Part shown: in pieces, positions 1 to 64,000 of the stretch
Numbering within the stretch: position 1 is the first letter of the stretch
Layout: each line of letters starts with the position of its first letter
Origin: Pseudogymnoascus verrucosus
Taxonomy: Eukaryota
Assembly: GCA_001662655.1 (NCBI GenBank)
Contig: KV460222.1
Direction: 5' to 3' (one strand)
Length of the DNA stretch: 64,000 nt
Program-made: the position numbers and the translations under genes
Notes under the pieces: model-generated
The model's input: the letters and a program-made list of their open reading frames with translations, nothing else
Databases searched by the model: none
What the model was told of the DNA's origin: nothing

Positions 1-1
1 A

Positions 2-130
2 ATGGACCATGCCTTAGTTGCCGCTGCGTCAAGAAGACGGGTTGACACAATCCCAGGCATAGACCAGGCCACAGAGCAGGTAGAGCAACTGCTAGATTCG
101 CTCAGCCTTGTTAATTGGCTTCTTAAATGA
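2..130 (+). CDS. possible 3' end of an upstream gene (partial)
   Basis: Open frame from the window edge (..DHALVAAASRRRVDTIPGIDQATEQVEQLLDSLSLVNWLLK*) ending TGA at 128-130; no recognisable family. Confidence 0.25.
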   Translation: MDHALVAAASRRRVDTIPGIDQATEQVEQLLDSLSLVNWLLK

Positions 131-540
131 GTCGCCGGGCCGCCACATCCACGGATCCACCTAGTATGGTTCTAACAGTGCATTGCGAAGTAACTACACG
201 ATCTTCTTACAATACGGTAATGGGTACCTGTCTGGCTCATGAATCAGATAGGATAATATATGATAGCTATAGTTGGTTCTAGATACAGTCGCTTGCAAAA
301 TTGGCTTCCCGTCCTTTGTCTCAGCTGCAGGGAATTCAGGCTACTGTACTCGGTGTAACGTCCACTTGATTTAATTCGATGTTAAGCGGATCCAGTAGAC
401 TACCCATACATGAATATTGATGCCTAGATTAGAGTACCAATTTTAAAGAATGAGGCTGTGAGCATCTTGCATTTTCAGAACGCAACAACAGATACCTAAA
501 TCTCATATGCTGAAGTTTGCATGCTGTAGGACCTTCGAAG

Positions 541-3500
541 ATGGTTAGTGATATACCCAAGATGCTCCGACTTACGGATGTTGCCGTGGCTAGCAAGAAC
601 TTACCCCGCTTTAGTCTCTTAACCAGGTATACCCCGAGAACAATCCGGATGCTAGTAAAGCTGCCAAAGTCGAGTGAGTATGCCTCCTATAATGATTGGT
701 AGCCAATATACTAACAATCTGGTGTGTAGTATTATCTTAGTTCACGGCCTGAATCCCAAAAGTAAGGACGATGAAGCACATGCGTTGAATACCTGGACCG
801 AGAATGGCAGACTCTGGCCTAAGGACGATCTACCAAAGAGGCTCCCTGATGCACGAATATCTCTCTATGTATATGATTCATCAGCAGTTTATGGTGGTAG
901 CCAGGCAACTTTTGCCGACAAGGCAAATGAGCTCCTGGAGACCATTAGATGCGACCGGGAGGACTGGGAGGGGAGGCCTCTCATTCTCATGGGACATAGC
1001 CTCGGTGGTATTTTGATTGAGCAAGCCTTGATAAATGCTCGACAAAATGAGACCTATCAGCATATTTATGACGCAACGTATGATCTTATCTACCTGTAAT
1101 ACTTCTAAGTACTGACAGAGAACCCTAGGGCGTGCCTGGCCTTTTTCGGAACTCCCCATGAAGGTGGTTCAGGAGGGATGGTTACCGCGGGGAAGACAGC
1201 TGCAAATGTGGCTTTATGGCTAGGATTTCAAAAGGGGGACAACATTATTGAGACCTTGGACAAGGGTTCTATGTTCACGGATATCCTCAAAGACCACTTT
1301 CGGCAGCAATTTGAGAGTTACCGGATGGTATCTTTCTGGGGTGACAAAGACACAGTATGTTCTACCTCGCGTAATGAGTAACGGTGTAAGACCTCATAAT
1401 TGACTAAAATTTACTAATTGCCCCTTGACTTAGATTGTCTCAAGAGAGAGCTCTAAATTTGGGCTCGCTGGGGGTCGTGAGCGAATCGTTGAGTTGAAAG
1501 CAGATCATCACGGAGTTGCAGCTTTTGGCCACACTACGAAGGATGAAGGTAACCTGAAAAAGGTAACAAGTAATGTGAAATGGTTGTATGATGAGGCCCT
1601 GAAACTGGGTATGTTGGAATCACTCACCTCCCCTCCTAAGGGTATTGTGGCAGATCCTGACAAGGATGCTCTGCTCCGAAAGAGACTGGAAGCCCTTAGA
1701 AACTGATGAATTAGAGTAGTGTTGTCCTTTTTTATTAAGCTAGCGCTACTGAATTTAATTATTCATATGTGATAGATGTGCCCTAGAACTAATTTGGTTC
1801 TAGTTGACAAGATTCAGAGCCATCTTGAACACTCAAGGGTATGTACTACTTAGAGTTCTTAGCACCAACTTCGTCACTAACAGTGCAAACTATTAGGCAA
1901 ATCCTAGACTGCAACAAAACGGTATAGCATTCACAATCAATCTCATTTTACTATTTCTGATTACGAGGCAGCCATGCAAAAAACTCACTGCATCGTACCC
2001 TTCGAAAAGAACCATTGCTTTACCGGCCGTGAGTCAGAATTGACTCAATTGGAAGAAATGCTTTTTGCAGAGGATCAAACAATGAAGGTGGCTGTATGTG
2101 GGCTCGGAGGTGTAGGCAAGACGAGTCTAGTGATCGAGCTCGTTTATCGTATTAGAAAGAATCATGAGAACTGCTCAGTCCTCTGGATACCGGCTACTAA
2201 CCTTGAAAGTCTGCATCAAGCATATCTAGATGTCGCCTGTCAGCTCGGTATACGCGGGTGGGAAGAGGACTTGGCAGATGTAAAAGGACTTGTGCAAGAG
2301 TTCCTGAGCAGAGAAAGTGCTGGGCAGTGGCTAGTAGTTTTCGACAACGCTGACGACATTGATATGTGGGTTGGTACGCCGACGGAACAGGGAACTAAGC
2401 GTTTGATCGACTACTTGCCTACAAGTAAGCTCGGTTGCATCGTGTTCACGACACGCGATCGGAAGACAGCTGTCGAACTTGCACAGAAGAATGTGATGGA
2501 AGTGTCAGAGATGAGCGAAGACGTAGCTACAATGATGCTGCAAAATTGTCTCATTGATCCGGACCTGGTCAACAACAAAACTGACACGTCGAGTTTACTA
2601 AAAGAACTCATTTACCTCCCGCTCGCTATTGTCCAGGCCTCAGCATACATCAACAAGAACAGGATAACCTTCTCTGATTATCTATCCCTCCTAGCAGACC
2701 AAGAAGACGACGTGATTGACCTGCTTAACGAGGAGTTTGAGGACGACGGAAGATATCAGAATGTGAAGAACCCGGTAGCCACGACATGGCTAATCTCGTT
2801 TGAGCAGATCCGCCAACGCGATCCTCTTGCGGCAGAATATCTATCATTTATGGCTTGCATAGATTCGAAGGATATTCCACGGTCTTTGCTTCCTCGAGGC
2901 CAGTCCAGGAAGAAGGAGATGGAGGCAATTGGTACCCTTGACGCATACTCGTTTGTGACCAGGCGTCTGGCAAACGACGCACTTGATCTTCATCGGCTAG
3001 TTCATTTATCAACACGGAATTGGTTGAATTTGAGAAATGAATGGGATGACCGGGCAAATGCAGCTCTGCATCGGGTAGCATACATGTTCCCTCGGCCAAA
3101 ACATGAGAACAGGGCTCTTTGGATGAGCTATCAAATACATGCGCAGTGTGTTCTCACATCGACTAAAGATCGAGAGAAGGAATCTAAAGAATGGTATAGT
3201 TTAGCCTCACAGATTGGAGAATGCTGCCTAAGTACGGGTAAGTATCAAGAGTCTGAGAGCTGGATCCGCCAGACGCTCAAGCTCACGGAAGAGGTGCTTG
3301 GAAAGACGCACCCGGAAACGCTCGCGACTATGAGCAACCTCGCTCTAGTGCTTGATAGTCAGGGCAAATACACTGAAGCAGAGACCATGAACCGTCAGAC
3401 GCTTAAGCTCACAGAAGAGGTGCTTGGAAAGACGCACCCGGATACGCTCGTGACTATAAGCAACCTCGCTCTACTGCTTGATAGGCAGGGCAAATACGCT

Positions 3501-4133
3501 GAAGCAGAGACCATAAACCGCCAGACGCTTAAGCTTAGGGAAGAGGTGCTTGGAAAGATGCACCCGGAAACGCTCGCGACTATGAGCAACCTCGCTCTAG
3601 TGCTTGATAGGCAGGGCAAATACGCTGAAGCAGAGACCATAAACCGTCTGACGCTTAAGCTTAAGGAAGAGGTGCTTGGAAAGACGCACCCAGAAACGCT
3701 CGCGACTATGAACAACCTCGCTGCAGTGCTTAATAGTCAGGGCAAATACACTGAAGCAGAGACCATGAACCGTCAGACGCTTAAGCTCACAGAAGAGGTG
3801 CTTGGAAAGACGCACCCGGATACGCTCGTGACTATAAGCAACCTCGCTCTACTGCTTGATAGGCAGGGCAAATACGCTGAAGCAGAGACCATAAACCGCC
3901 AGACGCTTAAGCTTAAGGAAGAGGTGCTTGGAAAGACGCACCCGGAAACGCTCACGAGTGTTTTCTGTCTTGCCTATCTACTTCAAAACAAGAAGCAGTA
4001 TGAAGAAGCATCGATACTTTATGTAAGGGCTTGCACTGGCTATAAGTCATCGTTAGGCTCCGAACATCCAACCACGAAGGCCTGTGTAAACAGTTACTCT
4101 ACTATGCTTGATAATATTAAAGAGACTAATTAA
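541..4133 (+). CDS. fungal NLR: SesB-like alpha/beta-hydrolase - NB-ARC - TPR (NLR1)
   Basis: Hand-spliced in-frame model: 541-543, 615-673, 730-1077, 1129-1354, 1434-1608, 1804-1838, 1897-1921, 1972-4133, all GT..AG. Motifs: IILVHGLN, GHSLGG nucleophile elbow, FFGTPH, ADHH; P-loop GLGGVGKT, Walker B WLVVFDNADD, LHRLV; kinesin-light-chain-type TPRs (LGKTHPETL..MSNLA). Confidence 0.9.
3267..3955 (+). repeat. 126-bp (42-aa) near-identical TPR tandem repeats, about 5.5 units
   Basis: Recurring ...cagacgcttaagct....gaagaggtgcttggaaagacgcacccgga.acgctcg.gact... at a 126-bp period. Confidence 0.95.
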
Positions 4134-4388
4134 ATGTAGTAGCACTTCGTGGCTATGCTCGAGCAGGTAATTAAGATTAAACCATGAAGATTTCCTTTAA
4201 AGCCATCCTACTCATGTAATTTTGGAAGATGCACTTTTCTTACCTTTTATGGTTGCTGTAACTCGTTGCAAAGTTGCGTTTCCTCCCGTCTGCGACACAA
4301 CTAGTATAGAAACCTGATATGTACCAGCCCTTGAAGAGGTTATGATTAGCTTGAATAATTCTTCTGTTATAAATTTTTATAACTTTGA

Positions 4389-4428
4389 TTAATCGCGACT
4401 GGCACATTCGCGGTTGGGCCGGAACATA
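4389..4428 (-). mobile_element. solo DNA-transposon end
   Basis: 40 bp that are the exact reverse complement of 7561-7600; AT-rich sequence on its left (interior) side. Confidence 0.75.
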
Positions 4429-6296
4429 AATAAACAGCCCCCCTTGCCCGGGTGGCGGATACCTAAGAGATGGGATCTCAGGAGCATCTACCACATCTCC
4501 TGCACCACCCATAATGGTTCCCAGCTCTTCGTTGATTAGATCCGTCAGTTCTATCTCCCATGTGTTCTCATCTGCGTTTTCATCTCCACCTTCGTCTTTT
4601 TCATTCTCCTCCAATGGCTCTGTTACCCTCGCAATACTGGCCCCCGAATTTCGCGCCGCACTAGGACCAGCGCTTGCTTGTGATGCCCTTGGCACCTCCG
4701 GGCTCCTCGTCGTATTGGGGGTCTCATTTACCAGTATTGACGCGCTCCTCGCATTATCCGGTGTCTCATCATCCACAAATGACGACGCGCTTCTCGACCT
4801 ATTACGTTCCTCCTCATCTGCAGGTATCGACAGTGCGTAAGGCAGATTGGGGGGAGGCATGTCTTCGCCAGAAGAGTGACTGTCCTCACCAACAGCTATC
4901 GACAGCGCATGCGGATAGTCGGGACTAGGCATGTCTTCATAAAGAGGGGGTCTGTCCTCCACAACTTCCACGCCATCCCCTCCTCCCCCCACTCCTCCCA
5001 CGGTTGCCCAGCCCCGGGTCTAGCCCACCTCGAATTTCTCCATGCCCAATCCAGCGGAACCCCCCTTGCCTCTCTACGTTTAATAAACTGCGCCGGCACC
5101 GAATCAATCGCAAACCAGACGCCATCAACCGACATCTCCGTCTCGATCCCCAGCAGCTCCAAGCACGACAGCACAGAGAATAGGTGCACTCGCGGCTCTT
5201 CAAGTCCCAGCGCCGGCAGATCCACCTCCTGCGCCTCGTTCAAGCCCGGAAGATTAACCATCACTGGGACGAAGCCGTATCTGAACGTCTCTGTCGCGAT
5301 GTGCGCAATATACACATCTGCGCACTCCATCTGGTGGTGCATCTCGAAATCAAACATTGCAGCTCCTGGACGTCCCTGTCAACCCGGTCCGTCACTGGAG
5401 AGCCTACCGGGGCCGGTCAACTCACCGTAATTCGAATATAGCGCGACTAAGCTTGTGGGCTGAACATTCATCGGGTCAAGCGCGCGCTCCAGATTCGTCT
5501 TATTGATGCGCCGCTCCAGGCATAGAGGTAAGATGGTTTCCGCGCTCAGGCCGAGGGCAGTGCTATCGCGTGTTCGTGAGGGGGGATAAGTCTCATTGCC
5601 GTGCTGGTCGATAGCAGCAGAGTGTTGGACGCGGTAGAATAGCCTGGGGCGTGGTATCACGACTGGGAGGGTGAGAGAGGCGGGTGGGTCGACGGGTTTA
5701 AAAGTCTCGATGAGAAGGGGTATATGCTGAATTTCAACAGACGGTTCGAGCAATATTGGGTCGAAGAAGTCTGGTAGAGGGGGACCAGCCTCGTCTACTG
5801 CCGGCCGCGGTGGCACACGATCGAGTATCTCGCCAATTCTCTCCCCGTACATTGCGATCCACCCAGCCAGCGATCCCTCCGCCGGCCCCTGGAACGGAGC
5901 AATATCAGGCCAAGGCTCCACGCCCTCCTCCTCCTCTTCCCAATCATATTGCAGCGGCCCCAGCCTCTCTCCCGCAGCAGCCCGTCCATAATCCCACCGC
6001 GGAATAATATCACGGACACGGAGCAAATTCCTCGTCTGTAGCGGCGCAATCCCTTGCTGCGGGCGCAACTGGCCGTACGTCCCTGGTGAGATCTCATTCG
6101 CCCCCTGGAACGGAAACGCGGGGGGTTGCTCTGGGGCCCTCAAGGTAGGGATGTCGGCTTGCCGCGACGCGCGGGGAGGGAGCGCCCACTCTTCCTCGTC
6201 TTCTTCTATGCCAGGAAGAACTATCCTTGGGGGGCTGAGGGGGTCGCCGCTGGGTAGTCTGAGCTTGACCAATTTCGAGGGTCGTTCTGGCGCCAT
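4429..6296 (-). CDS. DUF7587-like domain protein with low-complexity flanks; probably frameshifted and 3'-truncated
   Basis: Exon 6296-5426, intron 5425-5366 (GTGAGT..CAG), in frame into the 5357 ORF. Motifs PRLFYRVQH, PTSLVALYS, VYIAHIA, VWFAIDSVPAQFI. Coding-like sequence continues in another frame after the G-rich run at about 5000 and runs into the transposon end at 4428. Confidence 0.55.
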
Positions 6297-7560
6297 TTGG
6301 TGTATCTCGGCCCCTGTTGTCGGGAGGTAGTAGGAGATGGCATCGTGGGTTTTGTGGCGGGGTCTGGATCATTTAGATTCCGTGGTGTGGGGGGGAGGCT
6401 CATTGGGAAGCCGCGAAGGAGGTGGTGACTGCCAGCTTTGTGAAGCTGGAGTCTGGCTGAAAGGCAGCATTGTCCTGCTCGGGCTTCACGTTGGTTCTGT
6501 AAGGAAGGAAGCTGCGAGATGGTGGCGACTGCCGCCTTTGTGAATCTGGCAAGTCTACTATAAAGGAAGGCACGTCCGGGGAAGCATCCAGACGTAGACG
6601 GCAAGCACGTTGAAGCATGAAAGGCAATCACACCCCATTGAAGCCCCATACTACTTCCCTACGTACGGCAGGCACGATGACAGTAGCTCTTGCCAACTTT
6701 ATGAAGCCAGTGCGTCTAGCATAAAAGGCAGGCGCGTCCGGTCATGAAAGACCAGTGCACGCAGGACATGAAAGGCAAGAGCATCCCATAAACCTCATAC
6801 CAATTCCACGCAGAAGGAAAGTGCATCCCACAGACAAACACCAACGCACAAACGGCAGGCGCGTCCAATACAGCTATATAGACGGAAGGAAAGAATCCCA
6901 ACCCCCCCCCATCCCCCCTCGTGCCTTCCCATCATCACAAATACCAGTAAAAAAACGGCAAGAGCGCCCCTTCGCGCCTTCCCACAACAACAACAACCCC
7001 TCATAAAACAGCAAGAGCCCCTCTACCATCACCATAGCTCCCGTCTTCACATTCGCCCACCACATATCCCTCCTTTTTACACACCCTCTCCCAACCAACC
7101 CCCCCACCAGCAACCAAAAAGCACAGCCACACCCACAAAACACAGATACAGTCATCCCCCCGCCCGCCCCCCTCTAGCATCTCCAAAGGAAAGGGCGGGC
7201 TTACAGCCGCCCATACATCCGCTCCCCGCCCCCGCCTCCGCTTCCGCTTCCGCCTCCCGACCTGAGGCGCCGCGGGCCTGGTCCTGGGGAGGAGGTGAGA
7301 TGGTGAGGATGCGGTAAGCGCTAAGCGCTATTGTTGTTAATCGTGCAGCAAAGAAGTGCGTTCGCGAGCTTTGACAATAAGATACCTGTGAATCGTACTG
7401 AACAGAACCGGTATAAAGCCCGAATAGCTCCAATGGGAACTCGGCAGCGCCGTCAACGATCTCGATCCTAGCACTTCTGAGACTAAACATACAACGTTCG
7501 CACCACCATCTAACATAATCACACGCACAAGGGCAGCCACCATTTCCAAGTTCAATAGTA

Positions 7561-8041
7561 TATGTTCCGGCCCAACCGCGAATGTGCCAGTCGCGATTAA
7601 CACACATATTATCATATAACTCAACAGCATATAGATAGAACTTTATAAGATATAAGATATATATTATCTACTATATACAGTTTGTCTTTTAGGCTTTAAT
7701 TTTGAAAAATATAGTAGACTTTATGCTTATATAGTACCTTTTATAGCTTTTAAGGGTTCCTTTAGTTACACTTAAATCATCTAAATTTTAAGTAATATTA
7801 AAAATTCTAAGGAAGCAAAGTTGTAGAGAAGTGTCTAAATTACATATCTCCCTATATATATAAATCTATTAAAGCACTTATTAATAAGTTATATTAAGTT
7901 TTGTTTAAAGAAGGCATTTTTATTCGCGACTGGGCCAGTGTGGGTCGGCCCAGTCACGAATGCCAAAATTTGTATGGGGAAATTCGTGGCTGGGCCGGCC
8001 CATTCGCGAATATGACTTATTCGCGACTGGGCCGGAACATT
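7561..8041. mobile_element. non-autonomous TIR element (MITE-like), AT-rich interior
   Basis: TIRs atgttccggcccaaccgcgaat (7562-7583) versus reverse complement of 8019-8040 atgttccggcccagtcgcgaat (20/22); subterminal ttcgcgactgggcc repeats and palindromes at 7923-8033; TA-rich interior 7610-7920. Confidence 0.75.
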
Positions 8042-9154
8042 TATGATAGCTAATGCATGTGGTGAGCTACTGTGTTGGATAGCTGAGTTTGTATAATGAG
8101 AATTGGATAGAATTGGAAACACGCTTGGACACTAGGAATATTACCCTTTAACGACCCACATTTGATAAGTGGTGAGAGGCGATAGCTTCACAGACTCTAT
8201 AAAGCTATCGTCTCTCACAAGGCTCTGTGAATCTGAATGTTATAGAGAGTGACGACCGTCGTTATCAAATTATGGTTTGAAGTGTGGCTCAATCGGCTTA
8301 CGTAAGGTTGCAAGGATAGTGCAGCACAGTCGTTAGGAACTGTGGCTGGTGAAGTTGCGCGACGCAGCTCGTAAACTCCACCAGTCAAACATCGCAGTCA
8401 AACATCGTAACTTCCAAAAAATGTACGTATGTAGGCGCTAAACTCGGCTCCTTTCTGACGAGTTCCCTTTATTGAGCATGTTAAGTTCCACGATTCTTTG
8501 TCATGATTACCAATTAAGTTTCCAATTCTAGATATCCTGACATGCTAGCTCTTACTCAGCCCAGTTTATAGTTGTAGTTCGCTGACCTTGTCAGTCAATT
8601 CGGTCATAGCGACGCGGGGTCGGTTATAGGAGGTCCGAATCTATACCAACCACAACGACTCTGTTCCGAACACGTGAAATATTCGTAAAATACGAGGGAT
8701 CGTAGACGTTACTATTTTATAGTCTAGTGATAAGAGCAAGCGTTAACCAAGGCTTGTACTTGAACTGCCGGGACGTGGAGGGCGTCTAGCCGGAACAGTG
8801 AGCACAACAGTTGCTAATCGCCACCTTACACCTCCAGGTTAGTAGATGAGGGGTTAGTGATCCTCCGGCTAGCCCTACGAATGTGACCCTGTTGGATACT
8901 ACCTACCAAGCTTCAGCTTCAGCTTCAGCCACTCAATTGGCGGTGAATCCTGAAGGCGTCTAATACCTCATCCCGCTGGCTAGGTGGCACTACTAAGCTT
9001 ATGGTGGGCCTTAGGGCCGCGCATCCTTCCCCGTGAGAGCACCTCGGGGAGCAATGGTCCCAGAGTTAGAGTATACGTGGGGGACGCATAAATACAAGCT
9101 TTGGACCCCTCCATAATGTTCTAGATCAGCTATTTCTCTCTGGATACTTAAATC

Positions 9155-10568
9155 ATGTCTACACAGGATCTCACAAAGCTCGCTGCTGAGCTGTCGGCCC
9201 ATGCCAAAGTTCTTCAAGACCATCTTGAAGCTAACAAGCTCTCGGGATTGTCCCTCGATAAAGATGCTTTGATCGATGCCCCATTCGATCCAGCAAACCT
9301 GGAGATTCAAGGTGCCAGGGCGGCCCTTATCAAGACGTCAAAGTTGATCCATGATCTGGCACTTGGTCCAAAGGAAATAATGCTGGAGCGCTCAACGAAT
9401 GTATTACCCCCCCAGCGTTGCTATGATATCATTGAGTTTCCCTAATCTCTATGCAAGACAAAATTCGATCAGATGACCCTGCACGCCGTTGTGCGCTTTG
9501 GAATCGCAGAGGCCATCCCTCTCGATAAGCCCATTACCTTTGAAGCCGTGGCAAAGAAAGTTGGTCTCAGCACCGACCGAGTAACGCGCCTACTTCGCCA
9601 TAGCATGACGAACAACTTGTTCGAGGAGCCACGTGCGGGATACGTTGGCCACACGGCCTTGTCGTCCATCATTGTCAGGGAGCCGCTGAGCAGGTCGTGG
9701 ATCTTGCACAACTTCGAAGAAATCGCGACCACCAAGTTCCTCGAAGCATACGACAAGTACGGCGAGACCGACGAGCCGACTGAAACAGCAACTAGTCTTG
9801 CGTTCGATTACTTTACTAAGCACCCCAAGGATAATCTCTGGACATTCCTTGAGAACGATGGTGAGGGTGAGCAGAAGGGCTACAGGATGCGCAGGTTCGC
9901 AGAGGCTATGGTCTGGGTCAGTGGCCACAAAAATGACCAGGACATGATCCTAGCCACAGGCTTCGGCTGGGCCTCCCTTGGCGAAGCAACCGTTGCCGAT
10001 GTAAGCCCTCATTCCAATCTGCAGCTTCTAAACCAAACTAACAAACACGCTCCAGGTCGGCGGCTCCGTCGGTCACTGCTCCATCGCCATCGCCAAGAAA
10101 TTCCCCTCCCTGAAGTTTATTGTTCAGGACTTCGGCGCGTTGGAGCCCGCCTTCCAGGCAGCCCTTCCCACCGAAATCAAAGACCAAGTCTCCTTCCAAC
10201 CGCACGACTTCTTCACGCCACAGACCACCAAGGCCGACGTCTACTTCCTGCGCCATGTCCTCCACGACTACTCCGACCCGTACGCCATCAAGATCCTAAG
10301 GAATCTGCTCCCGACCCTGGTTCCCGGAAACAGAATCATCCTCTGCGAGATCGTGTTGCCGCCACCTGGGGCGCCGCTCCCACCATCGGTAGTGAGGGTG
10401 ATGCACAGCATTGACTTGCAGATGATGGTCGTGCAGAACGCCAAGGAGCGGTCGGAGGAGCAGTGGATTGACTTGTTGGCGAGGGCGGATAGCCGGTTCA
10501 AGCTTGTTAATATTGGGAGAGTGCCAGCGCTGCAGTCGTTCCTCGAAATCAAGTTTGATAGCGCTTGA
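9155..10568 (+). CDS. SAM-dependent O-methyltransferase (Methyltransf_2, secondary-metabolism type)
   Basis: Exons 9155-9400, 9458-10000, 10056-10568; motifs ADVGGSVGH, IVQD, HDFFTPQ, YFLRHVLHDYSD, KERSEEQW. Confidence 0.92.
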
Positions 10569-10647
10569 TGGGGGTTCTGAGGAAGGTGCGACCTTAATTC
10601 TTGGATAAGCCAAATCTACGAAATACAAATGAATAAATTTAAACTAT

Positions 10648-10900
10648 ATTCGGCTCCGCAACCCAGCTCTCCACATTGATGCTTCTTTGCAGAGAGCTCC
10701 TAGGCGCTCACGAATGCGGAGGTGTCTATAGATACTATCAGCCTCCCCTTTTCATCACGTACCCCCACGAACCCTAACTACCTCCATAGCGCCGCTTCTT
10801 TGGCGAGGGCCTTCCAGGCGCTCACGAATGCCTCTGCGTCTACGGACATTATTACCCTCCCTTCCTATCCGGTGCCTAACACCCCAAACGGACAAGTCCA
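10648..10900 (-). pseudogene. relic of a gene with a tandem 38-aa repeat
   Basis: About 113-bp imperfect direct repeat (10681, 10794); minus strand reads GRVIMSVDAEAFVSAWKALAKEAALWR* and GRLIVSIDTSAFVSA*E/LCKEASMWR with TAG stops and a frameshift. Confidence 0.5.
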
Positions 10901-11534
10901 GTAATCAAAACGGCACACGAAAAGTGGGAAAACTCACCAACTCCTACGTAGAAGCTGAGAACCACCTCCCCCCCTAGTCCGATTCATAAACGTTTAAACC
11001 ATTTTTTAGGGGCAAACGACGCGCGTGGAGTTCGATGAAGCAAATGAATACTTTGATTTTCGGGGCAAGAAGTTTGAGACACTGTCGCGTTTGGACTATA
11101 TCAGGGCGGTTATCTTTACCGTGGGTTGTCCTAGGCACTCAAATACTATAGCGCCGCAACCGCCATAGAGTAGAGTTGAACGAGGATCGAGACCCTTAAG
11201 CAAGCAAATGGTTCCACCATGAGCTGGTTCCTGACAGCAGTTTTTGACAATATGAGCTGGTTCCTAACAACATGGCCTGGTTCATGGACAACTCAGCTCT
11301 TTATCTAACTTCACATTCATCGTCCCCCCCTCTTCCGTTGATGGCTCATCTTTCATGTCCTTGATTTTGCATGAATGGAGTCTATACTTCCCCTCCTCGC
11401 AACTCCCACCTTCGTGCTTGCTCTCGTCCTCCTCCTCGCCCTTGCCTTCGCCCTTGCCTTCGCCATGCACACCCCCGCCGGTCACCAGTTACCGCGGCCG
11501 CCATCTCTTAACTCGCCACCTATCACCTATCACC

Positions 11535-12496
11535 ATGCTCCCCACTGAGATAATTCAGCACATCGCCTCCTTTCTCCCTCCATCTGGGGCCGCCTCCTTT
11601 GCCTCCACATGCCTCTGCATCCGCCTTGCGGCAGGGACACAATATCTAAGCGCCCTCCGTTCCTCTCGCACAGAGATTCTCGCTCTCCTTGAGCTACTAC
11701 TCGCCGACGCTTCACATGATCCAATCGTCAATTTCCCCTCCCGCCTTCTATGTGCCGATTGTGCACGCCTCATTCCGATTTATATCGGCTGCGGTGCTTC
11801 CGCCACGTCAGTTTGCAGAAAGAGTTGGGACCTATCTACGCGTTATATTGTGTCTTCATTCTCACCCCCAATCTTCTACACAATCATGGCGATGCACCGG
11901 CATGGGCACCAATGCGATGAACTACTATCCCGAATCGCACCACCTACAACCACCAGATCACTAGCAGTAGTGGAATCGCTTCGCAACATAACGTGCACTA
12001 TCGCATCGCGACTGCAGGGTCTCTACTCATACGTATCCAGGTAACCTACATCCTCCAGCATCCTCCCCTCGACGACCGTGAACACACACTAGGGTCGTTT
12101 TGCCACCACATTGGGGCCAAGACCGAACGTTTTTCTACCACAATGAAACTAGAACAAACCGAAGCACTCAGCGGGACCGGCAGATCGCAGCCAAAGTTCA
12201 TCGACTGCAACTATTGCCGGACGACAGTGCTCGTAGGCGCGCGCAAGCTTCGGGGTCGCGGAATTGGCCTCTTCATCACTTGGTGGAAGGACCTTGGTGA
12301 CGGACGTCCAGCGGACGAAACGTGGACTGATCAAATAGGCTTGTCTACTCGGCCTGAGAAATGGCGACATGTCAGATATGGTACTATTCCTGTTGTCGAG
12401 GCGTTTGAAGGACAAAATGCACGCTATTTAGACTTCGATGAAGTAATGATGCGAGCAGACTGGAAGGAGCTTTTAAGATTGAGCCCTATACAGTAG
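11535..12496 (+). pseudogene. F-box protein, frameshifted near 11950-11990
   Basis: F-box start MLPTEIIQHIASFLPPSGAASFASTC; coding-like sequence continues in another frame (HYRIATAGSLL..CNYCRTTV..ITWWKDLG) with no intron signal seen at the junction. Confidence 0.65.
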
Positions 12497-13315
12497 TAGT
12501 TAGGAAATAACTTACTGGTCGCCACCAGTCGTCGTGTGAGGTGCTAGGTTTGAGACTTGTGTTTGCCGGTTACTACTTTTGCTTTTTCGGAGTAAAGTAG
12601 AGTCCGGGGAACAAAGTCTGAATAGGGGGCTATTAATTTCGCTGGCTGTCTGTTTATTATAGTGTCACAGGATCTATCATTGGCATAGGGGCTTCATAGG
12701 AACTTACCGCGCATCAACCAATTATGATCTAAAAATGCGCATGTGTGATCTCTCAGTAACTCTAGCATGGAAGTGAAAACATAAACGTGGACAAAAGTAA
12801 TAATGATTTATGGTATCTCATCTCATCATATTCGCTCCAGGCTACCCCCATGCAGGCAGGCCATCTCGGCCCCTAAATCGTCTACATACAGCATGCGCCT
12901 CCATCACGGCGCCGACATCTCGTACTATGCCAGTAAATCAAAAACACATTACACACTCTCTCGACATATATGCTGCCGTCCCCTATCTCCCATCCCACTT
13001 CCCTCCCCTGAAACTCCAAATACAAAAAAAATGCACAAGTCGCGGTCCAACCCCCCACCCTAGAAGGTACGGAGGCGGTGGTATATCCTACACGCCCATC
13101 CATGCATCATATCAGAATCAGTAAACCTCCCTAACCAGCTTCTGCCGGTATCAATCAAATCGAATCATCATCACATCATCAAACCAAGCCATGCAAGAAA
13201 GGAAGCAAAAAAAGGCTCAAGCAAAAACAAATCCACCCATAATCTCAACCGCTAATCACAAGCGTGTCCGGCGGCGATGTGGAGGATCAATAGGGGGAAT
13301 CATCAAGAGAGGGAA

Positions 13316-15410
13316 TCACATGAAACCCCCCTCCATCCCACCCAACATCCCATTCCCTCTCCACCCACCACCACATCTCGTATCCTCACTCACACCCCTC
13401 TGCAGCACCCCCGGCCGCGTCCCCCTAACCAGTCCACTCAGCCTCGCCTGGCTCAAGCCGCGCCCCAGCACTGTTTCAGCCTCCGGAAGTCCGAAGCCTG
13501 AGCTGGCGTCGCTGTTGTGGCTATTTCGCGAGCTGGCCGCTGCGCTGGAGACGTTCGTCTGCACGGGCAGGAAGGAGCTCGCACTGCTATGGCGGTGGTA
13601 TAGTGGGGGTCGCGTGGGCGGGGCGGTACGGGAGCGTGGTAAGGGGCTGCTGGGGGGTTGTGGGAAGGCGGTGGAGTCGAGGTCAACTTCCTCGTCGTCG
13701 TCTTCCTCATCCTCTTCATCTGCCTCCTCCTCCTCTTCTTCTTCCTCTTCTTCCTCTTCTTCCTCATCTTCCTCTTCCTCGGCAGTATCAACAGTCCTCG
13801 GTGCAGGAGGAATAATCCTTGTTCCCATCCCTGCCAAACTCAGACTCGCCGGTCTCGCGCGTCCCCCTCCACCAGGACGGGCCCTCATAGTTGGCATAGG
13901 CGGGTGGTTCTCGCTCCGGGCGCTCCCCGGACGTCCCGTGGCCGGCGTGGTGCGACCCGAGACATAGCCGAGCGCGCGCTGCGTAGGCGCGGAGATGGTA
14001 TGCATGCTCCACGCCATAGGGTCGTCTTCGGGAGTATCGACGCGGCGCGCATTCTGTGCGCGAGGATTTGGGGCGGTGGGGTCGATATCGGAATCATCTG
14101 ACTCGGAGGCTTCGTCGATGTCCCACTCTGCTACACTTTCGTTGCGGTTATGCGTGGGTGCGGCGGGGCGGTTCTTGCGCGCTTCGTGGTCGCGCATTAG
14201 GGCCTCAAAGCGCTCGATGCTGCTCAGCTTGCCCTCTTCGGATGGAGGAGGTGCATCGGCGGCACCGGGAATATAGCGCATAGAGAAGGCGCGGTCAAGG
14301 ATTGTTTCCCGAGGAGCGGTGGGCGGGGTGGAAGCGTGTGTGTAGTGTGAGAGGGCCGAGGATCGACCTTGGGCGGAAGTCCAGCCGGAAATTAGGTCGC
14401 CGTCGTGGTTGAGTGTCGAGGCTGGTGAGGGGAGAGGGGGGTGCTGGATAGGCAGGGGCCCGGATGGTGAGAAAGACGAGGCTGGAGAGGAGAGGTCGCT
14501 ATGCCGCGAGCGTAAGGAAGGAGAGGGCGAGATCAGACTAATTGATTTCGGGGGGCGTCGGTGGTCTTTGGTCGAGGTGCGATGGTGGAGGAATGGCTCT
14601 GGTTGTGGGATGGGGTTGGATATTGTAGGGCGCTCGGATGGCTTCTGTGAATTGGCAAAGGGGTTGACGAAGGCGAAGAGGGATGCCGAGTCGTTCGACG
14701 ACGCATCTCCGCGTTCTGCTGTGGTCGGGCGGATGCGCGGCGCGATCGTCACCTGCCAATCGTAGATATTAAAGCGCTCATCGGGCATCGGGCGGAAAAG
14801 GAGTGAGTTCGGAAACGTGCTCGACGGCGAAGTCAGCTGTCCGGAGCGACTCGAGCGGCGCTTACGCATGCGCTCTGCCGCCGCATCGAGCTCGAAGGTC
14901 AGGATGAGCGTCGGGACAGCCGGACCTGGCTTGCGGAACTGGATGCTCTGGATTTCGCAGCTGCGTATCGATGAGAGAAGGTTCTGCGATATGATCTCCG
15001 AGTCGCCCTATATATACGAGTTAGCGGTATGCCCCGCGCGGACGAGCGGGTTCGGGTTATAGTGTCTGGCGTACCTTCTGTTTAGTCACAGTGAGCCAGA
15101 GCTGGTCCTGATCGAAGCGCGCGAGGTCATCGGAACTCTGGAAGACAGAGGTGGCCTTGAGGCCCTGGCGCGCGGCATGGAGTTTGCTTGCTGAGGTCGA
15201 GCGTGGCAGGGAGGGTTTCGGGGCCATGGGATGCCTCGGGCCATTGGTTCCGAGGACGACGTAGCGAGGCTGGGCGACAAAGAATTAGCATTGATGTTAA
15301 GGTGATGGGTAGGGTAGGTAGAAAGCCTGTAGCTCATAGAAACATACCTTCCACACAGCGCGGCCTATTATGGCGGACCGTTCGGGAGGCACGAGAAGAT
15401 AGCCTTCCAT
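13316..15410 (-). CDS. conserved fungal protein with N-terminal PH-like domain and disordered, poly-Glu C-terminus
   Basis: Exons 15410-15348 (MEGYLLVPPERSAIIGRAVWK), 15269-15075 (PRYVVLG..), 15007-13316, all in frame with canonical introns. Confidence 0.8.
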
Positions 15411-18400
15411 GATTGCGCGGGCGGGTTCGCTGGGTCGGACAGTGAGGCCAGGGGAGGCGGATTACAGCGAAGATAAAGAAGTTTCGCTGCTTGTCTCGAA
15501 GGTTTGCCTAGAATGGAAACATGGTCTCGGAGAGAGCAGTCGGGGGGGTTGTGAGTAACTCAAAGAGCAAACAACAAGTAGAAGGAATGAGAGTGCAGAA
15601 AGTAGAATTGGTGGTGGAGAAGAATAAGTAGAGAGAGTTGAGAAGTTGAAGGCGAAGGCGAGGGTGGGAAGGGTGAAGGGGGAAAGAGCGATTGTCGATC
15701 GGTGTTCTGTCTAGCGGGGCGCGGCGAGCAAACGGAGGGAGGGAGGGAGGGAGGGTGGTGTAGTAATCAACGGAAGAACACAATTTTACTACGAGGATAA
15801 GTACATAATCATATAAAATTGTATGTAAAGGTACATAGAATACCAAGGGATCTATGGCCGGCGAGGTTAAAGTACATACTACCCTATATAGTAATTAGAG
15901 AGTAGAGTGTAGTGTATGGAAGCATGGAGGACTATGTAACTACCGCGGGATTGAGGCAAGGAGGTGCATGGTATCTATATTACTGTAAGTATAGTTCAGA
16001 TAGTATGTATTAGGGAGTATGTGCTGTGCAAACATCACCGCCAGCAGCATCATACTCATACAAACAGACACTCATACAAACAGACAGACAAACAGATATA
16101 CAAACTTCATTCTGGTCCATACATCATCGCATCCATACGCACATCCCATACACACATCCCACTCTCCTCCTCCTCCTCCTCCTTCTCTCCCCTCCTCCCC
16201 ACCCCCCCCCCCTCCCCCCACCATCCCATCCCACACACTTCCTCGTACATGCACACTAACAGACTCATGTAGGGAATAATGTCTCAACTACCCAAACCCT
16301 CGAGAGTCCGAGCACCGGGTCGAGGAAAATGGCAAAAATATCACCAGATCAGGAACAATCCCTCCCAAGTGATCCTGTCCTTTGCTGCACCATATGCACA
16401 GGATGGAGTACATGTCATACTTTAAGACATGCAGTGCAGCCACCAACACGCCTCCGGTCCTCTGCTGTCGAGTGCAGGCAGGTGCTGTCGACTGCAGTTG
16501 CGTCGCACCGTACCTGCCGTGCCTGGCGAACGCATGCAGAGTCGATCTGGATCTTGACAGGAGAGGCAGGATCGTACTTGGTTTGTCCTGTCCATTGGGG
16601 ATTCTCCTACCTGCCTTGGCCCTGGGCGTGCATGTGCGAAGTGCTTGAAGATGATTCCTCATTCCTCATCCCAAGTCACCCTTCCCCTTCTCTCTCCTAT
16701 CCGCTCCGCGCCATCACCACTTGCCTCACCGTCTTATTCTCCCCCTCACTCCCACCCAGAGTCTCACAATCCAACAGCGCTTCTCAAGGTACTCTCCAGT
16801 ATCCGAAGTACTCTACTTTTGAAGTAGTAGAGTACTCTCCCCCTACCTTCCCCAATTACCCCTCCATCCCTCCTCTCCTCCCTCATCCAGCATCCCACCG
16901 AAGGGGGGGCCACCTGATACTCGTACCTCAGAGTACCACTCTATACCTGCATTCTAGCCCAGCAATCTCCGTCCCCCGCGTGCGCCCAAGCTCCTGCTCT
17001 GACCCATCCCCACAGGGTCTCACCCAAAATGCCATCAAGAGCTCAGCTTCACCCTGTCCGGCGCCCACTAGTCCCGACACTATCCAATATATCCGGTGCC
17101 GCCAGCACCGCACTATCGTAACTATCGTGAACCGCGCCACGCCCCTCACGAAACCGCCCAGATTGAGACCTCTTACCGCACACATCCACAGTCCACCACA
17201 GTACTCCACTGTGCCACACATAGTGCTCAGGTAACTGTTGCAGCCACCGCCCGAGCCAGATCTGCGAACGTGGCCGCGGGCGGGTCAGGTCCCGCAGCGC
17301 AGCGCTGCAAGGTACGGCGCGGTGCGGACTATTGAACACAAATCCGACTATAACTCGTCTCCACCCCACTTCAAGCGCTCACACCCGACATGTCGCGATC
17401 GATAATCAGAAATATCAATCACTCATCGTGGCCGCTGTATCTGGGAATAGCTCTAATTTGCCTGGGTATAGCTTGCTCCTTCCGTCAGGTCCCAGCTGTC
17501 TGTTGTCCGGGTTCAGTAAATCTACCCGAATGAACAAGGGCCTTGAATCGGGAGATGACGAGGACCCCCCAGTTTGTGTGCTGCGTGACCCCCCCAAGCC
17601 AGCCGCCGGGTGCTTTCATCCGTGGCTATGTTTAAACTGGACCGGGGCATCTTTGCAGGAATCGGTTTAGCTCAGATATTCCGTCGTGACGATATAGTGG
17701 ACACAGGGTTGTGTGCAGACACAGTGCATGCAGGAGTAACTGCATCTATCAAAAAACACAAACCGAGACCAGTCTCAGCTCGTCCCTCCTCGCGTACCTG
17801 ATCTCCCCTGGCTGCCCTGGCTGCACCCCTGGCTCGACAACGCAGTAGCGCCGCCTAGCTCAGGAACAGAAGCCGAAGCTGCTCAACCACCTCCACAACA
17901 CACTGCACAGCTAGGTTAGTGAGTGCTAGTGAGTGCACCAAGGGGCCGACCATGCCAACTTCGACGGCTTGGCAGGCGCACAGAGTCTGTTCTCAGCTTC
18001 CTATCCCCATCTCATCGCTGATCGATGTCTCACTTCATCCTATGTCCTTCGCATTAGCCCCGCCGCACGGCACTGCTTCCGTCACTCTATCTGACCTGTC
18101 TGTCCATTCCTTGCAGACAGACACAGCAATACAATAACAGCGACTGCATACTGCATAGAGGTGCTATATCAGAGCAGTCCTGGTAATATGATCACCCGGC
18201 GCCAGCACCGACAAAAGCCGGCCTGCCGACCGACCGACCGACTGACCAAACCCCGAAGCCACCATGCCCAGAGATTCAACGAAGCCACCACACCACCACA
18301 CCACGCCCAAAGACTCCACGGAGAACAGAACATAGATCGGCGCACCCCGCTCAACGCCTCCCCCGCCCCAGCAGTCTCGCCCGCTGCCTGCCCCAGCCGT

Positions 18401-20210
18401 CCCGCGCGCGTTGGGCCGTCGCACTGTGCGCACCGCCAAGCTGCCGTGCGAGCAGCGTCACAGAAATCCAGACCGCACCAATGCCAACTACAGTGCTCAC
18501 ATTCAGACTGGACGGTACATACAGTAGTACATGCAAGTGCGCGCGGGGCATCACAGCGTTAACAACGGGCGAAAATCCCCAGATGATATGAGACAGCGGG
18601 TTGGTAACCTTGGGTAACTCCAGCCCACAGAGTGACTGTATCCGTTATAAGATCAACAAAATCCTAGATGCTCATCTTTTTCGGCGATCTCTCGCGACGG
18701 CGGCGCTGGGCTGGGAGGGATGATGTAAGCGGGATTGCCGCGACTGGGGGAAATGTGTCGATCCGGACCCCAGGAGGAATTTACAAAATATCGTGGAGTG
18801 CCTGTTTCGAATGTACGTACTTTGTACACTAATCGTGGCTTGTTGCACAGACCGTTTTTCATTCCCGCCTAGACCGCGATACGAGAAGGGGTGACATCGT
18901 GATCCTGAAGGAATAGGGCAGGACGGACACCACTAAACATCCTCCGGCCTCGCCACTCGAATCCCCTTGAGCAAGCAGCTTCTGTGCTGTCGGTATCACA
19001 TCGCCCGGGCGCATCTGTGGCGACTTTTCACGCCCCCAAACTGATATCTACGTTCCCAACGAACTCACTGATGATGAGCCTCTCAAGCCAACCGGAGAAA
19101 TTATGCGGGTTCCCTCACCGAGCATCTCATGGGTATGTGCAGAATCTGTCCCTACCCGCTCTGTGTCCCCGTCACCGACCCCATCGTATCATGGCGGCAG
19201 CGTGTCGCCCACTCCATCGGCGCTCCCGGCGCAGAACCCGTTACTCCTGTATCCATCCGCTGTACGCCGTGCCACAGGAATTCCACGAGAGGTAGCCCGA
19301 GTAAGCACTACAACATAGCAGTAGCACCGATATCCATCTCCTCATCACAGAGCAAACAAACACTCGGCTTCCCACTTACCCGAGACAACCCCTCAACATG
19401 CCCATTACTCGTACACCCATAACCCCCCCCTTTACATAGAACCTCCCCTCCTTTCCAGAAGCCTTCCCCCTTCGCCCCCTCCCGCAGCAACGCGACACCA
19501 ACTCTCCCGACCCCTATTCCCCTCCCCCTCACCGACTTTTGCCCTGCACTCAGCACAACGCAGTAGCGGCACACTACATGTTGTCCCCGCCGCGCGCCCC
19601 GAATCGAGGGTCTCGCGTGGCATCCGTCACCGCAGCCGCGGCCCTGCACCGCACGGCCTGCGCATCCATTCCGGACCGGCCTCACAGCGGCCGTGCGCGC
19701 GCGCCGGGCAGTCGTGCTGGTGCATCCGACGAGGCATCCGTCCCATGGCATTGGTAACTCCTGTAAGAGCTACACTGCACCGTCCCTCCCTCCCGTCGCA
19801 CAACAGCGCCCTTATGCGGCCAAACTGCGGGAGAACCCCTTGCTGGCCTTCGCCGGATAGGGCATGGTTTGCGAAACTTGGTGTGTGTGTGTGCCTCCTG
19901 GACGGGAGGGTGGCTACTGTTTTGTTACCAAGGTAGGTTCACGCGAGTCGTACGTTGGATGTGGCGTGCGATCGGCGGCAGGTATTTGTGTTTGTGGTGG
20001 GGGAGTGGGAGAGGGACCGGCAGATGGCGTGCAGGATTGGTGATGATGCGGGGGGGATTGGCGTTGGGTGGATTTTTGTTTGCCGGATGGATTGGATGCC
20101 ATGGCTGGACCGCGCGATGGACGGGCGAGGTGGCGGTGGTGGTGAGGGGAGATTCACTAGTCGGAAGTAGCCGTATGTGTGTGTGTGGTATTTGGTGGTG
20201 GGACGGGCGG

Positions 20211-20257
20211 GCTGGGACAGGCTGGGACAGGCTGGGACAGGCTGGGACAGGCTGGGA
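20211..20257 (+). repeat. 10-bp minisatellite (gctgggacag) x4.7
   Basis: Direct reading. Confidence 0.9.
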
Positions 20258-21118
20258 TGGGCGGGATTGTTGGGATTAAGACGTAGATCTTAAGTTTACT
20301 TGCTTATTCCCGTCCACGTCGGGCATCATACAGGTCATTGGAAACGCGTCTTTGTGTTTGGGAAAGAGGTCGTGCCGTGTGTTAGTGTTGCCGTTGATTC
20401 ACTTCCCCGCACTGAGATGGAGATTCATACCCCTCGACCTGCCCCTGATTTGCCTCGTGGATGGGGGATCTCTGGTCCTTGCTACGGGTTTCTCTTTGCC
20501 CCTCTGTATCCCGTGCCGTCCTAGTGGCGGGGTTCGAGACGCGGCGGATTAGTAGGTCATTTCTAACTTCTCAGATGAGGGGTGGTGAGGGGACATGGGA
20601 GGGCTTGGTGGTTGGGGGGTCTACTTCGAGGATGCATGATGTATGGCATTTAGGTCTACGAAAGTATTGCTTTGGCAGAAACACTCGGCGGGATACATTG
20701 AAAACCAGTTTGAGATCCAGAAGGGTTTGGATCAGAACGTCAGCTTCCAGGATTGAAGATATCATCAAAGCATAGGTTTGCCATTGCTCTTCTGTCATAA
20801 AGTTTCATTCTGTAGCTGAGTCTCTTCTCTCTTCTTGCCGTCTTCTTGATTCCCTTGCATTCCAGGTCCGCCAACGTCGTATTCAGCGAGTAAAGTTCAT
20901 GTTATTACCGCTAGATAAAAGATACTGAGTTTCTTTGTGATATTAGCTCTCTCGTCGTTGCTTTCCACGGTTTCGTTAGCCTTTCTCAATTAACGATGGC
21001 AAACTTTCAGAGCATCAGTGCTTCTAAAGGGGCATACCTCGCAGAGTGACTCCTCCTCTCTTCTTCACTTAAGACACCCCCCGACAAGGCACTGTTCGCA
21101 GAATCGTTGTTGGAGGCC

Positions 21119-21976
21119 TTAAACCTTAACATAATAGTTTCTGGCAGCAAAGGCAGGGCCTCTGGTCGACCTTTCAGCTCGCATAGCGAGCATCATCATG
21201 ATATCTCCAGCCATCTCGCGTGGCATGAAGGCAACATCTGTCCGATATAATGGGGCTTTTTCACGATAGCGCCATATGCACAAGTCCACCAAAAACTTGC
21301 GCATCGGCGAGCCGCTTTGGGTGTGTTCATAGAAATATACGAAGTCCTTGACGGGTGGTAAACGCCTTTTCATGATCCTTGATGTCATCGTGTCGATAAC
21401 GAAATTCTGTAACTGGGGCGCTATCAGGTAGTCTGCGAGGATCCAAACATCGAGCAGCTGAGAGAACGTAGGCTTGTCTTTAACCATCTTGTCTGCAATC
21501 GAGAGATCACTGTCCGTGCACAGCTCCTCCGAGATTTTCCCAGCATAAAGCCATTCAATCATCATGCCAAAGGCCATAGCACTTGTTTCCTTTAGAACCA
21601 CCTCGCCTCGAACGGCCTCCTGAAAGCTGCCTTCAAAAGCCGCCCTGAAGTAGGCCGAGCTAGAGCACAGCTTATCTTTGTGGATTCCAAACCTTTGTTC
21701 CTCAGGCCCAACAACCACGTAGACGACTTCATGGGGGAGCCTGTAGCTTCTTAGTTGAATGTAAGGATATATATTGCTGAAAATAACTTACCATAACCAG
21801 GACAGCACATCTGGCTTCTTGGTGACTGTTGTAGTGTCTGCTCCGGTGGCCTCCTTGCTGACTTCGACTGCTCTAGTAGTTACTCCAGTGACTGCTTTGC
21901 TGGCTTCCTTGCTGACTTCGACTTCATCGGTTGCTTGGCGGGCTTCAGCAGCAGTAGGCCCAATTGTTTCAACCAT
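21119..21976 (-). CDS. BTB/POZ domain protein
   Basis: Exon 1 MVETIGPT..VLSWL, GTAAGT..CAG intron, then VYVVVGPEEQRFGIHKDKLCSSSAYFRAAFEGSFQEA..WLY..ADYL..LQN. Confidence 0.88.
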
Positions 21977-22237
21977 GTTTTGCTGCTTGAAGTAGTTAGG
22001 ATCGATAGTATAGAGTATGATGAACTTGTCCTGGAAACACAATTCTTTGTTGTTAAGAAATCACACGGCCAAGTCTAGCGGCGAATGAGTTGTGTTGAGA
22101 AGGGAGGATGAGTAGAGCTGGTATTTTGGATCGAAAGTGTGGTTGTTTTGAGAGTGCACCCAGCTAACAAGCGGTGCTGTGGAAACGCGGGTTTTTGTTT
22201 TTGAAGTCACATCGCTAAGAGTAGTGACCGAAATTAC

Positions 22238-22533
22238 AATCTCGATATAAGGATCCTGTAGATAAGGATGTCTGGCTTAAGGACTGAGATGTTGAACACG
22301 TCTACTTAGATTTTATGGTTACAGAAATTTCACAGGGTTACTGAAAACTGCAAACACTTCACGAGAGACTGAAGTGACAGGAATATAGTAGAATCTCCAT
22401 AGAAGGGTCCTATAGATAAGGATATCTAGCTGTAGGGACTGAAATGTCAGCCACGTCCACTTAGATTTTATGGTTATAGAAAATTCGTAGGGTTACTGCA
22501 GACTGCAAACACTTCACGAGAGGCTGAAGCGAC
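22238..22533. repeat. diverged tandem duplication, period about 154 bp
   Basis: 22238-22379 versus 22392-22533 share tagataaggat, acttagattttatggtta and actgcaaacacttcacgagag blocks. Confidence 0.85.
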
Positions 22534-22599
22534 ACTTCACAACTCTAAAATCATGGGGGGGGTGAACAAATAATGGATGAAATACAATGTGTTATGATA

Positions 22600-25005
22600 C
22601 TAAGCTAGAGGTCCAAGTAACAAGCTCGTCCTCTTCCAATATTCCTGGGCCGACTTGGTGAGCCTCTCGTTCGATGAAGACGTCAAATCCACTTGTTTTG
22701 TCAAAGACTTCTCGAGATCAACCAGCTTGTCCTTAGAACCAGGCGTGCCAGGCACCGAGAGACAGAGCCGGAGAACGACGGTGTCGAATAAAGTCTGCAC
22801 CAGAATATCTTTAGCAACGACGGCAGGATCGACAACATCACCGGCAGTACTATCCACAGCTTTGTCCTCAGACTCTGCCTTTTCAACTGTCGTCTCATCA
22901 TCAGCATTATCTCTATCGCCATTAGTCTTCGGCGTCTCCTTCTCCGCAGACTTCAGATCTGCAGCCATATTGCTTCCCAGGTCGTCACCCATACACCCCT
23001 TCAACACATCCACAGCCGCCCGACTCCACAAGTCCCGTCCAACACCCGCCATGGCCACTGTCGCCGAGTTCAGGAACTTGAAAGTCGGCGGCGAGGGGTA
23101 AATCGGCAATTCCGGCTCTCCCTCCCACAGCGCACGTCCTGCGACGCGCTTTCTTGCCCGCAAAGCAGCCCGGTATGCCGGCACCGTCTCGGACGAGATC
23201 TTCGTGGCGAGGGCCTGGTGCATCTTCGGCACAAGCGAGACTCCGAATGAGGATAGATCCGTTTGCTCGGGCAGCTCGGCGCGTAAGTCTCGGAGGACGC
23301 GAAGGATGAATATTGTGGTATCGCCTACATGCTCGCTCTTTTCGTAGGTGCTGAATGAAGCTTCCAGCTTGGTGTGGAAGGTGATGAAAGCCTGTTCCAA
23401 GTTCGCCTTCAGGCGAGACTGGAGCTGTTCTGGATCTTCTTGGCTCAGTGACCTCTGCCTATCTTCGAGCACGTCTTCGTCTTCTAGGCTGTCTAGGTCG
23501 TCGTTCCATTTCTGCTTCTTGAGTTGGTCAATTGCTGTCGCTACCTCGTCTACCAGACGCTTCCATTCCTCGTACGACTTGACGACCCTTGAGACTGCGT
23601 TATCCCTTCCATGGACATTGTTGACAATTGCTTGCTTGAACGCCAAAGCGCCGTTGCCAAGCCCCATCTCCAGCAGCTTAGCATCCCATAAGCCTCCTTG
23701 TCGTTCTACGCCTCCAGATGCAATGACACCCAAAGCTGCCTCGACCTCGGTGTTGACGAGATGCAGCTTGTCAACTCTGGCTTCCAGTATTCCAACCATT
23801 CGCTCATTAACAACCTTTCTTAATCCATCAAGCATCACGGATGAATCAAACCCCTTCGCCTTCCCTCCTTCGGCCACCCACTCCTCGAAGGCCTTAGTCC
23901 TTAATTCAGCCACAGCGCTGAAGTTCTGGACTGCATCTAATATCTTCTCAAAGCCTTCCAGGAATACTTCAGAGGCCTTCTTTGCCCATCCCTTGAGCGT
24001 TGCGACTGCTTGTGGGCCATCCAGATCGTCGTGCCGGATATACGGCGTGAAGTATGTGATTTCGTCCCCAAACCACCTCTCGCATATATCCAGTCGCAAG
24101 CCTTCCAGTTCCCTGACACCCTCATCCTTCAGCAAATGATCTCCTTTCAAGTTCAAAAGCGCATCAGCCAGCCTCCTCGGCACTAATGCCTGTACATCAA
24201 CCAAGGTCTTGGCCAGTAATCCCAACGCGTGTATAATATGTTTTTGCACTCCTCCTTCTCCCAGATCTCCCTCGTCCTGGATGTCAAGAGCAGTCGACAT
24301 CGCCGCACCTCTCACGTGTAGGAATTGCCTCACCACATCCCTCGCGCCTGAGCTTGTAGCCAGACTGTACGCGCACAGAGCGTTCACCAGCTCTTCCCTA
24401 TCTCCATCCAGGTTCTCCATTGCCCTTTCAATGGTCCTCAGCAGACGTCGTCGCAGGGACCCGAGTTTCCTCTTCAACTCCGCAATCACCGCTTCTTCCT
24501 CCTCGTCCTCATCCTCCCCATCATCACCCAAGCTCTTAGCCAATAGTCTCGAAAGCACCAACGTCTTCGCCGTCGTCACCAGTCGCCTTCCTTTCCTCAC
24601 TTCTCCCTCTCTGCCCCTCAGCAACCGCCCAATGGCAATCACACAGCCCCCAAGCACCTTAACCCTCGCCGCCCTTCCCAGCCTCCTTTCCGCATCACCA
24701 TGTCCCGCCCTCGCCCCCAGTTTTCCCAGCGCATCAACCCTGCGCCCAACAACAGCCATCCCGCATCCGTCCGCCACGCCCCCAAGCTTGGTCTCCACAA
24801 CCTCAATGTCGCGCCGCATATCCACGATCATCTCCGCCGTGCCCAACAGCTGTCGGTACGAGCCGCCCACGAGCGTGCGCAGGCGCGCATTCTTCTCATC
24901 GAGGGAGGTATGGAGTTGGCGATGCAGCAGGCGGACTGTGGGGAGGGGCTGCTTGAAGACTTCGGCGGCCGTGGCCGTGCTTAGGTCGGGGGTGGAAGAG
25001 GCCAT
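22600..25005 (-). CDS. COG1: conserved oligomeric Golgi complex subunit 1 (Vps51/Vps67 domain)
   Basis: Intronless ORF of about 800 aa; N-terminal DEKNARLRTLVGGSYRQLLGTAEMI; C-terminal EYWKRTSLLLGPLA. Confidence 0.85.
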   Translation of the reverse strand: MASSTPDLSTATAAEVFKQPLPTVRLLHRQLHTSLDEKNARLRTLVGGSYRQLLGTAEMIVDMRRDIEVVETKLGGVADGCGMAVVGRRVDALGKLGARAGHGDAERRLGRAARVKVLGGCVIAIGRLLRGREGEVRKGRRLVTTAKTLVLSRLLAKSLGDDGEDEDEEEEAVIAELKRKLGSLRRRLLRTIERAMENLDGDREELVNALCAYSLATSSGARDVVRQFLHVRGAAMSTALDIQDEGDLGEGGVQKHIIHALGLLAKTLVDVQALVPRRLADALLNLKGDHLLKDEGVRELEGLRLDICERWFGDEITYFTPYIRHDDLDGPQAVATLKGWAKKASEVFLEGFEKILDAVQNFSAVAELRTKAFEEWVAEGGKAKGFDSSVMLDGLRKVVNERMVGILEARVDKLHLVNTEVEAALGVIASGGVERQGGLWDAKLLEMGLGNGALAFKQAIVNNVHGRDNAVSRVVKSYEEWKRLVDEVATAIDQLKKQKWNDDLDSLEDEDVLEDRQRSLSQEDPEQLQSRLKANLEQAFITFHTKLEASFSTYEKSEHVGDTTIFILRVLRDLRAELPEQTDLSSFGVSLVPKMHQALATKISSETVPAYRAALRARKRVAGRALWEGEPELPIYPSPPTFKFLNSATVAMAGVGRDLWSRAAVDVLKGCMGDDLGSNMAADLKSAEKETPKTNGDRDNADDETTVEKAESEDKAVDSTAGDVVDPAVVAKDILVQTLFDTVVLRLCLSVPGTPGSKDKLVDLEKSLTKQVDLTSSSNERLTKSAQEYWKRTSLLLGPLA

Positions 25006-25419
25006 GGCTTGGATGCCGAGGGGGGCCGAGTGGTTGGTGGGACGTGGTGGGGGGTTCACGAATTGTCGGTCTAGGTTATGAGGAAATTTCAGTATAGCAT
25101 TGGCCGCGCATTTCGATTTCTTTCACGTATGAACCATGTGGGCGAGTTCCACGGTAGCTTGGGAACAAAGTAAGCTGGATAGATGCTATAATCTACGGAG
25201 CTGTTATGTTGTCGTTATCCCAGCGGTCCTTTTGGTCCGTGCGCTACTATTATAGCCTCGCCGAACCACAGACTCCAGCCTCGCCTGCCAATATCAACTT
25301 GGCATTACAGCACAAAATCAATCTCGGAATTTCAAATACACCATGGTAAAAAACGAATGTACGATTGTTCATAAATAGTAGGATCTGAAACAAATGCTTG
25401 CACGATTAAATAAACACAG

Positions 25420-26118
25420 TTACATTCTCACATTTCTCTCAATAAGCGCCAGCGCCGTCAAAAGCACGGTTTGTATCCACGCCTCATCACCTGTGTCTTC
25501 CCAGATCCTAATCGTCCCCTTGTTCTTCCAGCTCAGGCCAATATGGTTTGTATATGTTGCCAACAACTTGCCTGTGGCCTCATCGATAAGCTTCAGGTGT
25601 AGCATAGACATCTTGGAGAATATTGACGCCTCCGACGACCCATCGGGGCTGTGAGTACGTTTCCAGAGAACGGCCCTTGAACTGTCCCCGAGTCCAATCT
25701 TCAGGCGATAAGTGTTGGAAGAGATCGAAAGATTCTCAAGTCTTTCCCAAGAGGTGGTGCTCAAATTTTCAGGGTCGTCCCCGAAGCCAATGTCAATGTT
25801 GTTCGACAAGGGCACGAAAATTGCCACTCCAAGGAGACGCCCTTCCTTTGTCTCGCCCAGACGAAGCTTCACAGCGGGCTTCCCGATGGCGTTGGAGTTT
25901 CCAACATAGTGCGTGATTTTTGACTTAGATGTGGGTGTTGACATATGAAGGAGATAGTCGCGGTGATTCGAAGCATGCGTGATCCTATACTCTCGAAACG
26001 GCTCGCCACGCTCTGGTACAGCAGTAGATTCCACAGGCGCCGGAGACGTGCTTGATGTCGCTATAGGAGCTCTAGAAGAGCCTTCCATTTTTAATGTCGA
26101 TGAGGCCTCTGCTGCCAT
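25420..26118 (-). CDS. conserved fungal hypothetical protein (beta-rich, possibly tubby-C/DUF6593-like)
   Basis: 232-aa ORF; WKRTH, LKLIDEATGKLLA, C-terminal helix VLLTALALIER. Confidence 0.7.
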   Translation of the reverse strand: MAAEASSTLKMEGSSRAPIATSSTSPAPVESTAVPERGEPFREYRITHASNHRDYLLHMSTPTSKSKITHYVGNSNAIGKPAVKLRLGETKEGRLLGVAIFVPLSNNIDIGFGDDPENLSTTSWERLENLSISSNTYRLKIGLGDSSRAVLWKRTHSPDGSSEASIFSKMSMLHLKLIDEATGKLLATYTNHIGLSWKNKGTIRIWEDTGDEAWIQTVLLTALALIERNVRM

Positions 26119-26874
26119 ATTACAGTTGGCGGGCGATAGCTCTTGTTCGTTCCACCTTTGTATGAAGATAATTACAAGACTTACTGGCGATTTATCTGCA
26201 TTCTTGCGATGTTATATAATTTTTGATTGACTTATCTTTGCTCTCAGCCTTGCCAACAGGTAGAGTATGAATCAAAGACACTTGCCGCTTAAGGATGATT
26301 TTGCGAAAAAGCCACAGTAATCTTGGGGCGCAGCAACGTGGGTGTCAACCCACCAGCCGATACATGCCACCTTAAAACTTACGTTCTACCACACAACTCG
26401 GCGCAGTAGTGACAGATCTGGTACGTGTGTCTCCCAGAAGCCTAAATTAATACTGTCCATAATACCAGTGATTACCGGGATGGCGTAGTGACGGCGATTA
26501 ATGCTCGAGTGTCGGAAGCTTGGCAGCATTGAAGTATTGGGGGGCGGCTGCCTTGCATTTTCACCTTCGCGGGTTACGAGTCTCACAAAGCAATTATGTA
26601 ATTTAAGAGCTGGACTTCATTTCATGAATGTGTGACTGTATTGAATGCCTGTATTGAATGACTGCATTAACTGACTGTATGCCTGTACGGAATAGCTGGG
26701 TCTGAGTGACTGAGTGACTGAATATAAATTTCGATGAATACCACAACGTGTAATATCGAGAGAAGTCAAGTTCTTATGAATCGTAATGGGTACATAGGCC
26801 ATCATAGGCAAATCAAAGTAAACCAGCCGCTGCAAATGTAAACACTTCTGCGTTCATAATGAAGCCGAAGCCAT

Positions 26875-28662
26875 TCAGCGAGTCACCCTCGTCATGGAGA
26901 TCACCCCCGAGCCATTCCACCAACATAGACGTATACCATCGGGCTGTGGGGAGCGCCCGGGAAACAACTGTGAAATATCAAAACGCACCGAATTCATGTC
27001 CAAAGCCAGATCAATAGGCGGACATTGCCGGGCCACCAGGTTCTCGTGAGCCATCGCCTCAAAGCCCATCTGTCTGTTTATGCGCCAACACCCAACATTG
27101 TTGTTCTCAATGATCCGTAGGCTCCTCAATCCGGTGAGAATCGGGAGGACGAACCTTTCTTGACCACGGATCTTGTGTCTTCTCCTCCGGTGCTGGTACA
27201 TGTCGTGCTCAATCATTCTCCAAGTCTGCAGGTCAAGTCCCAGGTGGCGTATCTTCGGGAGCTGGGCTGGAGGGAGTGAGTGCAAAAAGTCCAGCACCAC
27301 TTTCGACTGCTTCTTGACGCGCAGCGGAATCTGCCCTTCCATGTTAACCTGGCCTCTCTTCTCGAACGTGAGAAATAGCACGTCGACGTCAAAGTTGAAC
27401 AAAAGGCCCCTCCTGGCCGTCGCGTCGCCAAATGGTGATCTCTCGTACACGCGCCTCATAACAGCATTGCTTTGTTTGCATACGAAGCTCTGCGCTGGCC
27501 ACTTCGTTGGGGACCACATGCGCGTGAACTTTGGGTCGTATTGGATTTCGACGACGCGCGATTCGAAAGAAAACTCCCATATCAGGTCTTGCACAAGGGT
27601 CGGGAGCTCGGCAAAGCGCGCGAACTGGTGCGGTGCGACTGAGTGGAATGCGTGGGCGTAGTAATCTCCAAGGTGGATCTCTTCAGGTGAGAGCGTATTG
27701 AGTTGTATCATCCTGCATCTTCTGTCGGGCTGGGTGTGGAGCCCAGTCCTTCCTGACCAAAGGGGGCTGGCAGAGACGTTCATGACTCGAAGCTTCGTAG
27801 TTCCATCTTCAGAAGGGGCTTTAAGCTTGATCACGGAGCCTTTGATCGTTTTGTCCAGAGTTGTGGCCGGGAAGGCCGTCGTAAAGTTGAAAGAGGCGTT
27901 GCCGAACCTATCGACCGATTCCTTGTCCGGACTTGGGAAGTTAAGCTCGTTTGATTTTCCGAATGTCATAAACTCCACGTCGCTCAAGCGTTGCATTATC
28001 TCTTGGGGGTGTGCCTTAAAGGCTGCCTCAAGGATCGCGTTAGCTCTAAAAATTGACGCTGTTTTCTCCTCTTCGGATGGATGCTGGTATCTTTCCAATC
28101 CCGGAATAACTCTATCGAACACGTCCCTCTTTGTTGCCGAGTACGGAGTGAAGTATACTGTGGGATTGAACACGGCGGATCGTCCCAGTGCCGACGTGGT
28201 GAGATTTTTCCCTTGCCTAGTCTGCACTCTGCCGCCTGTTATCATATCCTCGACGTCCGAATCCATTTTCTCCACGAGCTCTTCATCCTCCCCCGAATCC
28301 ATATCATCCGCGAGATACCAAGATTTTTTTACCTTCTCATCATCCGGGCTGGGCTCTGTTAGTCCGGCAGCTTCGTACAACGTCTTTGCCGCGGCGGCCT
28401 CCATGCGTTGTCTGAACCTGGCAGCATCTCTGTGCCCACGCTGGAGTTTCAGAGATTCGACTGCTGGGTCGATGCCGTGATGCTTCAAGTAGGCTTCAAG
28501 GCACCCGTCAATGGTTGTTCCGTCATGAAATGTCAGCTTGCGGATCCGCTTTACAGCCTCTCGGTTTGCGAGATCAACATCCTCGATGCATCTTTTTGGT
28601 GGCACTGTGATGGGGCATTAGCCATATTGAAAAGTGGTATCAATCCAAACTCAGAACTCACT
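26875..28662 (-). CDS. 2EXR-domain protein
   Basis: FARFAELPTLVQDLIWEFS..RVVEI..SFVCKQS..FNFDVDVLFL; start codon apparently split A(28662)^TG(28604) by a GTGAGT..GCTAAT..CAG intron. Confidence 0.8.
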
Positions 28663-29183
28663 CTTGAGGTAGATGCAGGCTTTGAGGCTGCTCGTGGACA
28701 AAGGAACTAGTAGTAAGAACAAACTAGAATAGTTGGAGTAGTATAAGATGTGGATATAAAGATTGATTTTGGCAGGTCCATGCCAATGAATTAAAGGGGA
28801 TAAGAGAAGGGTGCGTGAGACGGCTGGGTTCGGATAATTAACCGACGAAGACCAGTGATTGATTCATGTGAGGATCTTAAAGAACAGAGATTGAGATATC
28901 TCTCGCCTGGGTTCGCGCCTGTGGGTCGCGGAGGCTAGGTGGGTGAATTTGTATCGAGTTGGAAAGAACCGGGGCGGGCGCTTCAAGCGTAGCTCAGGGG
29001 GTCTATTAGAGGCGCACGCCAGGAGAGTAACGGTACCATCTACTTGCTTCTTGAGAAAATCTGAATTATAATAGCAAAAATGTTTCGCCTATAACTCCTG
29101 AATTCACCTCGAAGTCAGCCAAACCTATATGCCAAGCTAATGGCTGTCCCAACTCCTCTCATTTTGCAAATATCCTCCAAACA

Positions 29184-30424
29184 TTAACGGGCATATGAGC
29201 TGATATAATACTTTGCGATGTTAGAAACAGTATCCTCATTTATGCCAGGTTAAACTCACCGTGAGGACGGATTCTTTTGCACCGGGGTCTTCATAGTTCG
29301 TCAGGTATACGTAAAGGATCAACGCATGGTTGTCCACAAAACCTGCAATATATCAAAGTCAGTATACATTCCAATTCATCATCATACAACAACATACAAG
29401 CAATAACCTTCCCACCCAGCCTTCCCACACTAAGAACCCGACTCCAATCCTTCCCATCAATTCTCACCGTCGCCCACGCATCCGGCCCCGCAGCCCTCAT
29501 CTTCTCCGTCGGCAAATCATCCACATCCCCGTCGATCTGATTCGGCTCCAAATCCGGATTCGTCAAATCATTCCACACGCTCTCAATATTCAGCGCATCC
29601 GTCGTAATACTCAGCTTCAAACTCCCATGCATATTCGCGCTCAGCTCCAACTTCGGCGTATTAGCAGTACTATTCACAGCCGCCGCTGTATTGGTCGTCG
29701 TCGCGAATGCGAGCTTTGTGAACCGGTCCGAGATGGCTTTGAGTTGCAGCAGCGGCGGGAGGAGGATATGCACATCCGAGTCGCGCACTTTGGGCTCGTG
29801 GATCCCTTCTACGCCTTCGGGGGAGAGGACACGGATGGGGATTTCCTGGGTGACGATTGTTTCACGCTCGGCGGCACTGCGGGCGTCGAGACTCTCTTCG
29901 TGGAAGTCGTCGTCGGCGAAGGGGTCGTCATCGCGGCGGTTGCGGAGGAAGCCATTGCTGTTCCCGGCGCTGACGGTGTTGGTTATGATTGTCAGGGAGA
30001 GGATCGCATCACCATCTCTCTTTGTGAGGCGCAGAGATGCAGATGTGGCGTTTTCTGCGGATCTGAGGGCTGTTTGGAGGGGTGCCAGGGGAAGCTCGAT
30101 ATTGATGGTGTTGTTCTCGATGCGCGACTGGACCGAGTACTCGTAGAATAGAGAGTCAATTGAGATACAGCTGCATCCATATTAGTTGTCTCTCTCTGCT
30201 ATGTAGATTTGAGGAATCATACGCCCAGACCTGTGATCCCTGCTCGGGGATTATAGTGAACCGCACATTTTCATCGTCCAGCCTGACCCAGGCAATCTTC
30301 CCCAGGGTCGCCAGAGACGCCGTTAACTCTAGAAATCGCGTCAGAAGAGGTACGTAGCTAAATTCAGGACAGCATAATTACTAGAGAATGTCTTTATATT
30401 CCTTAGCGAGGTTTTAAACCTCAT
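29184..30424 (-). CDS. HUS1: 9-1-1 checkpoint clamp subunit Hus1/Mec3
   Basis: Spliced: MRFKTSLRNIKTFS, KIAWVRLDDENVRFTIIPEQGSQVWA, NNTINIELPL, ITQEIPIRVL-like, DVHILLPPLLQLKAISDRFTKL, ..YYISSYAR*. Confidence 0.93.
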
Positions 30425-30969
30425 TGTCACGGCTAAGGGGGACGATGAGTCTAGAGGTGACGTTGGCCACAGCCGCGATAGGCGCGATATTGTTAAAGAG
30501 CCGAAACAGGCAGCGACACCATCACAAAAAGTTCCAGAGCAAACATATCATCAAAGAAATTAAACTACAATAATTCTCACAGCCTGTATAAATCAGCAGG
30601 GTCCATAGTTTAGAACTTTATAAATCATCCCCTGCACATTATAGTTCCGTACCTGACTTTCCAAGTACATGACTTTGCGACCACATGACTTTGCTGGCAC
30701 ATGGACGATAGCAGGCTACTGTCTCACTCCTCCTCCAGCACATTTCACTCACATCCAAAATCACCACAAAGTAAAAAATATTAATATAATCATTCCAATG
30801 TAAATTTCATTAACTAATTCAGACACCTCTAATGTCCTCGCAAACACCTTAAAAGCATAACTAAGAACCCCCAATGCCCATCCTCGCATATGCAGAACAG
30901 TAAATCATGTAAATTAGATCTCTCTCATCTCCCTTCAAAGCCAAAATGGCTTGTGTGCCATATCATTGC

Positions 30970-31864
30970 TTACAGAGCGTAAACTGGGTTGGGGCCGATG
31001 TTGGGGAAGTCGGTGACGAGGTTAACATCGTTGAATCCGAAGAAGGCATCAACCTGTTTTGGGACATTGACAACAGTCATAACAGCATATCCATACTGGT
31101 CGTTGTAACCCCACGAGATGACCCAGTCGACCTGCTTCTGGCAGACGGCGGTGTAGAAGCTCTGGGTTGGGGCACCCTCCTGGGTCAGGTAGCAGTTGGT
31201 CTTCTCAGAACCGTCGTTCTGGTTGATCTGGAAGGAGTAGTTGCAGGTAGCGATGTTGCTGGTTTGGCAGGCTGGTGCGCGTCAGTCTTTTGTCCAGCAG
31301 CTTCATAGTAGGATTGAAGGGATGGGGTTAGAACTTACTCCTGTGAAGTCCCTCAACAGTCCAGGCTCCAAGGTTAGCTGCGGCATCGCGGCCGATAACA
31401 GCTGCACCGGCAGCCTTCTTCTTCTCCCAGGTCCCGACAACCAGAGAAGGCGAAGTGTGATCTGGGGTCACAACCTTGCCATCAGCGAGCTCAGCAGCTG
31501 TGTATCCAAAGAAGGCGTTCAGCGAGGTCTCGCGGTTAACTGGGACAATCACGAAGAAGTTTCCAGGCTGGTCGTACCCGACGTTGACATACACGGGTGA
31601 GTTAGCCGCGCAGTGCAAGTTGGAGGGGGAACTCCAGCGGGCCTTGCGGGTGCTGTCGGCGATATCGGCGAAGTCGCAGGCGTCGACGCGGCCGGAGTTG
31701 TTGTCCTTGATCTTGAACTTGTAGTTACAGGTGTTGGCGCTATCGTTGCAGGTGCGCACGAAGCCCTGGAGAGTCCAAGTGCCTTCGGCGCGGGCTGAGT
31801 TAACGGCCGGGGCGGCAGCGGCAAAGGTAGCGCCAGCGAGGGCGAGGATGAAGGAGTAGTGCAT
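30970..31864 (-). CDS. small secreted cysteine-containing protein with two tandem homologous domains
   Basis: Signal peptide MHYSFILALAGATFAAAAP; intron 31338-31272; domain 1 WTLQGFVRTC..CNYKF..AFFGY; domain 2 WTVEGLHRTC..CNYSF..AFFGF. Confidence 0.85.
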
Positions 31865-33465
31865 TTTGAAGGTGGTGGTTTGGGTGGTTGTTTGACGGCG
31901 AGTGTGTGTGTGAGAGAGACTGATGCTTGAGATGAGACTTTGAATGCTTGATGCAGGGAAAAAACACCTCAACACCGGACAAGCAGCTCGTCTTTATAGG
32001 AAACCCTCCCATCACCAGGCCACCGACCGAAACATTCTCCTTCGGGCCAAACCTCGAATCCCCTCGTCCCCAAACGAGCTCCCCTCCCCCCCCAAGCCTC
32101 GTAACCGGACAGCAGCATCTATTCTATCCCCGTCCCACCACGCAGGGCAATGATCATCCCCTCAATACGAGGCTCCGTCCCCCCGGCCCCCCTCCCCACA
32201 CACGCTCATTCGCTGCCCTACGCCCCCAGCTACGCCGCCCCGAGCTCCCGCCAGCCACATCAGCAAGCGGGCGCAGTGGATCAGCGCTGCCATGGCTGCT
32301 AGCATCGTCGTAACCAAGCACTGACACTGCCAGTCAATGCAATCAAGAATTCTTCACTGCCGGTTGGATAGCTCATGACGTCCCAAGCGAACGTTGCATC
32401 GTCTCCGCTCCCCGCTCGTTGGCACTCGTATCCGCCGATCAGCTGCCTAGCTGCCTACCCTTCCCAGCTCGCGTATGCATCTGCTTGTCTTACGTACGCC
32501 GAGTCCAGCTCCCTTCGCATTCTCCCATCCCCCTGCCCTTTTCTTTCCCTCTCCATTCTCCGTCGGCGACAGCTGGGTTCGTACACCCCGCGTCCGTATC
32601 TGTCGTGCCCCATCCCCCACAACCACCACCGGCTACCTTACGCCTTCCGCGCGGCACGGGAACGGCGTCAGACGGCCCCATCGTCGGCTTAGGTGAGAGA
32701 GAACCAGAAAAATAAGCTTCCGCCTTCCGTGACGTAGCGCGATCGGCGCGATCAGCGTTGAGTACGAGATGGTCGCTGTCAACGCCCATCTAAGGTGGTT
32801 TAGCGTCGGAGGCACCAGGGGAGATCTTAACCATATGAGGGTCTGGGATGGATTTAGAAATACTTGGCCACGAATGAGGGCGGTCGGTTGGTGTAATGTG
32901 GGGATGTGGGGATCGGTGGTTGCTATATTGGGCGTGTCACGGGAATACGGGTAGATTTTTTGTCGGGGGTTGGGTTGGTGATGATTTTTCGAGAACCGAA
33001 TGAATGCATGAATGAACTCTGATTGTGCGTTTATTGGTTACCCTACGGAACGGAGAAGGGTATTGTTTTCAAACTGTGGATGAGATGCTGATATGAGCTG
33101 AGATGCGGCTGCTTTGTTGTTGGTCGGTGTTGTCTGTAGCTGTGAGACACGTACTATACTATACGTCAGCGCTATATCGTTATTTTTGGCAATCTCAAAT
33201 TTACTTTCTCTTATTTTTTACCGTATCCCATTTCCTATGGTCGACAATGTTGCATTCACCGCTGCTCAGCCAGGTATCACGTCGCATCGAACCGTTCACG
33301 GCGTTTACGAGGTGAGGCTGAAGATTATTTCTATTTCCATAATTTGATATTTGATATGCAATAACCTAACCATACGCAACAAACTTCCTACGTATCCCGT
33401 CTCCACACCTGCCAAGGACTCGCTGCATCTCTCTCCGCTCAGGAGGTGAGGCTGAGGAAATACCA

Positions 33466-33637
33466 CGGATTTGATATATCGGCCAATATTTGCCCATGCT
33501 GCCAAACGGCAAAAATAAATAACAAAATAACATACAACAGTACCTAAAGAGATCCCAGAATTTGGTGTATCGCCCTATATTTGCCTTTGCAGAAGAGCAA
33601 AAAATAAATAGCAAACAAAAAAAACATTACAACAGTG
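33466..33637. repeat. about 92-bp tandem duplication containing the 5S 3' terminus, T-run terminator and downstream flank
   Basis: ttgatatatcggccaatatttgcc..caaaaataaataacaaaataacatacaacagt versus ttggtgtatcgccctatatttgcc..caaaaaataaatagcaaac..acattacaacagt. Confidence 0.7.
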
Positions 33638-33687
33638 GGTATTCGCTGGTGGTCACCCACCCAACTACTAATCCACCGATCTCAAGC
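33624..33687 (-). pseudogene. 5S rRNA 3'-half fragment
   Basis: Identical to 38887-38949 apart from one inserted base; similarity stops abruptly after ctcaagc. Confidence 0.93.
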
Positions 33688-33707
33688 AATCCTCTAGATA
33701 ATAGTTA

Positions 33708-33918
33708 AATCGGTGCCATCCAGCCTAGCGGGTGAGCCTCGCCGCCCTTACCCTTATTTTGTGATCGCGACCATCTACCTTGACCACCTAAAAGTGGGTC
33801 CATTTTTGACAACGCGTCGCACCGCGACAGTGGACGCCCACGGGTAAGTAGGGTGAGTGGGTGAGCATGCTAAGTAAGGTGAGCAGGGTGAGCAGGGTGT
33901 GACGGCGTAATGGGCACC
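33708..33918. mobile_element. MITE-like element or transposon end with GGGTGAG subterminal repeats
   Basis: ggtgccat (33712) and atgggcacc (33910-33918) inverted ends; repeated gggtgag(ca) at 33730 and 33851-33898; no clear target-site duplication. Confidence 0.45.
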
Positions 33919-34187
33919 AACCTTCCAACTTCCAATCAATTGTCAACCACGATAATGGCGAGACGTAGGAGCCTCAGGTTGCTACTAAGAGACGGGGCAA
34001 AGGGCAGTGGGAGGGACTTGAAGTTGCTCACGGAGAATATGAAGCAGATCCGGCAATTGATTCAGGAGAGCACGACTCTGTAAGCTGGCGCAGAAGCAAA
34101 GGTGATAGAACAGCAAGGTCAGACAAAGCGCATTGGTATTCAATACAAATCGAGACGAATGGCAGATAAATTGCAACCAGGGCAGAT

Positions 34188-37100
34188 CTATAACTCCGAC
34201 ACATCCCTCATAAAAGTAATACTACCCCACCGTAGACTCACCTTGCCCTCCTTCAAATCCTCCAACTCCTCCGCCATTTCTTTCTCCACAACACCAAACA
34301 GTCTTTTTGCCTCGACTGTAGTCGGATCATCGTCTCCCAATTCTTCACTCGCCATCCTCGCAAACATCCGAATGACATACCCCGCTTCCTCCAGCGCTCC
34401 CTGCCTGAGCAATTCTTTCCCCATCCGCAATCCTTCCTGACGTCGCATCACCGCAGGCGTACTTCCATACAGCAACTTGAACATTTCCTCTTTCTTTTCT
34501 TTGTACGCTTCTCCGACCGCTTCATCATAGCAACAAGGCTGTCGGTGGAAGATCTCGAGTAGCAGGGTAGCGTGTACAGTGCTCAAGCTCTTCGGCCCAA
34601 ACACCTTTTCCGTCGTCTCCAAAATCCGTACGAGGTACGCCTTGGCTTCGCCATGGGTAGCATGATCTTGCAGAAGAAGCATCACCTTCATTTTGCGCAT
34701 CCACACATACATGTCCTTGTAATGCACCCGTGCAATGTCAGCTTCAGAGAGATCGACGGAAGGATACATCAGTTTGTCTACCAGGGCCGTTGCTTCTTCA
34801 GTTTCCCCTTGCTTCATGAGTAGCCGAAAGAGCTCGAATGATGCACACTCATACTTCAGATCGCCTGGGGTGTGCTGAGCTATAGTTTGGCGGAAGAAAA
34901 CCATTGTGCTTTGGATATTGCCGGCCAGTCGGTCGCGTGCAGCTAGAACCTGCTGGGATTCAAGGGCTTCTGGCATTGGAGTCCCTCGGAAATGACAGAC
35001 GATATAGGTCAGTAGCCACATTAGAAATGCCGACACCCGAGACTTCCAAGTACTTTCGAGTGGCAGATGGCTGATGCGATAATACAATGAGCTCAACTCT
35101 GGCTTTCCACGCCCAACGTATGCCGCAGCCACCGCTCTTGTGAGCTCAGAAAGTAGTGGAGTGAGATTAGGGCTCGGGTTTCTGTAGATCTCCTTTAAAC
35201 AAGACTGGTCGAAAGTCGTGGCAGGCCGCGTTCCATCTTCGATTTGCTTGAGTGCTGCCATTGCCGATGGCGTCATTTGTTTCTTGAGATACTGTCTTAT
35301 ACACAAGTCATGCACCTCGTCTTCAAAATTGGAGTACGCTCCACAGATCCCCCGCACAGTCGCAGCAACTCCCAGCGTTATGGCCGTATATTCCGTATCC
35401 TCGGTATTTTCCAAACTGTCCATGACCATTATTGAGTACATATGTAGCTCCTGCATTAATCCAGCATCTCTCCACATAACAATATGCGAATGCATTAGAA
35501 AGGTGAGGCAGAACCATATCTCTGTCGACGGGAGGCCATTTTCTGGCTGCTTTAACCTATCTTTCACTGTTTCTAAGACGTGCTTGACGTGAGAGAAATG
35601 AGATCTCTCAAATGCATTCGCTTTTGTAAGCGTAAAGAGAGTATATGAAGAGAAATGAATCCATCTCCATTGATCGACCTGAGAAAGCCTCGCTTGCACA
35701 CATTGATGGACGAGCCCATGCATCGAGATAAATGCGCCTTGTTCCGTCCTGCGAATCTGAATGAGAGAATAGGAAAGTAAAACCTTTTTCGCGTCATCAA
35801 AATCATCTGAATAGTCTTGATTCCAGTATTTGTGCATCTCTGTCACATGCTTTGAGACTAAGAGGCTTTCAGGTACAGCTGTCCCATCCAAAGCGCTTAT
35901 CCAAGCAAGTAGATATTGTGCTTTAATGTTACGCTTGATAATGGCTGTTCGGGTCACCATATAAGTTGCCATCATGGATGATTTATGGCGACTAAAACGT
36001 GGAGATTCTTCGAGGACTTCCTTTTTTCTCTTCTCGAATTCCATCAAATAGTCCTCGGGCCTGGATGCCATGTCGTTGTTATGCACATAAGCACCTGCAT
36101 GCTCAACAGCCAGAGCAAGGCGCCCAAGCTTGTTTACGATCTCGGTACAGACGGTCATTTGCTCCTTGGTCGGGTTTGCGATGCAGGCTTTCTGAAGGAA
36201 CAGCGCTTCAGCATCTTCCTTTTTCATTTCTCCGAGCTCAATTGTAGCAGGACAAAAATTAGCTGCACCGCGATCCTGACTAGTGAGTATGATATGGCCC
36301 TTATTTCCATGAGGTATATACTCTTCAATGCTGACTCCATCGAGGTCGTCTGCATTGTCAATAATAAGAAGCCAATCCCCATTCTCTTGTTTTCGAAGCC
36401 AAGATTTGACAGCCTCGATTGCTGCAACCTGAGCAGCAACGTCTGTTTCAGCCAGTTCCTTTCCAACAGCTTCGGATAGACCAAGGTGGCTCGCAATATC
36501 AGCGTAACCTCTCCGAATTTCGGAAGTGTCTTTGGCATTGACAAAGAAGATCGCAGAGAAATCTTGACTGTACTGCAAAGCATAGTTGACCGCAACTTCG
36601 GTTTTGCCAGCGCCACCAATTCCCCAGATAACGGCTTGGCGTCGTTTTACTGAATTTTCCGCCGTCATGTACTGTCGCAGCTTTGCAAGCTCCTCTTGCC
36701 GGCCGGTGAAGTATGAGTTCGACATATCTTTGAGCATATTAATGGTGATTTTCTTGACCTTGCCTGTGATCGATGTTTTTGGTTAGTAGGTTCCACCAAG
36801 CAGTACCAGTGGCGTATTACCTGACACAACTGAGAAGGTATTAGCAAAATTAGATCAATCAATGGGCCAGACGAAAATAGGACGAATTCATTATGTTTCT
36901 CAAATACAGAAATTAGAGAACCGTACCCCTTTTCTGTTCATCATCTGTCTCCCACCGATGGTCTATTTTGATCGCCGCATCTTCCATCATTAGCAGAAGA
37001 TGCCCAGATATTTTCTCATAACCATTATCGTCCCGTGACAGAAATCTGACCATATTTCGATGGTCAGCCATGATTGCCACTGCTTCTCCATCAGCAACTC

Positions 37101-38145
37101 CCGGAACCATTGCAGAGCCTATCGGTACAATCTGCGGCTCTTGTTAGAAGACTATATTAGCCCAGAGATCTTGCCTCTTACTATCATTGACTTGCCAAAT
37201 GCAGTCGGCGTCGGCAGAGTCTCGTAAGCAAATTTCGTCGTAAACTGGTTACTTATGGTCGCAAACTGGCCCAACTGTTGATGCAGCAGCTGTGAATCCC
37301 TTTCCAGATTTTTGATAAATTTGGAATCAGCTTTGACGAATATGGACGCTATGTCGATGATTGCCCTTCCCAATGCGACTCCGTTGCCGCCTTGATGAGG
37401 AGTGCCCATGAAGACTATTCCATAAGTCGAGAGTGCGATTGCCTTGTGGTCTTCGAGTGCACCGTTCCTCGCAGCATCTGAATGGATCAAAGCCTAGACA
37501 AATAAGTATCTCCCTGCAAACTAATGTGAGGGAAATGGAACCTACGCTTTTCACAACGATACCTCCCAAGCTGTGAGCGATGAAAATGATAGGACGTCTC
37601 TGCGTCTACATCGGCGTTAACAATATCGATGCTGAGTTGGATAAGGTTAATACTTTTGTAAGCCGTCTTTTTAGACACAAATCGCTGATGAGGGTCCTTC
37701 CATGGTCATATATATGCTGCTGGTCAATGCCGTGGGTACCACCAAACACATCTGCGTTGTATCCCCAACTAAAGATCCTCGCATTTGGGAGATCAGTGGG
37801 AAGTAGATCTCGCAGCCAAAGAACATCATTTGCGGCAGTCCATGTCTTCTCTCGGTGGCCATTGAGTCCATGAAGAGCCACGATGCTCAATCCAATATTT
37901 AGCACGCGGTTTCAAGACACCAAGGTGAGGACGACTTACTCAACGATGGGGTCAGCTCCTTCAGCAAAGATCGCGAGTCCGAGCGATTTTGTTTCCGAGA
38001 GCGACTGCGAAATGACAGTCGACTTGGAATATTTGGATGATCGAGGGATGATCTGCCAAGGAAGCTTAGCAGCCGCTCATTCTGTAGCGCAATCTCAGCT
38101 TACTCGAGAGATACCGTCGAAGAGGTTTTTAGCAGGTCTCTCCAT
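34188..38145 (-). CDS. fungal NLR: SesB-like alpha/beta-hydrolase - NB-ARC - degenerate TPR-like region (NLR2)
   Basis: Hand-spliced in frame: MERPAKNLFDGISR|..ADPIVD|IVALHGLNG..|AHSLGG|FMGTPH|ADHRNM|9-nt exon 36829-36821|36763-34188. P-loop GIGGAGKT, WLLIIDNADD, MHGLV. Confidence 0.88.
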
Positions 38146-38737
38146 CGTGGATCTCAATAGTGCGTGAGATCGCGACGCGATGAAAGAGCCAAACGGAGAA
38201 TGACAGACCAATATTCCTGAAGACCTACCGCCCTGACCTACCTGGACGCAAGATAAGCGCCCGAGGTCGCTTATGTTGACCTGGCCGCAGTCGCCAGACC
38301 AGGTAGAAAGCGGATTGGATACCAGTCAGTGCCACTCTCTCAGGTGCCAAGACGTCGTCGTCTGCAGCCCTGTGCAATATTTCTTGACATGGGTAAACTC
38401 AACCTGGTATGTGACCGATACCCCATCGCTAAGACGTTTCGTACAGAGCTAACATCTGTGCAGTTGAAGTGTCGCAATATGCAAAGTCAAGCTCGAAGCC
38501 TCTAATTGAAGAATCTGGTCAGTCCTCGGAAATGATATTTACCATCAGACGATAATAACTCCAAAACACCCCCTGCGAGGGTTAATACACAACATGTCGG
38601 TAATAAGCCCTGCTATAGATGAAGTATATATTGCAGGGGCGCACTCATCAGATCACCCAGAAAAAGAGACGTGCTTCGGTGTTGATACGAAAATGACGCG
38701 AAAGTGACGCCAAACTGACACGAAAATGTTGCTTCGC

Positions 38738-38802
38738 CTCACTCACCCTGCTCGCCCTGCTCACCCTTCGCCTCACCCTTCAGGCGGCAATGGGCCCCGA
38801 TT
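38738..38802 (-). mobile_element. transposon-end-like sequence related to 33708-33918
   Basis: ctcaccctgct repeats (reverse complement of agcagggtgag) ending atgggccccgatt; its reverse complement aatcggggcccat resembles aatcggtgccat at 33708. Confidence 0.45.
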
Positions 38803-38886
38803 CCGCGCTATGCCTATTAGCACGATTGAGGCTATCGTCTAGGTATTTAGAAAACAAAATCAAAAATATCAAAAAATAGCAAAAAA

Positions 38887-39005
38887 ACATACAACAGTGG
38901 GTATTCGCTGGTGGTCACCCACCCAACTACTAATCCACCGATCTCAAGCTTGTGTATGGCAGAGCGGACGGGATGCCCAATTCTCTTGAGTCTATGGTCG
39001 TATGT
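38887..39005 (-). rRNA. 5S rRNA gene (dispersed, apparently intact)
   Basis: 119 nt ACATACGACCATAG..CATCCCGTCCGCTC..TTAGTAGTTGGGTGGGTGACCACCAGCGAATAC..GTTGTATGT; complementary termini; followed by a T-run terminator. Confidence 0.97.
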
Positions 39006-39131
39006 AACAGTTTCTCTCTTAATGGGATATAAGTATACCATTATGCGCTAAGGTATATAGATACTTTAGTTACAGTCCTCTTCTACCTTGCACCTTTCCT
39101 ATAAAAGCAGCTAAAAAAGAGAAAAGCAAAA

Positions 39132-39159
39132 ACATACAATAGTAGATATTCGCTAGTAG
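39132..39159 (-). pseudogene. 5S rRNA 3'-terminal fragment, RIP-like mutated
   Basis: acatacaatagtagatattcgctagtag versus acatacaacagtgggtattcgctggtgg: 5 differences, all C>T or G>A; T-run downstream. Confidence 0.75.
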
Positions 39160-39487
39160 GATGGTTGGTTAGCTTAGTGCTTTTACTTGTATTGCCTCTT
39201 CTAGCTCTAAAATCTACATATAGGCCTAGAGTGCACGTAACCCTCTAGGCTGACACTAGAGCCTCCTTACAACTAAATAAACCTGAAAATCAGCGTATAT
39301 AGCTGTGCTTTGCTCATCTCTCCCCTACCTCTCGGCGCAACCAACGCCTAAGTTCTACAGAAACTCACCCTGGATCCTAGATAGACCGACCTCAACTATG
39401 GCGGCACCGTAGACGAGAGGGTCTTCGAACTATGCACAATATTGCTATCGGCTTGGCCGGAGAGAAGAAGGACCTGCGCAAGAGCGA

Positions 39488-40552
39488 TCAGGACAGGCTC
39501 GAGCTCAACACCAAGCGCGATTGGATTGAGGAGGCTGCTGAGCTCGGTATTCGTGGAGCAGCCGCTCGCTGTTGTTCCAGCGCTGTTGAAGCAAACTCTG
39601 CAATCACGTTGTCAGGTTCTCGGCTGTAGTCAATCGTGATGGCACATAACACGGAAGCCGGAAACAACCCGAGCAACCCGTAGACCTTGTCATGAGGAGA
39701 TGAGCAATTCCCACATTGTGCAAGAAGCTTCAGCTCCCGGATGAAAAGCGTCGTTTAGTGAACTTTCTATGTCACCTGGCTCTAGTGTCCTCCAAAGTGT
39801 AATTAATGCTAGGAGGTCCAATTTCGGCCTCAGCTCCTCTAGGACTGTCTAGACTCGGAATGGGTGACGAGAATATCGCCTACAGCTTGAAGAGTCGATA
39901 AGTAGAACACAGACTCTCCCTAATGTACGGTCGATGTCGTAGGGCTGACTGTCAGCTCCTGGATAATCCATAGTCGAGACCAGTACTCCTTCCGAAACAT
40001 GAACGACAACTCTACCCGGACTATATCGCGTAAATGCAGCCTGCCAAATCCCAGTTCATCGTTATCGTCGGAATCTGCGCAGTTGTATTGGTCAAACACT
40101 AGTTCATCGACATCCTCTACTAATTCCTTAAGCTGTTCTTCTTCATCCTCTGCGGCTCCCTAGCTGCGATCCCGGGCCCTAAGAAGCTCCTCTAGAGCGC
40201 CCCTGCCATATTTTCTAAAGATCACCTCGCAAAGAACGAGTCCTTCCCCCGGTTTGTGCAGCCCAAGAATCTTCAGGTCCTCGTGTTCGTTCGTCCAGGC
40301 TATAACGGAAAAAGCCCGCCCAAATATATTCTTCACACGTATCACGTGGCTATTCCGGTCAACGATGTCGGCCTAGTTGATACACAGGGCGTCCGCCAAG
40401 ACTTTCATACCGAGTTTGCATTCGAGAGTCTCCCGTAAGTCCCCCAGAGCCGCCTCTAGATGCTTACTCACAGCCGTGGCAATACCGTCCAGGAAAATTG
40501 TGGCCTTCTCCCCCGCGTAGTCTCCCCATGTATAGCTCAGGCAGGTGTAATC
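39488..40552 (-). pseudogene. HET-domain (het-6-like) heterokaryon-incompatibility pseudogene
   Basis: YTCLSYTWG, ADALCIN*AD (TAG at 40373-40375), YWSRLWIIQEL, CSSPHDKVYGLLGL, IDYS; several stops and frameshifts. Confidence 0.88.
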
Positions 40553-41577
40553 ACAGACAATGCGGGGTAGCTAGGGACGGAGTGAGCTAATGACGCGGGA
40601 ATGGGTCTCAGAACATTACAAGTCCATGTGAGTGAGCCCTAGCAAATATCTGTTGCTAGTATTTTTTGTTTTGCTGTGACTTTGCTTTGGCTGTGACAAA
40701 GGAAGATGGGTCAGTGTGTGTGTGTCGATGTGCTTGTTTAGCCACAGACTAAGAAGGACTGTTTTGAAGTAGGGGGTTGAAGATACTAATGAGATCATTT
40801 CGTAAGTGATAAGAAATTATGTTGAGGTTTGCTAAGATTCCTACCTCGAAAATGTGATGTTGGAGAGATGTATGAGTGTCTAGCTATGGGTCTAGACTCT
40901 ATCCAAGGAGAATCTCAGATAGGTACAAGCATACACCAATTCTGCACGAAAACGGATGTGCCAAGTCTAAGCTTCGCGTTGAAGGCGAGAGCTTGTAGTA
41001 TTGCTGTTTGGTATGCTCCTTGATGGCCATAAAAAGATATTCTAGACGTTAGAGGGGGAAACAAGAGAAAACGTAAAATTTGTGTAAAAAGCCAGAGATT
41101 GTTCTATCTCTGACTGTGAACTATTTGCCTAGGATGTATTTGTGGCTTTTAAATCGATGATTCGATTCTAGGCGAAGGAAGGAGGTTGAGCTGATGATGA
41201 GAAGAGACAGAGGATGTTCTGAGAATAAGAGATTCAATACCAGGGATAGGCGCACTAACAAAACTACATAAGTTGAAATCAGCGTATATTTTGGGACTCC
41301 GGCTGATTGAACATCAGGTATTAATTGGGAGATAATTATACTAAATAGGTGCAGCAATACATGCTATTCTCTCGCCACTCTTCTGGAATCTCGCGGAAAC
41401 GACCACGGAGTCGGCGTGAGCAGAAGTCGACAAACTCCGAAACACATATAACTTTAAATATTAGGGCCAATGGACCGAGTTCATTTATGTACTTCAGCAG
41501 TTATTGCACTCTGTAGATGCAACAATCTGTGGGATACCCTCCTTTAGATAACCATCGATGTAAGCTTTTCCAAAACA

Positions 41578-42605
41578 TTATAACTTTGAGTGTGCTCCAG
41601 AACAAAGTCTTGCACCACCATCCACAGAGATATCTTCGCCGTTTCTGAAGGTTTGTGTTAGCTTTATAAAAGGAATGGCTCCTGGCGTTACTTACATATA
41701 ACTTCCTGCAGGGGAGGCCAAATATACCATCACACCAGCAATATCTTCTGGAATGCCCAATCTCTTCCTAGGATTTGAAGCATTTAATTCCTCCTCCCCT
41801 CCTAACTTCTCAATGAGACCAGCCGCAAGCTTACTCGGGAAGAAACCTGGTGCGACAACATTAGTAGTGATATTGCGAGGTCCGAGTTCGACCGCAAGAT
41901 TTCGTCCCAAATGCTAAATACTTAGTCAGTACTCGCATCCGCAGAAGGATACTTTGGATATACTTACATGTGCAGCAGCCTTGGAGACTGAATACATAAT
42001 CGTGCCATTCTCTCCAACATGAGGGACGTTGACACCAGCCGTCGAGCTGACAATGATAACTCTGCTAGGATCTCTCCGCGTCCCAGCAGCCTCTAACAAT
42101 GGCAAGGATTTCTGCACCAAAGTGAATACTCCTCGAACATTCAAATCTAATATCTTGACACTACTCGCATCAGGCGCATCCTCGAATTTTGAACCCCAGG
42201 TCGCTCCCGCATTCGGGACCAGAATGTCCAATTTCCCTTCAGTCTTCTTGATCTTCTCAACCAACGCAATAATTTCGTTCGTGTTCGCTACATTGGCAGC
42301 AATGCCGACCGCAGATCCACTGATCCCCGGAAGAGCGTTGAGTTTTGCAACGGCTTGATCGATGCCATGCTCACCCCCAGCCTTACGCGCGGTGATGATC
42401 ACCCGGGAAGCGCCAGCTTGGAGAAATGCTGTTGCAGTGTGAAGGCCAAGACCGCGGGAGCCTACCTTGAATGTCAGCTGGAAACTCGGCCTCCCTCACC
42501 TAAAATTAAAAGGGTACAGCCAATAAATGTAGACATACCACCAGTGATGAGCGCAACTTTACCGTCGAGGCGGAACAGTTTATTGAAATCCTGGAATTGG
42601 GACAT
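41578..42605 (-). CDS. short-chain dehydrogenase/reductase, C-terminal PTS1 (-SKL)
   Basis: LDGKVALITG|GSRGLG, NAG, YSVSK catalytic motif, APGFFPS, VDGG; 3 introns; ends AHSKL*. Confidence 0.92.
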
Positions 42606-42794
42606 GATAATGCTAGCTGTGTGCCTCTGGTGGTCCGTTTTGGAGTTGTGGGTGATGTATACTTAGAGTATGGCGGGCAAATCAACAGTCAATTGAAGGT
42701 TCTAGCACAGAGGAAATATCCAAGTTGGAAGAATTGTATTTCTGTGACCTTGAGGGTAAACGAACCCCGAAATACGCCCGATTACTTGGAGTTA

Positions 42795-42897
42795 CCTCGG
42801 AAATGATTAGGCGATGCCTACCGTATTATAGCCACGGCTCGACGCTTTCCGCGCCAAAACATAACCTTTGGACCTTTGGACCTTTGGCTAGCCGAGG
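42795..42897. promoter_or_regulatory. two CCGAGG (FarA/FarB-type) sites in the SDR/CoA-ligase divergent promoter
   Basis: cctcgg 42795-42800 and ccgagg 42892-42897. Confidence 0.5.
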
Positions 42898-43016
42898 CTG
42901 ACCAGCGCAAGGCTGTGGATATCTATGTGTACATAGTTGTCATGATAACCAAGTAACAATATTCTTTTGTACCTAATTTCTTTCCATTCGTGCACGTTAA
43001 TTTCATCCTCATCAAG

Positions 43017-44792
43017 ATGCCGTTCAAATCCCTCCACCCAGATCTAAGTATTCCAGAAACTGACGTCCTAACGTATCTCTTCCCTCCACTTGAGACGCCG
43101 AGCAAAGATCCACTATGGATCGATTCGAAAGACCCAAGCATCTCGCTATCGCCAGCAGAGCTCTTTCTTTGGGTTAGGCGCCTCGCCCTGGGCCTCGAGC
43201 GAACAGGTGCCAAAAAGGGAGAAGTTATTATGATTTACACACCAAACCACATATACGTGCCAGTCGCATATCTGGCGATCTTGAGCGCAGGCTATGCCTT
43301 CAGTGCCGCAAATCCCGCCTATACTTTGCGTGGTGAGAAAGGGGTCTTTCGAGAACATGGAGCATGAGCTAATAAGAACAAGAAATGATCCATCAAATTA
43401 AGAACACCGAAGCAAAGGTAATCCTTGCTCATCCAGATATGATGGAAACTGCGCTCGCGGCGGCCTCAAAATCCGGGGTCCCTTCTTGTCGCATCTTTCA
43501 GTTCTCAGATTCCTACTGCCCCCCACTTAAAGGTATTAAGGACTGGACAACTATGGCTGCTACCCCACAAGAAGGCGAGCGGTATATTTGGAGGAAGCTC
43601 ACGCACAAACAATCCAAAACCGTAGTTGCAACAATCAACTACTCGTCTGGAACCACTGGACCACCAAAGGGAGTTTGCGTCAGCCATCACAACTTGATTG
43701 CGAATGTCGAACAAACGATATACATGCGCTTTCAAGAAAAGCCGTACGCATACGCCAATCGCCCACAAGAGCGATGGATTGGCTTCCTCCCGCTTTATCA
43801 TGCATACGGCCAGCTTTACACAATACTCATGGCCGTGAAATTGAAGATTCCGGTCTACGTTATGAAACAATTCGTTTACCGCGATTTCCTGCAAGCCATC
43901 CAAGATTACAAGATCACAACCCTTCAAGTCGCACCACCGATTTTGGTCATGCTTGCGAAGAGAGCCGAGACAACCGAGTTTGATATCAGTAGTGTGAAGG
44001 ATGTGCTATGCGGTGCAGCGCCGCTGTCAAAAGAGTTGCAGAATGAGTGCATGGCGCGCTTCGGATTTAACGTCGTGCAAGGGTGGGGGATGACCGAGGT
44101 TACATGCGGTGCAATTCATGTGCCTGGGGGGAGGAGAGACGACACAGGAAGTGTGGGTGAGCTGGATCCGAATTGCGAGTGCAAATTGCTGGACGATGAC
44201 GGAAATGAGGTTGGTGTTGGAAAACCAGGAGAGATGTATATCCGGGGCCCAAACGTCTGCCTTGGTTACTGGAAAAACGATGTTGCCACAGAGGAATCAA
44301 TCAGTTCGGATAAGTGGTTAAGAACCGGTGACGTGGCGGTTAGGAATGAAGCTGGATCCTTTTGGATTGTGGATCGTAAGAAGGTTCATACTCGGAACAG
44401 CCCTTCTCTTTGGATACGTTTTGTTGACAACGACAATTTAGGAACTCATCAAGGTAAACGCATTACAAGTTGCTCCTGCTGAGCTTGAATCTGTTCTTCT
44501 TGAGCATGAGGATATCGCTGATGCTGCCGTGGTTGGTATCACCCTACATAGCGAAGAATGGCCAAGAGCATACGTTGTTATGCAAGAGCATGCGAAGGGC
44601 AAGGTAACACCTCACGATATCCAGCAATGGATTAAGCCTAGAGTAGCAAAGCACAAATGGCTTGTAGGAGGAGTAACATTTATCACAGATGTGCCCAAAC
44701 TTGCTAGCGGAAAAATTCAGAGGAAAGTTGTGAAAGATTGGGCAAAGGAAGATGCAAAGATATTAGAGACTAAAACCAAAGCAAGATTTTAG
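43017..44792 (+). CDS. 4-coumarate-CoA-ligase-like acyl-CoA synthetase
   Basis: YSSGTTGPPKG, QGWGMTE, WLRTGD, DRKK|ELIK, SGKIQR; 2 introns; ends KARF*. Confidence 0.93.
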
Positions 44793-46030
44793 AAGCACAT
44801 GAAAAATGAAATCATGTTATTTTTCGAAAGTAATTTCTTTACATTAAAGTTGGCCGCTCCGCCAAAGCAAGTAGCTGTAGTTAGGAATGCATCATCAGGT
44901 GATAAGAAGCCCAATTTTAATGATCAAGACCTCCATCCAAATAGTGTCTCAATCAATTGTGACTCGAATCTTCATCGTCGAAACCAACCTTCGCCTCTAT
45001 ATGGGCCGGGGTACGCAGTTAGCTCTTGCGGAAGCAGTCGGCGTGCACCAGCGGTTGTTCACCGCCACTTGACTATGGCAAATTTTACTATTGTTATAGC
45101 TATGTAAACTCATTCATGGAAGACCCTATACTATCTCAAGCCCCTGAGTGGCTTACTTCATACATCTAGCCTTGAAAACCGGACGTCAATTACTATAATT
45201 GAAGCTGTATCTGCAGCTTGGGAGGCATAAATATAGTAGAGAAAGCTTTGGCTATATAGACTTCTAAAGCTGAGTGGGAAGCCGAGAAACAGCTTTTGAT
45301 GGAAGCCCGAGCCGCTGGCATAGCTGTTGCTCAGTGGGCAACAGAAGCGAGGGTTGGTTCCGACAATGATAAATTCCAGCTCACAAATCTAAATAGCGCC
45401 CGTACGGAACACCAAATTCTGCCAATTTGCATTTATCCTCATCTTGGTGGGTGCGATAAGCAAGGATGTAGAACCCCTGCACTAAAAGCGTTGTCTTGTA
45501 GTTTCCGGGAATGCCAAGAATGCGGGGAATGTGGAGTACGGGTACGTTTTTCCGACCTTGAGGAACTACTTCCCCGCATTTTGTTAGAATAGTGTCGGAG
45601 GCAGCATAGCCTCGACAGTCGCAAAAAGAGGCCCTAGAACAGTTTTGGGATGCCTAGTAAGTGGATATTGTGATATTCCAGGTAAATATCGTTGGATAGC
45701 CGAGTTATGTGGTTCGACTTTGTTGAGGAGCTGAGGAAAAATAGCCGGGATTGGGTTCCTGAGGAAACTCAGAACCCGAATACACTCCGGGCCTGGATAT
45801 GCAAAAGCGAAGTGCAACTCGGAATTATTTAGACTAATTTGATCTAGCATTTGAGTGCCAACTAGTTGACACTATGGGACCCGAGGACCAGCCGAAACTG
45901 GTTCAAATGATCCGTTTCCTCTTGCGGTTCGATTTTCTCATTATCAAGATCGTGTACCTTCGTTCTTTAAGGAGAGAAGATGTCCCTTTGTTGTTTCTGG
46001 AAGTTGTCACAATCAAAGAAAAGAACAACG

Positions 46031-48238
46031 ATGTCTCCATCTGCTGTTCTAAGTAACATTGAACCTGAGAATGCTCCACCGGTCATCTTAAAAGGCATTC
46101 AGGATGACAAGAGTGCATTAGTTGTTGTTGATGACATCGACGGCGCGAAGACTCCATTAGAAGTTACAAATGGCGTAGATATCGCGACTAGTCAATCTGT
46201 TACACCAAATGGCATTAACGGCGCCAATGGGCATGCAGAGTTCTCGTACCCAGAATCAGAAACTCAGGGCCCATACCAGGTTGTGCGCCAGTATCACTCA
46301 AAGCCTTCAAAATTACGCGTCGCTGGTATTGGAGCTGGCGCATCGGGTATGTATTGATGAGGTCTCAAAGTTATCGTATGCCGCTAATAGATCTGCAGGA
46401 ATATGCCTGGCATACAAGATGGAGCAGATGCTCGAAGCTGGCTCATGGGAGTTGACGCTTTTTGAGAAGAACCCACACTACGGAGGAACCTGGTACGAGA
46501 ACACGTAGGTTAATAGAAGTCATAATATTTTCAGGAAACCACGTTAATGTCTTTGCAGATACCCCGGAGTTGCTTGCGATATTCCATCCCACCTTTACAC
46601 GTTCTCTTGGGACCCAAATCCAGATTGGAACCACTACTATGCGTATGGTCACGACATCCAGGCATACTTCGAAGGCTTCGTCAAACGACACGGGACGGAG
46701 AAATATATGCAGTTGAATACAAAGCTAGTTGAATCGGCATGGGATGACGAAGAAGGAATATGGAATATCACCCTTACAAACACCGTGACCGGCGAGATCA
46801 CGAAGGATTGGGCGCACGTTGTTATCAACGGGACCGGAATCTTGAATAACTGGAAGTGGCCAGAAATCGAAGGTCTTCATGACTTCACGGGTCCAATATT
46901 GCACTCGGCTAACTGGGATCATTCCGTGGATTTGGCGGGTAAGACTATCGGTGTTATCGGCACTGGCTCGTCATCTGTCCAAATCGTCCCACAATTACAA
47001 AAGAGAGCAAAGGAGGTTCAGGTGTTTATGAGGAGTCCAACGTGGATCAGTCCTCCATTCGGCGGTGGTAAGTCTCATCACCTAAGAGGGATTATAAAAG
47101 TTCGCTGACGATTAACGTTTCAGGTGTCTTGGAGTCGGAACTGAAGAAGGGTGCAGAGTCGTCGCCTGCTGAGAGACAGTACACATTTACTGAGGAGGAC
47201 AAGCGGAAATTTAAGGAAGATCCGAACCATCTGCTCCTCTTTAGGAAGAAGATTGAGGCCGAAATTAACTCATTGTTCGGCATGTACCAACAAGGATCCG
47301 AAGTCTCACAGAACTTCAGAGAGGTCATCACAGCCGAGATGAACAGACGACTAGGTGAGGGGCATGAAGAGCTGAAGGAGTTCATCATTCCTAAATGGTC
47401 CCCGGGATGCCGAAGAATCTCGCCTGGTGATGGATATCTCGAGGCTTTGGTTCAGGACAATGTTACGCCAGTGCTAAAAAATATCACGAAGGTCAACAAA
47501 GACGGGATTGTGACGGTAGATGGAAAACAGCACTATATGGACGTATTGGTCTGTGCAACGGGCTTCCAGGTTGCCTTCAAGCCTGCCTTCAAGATAATCA
47601 ATGGCCGAGGAATAAGCCTTGATAAGGACTGGGGCAGTGGAGTAAATCTTTACATGGGCCTGTCCGCTCCTCGTTTCCCCAACATGTATACCATTGTGGT
47701 ATGTATACTGCTGGACTAAAATTACCTTCCCCTGCTAACCCATGTATAGGGACCAGGCGCAACGTGGAGTAGTGGTACCTTATTGCCTTCCATCGAGACC
47801 TCTGTGGAGTATGCCGTTAAGATGATGCGAAAGATCCAGACGGATAAAATCAAGTCCATAGCCGTCAAGCAGGATGCCCTCGACGATATCTATAGCCACT
47901 TCGACGAGTTCCATAAGACCACCGTGTGGCAAGAAGAATGCCGAAGTTGGTTCAAGGACGGCAAGAGCAAAAACCGAATCTACCTATGGCCTGGCTCGGT
48001 ATGTTGAGGTCATCTCCTAGCGTCGTTGTGGCGACACTGCTAATATATCACATCACAGACCATCCACTTCCTCAAGACCATCAAGGATCCGCGTTTCGAG
48101 GATTACGATATCAAGTATCGCCATAAAAACCGATTCGCATTCCTGGGCAACGGAGAAGTCAAGGCGCACACGCAGCAAAGCGTAGAGGGATTGGCTCCAT
48201 ACATTCGTTCCAGCGACCACGATTGGTGTGTCGGGTAG
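46031..48238 (+). CDS. Baeyer-Villiger-type flavin monooxygenase
   Basis: GAGASG, GGTWYENTYPGVACDIP, FTGPILHSANWD (FxGxxxHxxxWD fingerprint), GTGSS, CATGF; multi-exon. Confidence 0.93.
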
Positions 48239-48763
48239 GCGGTTGTATTTATACACAACAACTCCTTATTCGCGTCAGCCCGTGCGTGTCTGTGTGTACA
48301 GAGTAGCCAATGATCCATCCCCATTTGTACATACATTTATAGGGATTTAATAGAGGAGTCCCTTCTATTGAATGAATTGCGTATAATTATTCAGTAAACA
48401 TATACAAGTTATGCGGATACCGAACTTTGCTTCCTCTAACCTAAAGCGTTTGTCACGACTGTTAGCGATTCGTTAGCTGAAGAATTTAAGACAGATTAGG
48501 GCTAATCAGAGCCTTAGCTTCCCCCAGAGTGCCCTAGATCTAGCCACTAACTACATACTAGCGAAATCGGCCCAGTCTAGACAGATGTTCCATGAATCTT
48601 CAAGAGCCCCTTACCACTTCCATCTGGCCGGGACCTAGCCTTGGTACTTGCATTACGCTGCCACTCGGCTCCCCGCTTCCCCGCTTCCCCAAGCTCAGGT
48701 CCCACCCATCCGCTTTGTTCTCCCCTTCCCTAACAATTTACACCACGTCGCGCCGTCTCGTCC

Positions 48764-48947
48764 CTTCCCTCCTCTGTGCTTCTTCTTCTGTCTCCGTCTC
48801 AACCTCCATTTTCGTGCAGCCTCGCCCCTTCCCTCCTCTGTGCTTCTTCTTCCGTCTCCGTCTCAACCTCCATTTTCGTGCAGCCTCCTTCCCTCCTCTG
48901 TGCTTCTTCTTCCGTCTCCGTCTCAACCTCCATTTTCGTGCAGCCTC
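48764..48947 (+). repeat. 60-bp pyrimidine-rich tandem repeat x3
   Basis: Units 48764-48823, 48828-48887, 48888-48947; units 2 and 3 identical, unit 1 differs at one base. Confidence 0.95.
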
Positions 48948-49053
48948 TCTCAATTACAGCCGTGCCACATTCGCTTTAGGCGCCTGAAATACATCTTCCG
49001 ACTTTCTGAGAAAGGACTCCTAACCCCACCGTGATTGGGAAGTGACCGAGGCA

Positions 49054-51897
49054 ATGGCTGACATGGCCTTCGACGGCACCTCTGCCATTCGGCCTGTTTC
49101 GCCGCCGCAGATGCAGCAACATCTGGAGCAACAAGCACAACAACCACAACAAGCACAACAGCAGCAAGAACCGCAACAACTACCGCTCCCACGGCCTCAT
49201 GGTCCACCCTCTCCACCGGAACCAGCCCCGACCCGGAAAACGGGTAAACAAGGTGCCCCTCGTCACAGAGCCTCTACTGCGTGCGTCTCGTGTAGGGACC
49301 GACGAATACGAGTGAGTTTCTTATCTCCTGGGCGTCAGTTTTGATTTAATATCGGGAATGTAGTGTGTTGTACTAGAAGGGGAGCGGGGGTGCACCCAGT
49401 GCCAGCGGAACAGCAACGAGTGCATTATAAAGTTCGACGATGAGAGAAGGAGGTTAGCTCAAACCCTATGAGATCAGTCAGAAAAGAAGGCTAATGAGCC
49501 AGTAGACCTGTGTCAAAAGCGTACACAACGTCTTTGACAGAGCGCATTGCTCTTTTGGAAGGTATGCTGAAGGAATACGGCGCAGAACCTCCTGCGGCAG
49601 ACCATCCACCAATTACGAAGGCCGAAGCCGCGCGTGGCCAACAAAGTTCTCCTGAAGCCAGCTCTCGTAAAAGCTCGAGACCAACCGCCGCGATACCTCA
49701 AAGCCAGACTCGGGGCAACGTTCGAAGTATGAGCCAAAATCGCACAACACCAAAGAGCCTTACCGATGAAGATGGTGAGGTCGGCGGCAACAGTCCGAAA
49801 TTTGATGTTATTGAGGGGAATTCACCCAAGCGAATTCAGGATCCGAGGAGGGAGAGTCTAGTGGATATGCTCGTCTCAACTCGTGGCCATATGAGCTTCG
49901 ACCAGCTTAGTGGATGTCTGCGATTCTTCGGTCCGACCACAAATTACCACATATATGCAGCGCATGAGTATGCTTTCATGGGCGTGGAGCCACCAGAACA
50001 AGCTCGTCGTACAGAGAGGATCATTCGATCCCTCCCAATGGAGACTCATGACTACCTTATGGGATTGTTCTGGGAATATTACAATACCGTTCTTCATATT
50101 GTGCACAAGGAAGCATTCACTGAGGACAGAGAAAACTCGGGAACGAAATATTACTCGGGGTTTCTACACATATGCATACTTGCTATAGGATATAGGTATG
50201 CAGATACCGAGAGAGAAGATATTAAGAAGATTACCGTCGGGCAGCGAGAATCTTTCCTACACCGAGAAGCAAAGTATATGCTAGATATCGAGCTGGAGCG
50301 ACCAGGAGGCCTCACGTCTGTTCAAGCGTTCCTGCTCTTAGGAGACTTAGAATGCGGAGTTGGAAGAGACAACACGGGGTGGATGTTTGCTGGTACGTAA
50401 CAAGCTTCGTGACTGTTCATATTTAGTAACTATTATTGATATATGTGATAGGTATGGCAAACAGGCTCTGTTTTGACATTGGATTACACCTTGATTGTGG
50501 GAACGAAGATCTTCCGGAGAAAGAGATACAAATTCGTAATATGACACTTTTCGCCTGTGTTATCTATGACAAGTAACCAACCATATTCTTGCTAGTCAAA
50601 ACATAGAATCTTACTGACGAGGGCTAGATATTGGGCACTATTCCTCGGGCGGCCGACTGGTATAAAAAGCTCAGATCTGGAAATGTATCGCCTGGCCAAC
50701 CAATTTTCGAGTCTTGGTAGGTGCAAACCTGCAGGACCGACGAAATCCCTAGAAACACAAATCTACGAACAACTCTTAGAGTTGATGGAAATATCTAGCA
50801 AAATCATCGAAATTGAAGACCCACGGGTCACTACAACGCAAGCAGTGAACGATAATGCGTACCTGCAAGTCATGAATCTCGATAGACAACTCCAAACTTG
50901 GTATCGACGGCTGCCAGAGAAACTCGCCTGGAAGCCTGCAAACATTCAAACAAACCCGTTCTCATTTTTCCTCTTACATCAGCAATACCATTGCAGTCTT
51001 ATCCTCCTTCATCGGCCATGGGCTAAGTACGAAGATCAAATCGACAGTGATAAGCGCGAAGACGATTTCTCAAAAGTCGACAATGATTACTTCTACATGT
51101 CCCGGTCTACCTGTACTCGTCAAGCCGTTCGTGTGGCTCAAGTTTTCTGGCACCACCGCCAATCTCTTGACATCCGAAAGTGCTTTGTCACTGGCCTCCA
51201 GCATGCTGGCACTGCCGCAACTGCTCTTGTTGCCGCTATAGCTGTAATGACAGATGTCGATGAGCGCAAGAAGAACATGAAATACCTCGAATGCCTGGCA
51301 ACGGCACTCCACGATATGGGCCCGACATATTATCCAGCCGATTCAATGTCTAATATCCTTCAGGCTGTGATGGTAGAGCTGAGTGAGTCGCGGGAGATTG
51401 GGTCTCCAATGGAATCGACTCTCAAATTAGGTGGTTCCCAGCGCCATGAGAGCCCAAGTCAGCAAGAAAATAGCGAACAGCGTGACTTCAAGAGGCGAGC
51501 TTCCTCAAAGTCAATGACACGACCAGAGATCTCCGAGTTCTCTCGCCCAATTCCTACTCAAGCGCCACCGTCTTTCAACCAACAAGCAAACAACAACAAT
51601 GCTATTGAAAATCATAACCGAGGCAACTCCTATAATATGATCACGCCGCAAAGCGATGGTAGTGTGCCGAGGCCATTGTCAATTGATGGCCAAATACAGA
51701 ATCGAGAAAGTATGACGCAGCAAATGGAGTACCCATTTGGCGTTTTTGGAATCGACCTTGACAGTATGCATGATGGTAGTATGTGGGATGGAGCATCGGG
51801 TCCACTGGCGTTATTTCAGGAAGACTTGACGGGTTTAGGCGATGAACAATGGAGTGGGGATAGGAACAATCAAGAGTTGGATTTCTTGGCACTTTGA
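49054..51897 (+). CDS. Zn(II)2Cys6 transcription factor with fungal-specific TF domain
   Basis: ACVSCRDRRIR|C..GCTQCQRNSNEC; middle homology region SVQAFLLLG..GWMFAG|MANRLCFDIGLH..|YWALFLGRP. Confidence 0.93.
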
Positions 51898-52325
51898 CTT
51901 TGCTTTGAGAAAGGGGGGTTTTGGCGGCGAATGTTAGTAAGGCGTTATGAAGCAATATAACTAGATTAGACCTTGAAGGGGAGTAACGTTGGTTGTAGCG
52001 TATTGAACATAGTGGCTTAATGAATGCCACTATGTCTATTACGCCACGACTTACGTTAAGTTATGATAGATAAATAAATAAATGCTGCAACAGCTTTTGA
52101 TTATCTTAATAAATCACCTAGGAACTACTCTATTAGTTAATACCGACATGAGAACCCCATGCGAAAATTATTAGAAGTGCACTTATGGTTATCTATGGTA
52201 GTAGTAAAGTCTATTCGAACGCTTGTTGATCTAGAGGGCGATTTTATTAGAAAACTGCGGTTGATGTGATGATGGTAATAAAATAATTTATATTTTTGCC
52301 CATGATTCTAAAGTGTGAATTACAA

Positions 52326-53855
52326 CTAGTAAGTCAAGTTAACCATAATAGTTTTCGGCTCAGTGAAGGCCCTTAGAGCATAGATTCCGGCCTCTCTGCC
52401 AACGCCACTCTGCTTGGTGCCACCAAACGGTGCGTTCTGGAACATCAAGCTCACGCAGTTCACACCAACCATACCGGAGTCAAGATCTGAGGCGACTCGC
52501 AGCGCTTTGTTGATGTCTTGGGTGAAGACACCGGCCATGAGACCGAATTGGGTGTCGTTTGAACGAGCGACAATCTCAGCCTCGTCCTTGAAGGTGTTGA
52601 CGACTGCAACAGGACCGAAGATCTCTTCGGTGATTATCTCCGAGGTCTCGCCGACGTTAGTGAAGACGGTTGGCTGGATGTAAAAACCCTGATTGCACTG
52701 TTAGCTATAGGCATCACATGTCACGAGGAAATGATTTGGACTAACCTTCTCGCCAATTCGCGCACCTCCGGTCAGCAGTTCTCCGGGCCCCTTCTGTCCG
52801 CGCTCGATGAATCCGGTAACACGCTCGAACTGACCCCTGTCGACCAAAGGACCGAGTAGCGTGCTCTCATCATCTGGGTCACCGGCAGTGTTTGCCTTTG
52901 CAGCCACGGCCTTCTTGTATCCCTCGATGAACTTGGGCGCAATTCCTTCCTGTACATAGACTCTGCTGGCGGCGAAGCACACCTGTCCAGTGTTGGCAGT
53001 AATCGCGTTGCTGCACCAGGTAATTGCATTCTCCAAGTCGCAATCGTCGAACACGACAGCTGGGCTCTTGCCGCCAAGCTCAAGCGTAACGCGCTTCAAG
53101 TTGCTCTTCGCAGCAGCTTCTTGGATCTTCTTTCCGGTTGCGATGGAGCCAGTGAAGGAAACCTTTCTGATCTTCATGTGGCTGGCAAGAATAGCACCAG
53201 TCGATCCGTCACCAGAGAGGACTTGAAATACTCCTGGTGGGAATCCGGCCTCTTTGATGAGAGGACCAAGAGCGAGGGCTGCAAACGGCGTCTTCTCTGA
53301 TGGCTTAAGAATGAAGCAATTTCCGGTCGCAAGTGCTGGGGCTGCCTTCAAGGCCGCAGTGCCCATTGGGCCGTTCCATGGGACGATACCGGCTGTGACT
53401 CCCAGAGGCTCGTTGCGTACGATCTTCATGAAGCCATCTTCTTGTGGGTAGGACTCACCGGCGAACTTATCGATCCAGCCGGCGTTGTATTTCCACGTCT
53501 GTGCCGCCAGGGCGGTCTCGAACTTTCCGAAGGAGCTGAATGGAGCGCCGAGGGTGATGCGAGTGAGCTCTGCAAGCACTGGGCCATGCTCGTTAATCAA
53601 ATCGCCAAATTTGGTGAGGATGGCGTGGCGTTCTGCGGCGGAGACTTTCTTCCATTCCGGGAATGCGGCCTCTGCTGCAGCGATTGCGGCGTCAACGTCC
53701 TCGGCGCCCGCGACAGGGACATCGTTGGCGACTAGGGAATCGTCTTTGGGGTTGTAGACTTCGAGTTTTACGGAGCCTTTGGAGTCGACATATTCGTTGT
53801 TGATAAAGAGCTGCTTAGGCAGGTTGTCCTTGCTGAAGTTGAATGTGAAGCTCAT
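52326..53855 (-). CDS. aldehyde dehydrogenase
   Basis: IVPWN, FTGS, LELGGKSP, GQVC, EEIFGPV, PFGGTKQSGVGRE; one intron at about 52690-52745. Confidence 0.95.
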
Positions 53856-54647
53856 CTTGTTAGAAGCGGAATAGACAAGGATATGATAGTTGGACGGATT
53901 TGAAGTTACTTGAGTTAAATTCAGAACAGCGCGGTCAGGAGGGTTGTTGCACGATAAATCTCAAGGAAGCGTCCTGGGGCACTGTAGTACTCTACAGAGA
54001 TATCGCGGTGATACGGGGTATGTATCTATTGTGCTGTACCTTACTGAGATTCACGGGCATGGGGGATACATCCACAGAAAAGTACCCCGCATATACTGGC
54101 ACGGCCGCACGAGTACATCTGCCGCAGAACCGTACCATCCGATTGATTGGCTCTACTGGATCCGCCATTCCAGACCAGCTTGGATGGTGCAGTTGTTAGC
54201 GTCACCACTAGCTTGGGAATAATGGAGACAGTGGGGGTGTGCGGGGGGAACCGAGCCAGGGTTAGGTTGCGGGGTAGTCGACCTGGGAAGATCTTTTCCT
54301 GGACCCTGCGCGGGGAACAACTATCAGAGGAAAGGATAGCCTGCCCTACGCGCCTGAGTTATCCGAAATGCTTTTACCGGACTCTTCGGAAGTGTACAGG
54401 ATATGAATGAAGTTATGAATGGAGTTATGAATGGAGTTACGCCTAGTGGTCTTGGGAACGCCGCGGCTCTATGTGGTAGTCTCTACACTGTATTTACGTA
54501 GTAGGTACGGAAGAGAATCATCGTTTTCTTCCTTCATATCTCAAAATAAGTCCGTCACTTATTTCTCACCATTCAAGCCACGAGTCATCCATCTATCAGA
54601 ACCTACTCTCCACCATCTTACTCACGTCAATATACTACGTCGTCAAG

Positions 54648-55734
54648 ATGTCCACCATGAAGGCAGCACAATGGGATCCGGTAGGCCTTAAAAAATCCAT
54701 TTATCCAAGGTCATAGCATTCTAACAATCGGCAAAAAGACCCAGAAGAAGATCGTCGTCAACGAGATCCCGATTCCAGAGCCAGGGCCAAATCAATTCCT
54801 AGTCAAGACCACCTCGGCCTCCCTCTGCCACAGCGATATAATGGCAATAGATACTCCCGGCCGTGAAAAGCCCATCACTCTCGGTCATGAAGGAGCGGGC
54901 AGGATTGCAAAAATCCATCCCAGCGCGGAAGGCAAGGGCTTTAAGGAAGGCGACGACATAGGTTTCCTATATATCGTCGGCTGCTGTTTCGAATGCGACG
55001 GATGCCTAGTCCACAACTTACATTGCGAGACCGGAAAACAGCTGCTGCAGGGCTTCACAACAGACGGCTTCTTCGCCGAATATGCAGTCGTCGACTACCA
55101 GAATGCTGTCATTCTCCCAACGGGCTTAGATCCAAGGAAAGCCTCTCCAATCTTCTGCGCAGGTATCACTGCTTTCCACTCCGTCGATTCGTCCGAACTG
55201 AAGGAGGGCGACTGGTTCGGCGTAGTTGGTTGTGGTGGCCTCGGCCAGCTCGCAACTCAATACGCGAAGGCCATGGGTGCCAAAGTCGTTGGTATCGACA
55301 TCAACGATGAAGTCCTCGCCACATGCAAGTCACAAGGCGCTGACGCGATTTTCAACTCTCGCACAAACCCCAACTGGGCAGAAGATGTCCGGACCCTCAC
55401 TAACGGTGGAGTCAAGTCCGTAGCCGTGTATAGCAACGCCCAAGTGGCCTACGCCACTGCTCCCTCGATTATCAAACTCGGTGGCATTCTGATGGTTATC
55501 GGCATTGCGCACAAGCCGATCGAGGTGTCAACTATGGACTTGACTATTGGAAAGTACCGTATCAAGGCGGAGAGTACGAGCATACCGCAGCGAATGAACA
55601 AGGCGATTGAGTTCACCGCGAAGTATAATATCACCCCGGAGGTGCAGACTTTTGATAAGCTGGACGATCTGGCGGGGATGGTGGAGCTAATGAAGGCGGG
55701 GAAATTCACAAAGCGTATGGTTATTGTTTTCTAG
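54648..55734 (+). CDS. Zn-dependent medium-chain alcohol dehydrogenase
   Basis: LCHSD, GHEGAG, CFECDGC..C structural Zn site, GCGGLG; one 5' intron. Confidence 0.93.
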
Positions 55735-56229
55735 GTTGATGCTGCAAAATATCCCAGTTGAGAATTGTACATACAGAGTTAATCGTTCGTTCACTCCTAC
55801 ACTACCAGAGGTGATTTAAAAATAAGTTATTAACCGAAGTCCTAAAAGCTGTGGACTGTAAATGTAGTGTGCCTTAAGCTGTACATTCTTAGGCAAGATC
55901 ATCACAGGTTCTACAATGGCCTAGATTTAGTCTTTGTTCACTCATAATCACCTTCCATAAATTTACGAGCGAAGCAGGAAAATCAACTATAATTGTAATT
56001 ACATAAATTTAAATATTTTATTGGTATTTCACATGTGGTAATATGGCCATTGTATGTTGTGTCTAAAAATATGATTATTTATTATTACATTAATATGTTC
56101 GATAAATAATCACCTCGCGACTATTTTTATAAGGCCTCAAGTCGGTCGATAATGATAAAGTTGAAGAACACATTCAATAAATAAATCGATCAATTTTTTC
56201 ATAGCTAATCATTACATCGCATATATCCC

Positions 56230-58140
56230 CTAGATCCGTCCTCGTCTAAGGAACTTGTTTGGAATATCCACATGCTTCGCCCTCAAATACTCGCAAACGT
56301 TCTTTCCTAGACCATCCACCGTGCTGCTGGCGTTATACGATCTATCTAGATGATCGTGGAGCAAGAAATGCACAGCTCTTAAACCTGGAATCTCGAAACG
56401 ATCAATCTCTTTGCCATTGTATTCTGCTCCAAGTAGTTCTTTCATTTTCTCCACGGTTAGCATGCTTCTGATCCATTCCCACTCATCGTCGTTCTCAACA
56501 AAGAGACCGACGTTGGCATCGGAGGCCTTGTCGCCGGAGCGACCGAGCACGCGCCAGCCGATCGGGCAGCGAGTCGTTGGGCCGAAGGAATTTAGCGGGA
56601 CGGGATTCTTAGTCTCATAGCTCCATTGCCTGGTCTCGTAGAGCTGCATGGCAGTCGATGGCGGGATGTCGATGGCCTTATTCTCCCAGGTCAGGTTAAC
56701 CTTATGGCTGACCTCGGACTGTGGTAGGAGCGCAACCCAGTACTCGTAGAACTCCTTTCCGGCAGACTGGCGGATGTCGTTCCCAATAGTGGCACCCGGT
56801 GCGGATTGCAAGAAGTTCTCGAGGCAATATCGATTGAAACCTGGGACATCAAGAGTGTCCTTGACCATAAGAGAGCGATCTTTGCTCTGTGCAAATATAC
56901 GAAAGTCAACGGTTGCACGGTTTTGGTCGCGTGGATCCTCTGCAGCAGTGCCTATTTGTTGGAACTCGAGGCAGGAGAACTTGCCCACGTTATCGCCCAT
57001 CGACTTGCGGATCTGTCTCTCGGTCCATTCACACTTGTCATCAATATCGAGACCGACAAAATAAAAGTGGAATTCAGCTTGATAGCCCCCGACGGCCGTG
57101 AGACCAACCTTAGTGGTTGTTGGTGGCGGCTTGCCCTTAACACCTGTGATGCGTACGAGGTCGTCAGCTTCTTGGACCATGTCGATGCCCTCGAGAACGG
57201 CAACAACGTCAGAACCGTAGTACTGTGGGCCTTGAATCTCATAGAGCAGTTGAGAAACAACGGTGCCGACGTTGATAGCACCGCCAGTTTCTGGCTCTTT
57301 CTCGAGAGTGCAGGAGCCGTCGGGAAAGACCGCGGCAATGGGGAAGCCAAGGTTCTCGCAGCCGTCAAATAACCTCTTAAAACCAGAATAGTAGCCTCCA
57401 GCTACATAAGAGGAGCACTCGATGAGGTGACCAGCGATCAGTGCACCCGCAATCTCATCAAAGTTTGTGTTCCTATCCCACCCGTGCCACCACATAGCAG
57501 CTCCAATTGTAGGTGCAGCATCTGCTACGCGGCCACAGATGACAATGTCAGCGCCATTCTTGAAAGCCTCCGAAATACCGGCGCCGCCAAGGTAACATCT
57601 ATGATATGATCAGTCGCAGTTTTTTGTCAAGTCTGTCACACGTGCCGAAACTTACTGTGCAGCTACGGGGTCGAAACCCCAATCCTCCAGATTCCCGCCG
57701 AAGCAGATATTCTCAAATTTGTGTCCCTCCTTTAAGAGTTTGTTGACAACATCTGAGACCTCATCGCCCTGCACCCAGGCGACCTTTAGGTTAAGTCCCT
57801 GCTTCTTGACCTCCTGCACGACAGTTTTCGCCAGCAACTCGGTGTCACTGCTGCCTGCGTTCACAGCCAACTTGATGCCTTTCTTCTCGAGATAAGGCAA
57901 CGCAGGTGAGACATTTTCCATGAAGGACGGGTCGTAAAGGCCTTGTCTGTCGGTATCGCTAACTGAGTTGGCGACAACGTTGGCTTTGGCAGCACCGTGC
58001 CATGACATGGTACATTCACTCATCCAGTCGCCGACAATGACATCGACATCACATTTTGCGAGGTCAAGGATGGCCCGTTGGCGGTCAGTAAAGCCGCCAG
58101 AGGCGCCAGCGATGCGGATTGCTCTCTTCGGGGTAAACAT
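56230..58140 (-). CDS. acyclic terpene utilization AtuA family protein (DUF1446)
   Basis: IRIAGASGGFTDR, GDWMSE, YLGGAGI, ICGRVADA, GHLIEC, QLLYEIQGP, GRSGDK; one intron. Confidence 0.9.
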
Positions 58141-58887
58141 TATGTTGGCAGTAGTAGAGGTAGGAAGGAAAGGTTAAAGTGACATGGAGTAGAATAGGGA
58201 TTGTCGAACCTTTTCACCCAAATATATCAACTCATCGGGAGGCGATACCACCAGCGATAAATCTCAAAATGGTCACAGGAACTCAATGAAAAGCGGAGAT
58301 GTCGGGATCAATGTGATGCCGTGTTATGCGGGCTTGGTGGGGTGCGTTCATATGTAATTCACTTGGTAGATTTTGCGATGGGATAATCATGACACTCGAA
58401 GCTTCCCCGCATGGGCAGCGGGGCTTAGCTTGGACGGAAAATAACATCCGCCGCTAGCACATCGAAAATGGGGTTATGCGGTTGATTTAGTGGGCTGTAG
58501 GCAGAAAAATGAAAGCTAGCAATCCTCACTGAAAACATGTCACAGGAACTACACTCCGCCGGCGTAGAGGCTGAGAGAAGCGACGTTCCGCACGCTGTCA
58601 TGAATCCCCTTGACCAAACAGCGACCCGCGGTGGGTGGCCGTAGGCCAGCGAGTTGTTTCCATCAGAATTGACCTCTCTTGGAGTTCATAGCTTGGGAAC
58701 ATGGTCGCACCCGATTTTAGGATGTACAGTTTGAGGATGAGATTTCTGTATTTTCTACGAAATGGTACGGAGTGATAGAGCCCACGATTGCAGGCCGTAC
58801 TCTCCTTCCAAGTAACTAGTCCCTATGGCGTAGCTTCATTTACTCATGCATATTCATCCTCCCATAGATTGGATTAGTCGATATCTA

Positions 58888-60021
58888 TCAAGAAAGAATG
58901 AACTCAATTGCCTTCTGCAATTTTTGATGGAAATCTTTCGTGATAGGCTCAAGATGCTTCGAAGGGAACGCCCAGAACCAATGCGGGTAACCCTCAAACT
59001 CGTCATATCTGTTCGGGACCCTAGTTTTAGAATTCGTCAGCAAAGTAATCACATTGAAGTTTCTTAGCATCAACATACCCAGCATTGTCCAACGCCTTCT
59101 TGAATAGCCGACCATCATCTCTCAAGGTATCCATTCCTGCAGTAACAATATAGGTTTTTGGCAAATCTTTGATTCTCTTGTGCAATAGCGGTGACGTGTA
59201 ATGATCTGTTAGAGGAGGGTCATAAGCGTCTATAATTTTATGTTAGCAATTGATCTCTGTGATCAATATAGGTAAGTGCTTACCGAAGAATGCTCTCATG
59301 GCTGAATTTGTGTTTATGGTATACTCTGCATTCTCCTCATAACTAATGAACTCCGATTTAAACTCCGCTGGGCAAGCGTCTGGGTGAACGGTGACTGGAA
59401 CAAGGGCCACAATACCCTTCACAGTCCCTCCCAATCCCGCATCGATCAGATTAAGAGCAAGTCCCAGAGCAAGACCACCACCTGCTGAGCCTCCAATAGT
59501 GAATACCTGACCAGCGGTTGTATTCAAGTAACCTGTATTCTCAATAACCCAGTGATATGCAGCGACACAATCTTCTAGTGCTATAGGGTACTTATGCTTC
59601 GGGGCGAGGCGGTAGTCCACAGACACGAGGACGGTTCCTGTATCTATAGCGATTGATCTGCAGAACCCATCCTCCCCGTCCAGATCTCCAAACACCCAAC
59701 CGCCGCCGTGCATAAAAATACCTGCTGGTTTTCCCCCAGTGTAATTCGGTGGGGTGTAAATTCGCACTGTCACATCTGGAGATATCGCCTTATCTTCAGT
59801 CTTCACAGATATATCGGGAGCTGGGAAGGTTAGCTTGGAGCCCAGAACACCTGAAAACTGAGTCCAGCCATTGAGGAGGTCGTTAAATGTTGGGCCATGG
59901 AGAGTTTGCCTGCCTCCAAGCTCTTTTTCGAACTGATAACATGAATAAGTATGAAGTTCTCGACGCTCATGCTCACACGTACCTCCAACCAAGCCGGCGC
60001 AAATGAATTCTCTCTAGACAT
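58888..60021 (-). CDS. HSL-family (Abhydrolase_3) esterase/lactonase
   Basis: HGGGW, VDYRLAPKH, GGSAGG nucleophile, D.LRDD, GYPH; 2 introns. Confidence 0.92.
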
Positions 60022-60028
60022 TTTCGTT

Positions 60029-60158
60029 CCGAGGTTAAAATGCTGCAGTGCGGGTAAGATACGAATTTTAGCAATCCATCAGGTTGTGTGGTGCCATTTA
60101 ATAATCCGTCCACAATTTGGTGATATTCGTCGGGTCTTATTTTAGTGTACAACCTCGG
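60029..60158. promoter_or_regulatory. two CCGAGG (FarA/FarB-type) sites in the esterase/ACAD divergent promoter
   Basis: ccgagg 60029-60034 and cctcgg 60153-60158. Confidence 0.5.
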
Positions 60159-60339
60159 CTTAAGGATCAATTTAGTGGCGGATAAAGGTTGCCGGTCGCT
60201 AGATCTTAGTCTGGAGGAACAGTGCCTTCAAGGTACTCAATCCATTCATAGGTACCGAGATTCCTTCGCATAATCACTATTTATCACAACATTCCATTCT
60301 TGATCTGCAAATTCTACACAGTTACTAAACTATACAAAA

Positions 60340-61703
60340 ATGGACGGGCCAGCATTCCAACGCATCCCACCATGGGTTAAGGCCAAACTTACACCAAAGG
60401 CAATTACGACAATCCAGGAAGTCTACGACTGGGTTGAAAATGAGTGTATTCCCGCAGAGGAGGTCATGGAGGCGGCACTGAAGGAGCACAGATGGACAAC
60501 TCCGCCGATCATGAAAGAATTACGAAAGAAGGCGAAGGCTCGGGGTCTTTTCAATTTGTTTCTTCCGAACCATTTCGAGGAGAGTCCCGGACTCACCAAC
60601 CTAGAATATTCCTGCTGTGCTGAGATTATGGGAAGATGTTATTGGGCCGCACAAGTATGTTTGTCAGATCGCAATACAGGCGAGGAGCTCCGCTAATCCA
60701 TGGCCAGACAATGAACTGCCATGCGCCAGATACTGGTAACATTGAGTTATTAGCAAAGTACTGCAACAAGGAGCAGAAGGAGAAGTGGCTCAAACCCTTA
60801 CTAGAAGGCGATGTCATGTCGTCTTATTCCATGACCGAGCCTGATGTCGCCTCCTCCGACGCAACCCAGATCTCCTGCTCCATCCGCCGCGAGGGCAACG
60901 AGTACGTGATCAACGGGCGCAAGCTATTCGGCAACTCGCTCGACAACCCCGAGATGAAGACCATCATCCTCATGGGCTGCTCTGACCCGACCAACCCGTC
61001 CAAATGGAACCGCCACTCTATGGTCCTTGTCCCCGCCAACTCCAAGGGCCTGACCCAAGTCCGAAATCTCACTATCATGGGCGAGGATCATGCCCCCAAT
61101 GGTCACGGCCAGTTCGTCTACGACAATGTTCGCATCCCAGTCGAGAACATTATTCTCGGCGAGGGCCGTGCGTTCGAGATTGCGCAGGGCCGCCTCGGCC
61201 CCGGCCGCATCCACCACTGCATGCGCCTCATCGGACAGTGTGAGCGAGCCTACGAGCTAGCGCTGATCCGCTGCATCGACCCGAGCAAGATGCCACGCGG
61301 GAAGCTCATCGGGCAGTTCGACTCGAACATCGAGAAGATTGCGCAGATGCGCCTCGAGATCGACTCCATGCGGCTGGTCGTCTTGAATGCTGCCGACACC
61401 ATGGATCTCCTCGGCAACAAGGCGGGTAAGTATGCGATCGCACAGAGCAAGATCTTGGTGCCCATAGCGGCGGCGAAGATCATCGACGAGTGTATGCAGT
61501 TGTATGGCGGTGCAGGGTTGACGCAGCTTACCCCCTTGCCATCGATGTGGACGTACGCAAGGTTTGTGAGATTAGCAGATGGGCCCGATGCGGCGCATAG
61601 ACATCAGGTGGGCAGAGATGAGATGAAGACTGCGGCAGGTTTTAGGGATAGGCATGCTAAGTACAAAGAGGGTTCGAAAGTCCTCGCGAAGAAGTGGCTG
61701 TGA
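60340..61703 (+). CDS. acyl-CoA dehydrogenase (ACAD10/11-like)
   Basis: Exons 60340-60654 and 60708-61703; NCHAPDTGNIE, MTEPDVASSDA, QGRLGPGRIHHCMR, RLADGPD. Confidence 0.93.
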
Positions 61704-62318
61704 GGGATAGAATCATTTTGTATGCGAGAGAGGCATTTTCCTATTGTATATCGATTACAAGGGCTTAATATATTAGGATTACATATTCAGAAGCGGAATT
61801 GTTAGTTCTAACTGTTTATTTAAAAAGTGAAGTTATAGAGGTGTGACGCGACTTTAACACCAATTAACTTTAACCCTTAATTTCAGATGGTTATAGAAGC
61901 TTTGTCTGAGCTACTCTACTGCCCATTGTATAGAAAATGGCATTAGCTTACTTATAATGTCATCTGATTGTTTGCATATTCTTTAACTGCTCGATCTTGG
62001 GGGGGTTTAGATACTATATGTTGCGCTTGTATCGTATAGTAGGGAGAAAATATTATTTTGATACTTCTTGATATTACTATTATACGCAATCTAGGTAACT
62101 ATTATATAAGCTATTATCCTAACAAACGGACCCGATTTCCACTAGAGAAGATCATCTTAATGACTTGTCTAGAGCCAGCGGCGTGGCGCCTGTGAGCTGT
62201 TTTCTATTTCGTCAGAATGCCCCTGAATTGAGGAGACTAACGAGGTGAGCGGTTCGCGGGAACAAGCGGAGCCTTTAGGAAACAGGAACATTTCCAACAT
62301 TTTATTCCATCGTCTATC

Positions 62319-63620
62319 TCATGGAATAATCTTAGCCTTTCTAAACCTATCAAACGTCATCCACCAAGACCCCTCCTCATCCAGTTCCTCCTTCATGTCC
62401 CCCCAAGCTTCATGCGCCCTTCTCATATCTAGCTGTCGATCAAAATCAAACATGCTCATGATGAAATGTTGAAAGCCCCCAGAGGATCTCTCATTCCCCA
62501 CGCGGCCCGTTTGCAGTCCATACTTCATCTCCAGCTCTTTCCACCGCACCATATGCTGCTCGACGTATCGTCCTGGTTGTGGTCCCGAGCCTCCAGGTGG
62601 CGGCGCGGTGCCTTTGAGACCAAAGTACTCGCATATCACGGGCCACTTGTGGGACCACGACGAAGGTGTGGCACTGTCAGCGATGTTGAAGCGCCCCCCC
62701 GCACTAACTTCCGGGTGCAAGCTCGCGTGGACGGCAAACTTGGCGACACTGTCTTGATTGCATTCGTTGCTCAGAATGGCCCAGCTCTTCTCAGTGCCGG
62801 GGAAGGCGCACTCGGCGCCCTTGCCTTCGACGGCGACGTACAGGGCGAGATAGGTGGCCAGGGTCTGCGCGAGACAGTAGATGTTGTTGTTGGGTACGAA
62901 GCCGATGATGTTGTCGGGGATGACTTCGCACCAGTTCCAGGCTTTGCCCGCCGAGAGCTTCTTTAGCGTGTCGATCTGGGCATAGTAGAACATCTGCGAG
63001 ACGTAGGGCTCGGGAATTGGGGGGAGGTCTTCGTGGAGGGGTAGGGAGTCACCGAAGGGGAACTTGTCGAGAAGGTGGACGCCGTATGTCTTGGTGCCCG
63101 TGGCCATGACGACGAATTGGAGGTTCGGGGAGAGGTTCTGGACGGCGGTTATGGCGCGCGTGAGCAGTTGGATGTTGATTTCGACCTCTTTGGCTGGGTC
63201 TTGGTCCATGATGTATGCTGCAAGAGACGGTCAGCTTTTGTCGCAGAGGTTGGGAAAGGAAGCTCGCTTCGCACCGAAGAAGTACACGTGTGTCACCTTC
63301 TCAATCCCCTTAATTCCCCTCTTCATGTCTTGCTCCAACCCGTCCTGGCCCTTAGTGGTGAGCAGATCTAGTCCACTCACGACCTGCAGGATGTCGGAGT
63401 CGGGCCATTGAGCGACTTCGCGGCTCAGCGGCCTGTTGGTCAGCGCTGTGACGGACTGGAAAGGGCTTGTATCAGGATATCCGTTAATTATAGCATTTGT
63501 GATGGCCCATCCAGTAATTCCACTCGCACCTGGACGAGGAGAGTTAGTCACGTGGACAGAACTGGAGGCGAGCGAGTGACGGGTTCACGCACCAAAAACC
63601 AAGGCATGATTCTGTGCCAT
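62319..63620 (-). CDS. PRISE-like (progesterone 5-beta-reductase/iridoid synthase-like) Rossmann reductase
   Basis: MAQNHALVF|GASGITGWA, THVYFF, TGTKTYG, FYYAQ, PDNIIGFVP; 2 introns. Confidence 0.85.
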
Positions 63621-64000
63621 GACCCCAGTCAGTCGATTCAGTCTGCAGTTGTAGAATATAAAACGGAGCAAAGAATAACGCAAATACGGATGGATGGGAA
63701 CAAGAAACACCAATTAACTGTTTTTCGTCTCTCTCTAGGGAATTGAGGGGGAGATGTGGGCTTCTCTGGACATACTGTACTGTGCAGTAACCCATTGTAT
63801 AAATGTATGAATGTATAGATTAGTACATGCTCTCTAGCGTCTTCCAGAGCTCGCATTCCTGGTACCTGGGTGGATCGTGGGGGTAGGTCCTCCCCTGCCG
63901 CTAGCGCTAGTTGCATTTGGAGACGCTAGTATTTGCAGGGGGGAGGGGGCCGGGGGCGGCACGCACAGTCTGGATAACGTTTTCCGGGAGGAGGGACAAT

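Follow-up and report, generated by a model that had tools for sequence, protein, structure and literature searches.

The gene at positions 541–4133 (+) of the DNA analysed here, a 64,000-nt stretch of contig KV460222.1 from Pseudogymnoascus verrucosus (assembly GCA_001662655.1; hereafter the window), is an NLR with a SesB-like alpha/beta-hydrolase, an NB-ARC domain and TPR repeats. This locus most likely makes two proteins (probability about 0.6), the full receptor and a free hydrolase with a selected tail that would mimic those of ESCRT-III proteins. Splicing from 1608 to 1804 yields the 1010-aa receptor. Without removal of the junction intron, a further 32 codons would be translated to give a free hydrolase of 302 aa, in the tail of which DALLRKRLEALR, a predicted short helix at the C-terminus, lies one residue ahead of the stop. 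The short form would presumably arise either by retention of the intron or by cleavage in its U-rich 3' half. We infer that the free hydrolase could then dock, as an ESCRT-III-tail mimic, on a fungal MIT-domain protein such as Vps4 or Vta1; the sequence match to the MIM1 motif, its C-terminal position and the pattern of variation make MIT docking the most likely mechanism.

The receptor gene and its junction intron

All three domain tests for a fungal SesB-like/NB-ARC/TPR NLR were positive for the window gene. The N-terminal hydrolase is matched in Pfam by Abhydrolase_6 (E 8.8e-06) and more weakly by Hydrolase_4 and DUF676, and its GxSxG motif is present as GHSLGG in exon 3. The central NTPase is recognised as NB-ARC (PF00931, E 1.4e-09, 38.1 bits against a cut-off of 23.5), and the C-terminal repeats as TPR_10 (E 3.6e-82, seven stretches) and TPR_12 (E 1.4e-77). 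The spliced coding sequence is open throughout its 1010 codons.

The exon structure, all on the plus strand, was set with the help of RNA contigs (X1 and X2) from one soil metatranscriptome of a relative of the window strain, which carry no information on transcript ends, strand or level. Exon 1 (541–543) is the start codon alone, followed by a 71-nt intron (544–614) that was placed from an X1 contig joining the region to 614/615; translation from 615 agrees with the N-termini (MSLNQVYPE...) of the annotated homologues P0004 and P0005. Exon 2 (615–673) encodes the N-terminal leader of the hydrolase domain and is joined to exon 3 (730–1077), the hydrolase core with the nucleophile elbow, in both X1 and X2 contigs (673>730, GT..AG). 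Exon 4 (1129–1354), also hydrolase, has 89% amino-acid identity and a dN/dS of 0.10 relative to an ortholog from soil (L001), and is joined in X2 to exon 5 (1354>1434, GT..AG). Exon 5 (1434–1608), the final hydrolase exon, contains the ADHH histidine region, is matched by 73 library representatives and ends in phase 1 at the donor G|GTATGT (1608/1609). Two linker micro-exons follow, exon 6 (1804–1838, 35 nt), covered by an X2 contig piece at 1803–1839, and exon 7 (1897–1921, 25 nt), to which a loose X2 end at 1839 leads, continuing with the first letters of that exon (1898–1904) and then adapter. P0004 has both micro-exons, with ANPRLQQN in the second, and Hymenoscyphus P0005 has the first. 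The last exon (1972–4133) holds the NB-ARC domain and the seven TPR_10/TPR_12 repeats.

The phase-1 junction intron of the full-length NLR mRNA (1609–1803) is 195 nt long and ends with the acceptor ...ttctag| at 1803. Its removal appears in X2 as the joint 1607>1803 (GT..AG, cut +1, depth 18.2), which demonstrates the full-length splice 1608|1804 in a close relative's RNA. Together with P0004, this joint bears out the original prediction that splicing at 1608/1609 links the hydrolase to the NB-ARC-TPR part through two small exons. That prediction had also described the intron as far longer than the others of the gene and as open in frame for 32 codons before U-rich sequence, and both points hold. 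The six remaining introns measure 71, 56, 51, 79, 58 and 50 nt. The stop-to-stop open reading frame at 1434–1706 (+) has the C-terminus GMLESLTSPPKGIVADPDKDALLRKRLEALRN*, and its read-through extension (1608–1706, +) consists of 32 codons and a stop, laid out as a Pro-containing linker, an acidic patch and the C-terminal DALLRKRLEALR, then N and the stop. Two in-frame stops stand in tandem in the window (TGA at 1704–1706 and again at 1707–1709), and L001 has one TGA at this position. The composition of the intron is two-part, with a GC content of 0.50 in 1609–1706 (exons 0.46–0.47) and 0.32 in 1707–1803, where a T-run, a branch-like CTAAT and the acceptor are found. This AT-rich 3' half could serve the short form as a 3'UTR or cleavage region.

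Conservation of the tail and the MIM1-type motif

Homologues were collected by phmmer using the hydrolase exon alone, so that the tail gave no help, and 58 of the 73 representatives were kept. Read-through tails of 20–100 aa were obtained from 40 of these 58, at the same phase-1 splice junction in members of the Leotiomycetes and the Sordariomycetes. The tail begins with G, S, C or R (an NGT codon) in 32 of the 40 and has E as its second residue in 23, K in three and M in two, which fits GTGAG, GTAAG and GTATG donors; judged by these residues, the donor is conserved among the tails too. The pattern L..R[LFMIVW]..L, ending 1–9 residues before the end of the open frame, was found in 16 of the 40 tails, as against a mean of 0.32 per 40 and a maximum of four in 2000 shuffles. 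It is not universal, being missing from the other 24.

The closest comparison is with L001, a 1235-nt contig and the sole locus recovered by a related-locus search with a single 90-aa query. L001 keeps the 32 codons, the stop and the exact motif, and the L85 codon differs synonymously (CTG>TTA). The tail has a nucleotide identity of 0.84, which falls to 0.59 immediately past the stop, and the dN/dS of the tail is 0.39, with 0.09–0.13 in the exons. A search for proteins of near length gave P0132 as the only further close relative, in which the tail carries an in-frame insertion of one codon and the exact motif. The tail length and the L, R, hydrophobic, L, R pattern are retained in P0008 and P0007, while the close relative P0012 has lost the motif and P0053 has a degraded end. 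In P0001 (the F-4513 homologue) the sequence is DALLRNRME, where M occupies the RL position; the gene model splices at this point and hides the end of the tail. Across the family the motif varies as L/F/M at the RL position and K/R at the end. Reading through the equivalent intron in homologues had been proposed as a check on the prediction, and the outcome was favourable: the motif recurs well above the shuffled level, and dN/dS in the tail lies below 1, which supports purifying selection in the nearest ortholog. The intronic extension is thus conserved as coding sequence with its stop, and very probably forms a real, selected C-terminus and not intron noise.

The motif DALLRKRLEALR itself (1665–1700, +) fits the published MIM1 consensus, given as (D/E)xxLxxRLxxL(K/R) in the accessible text of PMC2884189 and PMC11998489, exactly as had been claimed, and in the read-through product it lies one residue ahead of the stop. 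Alignments A1–A3 show little or no variation at L81, R84 and L88, and no tail columns are better conserved across the family than these three. Across all six reading frames of the window (127,996 positions) the motif regex has a single match, and 200 block shuffles gave 0.065 matches per window, or 0.025 with a stop no more than three residues away. This single-window statistic is only suggestive, because a reader could look for many things; it is conservation in homologues that takes the observation beyond chance. A further suggestion, that the upstream LTSPP recalls a MIM2 motif, did not survive: the pattern [LVI]P.[VLI]P occurs in only two of the 40 tails (P0018 and P0057), and LTSPP in the window does not fit it.

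A profile of the tail (32 positions, 23 tails) searched against 177,635 PDB sequences gave 11 matches at E<=10, none individually significant. Three of them are MIM1 peptides, matched weakly (CHMP1B, 4txq_C, E 0.14; CHMP1b, 3eab_G, E 0.48; Vps46/Did2, 3ggz_E, E 0.48), and alongside these were designed coiled coils, a bZIP zipper and ApoA-I peptides. The window tail used alone against the PDB matched no ESCRT protein and gave one irrelevant match (E 1.6). An AlphaFold2 model of the homologue P0090, built from a 16-row alignment, places a helix at 288–299 after coil at 274–287, with a pLDDT there of about 32 (mean 48.4), values too low for the model to be relied on. The domain calls in the carrier protein (Abhydrolase_6, Hydrolase_4 and DUF676) are those of an alpha/beta-hydrolase and include no Snf7-fold core of ESCRT-III. 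The tail is therefore at most a mimic of an ESCRT-III tail and the protein not a member of that family. Binding of the tail to an MIT domain can be proposed tentatively.

Probable expression of the tail and competing explanations

An X2 contig (record 19; 116 nt, depth 12.6, seven differences) spans 1608–1707, covering the donor and the whole tail. It is the single listed contig with read-through past the donor, comes from a relative and could reflect DNA carry-over; the other X2 introns that contigs reach are all joined across. X2 cover is absent over 1724–1802. One X2 contig ends at 1707 in Illumina adapter, and we considered this as a transcript 3' end. It was not counted as one, because the contigs show no transcript ends, adapter marks the end of a library fragment and other X2 contigs end in the same way. 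Towards the RNA evidence for both isoforms that the original prediction had called for, the contigs of a relative offer the spliced joint and one contig over the tail, and leave transcript ends invisible. Its central claim of two products from one locus stands to the extent that the tail is conserved as protein under purifying selection and is covered by that contig. Taken together, the locus itself probably expresses the tail.

An open frame and a motif arising by chance in an ordinary, longish intron would account for the window considered by itself, given that the motif is short and degenerate and that tens of six-frame matches per fungal genome would be expected by chance (estimated from 0.065 per 64 kb). 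Such an origin can hardly be credited, as the frame, the length, the position of the stop and the motif are kept both in orthologs and in homologues with only some 40% identity, and it is contradicted by the dN/dS of 0.39 against L001 and by the 16 motif-bearing tails where 0.32 were obtained by shuffling. Alternatively, splicing from a donor beyond the motif could make the tail a constitutive internal linker of the full NLR; two Colletotrichum gene models, P0079 and P0087, hold the motif internally in this way. This too is very improbable in the window, where two in-frame stops come directly after the motif and before any other donor and where the RNA joint uses 1608|1804; proteins of the same kind from C. 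zoysiae and C. spaethianum end five residues past the motif. Since P0079 and P0087 place the tail within the NLR and P0093 splices within the tail, isoform structure may differ between lineages.

It is also conceivable that the tail functions only as the C-terminus of stand-alone hydrolase genes and persists here as an unexpressed remnant of exon shuffling, owing its conserved look to the youth of the fusion. Annotated proteins of stand-alone length that carry the tail do exist (P0082, P0085, P0089, P0090, P0083 and P0100), re-assortment of fungal NLR domains is described in the accessible text of PMC4986451, and the genomic DNA examined comprised the window and one 1235-nt contig. The annotated tail-ended proteins of 297–310 aa are 86–87% identical to NLR N-termini in sister species, the pairs being P0085 with P0079 (NB-ARC-TPR) and P0089 with P0123 (NACHT-ANK), a tie between the tail and NLRs elsewhere that speaks for the two-product reading. 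We regard a remnant as improbable. The original prediction had offered a recent splice-fusion of a hydrolase-MIM1 gene to an NB-ARC-TPR module as its alternative, and this is ruled out by the wide sharing of the junction among Hymenoscyphus (P0005), NACHT-ANK, NB-ARC-TPR and other architectures, so that the fusion must be old. Other evidence against a remnant comes from the tail itself, in its greater identity to L001 than the sequence downstream, its dN/dS and the synonymous change within the motif codons, as well as from the in-frame indel in P0132, the RNA contig over the tail and the 32 of 40 tails with a donor-type start.

A different possibility accepts both products and a selected tail, and takes the helix as a generic amphipathic one that serves self-association, contact with membranes or lipid droplets, or another partner such as the NLR's own domains, instead of an MIT domain. 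The designed coiled coils, the HY5 zipper and the amphipathic ApoA-I peptides match the tail profile at E-values similar to those of the MIM1 peptides, and the carrier is an alpha/beta-hydrolase with no ESCRT-III fold. Against this, invariance falls precisely on the residues that define MIM1, Arg included, the motif lies 1–9 residues from the C-terminus in all 16 motif-bearing tails, and three of the 11 matches drawn from 177,635 sequences were MIM1 peptides. The sensor repeats are unlikely as the partner because the tail occurs with both NB-ARC-TPR and NACHT-ANK bodies. We consider a helix of this general kind unlikely, though it deserves more weight than the alternatives above. The reading we prefer thus remains that of a receptor and a free hydrolase with an ESCRT-III-like tail. 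Whether it extends to SesB-like NLR loci throughout the Pezizomycotina, as two-in-one genes with a MIM1 tail in the intron whose NOD-less lipase would dock, through Vps4/Vta1 or a different MIT protein, where ESCRT remodels or repairs membranes, is rather doubtful on the homologues compared here.

Relation to known systems

Literature searches found no report of intron retention in fungal NLRs and, among the matches listed, no link of fungal NLRs to ESCRT, Vps4 or an MIT-interacting motif and no paper naming both MIM1 and DUF676. In the accessible text of two surveys of fungal NLRs (PMC4986451, PMC9815663; their supplements could hold isoform data) the words ESCRT and Vps4 are absent and no intron-encoded alternative C-terminus is described; the only reported case of alternative splicing found there is a micro-exon in Tuber. 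The two-in-one arrangement proposed here would mean that current annotations miss a second product of SesB-like NLR loci, a lipase able to exist free of its receptor and equipped with a specific motif for docking, open to direct test. With Vps4/Vta1 as the partner, fungal NLRs would for the first time be connected to ESCRT, and MIM mimicry, until now described in viruses, would gain a cellular example. The ESCRT machinery, which in animals counteracts lytic cell death through ESCRT-III, would then have a direct tie to NLR immunity and cell death in fungi.

Truncated isoforms of plant NLRs such as tobacco N, RPS4 and RPP7 arise by alternative splicing or intronic polyadenylation. As proposed for the window, one NLR locus there gives both a full receptor and a product with the N-terminal domain only, and we know of no plant case in which a retained intron adds a conserved docking motif. 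Among fungi, stand-alone SesB and SBP lipases, reportedly described by Daskalov in 2012, carry a C-terminal amyloid signalling motif, and in such lipases a short C-terminal motif sets the place and time of action. The predicted short product resembles them as a free lipase-like effector with a short C-terminal motif. It differs in that the motif is of a helical MIM1 type and not amyloid (sigma or PP), and in that the NLR gene itself would be the source of the free lipase.

The full receptor has the same three-part architecture as Podospora Pa_2_10340, a SesB-like/NB-ARC/TPR NLR, and SesB-like lipases are among the commonest N-termini of fungal NLRs, at 13–20% according to the accessible text of PMC9815663 and PMC4986451. 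The tail shares with the MIM1 tails of ESCRT-III proteins (Did2/CHMP1, Vps2/CHMP2 and Ist1) the consensus and the extreme C-terminal place after an acidic stretch, and its profile aligns to CHMP1B and Did2 peptides. Here, by contrast, the carrier is an alpha/beta-hydrolase without the Snf7 fold, the tail is encoded in an NLR intron and MIT binding is a prediction. Viral mimics offer a further parallel. Ac93 of AcMNPV is a non-ESCRT protein with a C-terminal MIM1 that binds Vps4/Vta1 (PMC11998489), and mimicry in HCMV reportedly recruits VPS4A (PMC11218997). The window protein, likened to these from its sequence, would likewise be a non-ESCRT protein using a C-terminal MIM, but it is a cellular fungal protein, belongs to an immune-receptor locus and is conserved across two fungal classes.

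The NLR gene and its junction intron

The first gene of the window (541–4133, + strand) is a fungal NLR. In Pfam searches exon 3 matched the alpha/beta-hydrolases (Abhydrolase_6, E 8.8e-06; Hydrolase_4 and DUF676 more weakly), and the large last exon matched NB-ARC (E 1.4e-09) and seven TPR_10/TPR_12 repeats (E 3.6e-82 / 1.4e-77). The gene model has exons at 541–543, 615–673, 730–1077, 1129–1354, 1434–1608, 1804–1838, 1897–1921 and 1972–4133, and the spliced coding sequence is open over 1010 codons. Exon 2 was started at 615 because an RNA contig from the public run X1 joins the start-codon region to 614/615, and because the homologues P0004 and P0005 begin or continue with MSLNQVYPE. In agreement with both, the ATG at 541 seems to form an exon by itself (ATG|GTTAGT), with a 71-nt intron directly after it that ends at 614; the NCBI models of the relatives P0001–P0003 instead have no splice after the ATG and read MVSDTPKM....

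The closest database proteins (5 hits among 271 candidates) were hypothetical NLRs of four Pseudogymnoascus strains, with 81–97% identity over the query, and a Hymenoscyphus fraxineus homologue with 74%. Seven 126-nt TPR units at 3230–3960 are almost identical in DNA, and repeat numbers differ between P0003 and P0004, from related strains; near-identical TPR arrays are a type of repeat that varies in copy number among fungal NLRs. The whole gene is an ordinary SesB-like/NB-ARC/TPR fungal NLR, as the class is described in PMC4986451.

Contigs of four public sequencing runs (X1, X2, X12 and X13) were compared with window positions 450–3150. Those of X12 and X13 run through the introns and behave as DNA from relatives. 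Contigs of X2, a soil metatranscriptome, are 90–99% alike to the window and join 673 to 730, 1354 to 1434 and 1607 to 1803, with GT..AG in all three; the last joint has a depth of 18.2 and a short side of 29 letters. At 1839 an X2 contig has a loose end whose next letters are those that open the 1897 exon, before adapter sequence begins. The path through two micro-exons in the original prediction is therefore confirmed, and P0004, which holds both of them (DDTITSRLEHSRANPRLQQN), agrees; the first is also recognisable in the Hymenoscyphus protein.

The donor G|GTATGT was found at 1608/1609, where it had been placed. The junction intron (1609–1803) is indeed unusually long, at 195 nt against 50–79 nt in the other six, and the frame 1434–1706 stays open into it for 32 codons (1608–1706), ending GMLESLTSPPKGIVADPDKDALLRKRLEALRN*. 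The first 98 nt of the intron have a coding-like, exon-level GC of 0.50 and the last 97 nt a GC of 0.32. Within this tail, the string at 1665–1700 fits, as predicted, the consensus (D/E)xxLxxRLxxL(K/R) of MIM1, the type 1 MIT-interacting motif of ESCRT-III C-termini, in the form quoted in the text of PMC2884189 and PMC11998489. The six frames of the window contain one match to the corresponding regular expression, where 200 shuffles predict 0.065 matches, or 0.025 when a stop has to lie no more than three residues away; taken alone, this rarity within the window makes a weak case.

Conservation of the read-through tail

A HMMER search of 1.84 billion representatives (E<=0.001) with the 90-residue ORF, comprising the 58-residue last hydrolase exon and the 32-residue tail, gave 73 hits. 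Many were short ORFs on fungal contigs that cross the splice junction unspliced from the last hydrolase exon and stop after strings such as LEERLEALKSE, LEARLARLR, LQARLAKLRGD or LEQRFAALRES. As a query including the tail would be circular, all 73 were re-scored with the 58-residue exon alone; 58 were significant at library size, 12 were not and three gave no hit. The 58 comprised 10 long annotated proteins in which NOD or other modules are spliced on, eight tails of fewer than 20 residues and 40 of 20–100 residues. The pattern L..R[LFMIVW]..L was present in 16 of these 40, each time 1–9 residues from the ORF end, and absent in 24, while 2000 shuffles of each tail gave a mean of 0.32 per 40 and a maximum of 4, so that the motif is conserved in homologues' read-through as the original prediction expected. 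Its MIM2 reading of the proline stretch did not hold: the MIM2-type pattern [LVI]P.[VLI]P occurs in two of the 40 tails. In alignments of motif-bearing sequences, which were chosen for the motif and therefore show its shape and not its frequency, L81, R84 and L88 of the query were invariant or nearly so, and equalled or exceeded most of the hydrolase exon in conservation. The conservation of the tail as protein is the decisive result, and we put the probability that the tail is a real, selected C-terminus at about 0.85.

ORFs that cross the junction unspliced might be read as simply unspliced stand-alone genes. The first tail residue was G, S, C or R (NGT codons) in 32 of the 40; among those 32 the second was E in 23, K in three and M in two (GAG, AAG, ATG), and among those 28 the third was L in 16, S in seven and F in two. 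This is G|GTGAGT, GTAAGT or GTATGT in translation, and the ORFs therefore cross a 5' splice site that, judging from the residue pattern, has been kept at the phase-1 position seen in the window, which rules out that reading.

Selection on the tail was examined in L001, a 1235-nt soil-metagenome contig with an ortholog, where the tail also has 32 codons, ends at the same stop and reads ...DEDAQLRTRLERLRN, an exact consensus match. Between window and L001, dN/dS (Nei-Gojobori) was 0.39 in the tail (6.5 synonymous and 8.5 non-synonymous differences), below 1 as anticipated, and 0.13, 0.09 and 0.10 in the three hydrolase exons. In the tail nucleotide identity was 0.84, dropping to 0.59 over the 75 nt past the stop, and the L85 codon has two synonymous changes. 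Among other relatives, P0132 (89% identical) has an in-frame one-codon insertion with the motif exact, P0008 and P0007 keep the tail length and key residues, the end is degraded in P0053 and the motif is lost in P0012. The gene models of P0001 and P0002 enter the tail and then splice, P0001 having M at the RL position. By these comparisons the tail changes faster than the enzyme, yet under constraint, as short linear motifs on flexible linkers usually do.

Of 7999 candidates scored in a profile search aimed at longer proteins, 62 were hits, and by eye the motif was present in at least 17. Among these were annotated proteins of 295–325 aa from Colletotrichum (P0082, P0085, P0086), Fusarium/Neocosmospora (P0089, P0090), Coniochaeta (P0083) and Pseudogymnoascus sp. 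03VT05 (P0100). Over 295 residues, P0085 shares 86% identity with the N-terminus of P0079, a 1274-aa NB-ARC-TPR protein of a sister species; over 258 residues, P0089 shares 87% with that of P0123, a 1109-aa NACHT-ankyrin protein. It thus looks as if the short and long annotations read one kind of locus in two ways, with differing NOD and repeat modules behind a shared junction. The gene models differ: Colletotrichum P0079 and P0087 hold the tail inside a full NLR via a later donor, and in Rhexocercosporidium P0093 a small intron inside the tail is removed, joining the hydrolase straight to the motif, which, if real, would offer a second way of reaching this C-terminus.

One X2 contig (record 19; 116 nt, depth 12.6, 7 differences) spans 1608–1707, a stretch that takes in the donor, the entire tail and the stop; the remaining introns touched by X2 contigs were all joined across. 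Sequence that runs on into the tail is thus present in RNA-library contigs of a close relative; it may include DNA or pre-mRNA carry-over and implies no transcript end.

Other genes in the window

A second hydrolase and STAND gene lies at 34188–37930 (− strand), with an 864-aa ORF (34188–36782) containing AAA_22 and DUF7779 and upstream exons at about 37293–37890 that share 29–34% identity with the hydrolase of the first gene (tblastn E 8.8e-11). Read-through past its last hydrolase exon contained no MIM1-like string. Adjoining the NLR downstream, two long open frames (259 and 329 aa; 4240–6368, − strand) are Pro/Ser/Glu-rich and had no Pfam match at E<=1e-5. Housekeeping genes at 22600–25122 and 29291–30181 (both − strand) encode a protein with a Vps51/Exo84/COG1 N-terminal domain and a Hus1 checkpoint clamp subunit. 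Metabolic genes at 43376–63230 (AMP-binding enzyme, aldehyde dehydrogenase, zinc alcohol dehydrogenase, AtuA, acyl-CoA dehydrogenase and PRISE-like reductase), with a fungal-specific transcription factor domain gene amid them (49498–50400), may form a co-regulated catabolic cluster.

A probable short isoform and its likeness to ESCRT-III tails

When a profile built from 23 tails was run against all 177,635 distinct PDB sequences (E<=10), it gave 11 hits, none with a significant E-value. Three were MIM1 peptides crystallised with partners, namely CHMP1B (4txq_C, E 0.14), CHMP1b (3eab_G, E 0.48) and Vps46/Did2 (3ggz_E, E 0.48), with deLeaRLaaLR of the profile opposite DELSQRLARLR; the other eight were designed helical proteins, the HY5 zipper, ApoA-I peptides and one enkurin-domain protein. 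The window tail alone retrieved nothing relevant from the PDB. An AlphaFold2 model of P0090 has coil and then a helix on the motif, on which we do not rely since pLDDT there is about 32.

To produce a short form, the junction intron would be retained, or the transcript cleaved in its U-rich second half, yielding a 302-aa hydrolase without the NOD module; expression of such a form from this locus is likely. Its putative C-terminal helix might dock on the MIT domain of Vps4, Vta1 or the PalB-type proteins of filamentous fungi, placing a lipase-like enzyme at ESCRT-III sites or making it a competitor of ESCRT-III tails. That the tail, a putative ligand, binds an MIT domain is a tentative proposal, with the odds somewhat against it. 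The finding is of interest in being widespread and open to direct tests.

Truncated NLR isoforms are known in plants. For fungal NLRs, only a Tuber micro-exon case of alternative splicing was found in the main texts of two large surveys (PMC4986451, PMC9815663), from which the terms 'ESCRT' and 'Vps4' are absent; among the papers searched, we found none joining fungal NLRs with ESCRT. MIM mimicry is described for baculovirus Ac93 in PMC11998489 and, according to the abstract of PMC11218997, for HCMV. What would be new here is the combination of an alternative NLR isoform with MIM mimicry, each known separately. The tail shares with ESCRT-III MIM1 the consensus, the extreme C-terminal place and the preceding acidic residues, and its variation fits too, with L, F, M, I or W at the RL position and K/R at the end. 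Unlike the motif of ESCRT-III proteins, it sits on a hydrolase, and would therefore be a mimic, not a family member.

Follow-up and report, generated by a model that had tools for sequence, protein, structure and literature searches.

How does a gene for non-self recognition come to lie between an intact 5S rRNA gene and a second copy of that gene's 3' half? We asked this of a locus in Pseudogymnoascus verrucosus (contig KV460222.1), using "the window" for the whole stretch of DNA that was analysed (64,000 nt). The intact 5S gene (38886-39005, minus strand) matches Rfam model RF00001 over model positions 1-120 with 74.2 bits (E 7.7e-14), above the gathering threshold of 38 bits. Its 3' half recurs as a 64-nt piece (nt 57-120; 33624-33687, minus strand) in which nt 57-116 (33687-33628) equal the full gene at 60/60 positions by blastn, followed by one extra base after nt 116 and then by alignment to nt 120 at 33624; Rfam gives this half a weak match (33624-33712, 27.6 bits). 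Between the full gene and the 3' half lies a single intact NLR gene, referred to as NLR2. The order given in the preliminary description, an intact 5S gene followed by a 5.2-kb insert with one NLR and then by the 3' half, was thus reproduced, as were its four co-oriented 5S 3' ends with T-runs (by RF00001 and blastn, the full gene starting at 38886 and not at 38887).

The two other 3' ends are short: one of 13 nt (33541-33529) equals 5S nt 108-120 exactly (blastn, E 0.087 within the window), and one of 24 nt (39154-39131) aligns to nt 97-120 at 87.5% (blastn, E 0.34). Neither is significant alone; both are credible because each ends exactly at 5S nt 120, lies in the 5S orientation and is followed by a T-run. 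Across the 64 kb, blastn-short revealed no further 5S piece of more than 11 nt, and an Rfam search of 33300-39400 at the E-value threshold returned 5S alone. The 13-nt piece (33529-33541) sits in the left of two tandem units of ~91 nt (33469-33650, minus strand), each made of the last 5S bases, a T-run and ~60 nt of downstream flank; the units share a direct repeat (33469-33499 versus 33560-33590, 81% over 31 nt, spacing 91), and a contig of the closest relative (X2) spans the region as far as 33646. The 24-nt piece belongs to a decayed 5S 3' end with a T-run after it (39131-39159, minus strand), located 126 nt upstream of the full 5S gene and present in contigs of X2 (38983-39203) and of a second relative, X6 (38953-43000); at its extent of 24-28 nt it has 4 differences over 26 aligned nt, every one C>T or G>A. 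The 12-13-nt piece would then derive from the 91-nt tandem duplication and the 24-28-nt piece may be an older stump, shared with relatives and decayed by RIP-type transitions, so that three separate integrations need not be assumed for the three fragments.

What adjoins the 3' half on its inner side is a sequence that we term E-left (33688-33899), a multicopy element terminus abutting the 5S stump, to which many distinct contigs align in all four relatives (X2, X6, X7 and X9). A C>T variant at 33818 within E-left occurs in at least 4, 6, 13 and 5 contigs of X2, X6, X7 and X9, respectively. Summed contig depth in X2 was 795.7 over 33670-34136 versus 53.8 in the interior of NLR2, and X6, X7 and X9 likewise exhibited higher summed depth over 33670-34136 than in the NLR2 interior, summed depth not being equivalent to copy number. 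A second multicopy terminus with raised summed depth, E-right (38703-38844), lies at the other end of the interval with its outer end toward the intact 5S gene, such that both termini face outward and NLR2 is on the inner side of both. The inner part of E-left (33843-33907) is a (GGTGAGCAG)n run and E-right has a (CACCCTGCT)n run at 38735-38790 in the opposite orientation to that of E-left; together they form an inverted repeat of 22 nt at 95% (local score 44 versus 20.0 ± 2.2 in 200 shuffles). A terminal inverted repeat (TIR) picked out by eye between 33688-33860 and 38780-38885 was discarded as not significant (score 17 versus 15.0 ± 2.3 in 300 shuffles), and the termini carry no TIR beyond the inverted (GGTGAGCAG)n simple-repeat run.

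Among the joints listed, E-right passes from 38827-38844 to 38944-38946 (5S nt 60-62) in all four relatives, in at least 5, 6, 7 and 5 contigs, with 6-22 letters between that mostly end in ..ACG. Moreover, at least 12, 6, 5 and 13 contigs of the four relatives start at 38945/6 after unrelated letters. In the window, as in one of 120 metagenome loci (L004), E-left directly adjoins 5S nt 57-120; L004 carries the nt 57-120 stump and ~146 nt of E-left, aligns to the window at 85% identity over 217 nt (to ~33833) and then continues into a different interior. The L004 contig bears adapter-like ends; an ORF past its E-left resembled a P450 N-terminus by eye, a label dropped as Pfam gave no match. At the level of the family, therefore, E-right abuts 5S nt 1-61 (joints listed, four relatives) and E-left abuts nt 57-120, the two target halves overlapping by 5 nt, GCTTG. 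Since the termini abut 5S genes broken at nt 57-61 elsewhere, the 64-nt half is the distal stump left by a split at the usual site of this family. The relatives are represented by short-read contigs, which break at repeats. The 5S-targeted insertion proposed earlier, here by a mobile family, is real, because many 5S copies in the four relatives are broken at nt 57 as well, with the same multicopy flank at the break there and in one metagenome contig. The multicopy state of E-left and E-right in four related genomes, next to 5S genes broken at nt 57-61, is a new finding.

The right junction in the window departs from this pattern in that it has neither the expected 5S nt 1-61 nor the GCTTG repeat: E-right is followed by 36 nt and then by the full 5S gene. 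These 36 nt (38850-38885, minus strand) are the T-rich downstream flank of the intact gene, at a place where other family copies have 5S nt 61 directly. The first ~15 nt alone are common to at least 5 X6 contigs (loose ends at 38871), and a similar motif is also present in L004. The likeness of the two T-rich flanks was considered as evidence of a long target duplication and set aside as weak, the first ~15 nt being common to several 5S copies.

NLR2 itself (34188-38145, minus strand; four coding blocks delineated by Pfam and by tblastn of annotated orthologues) is intact, with 4 mismatches in 863 aa and all exons present relative to the closest annotated orthologue. A 1196-aa orthologue contains DUF676 (E 2.4e-4), AAA_22/AAA_16, DUF7779 (E 4e-10) and a weak TPR_19 match in Pfam, and the window ORF has the same domains, i.e. 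the layout of a fungal NLR (STAND) protein with a DUF676 serine-esterase N-terminus, a P-loop NTPase and C-terminal TPR repeats. NLR2 is found at 90% identity or more in 7 named strains, is single-copy in all four relatives and adjoins an SDR gene by locus tag in both P. verrucosus (04328/04329) and sp. 24MN13 (01312/01313). On the basis that NLR2 is intact, single-copy in four relatives and has a shared SDR neighbour, the insertion is old, and delivery of the NLR to the 5S site as a recent event was not borne out. For left-side synteny by locus tag, a Hus1 protein search returned no Pseudogymnoascus entry.

Alignment to X6, X7 and X9 contigs ends at 38351, whereas an X2 contig continues to 38703, and the spacer from the NLR2 upstream region to E-right (38351-38702) is common to X2 only among the four relatives. 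The NLR2 block of X6 and X9 (33900 or 34106 to 38351) is continued on either side by 1-2.6 kb that does not resemble the window. NLR2 thus also occurs with no E terminus next to it, as would be expected equally of a longer element in these relatives and of a resident gene. In X7 the NLR2 block differs from the window at 49/4529 nt versus 71/1085, 168/1872 and 114/1276 nt in the left flank, a contrast that, judged from these alignments, possibly reflects mobility or exchange. No DUF3435 captain or any other recombinase or integrase was detected among the 53 window ORFs of at least 150 aa, in line with the preliminary description, or in the intervals 33688-34188 and 38146-38886 translated as read-through frames, and in none of the data examined were the E termini linked to a captain. 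Nor did any contig of X2, X6, X7 or X9 bridge an empty site; the flanks differ in X6, X7 and X9.

We propose, with about even credence, that the 5.2-kb interval is what remains of a cargo-carrying mobile element, or a miniature derived from one, the family of this element inserting with site specificity into Pseudogymnoascus 5S genes at nt 57-61. The locus is best described as a decayed, captain-less and apparently Starship-like NLR cassette at a 5S site. Such a Starship-like family would be mobilised in trans by the DUF3435 tyrosine recombinase of full-length relatives, and the cassette would have arrived at the 5S gene in an ancestor shared by several species and would now be immobile. The intact 5S gene beside E-right would be secondary and not an att-like restoration: either another 5S copy may have provided, by copying, nt 62-120 and ~36 nt of flank to patch a break at the junction of 5S gene and element, or a small tandem 5S array may have lost one 5' half.

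Alternatively, NLR2 could be an old resident gene, with the 5S pieces stemming from birth-and-death turnover of 5S genes, dispersed or tandem, and the E termini being remains of insertions whose interior was subsequently replaced or rearranged around NLR2. Conservation of NLR2 as a single-copy gene with the same SDR neighbour across species, its occurrence in X6 and X9 away from E termini, and the local tandem duplication and old stump all accord with this proposal, as does the fact that filamentous fungi commonly have truncated 5S pseudogenes (Rooney and Ward 2005, cited in the available text of PMC5555474). We nevertheless consider it unlikely: two termini pointing outward around NLR2 are unexpected from chance, the 3' half is broken exactly at the site of the family, and the X6 alignment ends at 33899/33900, the inner edge of E-left.

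Could the unit instead have restored its target on integration, as the attL/attR geometry invoked in the preliminary description implied? In this scenario, the unit would carry 5S nt 57/62-120 and the 36-nt flank at its E-right end; recombination across the core GCTTG would then yield a complete 5S gene, with the native 3' half displaced. The geometry is exact (intact gene, 36-nt flank, E-right, NLR2, E-left, 60/60 3' half) and the crossover core would be the 5-nt overlap of the family. By contrast, in every joint listed for the four relatives (at least 5, 6, 7 and 5 contigs) E-right meets 5S nt 60-62 with no 3' half between, and as direct abutment on nt 1-61 disrupts the 5S gene, restoration does not appear to be the habit of the family. 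Furthermore, the window encodes no integrase, and the junction of a 5S 3' end, flank and E-right occurs a second time neither in the window nor among the 120 metagenome loci. We regard such a restoring integration as rather improbable at this locus, and as highly doubtful the extended proposal that a captain-less ~5-kb NLR element with its own 5S 3' half and terminator rebuilds 5S genes and has moved between Pseudogymnoascus lineages, even if inter-lineage movement, if true, would explain an NLR2 block ~1% diverged against flanks 6-9% diverged in one relative. An origin of the duplicated 5S pieces in faulty assembly is barely credible, for although short-read assemblies are prone to breaks and false joins at repeats such as the 5S genes and E termini, independent contigs of another organism, X2, reproduce the left flank with the stump (29000-33646), the stump through E-left and NLR2 to E-right (33676-38703) and the 5S gene with the right flank (38983 onward), and L004 reproduces the junction of stump and E-left.

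Beyond the 5S gene, a HET domain (Pfam PF06985, E 1.5e-13) was recovered in a read-through frame at 39665-40573 (minus strand). With 10 in-frame stops between two HET motifs (7 TAG, 2 TAA, 1 TGA) this is a pseudogene, and no start codon follows the preceding stop. Of the pairing of an NLR with a HET gene at the 5S site, as first described, both members are hence present, the HET gene as a pseudogene only. Elsewhere in the window, a segment bounded by a 40-nt TIR (4389-7600) gave no Pfam match in its six read-through frames. X6 is without cover over 29000-33202 and X7 over 39274-43000, a coverage hole proving nothing.

How does the preferred reading, a decayed cassette of a 5S-inserting family, compare with known systems? 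Starships are described as targeting 5S genes repeatedly, at 5 or more internal sites, fragmenting the gene and carrying NLR cargo (available text of PMC11162782, PMC9156397 and PMC12153272). In these descriptions, the 5S Starships (Voyager and the Enterprise/Osiris and Arwing families) resemble the present family in inserting inside the 5S coding sequence with a short 5S-derived direct repeat, in having lineage-conserved ends around a variable interior cargo that often includes NLRs, and in that the host genus is rich in captain genes: among the entries listed in the supplement of the starfish study, Pseudogymnoascus genomes have 5-33 captain genes each. GCTTGA/TCAAGC repeats and Pseudogymnoascus elements were sought in the same supplement, where the entries listed contain one 28.6-kb element with no recorded repeat. 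Unlike Starships, which are large (from tens up to hundreds of kb) and carry several cargo genes, the interval is 5.2 kb long and has one gene, no DUF3435 captain and, at one end, an intact 5S gene in place of a 5' stump; likewise, Voyager is described as inserting 20 bp from the 5' end, whereas the overlap here is 5 nt at nt 57-61. At the 5S-enriched Starship hotspot on chromosome 3 of Aspergillus fumigatus, as given in the available text of PMC12153272, structure has changed repeatedly between flanks that are conserved, and 5S copies and stumps mark the changes, as they do here, but that hotspot holds several full Starships of 47-152 kb segregating among strains, in contrast to one small fixed cassette and a HET pseudogene with no segregating empty site seen. 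The principle is thus not new: Starships that target 5S genes and carry NLRs have already been published, as have hotspots rich in 5S genes.

Bacterial genomic islands and ICEs in tRNA genes share the layout of an intact RNA gene, an island and a direct repeat of the 3' part; here, by contrast, there is no adjacent integrase and other family copies, among the joints listed, leave their target unrestored, and the resemblance is probably secondary. Truncated 5S pseudogenes of filamentous fungi were reportedly described by Rooney and Ward in 2005. In A. nidulans, 5'-half 5S pseudogenes are followed by a repeated block. Such pseudogenes have in common with the present case a cut at a shared internal position followed by a repeated non-5S block; they were described without interpretation as elements, whereas in the present case a gene is flanked by both element ends and by both 5S halves.

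The locus is a compact and concrete case of a non-self-recognition gene with the termini of a mobile family specific to 5S genes on either side of it, in a genus in which a large share of assembled 5S copies is cut at one position. Were the 5S-rebuilding reading true, it would represent a eukaryotic counterpart of tRNA-restoring islands. The two terminal sequences and the 5-nt target core provide testable markers for full-length elements and their recombinase. Finally, "small exchanged fragments" are reported for Pseudogymnoascus in the available text of PMC4438637, and the discordant divergence of the NLR2 block, if upheld, would tie these fragments to a specific vehicle.

The minus strand carries a complete 5S gene at 38886-39005 (Rfam RF00001, 74.2 bits), and the four 5S 3' ends of the preliminary description were confirmed with it: a 3' half (nt 57-116) at 33687-33628, also minus, identical to the full gene at 60/60 positions, and two short minus-strand 3' ends, nt 108-120 at 33541-33529 (blastn-short, E 0.087) and nt 97-120 at 39154-39131 (87.5%, E 0.34). 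In the 3' half one extra base follows nt 116, after which the match extends to nt 120 at 33624. The two short ends, marginal when taken singly, both keep the 5S orientation and stop at nt 120, with a T-run following; the 13-nt piece is located within a 91-nt tandem duplication of flank, and the 24-28-nt piece shows 4 differences from 5S in 26 nt, all C>T or G>A. Blastn-short searches of the whole 64 kb revealed no further 5S piece longer than 11 nt in the window.

One intact gene is present between the 5S half and the full 5S gene: NLR2 (38145-34188, minus), encoding a DUF676 serine-esterase N-terminus, P-loop NTPase, DUF7779 and weak TPR (Pfam), a domain order that is the fungal NLR architecture. 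NLR2 is 99.5% identical to its P. verrucosus orthologue (863 aa, 4 mismatches) and its identity to the orthologues of six further named strains is 90.8-98.9% (846-858 aa). The left-hand side comprises an unannotated stretch together with Hus1, a gene for a 2EXR protein and a Vps51-like gene; right of the full 5S gene follow a HET-domain pseudogene, an SDR gene and then a series of metabolic genes. The pseudogene (39665-40573, minus; Pfam HET E 1.5e-13) is interrupted by 10 in-frame stops, of which 9 are TAG or TAA, a pattern that suggests RIP-type decay. That no recombinase is visible was upheld, as neither DUF3435 nor any other recombinase was detected in the 53 ORFs of at least 150 aa in the window or matched in read-through frames of both insert ends. 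A second NLR (722-4133) encodes NB-ARC/NACHT and seven TPR_10 repeats, with the TPR part forming a 126-nt tandem array (3236-4039); its upstream region is weakly similar (32%) to the NLR2 esterase N-terminus, and no 5S fragments lie near it.

The key new result is that the multicopy ends of the insert, E-left (33688-33899) and E-right (38703-38844), belong to a 5S-specific family. Contigs of four relatives (X2, X6, X7 and X9; 4 of 20 listed runs) were aligned to 29000-43000. The NLR2 interior had single cover in each, and in all four relatives numerous separate contigs aligned to each of 33628-33899 and 38703-38844, one variant at 33818 occurring in 4, 6, 13 and 5 different contigs, respectively. 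Summed depth over the terminal stretches exceeded that of the NLR2 interior several-fold to 26-fold, depth not being equal to copy number. In other copies, 6-22 letters of variable sequence, most often with ..ACG at their end, separate E-right from 38944-38946; this point corresponds to 5S nt 60-62, and the 5S sequence continues from there to nt 1. Among those listed, such joints number 5, 6, 7 and 5 contigs in the four relatives, and at least 12, 6, 5 and 13 further contigs start at 38945/6 with unrelated letters before. Conversely, E-left is placed after a 5S stump of nt 57-120 in the relatives' copies, as in the window. Since E-right joins 5S nt 1-61 and E-left joins nt 57-120, the two junction types represent both sides of insertions into a single 5S site and overlap by 5 nt (GCTTG). 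Compared with at least 21-28 contigs with distinct 5S upstream flanks per relative's genome, a sizeable fraction of the assembled 5S copies seems to be cut at this nt 57-61 site, by rough counts among the contigs listed. An independent metagenome contig (L004, 1 of 120 loci) carries the same 5S stump followed by ~146 nt of E-left (85% identity) and then unrelated sequence, so the interior behind E-left is variable. Positions 1-40 and 2880-2921 of this contig resemble sequencing adapters, and its ends, perhaps its continuity, need caution. No terminal inverted repeat was found at E-left/E-right besides a (GGTGAGCAG)n run inverted between them (22 nt at 95%; score 44 versus 20.0 ± 2.2 in shuffles).

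NLR2 is present in one copy in each of the four relatives. By locus tag it adjoins the same SDR gene in P. verrucosus and strain 24MN13; in VKM F-103 and F-4515 NLR2 and the SDR gene fall on separate short-read contigs, which are uninformative on adjacency. The whole layout was recovered on the own contigs of X2, the closest relative, indicating that the arrangement is old, and on these independent contigs the reading of the duplicates as assembly artefacts fails. The immediate surroundings of NLR2 vary between species: at NLR2 the match is confined to 33900-38351 in X6 and to 34106-38351 in X9, and each continues on either side into 1-2.6 kb of unlike sequence; left-flank contigs turn unlike the window after 33464 (X7) and 32954 (X9), and the X9 right-flank match begins only at 40552, close beside the HET domain start. 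Divergence is uneven between the NLR2 block and its flanks. X7 differs at 49/4529 nt in the block and at 71/1085, 168/1872 and 114/1276 in the left flank (right flank without cover), X9 at 149/4246 in the block, 124/1405 and 213/1565 on the left and 140/2449 on the right, X6 at 92/4452 in the block and 103/4048 on the right (left flank without cover), and X2 at 30/5028, 35/4647 and 43/3455 in block, left and right flank. The X7 contrast hints at exchange of the NLR2 block between lineages and agrees with a report of small exchanged fragments in Pseudogymnoascus (PMC4438637); paralogy or selection may also underlie it. Within the GC-rich, unannotated stretch to the left of the 5S pieces, 160 nt of an X7 contig align in reverse orientation (32005-32189), which amounts to a small inversion compared with the window.

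At the window's right junction, E-right leads through a 36-nt T-rich flank into a complete 5S gene rather than into 5S nt 61. We favour a secondary event: either the 5S/element junction would have been broken and then patched with sequence copied from one of the numerous 5S copies, or a short tandem 5S array would have undergone an internal deletion. Local 5S duplications have occurred at this locus, as indicated by the old stump 126 nt upstream of the intact gene and by the 91-nt duplication. An attL/attR-type element that rebuilds the 5S gene with its own 3' half, as first proposed, is improbable here, and restoration does not appear to be the family's habit because the listed joints of other copies lack an element-borne 5S 3' half.

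Elsewhere in the window, a perfect 40-nt inverted repeat (4389-4428/7561-7600) surrounds 3.1 kb, and the arm occurs a third time, in degenerate form, at 8019-8064. The segment 4389-7600 resembles a TIR transposon that has a miniature copy beside it; its six read-through frames contained no Pfam domains. A 61-nt CT-rich unit occurs in three tandem copies (48763-48947, 98% identical) upstream of a fungal transcription-factor gene. The metabolic genes at 42000-63500 (SDR, AMP-binding enzyme, flavin monooxygenase, fungal transcription factor, aldehyde dehydrogenase, zinc alcohol dehydrogenase, AtuA, esterase, acyl-CoA dehydrogenase and PRISE reductase) look like a catabolic or secondary-metabolite cluster adjoining the variable interval.

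Both termini point outward around NLR2, which places the gene topologically inside an element of the E-terminus family, and we read the 64-nt 5S half as the distal stump of the 5S gene split by this element. The family behaves like published 5S-targeting Starships, for which PMC11162782, PMC9156397 and PMC12153272 describe at least 5 internal 5S insertion sites with fragmentation of the gene, variable cargo including NLRs, and hotspots of clustered 5S copies. According to part of the PMC11162782 supplement, Pseudogymnoascus genomes have 5-33 captain (DUF3435 tyrosine recombinase) genes each and only one delimited element; the E termini may be tied to such a captain. Since the window copy, unlike Starships, lacks a captain and carries a single gene, we describe it not as a Starship but as a Starship-like cassette that is captain-less and either decayed or miniature. 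The finding is real and its 5S link is not due to chance, and the cassette's interval, which also holds the HET pseudogene, is structurally unstable. The cassette fits best among the known 5S-targeting cargo elements, as a small and fixed member that lacks a recombinase.

Follow-up and report, generated by a model that had tools for sequence, protein, structure and literature searches.

We read a run of ten intact genes on contig KV460222.1 of Pseudogymnoascus verrucosus, with a probability of roughly 55%, as a conserved catabolic cluster of the Pezizomycotina that has its own Zn2Cys6 regulator and that would turn a lipophilic, probably branched and isoprenoid-like ketone or enone into intermediates of beta-oxidation. 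The ketone would most likely be broken down as food, and the substrate is possibly a plant terpenoid. A literature search found no description of this ten-gene cluster.

The window analyzed here is the whole stretch of 64,000 nucleotides, in which the ten genes lie contiguously (Table 1; the two outer ends are coordinates from the earlier note). Pfam was run on the 91 stop-to-stop open reading frames (ORFs) of at least 80 aa from 41 kb onward, and 106 ORFs of at least 95 aa in the left part (1 to 41 kb) were also scanned, for 197 ORFs overall. The 91 ORFs yield the same ten families, contiguous and in the same order, that the earlier note had named, and the gene models reproduce the three divergent pairs it had described (SDR/CoA ligase, ALDH/ADH, and esterase/ACAD). 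The nine enzyme genes are complete ORFs as spliced models with catalytic motifs present across them; the exons of the transcription factor (TF) gene are partly resolved. The left flank is a 3.3-kb stretch without long ORFs, and the right border is out of view because the window holds just 380 bases after the PRISE gene. In calling the pathway complete, the earlier note goes too far: Pfam detects no kinase, enoyl-CoA hydratase, or thiolase in the cluster; a transporter and a P450 are likewise absent from it.

Table 1. Genes of the cluster, in window coordinates
Product	Coordinates	Strand	Length and structure	Pfam
SDR	41578..42605	-	281 aa, 3 introns	adh_short (E 1.2e-25)
4CL/luciferase-type acyl-CoA ligase	43017..44792	+	555 aa	AMP-binding (E 3.1e-61), AMP-binding_C
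Type I BVMO	45980..48238	+	5 introns	FMO-like
Zn2Cys6 TF	49054..51897	+	exons partly resolved	Fungal_trans (E 9.8e-11)
NAD(P) aldehyde dehydrogenase (ALDH)	52326..53855	-	490 aa, 1 intron	Aldedh (E 5.5e-110, 1.6e-42; two exons)
Zn alcohol dehydrogenase (Zn-ADH)	54648..55734	+	340 aa, 1 intron	ADH_N, ADH_zinc_N
AtuA-family protein (DUF1446 and ferredoxin-like domain fused)	56230..58140	-	617 aa	AtuA, AtuA_ferredoxin
HSL-type esterase or lactonase	58888..60021	-	323 aa, 3 introns	Abhydrolase_3 (E 1.7e-34)
Stand-alone ACAD, ACAD10/11-LvaC type	60340..61703	+	436 aa	Acyl-CoA_dh
PRISE-family reductase, activated C=C (enones)	62319..63620	-	393 aa	PRISE

The SDR model carries the motifs TGGSRGLG and YSVSK, has RhlG as its top PDB match (E 6.8e-20), and terminates in -SKL, a PTS1-type peroxisomal ending. 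The CoA ligase, with introns at 43333-43382 and 44384-44441 read from the sequence, contains SSGTTGPPKG, with 4-coumarate-CoA ligases and luciferases at the top of its PDB matches (about 1e-39 to 1e-41). The ALDH shows ELGGKSP and GQVCFAASR, and NCBIfam returns generic ALDH matches alone for it, under cut-off; the Zn-ADH retains its zinc ligand motifs and has an AdhP-like NCBIfam match (E 1.1e-57), also under cut-off. The esterase (116 PDB esterase matches) has HGGG, GGSAGG, and the Asp and His motifs at its C terminus, and the zinc cluster of the TF (CxxCx6C / x8CxxCx6C) is interrupted by an intron near 49300-49390.

Type I BVMOs are defined by two GxGxxG motifs together with the fingerprints FxGxxxHxxxW[P/D] and [A/G]GxWxxxx[F/Y]P[G/M]xxxD, and the spliced BVMO model has all of these, as GAGASG, GTGSSS, FTGPILHSANWD, and GGTWYENTYPGVACD. 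Its 33 PDB matches include steroid, cyclohexanone, and phenylacetone monooxygenases and OTEMO; the best NCBIfam match, PtlE, is far under cut-off. The alignment with the Hyaloscypha orthologue spans 46208-48235, and translation may in fact begin at the second ATG (46031). Relatives of this enzyme also act in biosynthesis. The reductase bears both motifs that mark the PRISE family, the Lys of GTKxY (GTKTYG) and the Tyr of FYY (MFYYAQ), and PF22917 covers profile positions 5-394 (E 1.6e-120 and 8.3e-34). PDB matches are to progesterone 5-beta-reductases and iridoid synthases (5e-15 to 7.5e-09), and the protein is 99% identical to VE04_01322, with its 393 residues aligning across 63620-62322. BVMO orthologues carry the source name "stcW," and PRISE homologues the source name "sirQ" (SirQ-like).

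The ACAD had been taken for a generic beta-oxidation dehydrogenase, a view that its closest structures and key residues do not bear out: both place it in the ACAD10/11-LvaC subgroup, and it is predicted here to remove phosphate from 4-phosphoacyl-CoA. PDB matches are ACAD11 2wbi (6.5e-86), 8v3u (1.5e-82), and 4hr3 (3.5e-88), with ordinary ACADs matching at 1e-25 or weaker. In the alignment, GRLGPGRIHHCMR and LADGPD agree with mouse and human ACAD11 residue for residue, and the R, R, HCMR, and catalytic Asp of ACAD11 are all retained. According to PMC12440821, HCMR, an upstream Arg (R626), and the catalytic Asp (D753) bind the 4-phospho group and occur only in ACAD10/11 and LvaC; that paper and PMC11342911 describe the subgroup as devoted to 4-hydroxyacyl-CoA catabolism in mammals and Pseudomonas putida. 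The bifunctional mammalian form of ACAD10/ACAD11 is ruled out by the length of the protein, which has no N-terminal APH-type kinase domain. Because there is no kinase domain on the chain and no kinase family in any of the 197 ORFs, the enzyme resembles the stand-alone bacterial form, whose orthologues partner with separate kinases (PMC11342911). Its ATG at 60340 sits 318 bp from that of the divergent esterase gene.

The AtuA protein belongs to the AtuA/CmlA family (PF07287, E 1.6e-115; PF23544, E 1.8e-12) and is 99% identical to VE02_08388. Its AF2 model (pLDDT 93.9) superimposes on 9evf chain A (Foldseek E 7.7e-20, TM 0.74) and chain B (Foldseek probability 0.99, TM 0.71), and its profile matches cmlA of 9erq/9evf (E 2e-07), which makes the protein, by modeled fold and by profile, a relative of CmlAB, the citramalate lyase with two subunits. 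This lyase takes acetate off a tertiary hydroxy acid, cleaving (S)-citramalate to pyruvate and acetate, according to the preprint (bioRxiv 10.64898/2026.01.16.699985). Both parts of the enterobacterial enzyme (PDB 9erq/9evf) share AtuA's fold and, going by the depositors' name, its Pfam family; the fungal protein differs in being a single fused chain, with about 15% identity and another gene context. The methylaspartate pathway that forms the context of citramalate lyase is not represented at this locus, the window ORFs including no methylaspartase, mutase, or mesaconase families. The one fungal AtuA studied, VdAtuA3 of Verticillium dahliae, is mitochondrial, and its deletion leaves growth on citronellol unaffected (PMC13399572).

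Deducing each step from family membership, we propose that PRISE would saturate an activated C=C bond, after which the type I BVMO would put an oxygen beside the carbonyl and the HSL-type hydrolase would open the resulting ester or lactone. Zn-ADH and ALDH would take the released alcohol to an acid, and the 4CL-type ligase would form its CoA ester. Special enzymes would then bypass the three blocks that stand in the way of beta-oxidation: the AtuA protein may split acetate or acetyl off a tertiary beta-hydroxy (beta-branched) intermediate, yielding a new ketone able to re-enter at the BVMO, and the SDR and the ACAD10/11-type enzyme could handle gamma-oxo and gamma-hydroxy acyl-CoA, as in the catabolism of levulinate and 4-hydroxy acids, with the phosphorylating kinase supplied from another locus.

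Bacterial routes for monocyclic ketones include chnABCDE of Acinetobacter and the carveol/dihydrocarvone branch of limonene degradation in Rhodococcus erythropolis DCL14, in which an enone (carvone) reductase acts ahead of the BVMO. The classes shared with these are SDR, type I BVMO, alpha/beta-hydrolase lactone hydrolase, Zn-ADH, ALDH, and CoA ligase, and the chn-type set (SDR, BVMO, lactone hydrolase, ADH, and ALDH together) is present at the level of families. In contrast to them, the fungal cluster is eukaryotic, has introns and a Zn2Cys6 regulator, uses PRISE as its putative enone reductase, and adds the AtuA-type lyase relative and the ACAD10/11-type enzyme. The likeness to bacterial BVMO/lactone hydrolase/ADH/ALDH routes drawn in the earlier note holds for the families; these do not single out its cyclic, ring-opening substrate, since BVMO and esterase would equally suit acyclic methyl ketones.

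The levulinate (lva) operon of P. putida combines the kinase LvaA and LvaB with LvaC, LvaD, which is an SDR, and LvaE; the fungal cluster has a CoA ligase and an SDR beside its LvaC-like gene. With that operon and mammalian ACAD10/ACAD11, as described in PMC12440821 and PMC11342911, it shares HCMR, the upstream Arg, and the catalytic Asp; an lva-type operon is nevertheless rejected, with no LvaA/APH-type kinase gene or domain, no LvaB, and six further genes without counterpart. Shared with atuABCDEFGH of Pseudomonas (PMC4097962) are AtuA with its fused ferredoxin-like domain and, near it, genes for an SDR, a member of the ACAD family, and an acyl-CoA ligase. The ACAD is of another subgroup, and the fungal set has BVMO, esterase, and PRISE in addition. 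An Atu cluster is rejected, carboxylase and hydratase both being absent: Carboxyl_trans, biotin carboxylase, and ECH families occur in none of the 197 ORFs, so that the window lacks geranyl-CoA carboxylase (AtuC/AtuF) as well as the AtuE hydratase. The earlier assignment of the protein to the family of the Atu clusters survives as a Pfam match, without the neighbors, and with a citramalate lyase as its solved relative. At 80 bacterial AtuA loci, carboxylase (49/80) and ECH (24/80) are the commonest neighbors, next to ACAD (26/80) and BVMO (2/80); one locus (L079) has BVMO, Abhydrolase_3, and Zn-ADH alongside AtuA, ACAD, and carboxylase. The sole fungal precedent found is the terpenoid-linked cluster of Grosmannia clavigera, monoterpene induced and comprising about 30 genes, two of them for BVMOs, as outlined in PMC8120277 and PMC3680317; by name, Grosmannia accounts for 0 of the 360 homologues among the matches listed for BVMO, AtuA, and PRISE.

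The cluster is kept in several moulds that are only distantly related. BVMO, AtuA, and PRISE, three of its ten genes, served as anchors, and co-localization was read from locus tags or from two or three anchors on equal-sized contigs; 40 assemblies with two anchors listed were tallied by hand. The earlier note had staked its cluster on such conservation, and the anchors do lie near each other by locus tag in six assemblies from three or four classes, spanning 8, 11, 2, 5, 13, and 1 tag numbers: Coleophoma (BVMO BP6252_05796, AtuA _05801, PRISE _05804), Polytolypa (AJ80_01931, _01940, _01942), Myotisia (AtuA FQN57_003686, PRISE _003688), Meristemomyces (LTR62_004039/_004044 and LTR85_002903/_002890), and Stylonectria (G7046_g863/g864). 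Two or three anchors fall on equal-sized contigs in 11 further assemblies and on 11 more contigs. In Halenospora, one gene model merges the 3' end of the CoA ligase with the BVMO, so the pair is contiguous in that fungus as well.

That unrelated oxidoreductase genes came together by chance is highly improbable, since the anchors co-localize in other genomes; all of these families are large in fungi and the anchors are on different contigs in 23 of the 40 assemblies, yet the top-scoring AtuA matches (71-75% identity) are the clustered ones, and the AtuA-PRISE spacing of 3 in Coleophoma equals that in the window. We give a somewhat better, though still poor, chance to a biosynthetic cluster of which these genes would be the tailoring part, with its backbone synthase beyond the 64 kb. 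The nearness of the right window edge suits such an arrangement, as does the occurrence of BVMO and SirQ-like genes in fungal biosynthetic clusters, reflected in the source names given above, and an O-methyltransferase lies at 9.4-10.6 kb. However, PKS, NRPS, and terpene synthase families were found in none of the 197 ORFs, as the earlier note had said, nor was any backbone, DMATS included, detected in the window. The ALDH, Zn-ADH, CoA ligase, ACAD10/11-type enzyme, and lyase-type AtuA compose a degradative set that supports a catabolic flavor, and the short anchor spans, the missing P450 and transporter, and the bounded left side also argue against it.

Other catabolic substrates weigh more. 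Detoxification or use of a gamma-lactone, 4-hydroxy-alkenal, or oxylipin-type compound is doubtful: PRISE would reduce an enal or enone, ADH and ALDH would produce a 4-hydroxy acid or the esterase would open a gamma-lactone, and the ligase would activate the acid for the ACAD10/11-type enzyme to feed into beta-oxidation. Catabolism of the ACAD10/11 type is linked to 4-hydroxynonenal, the devotion of this ACAD subgroup to 4-hydroxyacyl-CoA fits, and of the nine enzymes, five have matching activities; BVMO and AtuA, both among the three co-localizing anchors, would be left without a role, however, and no kinase is present. Tentative, and on balance unlikely, is a carboxylase-free route for acyclic isoprenoids instead of ring opening, in which ADH and ALDH would oxidize a terpene alcohol or aldehyde to the acid, PRISE would reduce the enal, and the ligase would activate the product. 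An AtuA-type lyase would split the beta-methyl-branched hydroxy intermediate into acetate and a methyl ketone, which BVMO and esterase would turn into acetate and a shorter alcohol, and the cycle would repeat. The homology of AtuA to a lyase taking acetate off a tertiary alcohol carbon speaks for this, as do the isoprenoid-type acyl-CoA enzymes that accompany bacterial AtuA; BVMO, esterase, ADH, and ALDH suit methyl ketones as well as rings, and lactone-specific features were not found in the cluster. Against it, a hydratase that could produce the tertiary alcohol is missing, the ACAD falls outside the AtuD type and implies gamma-oxygenated intermediates, and the V. dahliae AtuA3 mutant is normal on citronellol (PMC13399572); sequence alone does not discriminate between acyclic and cyclic substrates.

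On the preferred reading of a ketone-degrading cluster, the genes would be coregulated. No shared CGG dyad for the Zn2Cys6 factor was found. The CreA consensus SYGGRG, set a priori, is mildly enriched in the cluster promoters, with 24 sites against 16.7 +/- 3.9 in shuffles (46/1000 shuffles reach 24). GCGGGG, a motif chosen post hoc that fits the CreA consensus, occurs at 10 sites in 4351 bp of cluster promoters, compared with 2.0 +/- 1.4 in shuffles, 0/1000 of which reach 10.

A cluster centred on the BVMO appears, from its gene content, to serve catabolism and to include two unusual, recently deorphanised components, an ACAD of the ACAD10/11 type and an AtuA family protein. Pfam was run on 91 stop-to-stop open reading frames (ORFs) of at least 80 amino acids (aa) from 41 kb onward and on 106 ORFs of at least 95 aa from 1 to 41 kb, and intron-aware gene models were assembled by script, the window being fungal DNA with short introns. 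All ten families named in the earlier note were recovered among the 91 ORFs, with gene order and strands unchanged, and the spliced models reproduce both its outer coordinates (41578 and 63620) and its three divergent gene pairs (SDR/CoA ligase, ALDH/ADH, and esterase/ACAD). The nine enzyme models are all complete reading frames in which the usual catalytic motifs are present (9/9). The esterase belongs to the hormone-sensitive-lipase family, which is that of known lactone hydrolases. Because an intron interrupts the zinc motif of the transcription factor (TF), a plain regular expression for the unsplit Zn2Cys6 motif finds no match across the window. Kinase, enoyl-CoA hydratase, thiolase, and transporter families were not detected in the cluster by Pfam, a gap that weighs against the catabolic reading. 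At 99% identity each, the AtuA exon matches VE02_08388 of Pseudogymnoascus sp. 03VT05 and the PRISE exon matches VE04_01322 of Pseudogymnoascus sp. 24MN13, the latter protein aligning with its 393 residues over 63620-62322.

Features of the cluster and of the remainder of the window
Feature	Position	Strand	Remarks
Left border	38200-41500		3.3 kb, 45-48% GC, no ORF >88 aa
SDR	42605-41578	-	281 aa; closest to RhlG; C-terminal -SKL (41578-41586), canonical peroxisomal, the only one among the nine enzymes
CoA ligase	43017-44792	+	555 aa; 4CL/luciferase type; ends -ARF
BVMO promoter sites	45522-45577		two ATGCGGGGAA sites, inverted, ~50 bp apart
BVMO	45980-48238	+	33 PDB matches, including named BVMOs; both fingerprints present
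GCGGGGA pair	48670, 48678		overlapping; just upstream of the tandem repeat
Tandem repeat	48757-48947		64-bp unit x3 (94% matches), ~100 bp upstream of the TF ATG; promoter or 5' leader
Zn2Cys6 TF	about 49054-51897	+	Fungal_trans domain (Pfam)
ALDH	53855-52326	-	490 aa; generic
Site similar to ATGCGGGGAA	54310		between ALDH and ADH
Zn-ADH	54648-55734	+	340 aa; generic
AtuA	58140-56230	-	617 aa
Site similar to ATGCGGGGAA	58404		AtuA promoter region
Esterase	60021-58888	-	323 aa; triad and oxyanion hole intact
ACAD	60340-61703	+	436 aa; ends -KWL
PRISE	63620-62319	-	393 aa; Pfam profile covered nearly end to end; 380 bases to window end
Recognition-type genes (Pfam)	1908-4130	+
	34191-36782	-
	26878-28617	-
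	21122-21787	-
O-methyltransferase	9446-10565	+	dimerisation domain and Methyltransf_2; 31 kb from the cluster
Long ORFs without Pfam match	4243-7667, 11268-20289		up to 563 aa (13319-15007, -)

In a search of the PDB, the main exon of the ACAD proved far closer to ACAD11 than to ordinary ACADs: it matches an M. abscessus protein (4hr3; E = 3.5e-88), human ACAD11 (2wbi; 6.5e-86), and mouse ACAD11 (8v3u; 1.5e-82), versus about 1e-25 for the best ordinary ACAD. In the alignment, GRLGPGRIHHCMR and LADGPD of the window enzyme are identical to those of ACAD11. According to one study (PMC12440821), the 4-phospho group is bound by R626, H634, and R637 (the HCMR motif) and D753 is the catalytic base, an active-site set conserved only in ACAD10/11 and P. 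putida LvaC, which convert 4-phosphoacyl-CoA to 2-enoyl-CoA; another (PMC11342911) describes this subgroup as phylogenetically distinct, its stand-alone bacterial orthologues pairing with separate kinases. Since the window ACAD carries the ACAD11-type active-site residues, it would signal gamma-hydroxy or gamma-oxo acyl-CoA intermediates, and the generic beta-oxidation of a branched acid to which the earlier note assigned it is contradicted by residues and PDB matches alike. The ATG of the divergent esterase lies only 318 bp from that of the ACAD, leaving no space for a kinase domain, and Pfam found no kinase family in the 91 and 106 ORFs of the window. An Atlas search with the ACAD exon returned generic bacterial ACAD clusters only.

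The available literature passages that mention DUF1446, the AtuA family, give no function for it. A plain phmmer search of the PDB with the AtuA exon yielded no match and an Atlas search no usable one; a relative surfaced only by fold and profile searches. An AlphaFold model of AtuA, built from a 45-sequence alignment (pLDDT 93.9; pTM 0.92), has a single strong Foldseek match in the PDB, 9evf, a "Citramalate lyase - ADP - pyruvate complex," in which chain A matches at an E value of 7.7e-20 (TM 0.74) and chain B (105 residues) matches the C-terminal ferredoxin-like domain of AtuA (probability 0.99; TM 0.71). The alignment profile also matches cmlA of 9evf (E = 2e-07), aligning a GAxxVxxGRxxD stretch, and the depositors' name for this match joins "Acyclic terpene utilization AtuA family protein" with "Citramalate lyase, subunit A (cmlA)." Citramalate lyase (Cml; cmlAB) of Raoultella planticola converts citramalate directly to pyruvate and acetate, as stated in a preprint (bioRxiv 10.64898/2026.01.16.699985), and an earlier paper records a DUF1446 gene downstream of a methylaspartase gene. 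The AtuA family thus includes an adenine-nucleotide-binding C-C lyase, one that takes acetate off a tertiary alcohol carbon. The fungal AtuA may, by analogy, release acetate and a ketone from a beta-branched acid with a beta-hydroxy group, or from its CoA ester, and this ketone would feed the BVMO. V. dahliae VdAtuA3, the sole AtuA protein studied in fungi, is reported to be mitochondrial, to bind staurosporine, and to be irrelevant to growth on citronellol (PMC13399572), and the same paper describes the V. dahliae atu homologues as unclustered; both points weigh against the reading proposed here.

To place AtuA in its bacterial setting, genes within 7 kb of AtuA relatives at 80 bacterial or archaeal loci were clustered and representatives named by Pfam. 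AtuA stands beside acyl-CoA carboxylase subunits at 49 of the 80 loci, a canonical ACAD at 26, enoyl-CoA hydratase at 24, and an AMP-binding ligase at 10 (15 by tblastn). Carboxylase and hydratase thus accompany bacterial AtuA, as in the Atu cluster, whereas neither is present in the 91 and 106 ORFs of the window (Pfam). The window ACAD has tblastn matches at 33/80 loci (22-27% identity; at most 93 bits), and the HCMR motif occurs in 0/33 clustered neighbour ACADs. With carboxylase and hydratase missing and an ACAD of another type than the bacterial neighbours, the window cluster cannot be equated with the Atu cluster. A further candidate role for AtuA, that of a kinase working with the ACAD, finds no genomic-context support in the 80 loci. 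By tblastn, the BVMO matches two of the 80, and the esterase and PRISE match none at an E value of 1e-10.

We propose that the cluster would answer three obstacles to beta-oxidation: a keto group, a beta-branch, and a gamma-oxygen. A conjugated double bond would be removed first by PRISE; the keto group would be dealt with by the BVMO and esterase, followed by the ADH and ALDH; the beta-branch, or the resulting tertiary alcohol, would fall to the AtuA-type lyase; and a gamma-oxo or gamma-hydroxy group would be handled by the SDR and the ACAD10/11-type enzyme, with a kinase supplied from elsewhere. Where the earlier note saw a complete ring-opening pathway for a cyclic, terpenoid-like ketone or enone, its observation of the genes holds, and its interpretation is partly supported and can now be drawn more sharply. 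The sequence does not distinguish a cyclic substrate from an acyclic one. Oxygenated isoprenoids, such as p-menthane ketones after ring opening or methyl ketones of isoprenoid type, combine all three obstacles, so a terpenoid-like substrate stays plausible, the co-occurrence of the obstacles being in itself no evidence for one. The fullest form of the proposal, to which we give a probability of about 0.15, is a hitherto undescribed, carboxylase-free fungal mineralisation of oxygenated isoprenoids in which the AtuA/CmlA-type enzyme, which would have an adenine-nucleotide site, would either cleave beta-branched hydroxy intermediates into acetate and the BVMO ketone or provide the stand-alone ACAD10/11-type enzyme with the phosphorylation that it lacks, with BVMO, new lyase family, and 4-phosphoacyl-CoA chemistry forming one module conserved in at least three Pezizomycotina classes.

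BVMO and PRISE-like genes occur in biosynthetic clusters too, which counts against a catabolic reading; no PKS, NRPS, or terpene synthase family is found in the 91 and 106 ORFs, in agreement with the earlier note. PRISE finds progesterone 5-beta-reductases and iridoid synthases in the PDB, and a steroid side-chain route (progesterone to testololactone) was considered and rejected: it leaves the ligase, ACAD, AtuA, ADH, and ALDH unexplained. Chance juxtaposition is contradicted by an anchor block kept across several classes of Pezizomycotina. For this comparison, the best 120 homologues each of three anchors, BVMO, AtuA, and PRISE, which span gene 3 to gene 10, were tallied by hand for linkage from contig sizes and from locus tags, assumed to be positional.

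Locus tags of linked anchors in other fungal assemblies
Assembly	BVMO	AtuA	PRISE
Coleophoma cylindrospora	BP6252_05796	BP6252_05801	BP6252_05804
Polytolypa hystricis	AJ80_01931	AJ80_01940	AJ80_01942
Myotisia sp. PD_48	not among matches listed	FQN57_003686	FQN57_003688
Meristemomyces frigidus (LTR62)	not among matches listed	LTR62_004039	LTR62_004044
Meristemomyces frigidus (LTR85)	LTR85_002903	not among matches listed	LTR85_002890
Stylonectria norvegica	G7046_g863	not among matches listed	G7046_g864

These three anchors are linked by locus tag in at least six assemblies, but among the matches listed they lie on different contigs in 23 named assemblies, more than half of the comparable ones, where paralogues, fragmented assemblies, or real loss may be responsible. 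The AtuA-PRISE spacing in Coleophoma is three tags, as in the window, and the BVMO-AtuA spacing is five versus four. At least 11 more named assemblies have two or three anchors on contigs of equal size, a proxy only for the same contig, among the matches listed: Patellaria (all three anchors), Acidomyces (78 kb), Hyaloscypha variabilis, Penicillium herquei, Niveomyces, Sodiomyces alkalinus, Tothia, Xylariales PMI_506, Aspergillus aurantiobrunneus, A. egyptiacus (89 kb), and A. insuetus; among those matches, anchors also share a contig size on at least 11 further contigs of 10.7 kb or more. Clustered AtuA proteins rank among the best matches listed (71-75% identity). Halenospora varia model P0198 (802 aa) joins the 3' end of the CoA ligase to the BVMO, aligning to window positions 44066-44738 and 46205-48232; it spans both genes, so their adjacency and orientation are kept there, and a merge in annotation is a more probable origin for it than a true fusion. 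The block is thus kept in Leotiomycetes, Eurotiomycetes, Dothideomycetes, and, as BVMO-PRISE, Sordariomycetes.

No description of the ten-gene set was found in the main texts of the literature searched. The nearest fungal precedent found, as described in two secondary sources (PMC8120277 and PMC3680317), is a monoterpene-induced cluster of G. clavigera with about 30 genes and two BVMOs; the name Grosmannia appears in 0/360 homologues among the matches listed (best 120 for each anchor). Fungal genes known to act in the breakdown of terpenoids or ketones are very few, and a 2021 review names G. clavigera enzymes alone. Retention of the cluster in ascomycetes from soil and rock and in those associated with plants or keratin would point to a common, unmapped route relevant to carbon turnover and the detoxification of plant volatiles. 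It would also provide a fungal context for a 4-phosphoacyl-CoA eliminase of the ACAD10/11 type, here without a kinase, and for the AtuA/CmlA lyase family, which has lacked a settled role in terpene use ever since the first description of the atu cluster; both deorphanised enzyme types become directly testable, and the enone reductase, BVMO, and esterase form a matched set for biocatalysis.

Regulation was assessed in seven promoter regions (4,351 bp in total) against 1,000 shuffles. No CGG/CCG dyad is shared by more than three of the seven. GCGGGG, a motif chosen post hoc, occurs 10 times, in 4/7 regions (shuffles, 2.0 +/- 1.4; 0/1000 reach 10). SYGGRG, the CreA-type consensus and an a priori choice, is only mildly enriched (24 versus 16.7 +/- 3.9; 46/1000 shuffles reach 24). 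These counts give a weak hint of carbon-catabolite control, and the ATGCGGGGAA-type sites are possible CreA-type sites.

Genes in the left 40 kb of the window include an NLR-like one (NB-ARC/NACHT-TPR), another for a STAND ATPase with DUF7779, a 2EXR gene, and a BTB gene, all typical of fungal non-self recognition regions. The O-methyltransferase there shows no link to the cluster, and the stretches of ORFs without Pfam match have a strong alternating GC skew and 53-58% GC.

Among the 80 prokaryotic loci, actinobacterial ones carry a mycothiol-maleylpyruvate-isomerase-N (MDMPI_N)/DinB-like gene directly upstream of AtuA (median 264 bp; 15/80), for example, L002:8757-9983 and L011:9162-9980. 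The two BVMO-bearing loci are L011:4791-19614 (Rhodococcus sp. Leaf278), with carboxylase, ECH, MDMPI_N, AtuA, ACAD, ligase, SDR, and BVMO, and L079:3995-14487 (an Aeromicrobium MAG), with BVMO, DUF541, Abhydrolase_3, Zn-ADH, TetR, MDMPI_N, AtuA, ACAD, and carboxyltransferase, the latter being an anecdotal bacterial counterpart to the gene set of the fungus.
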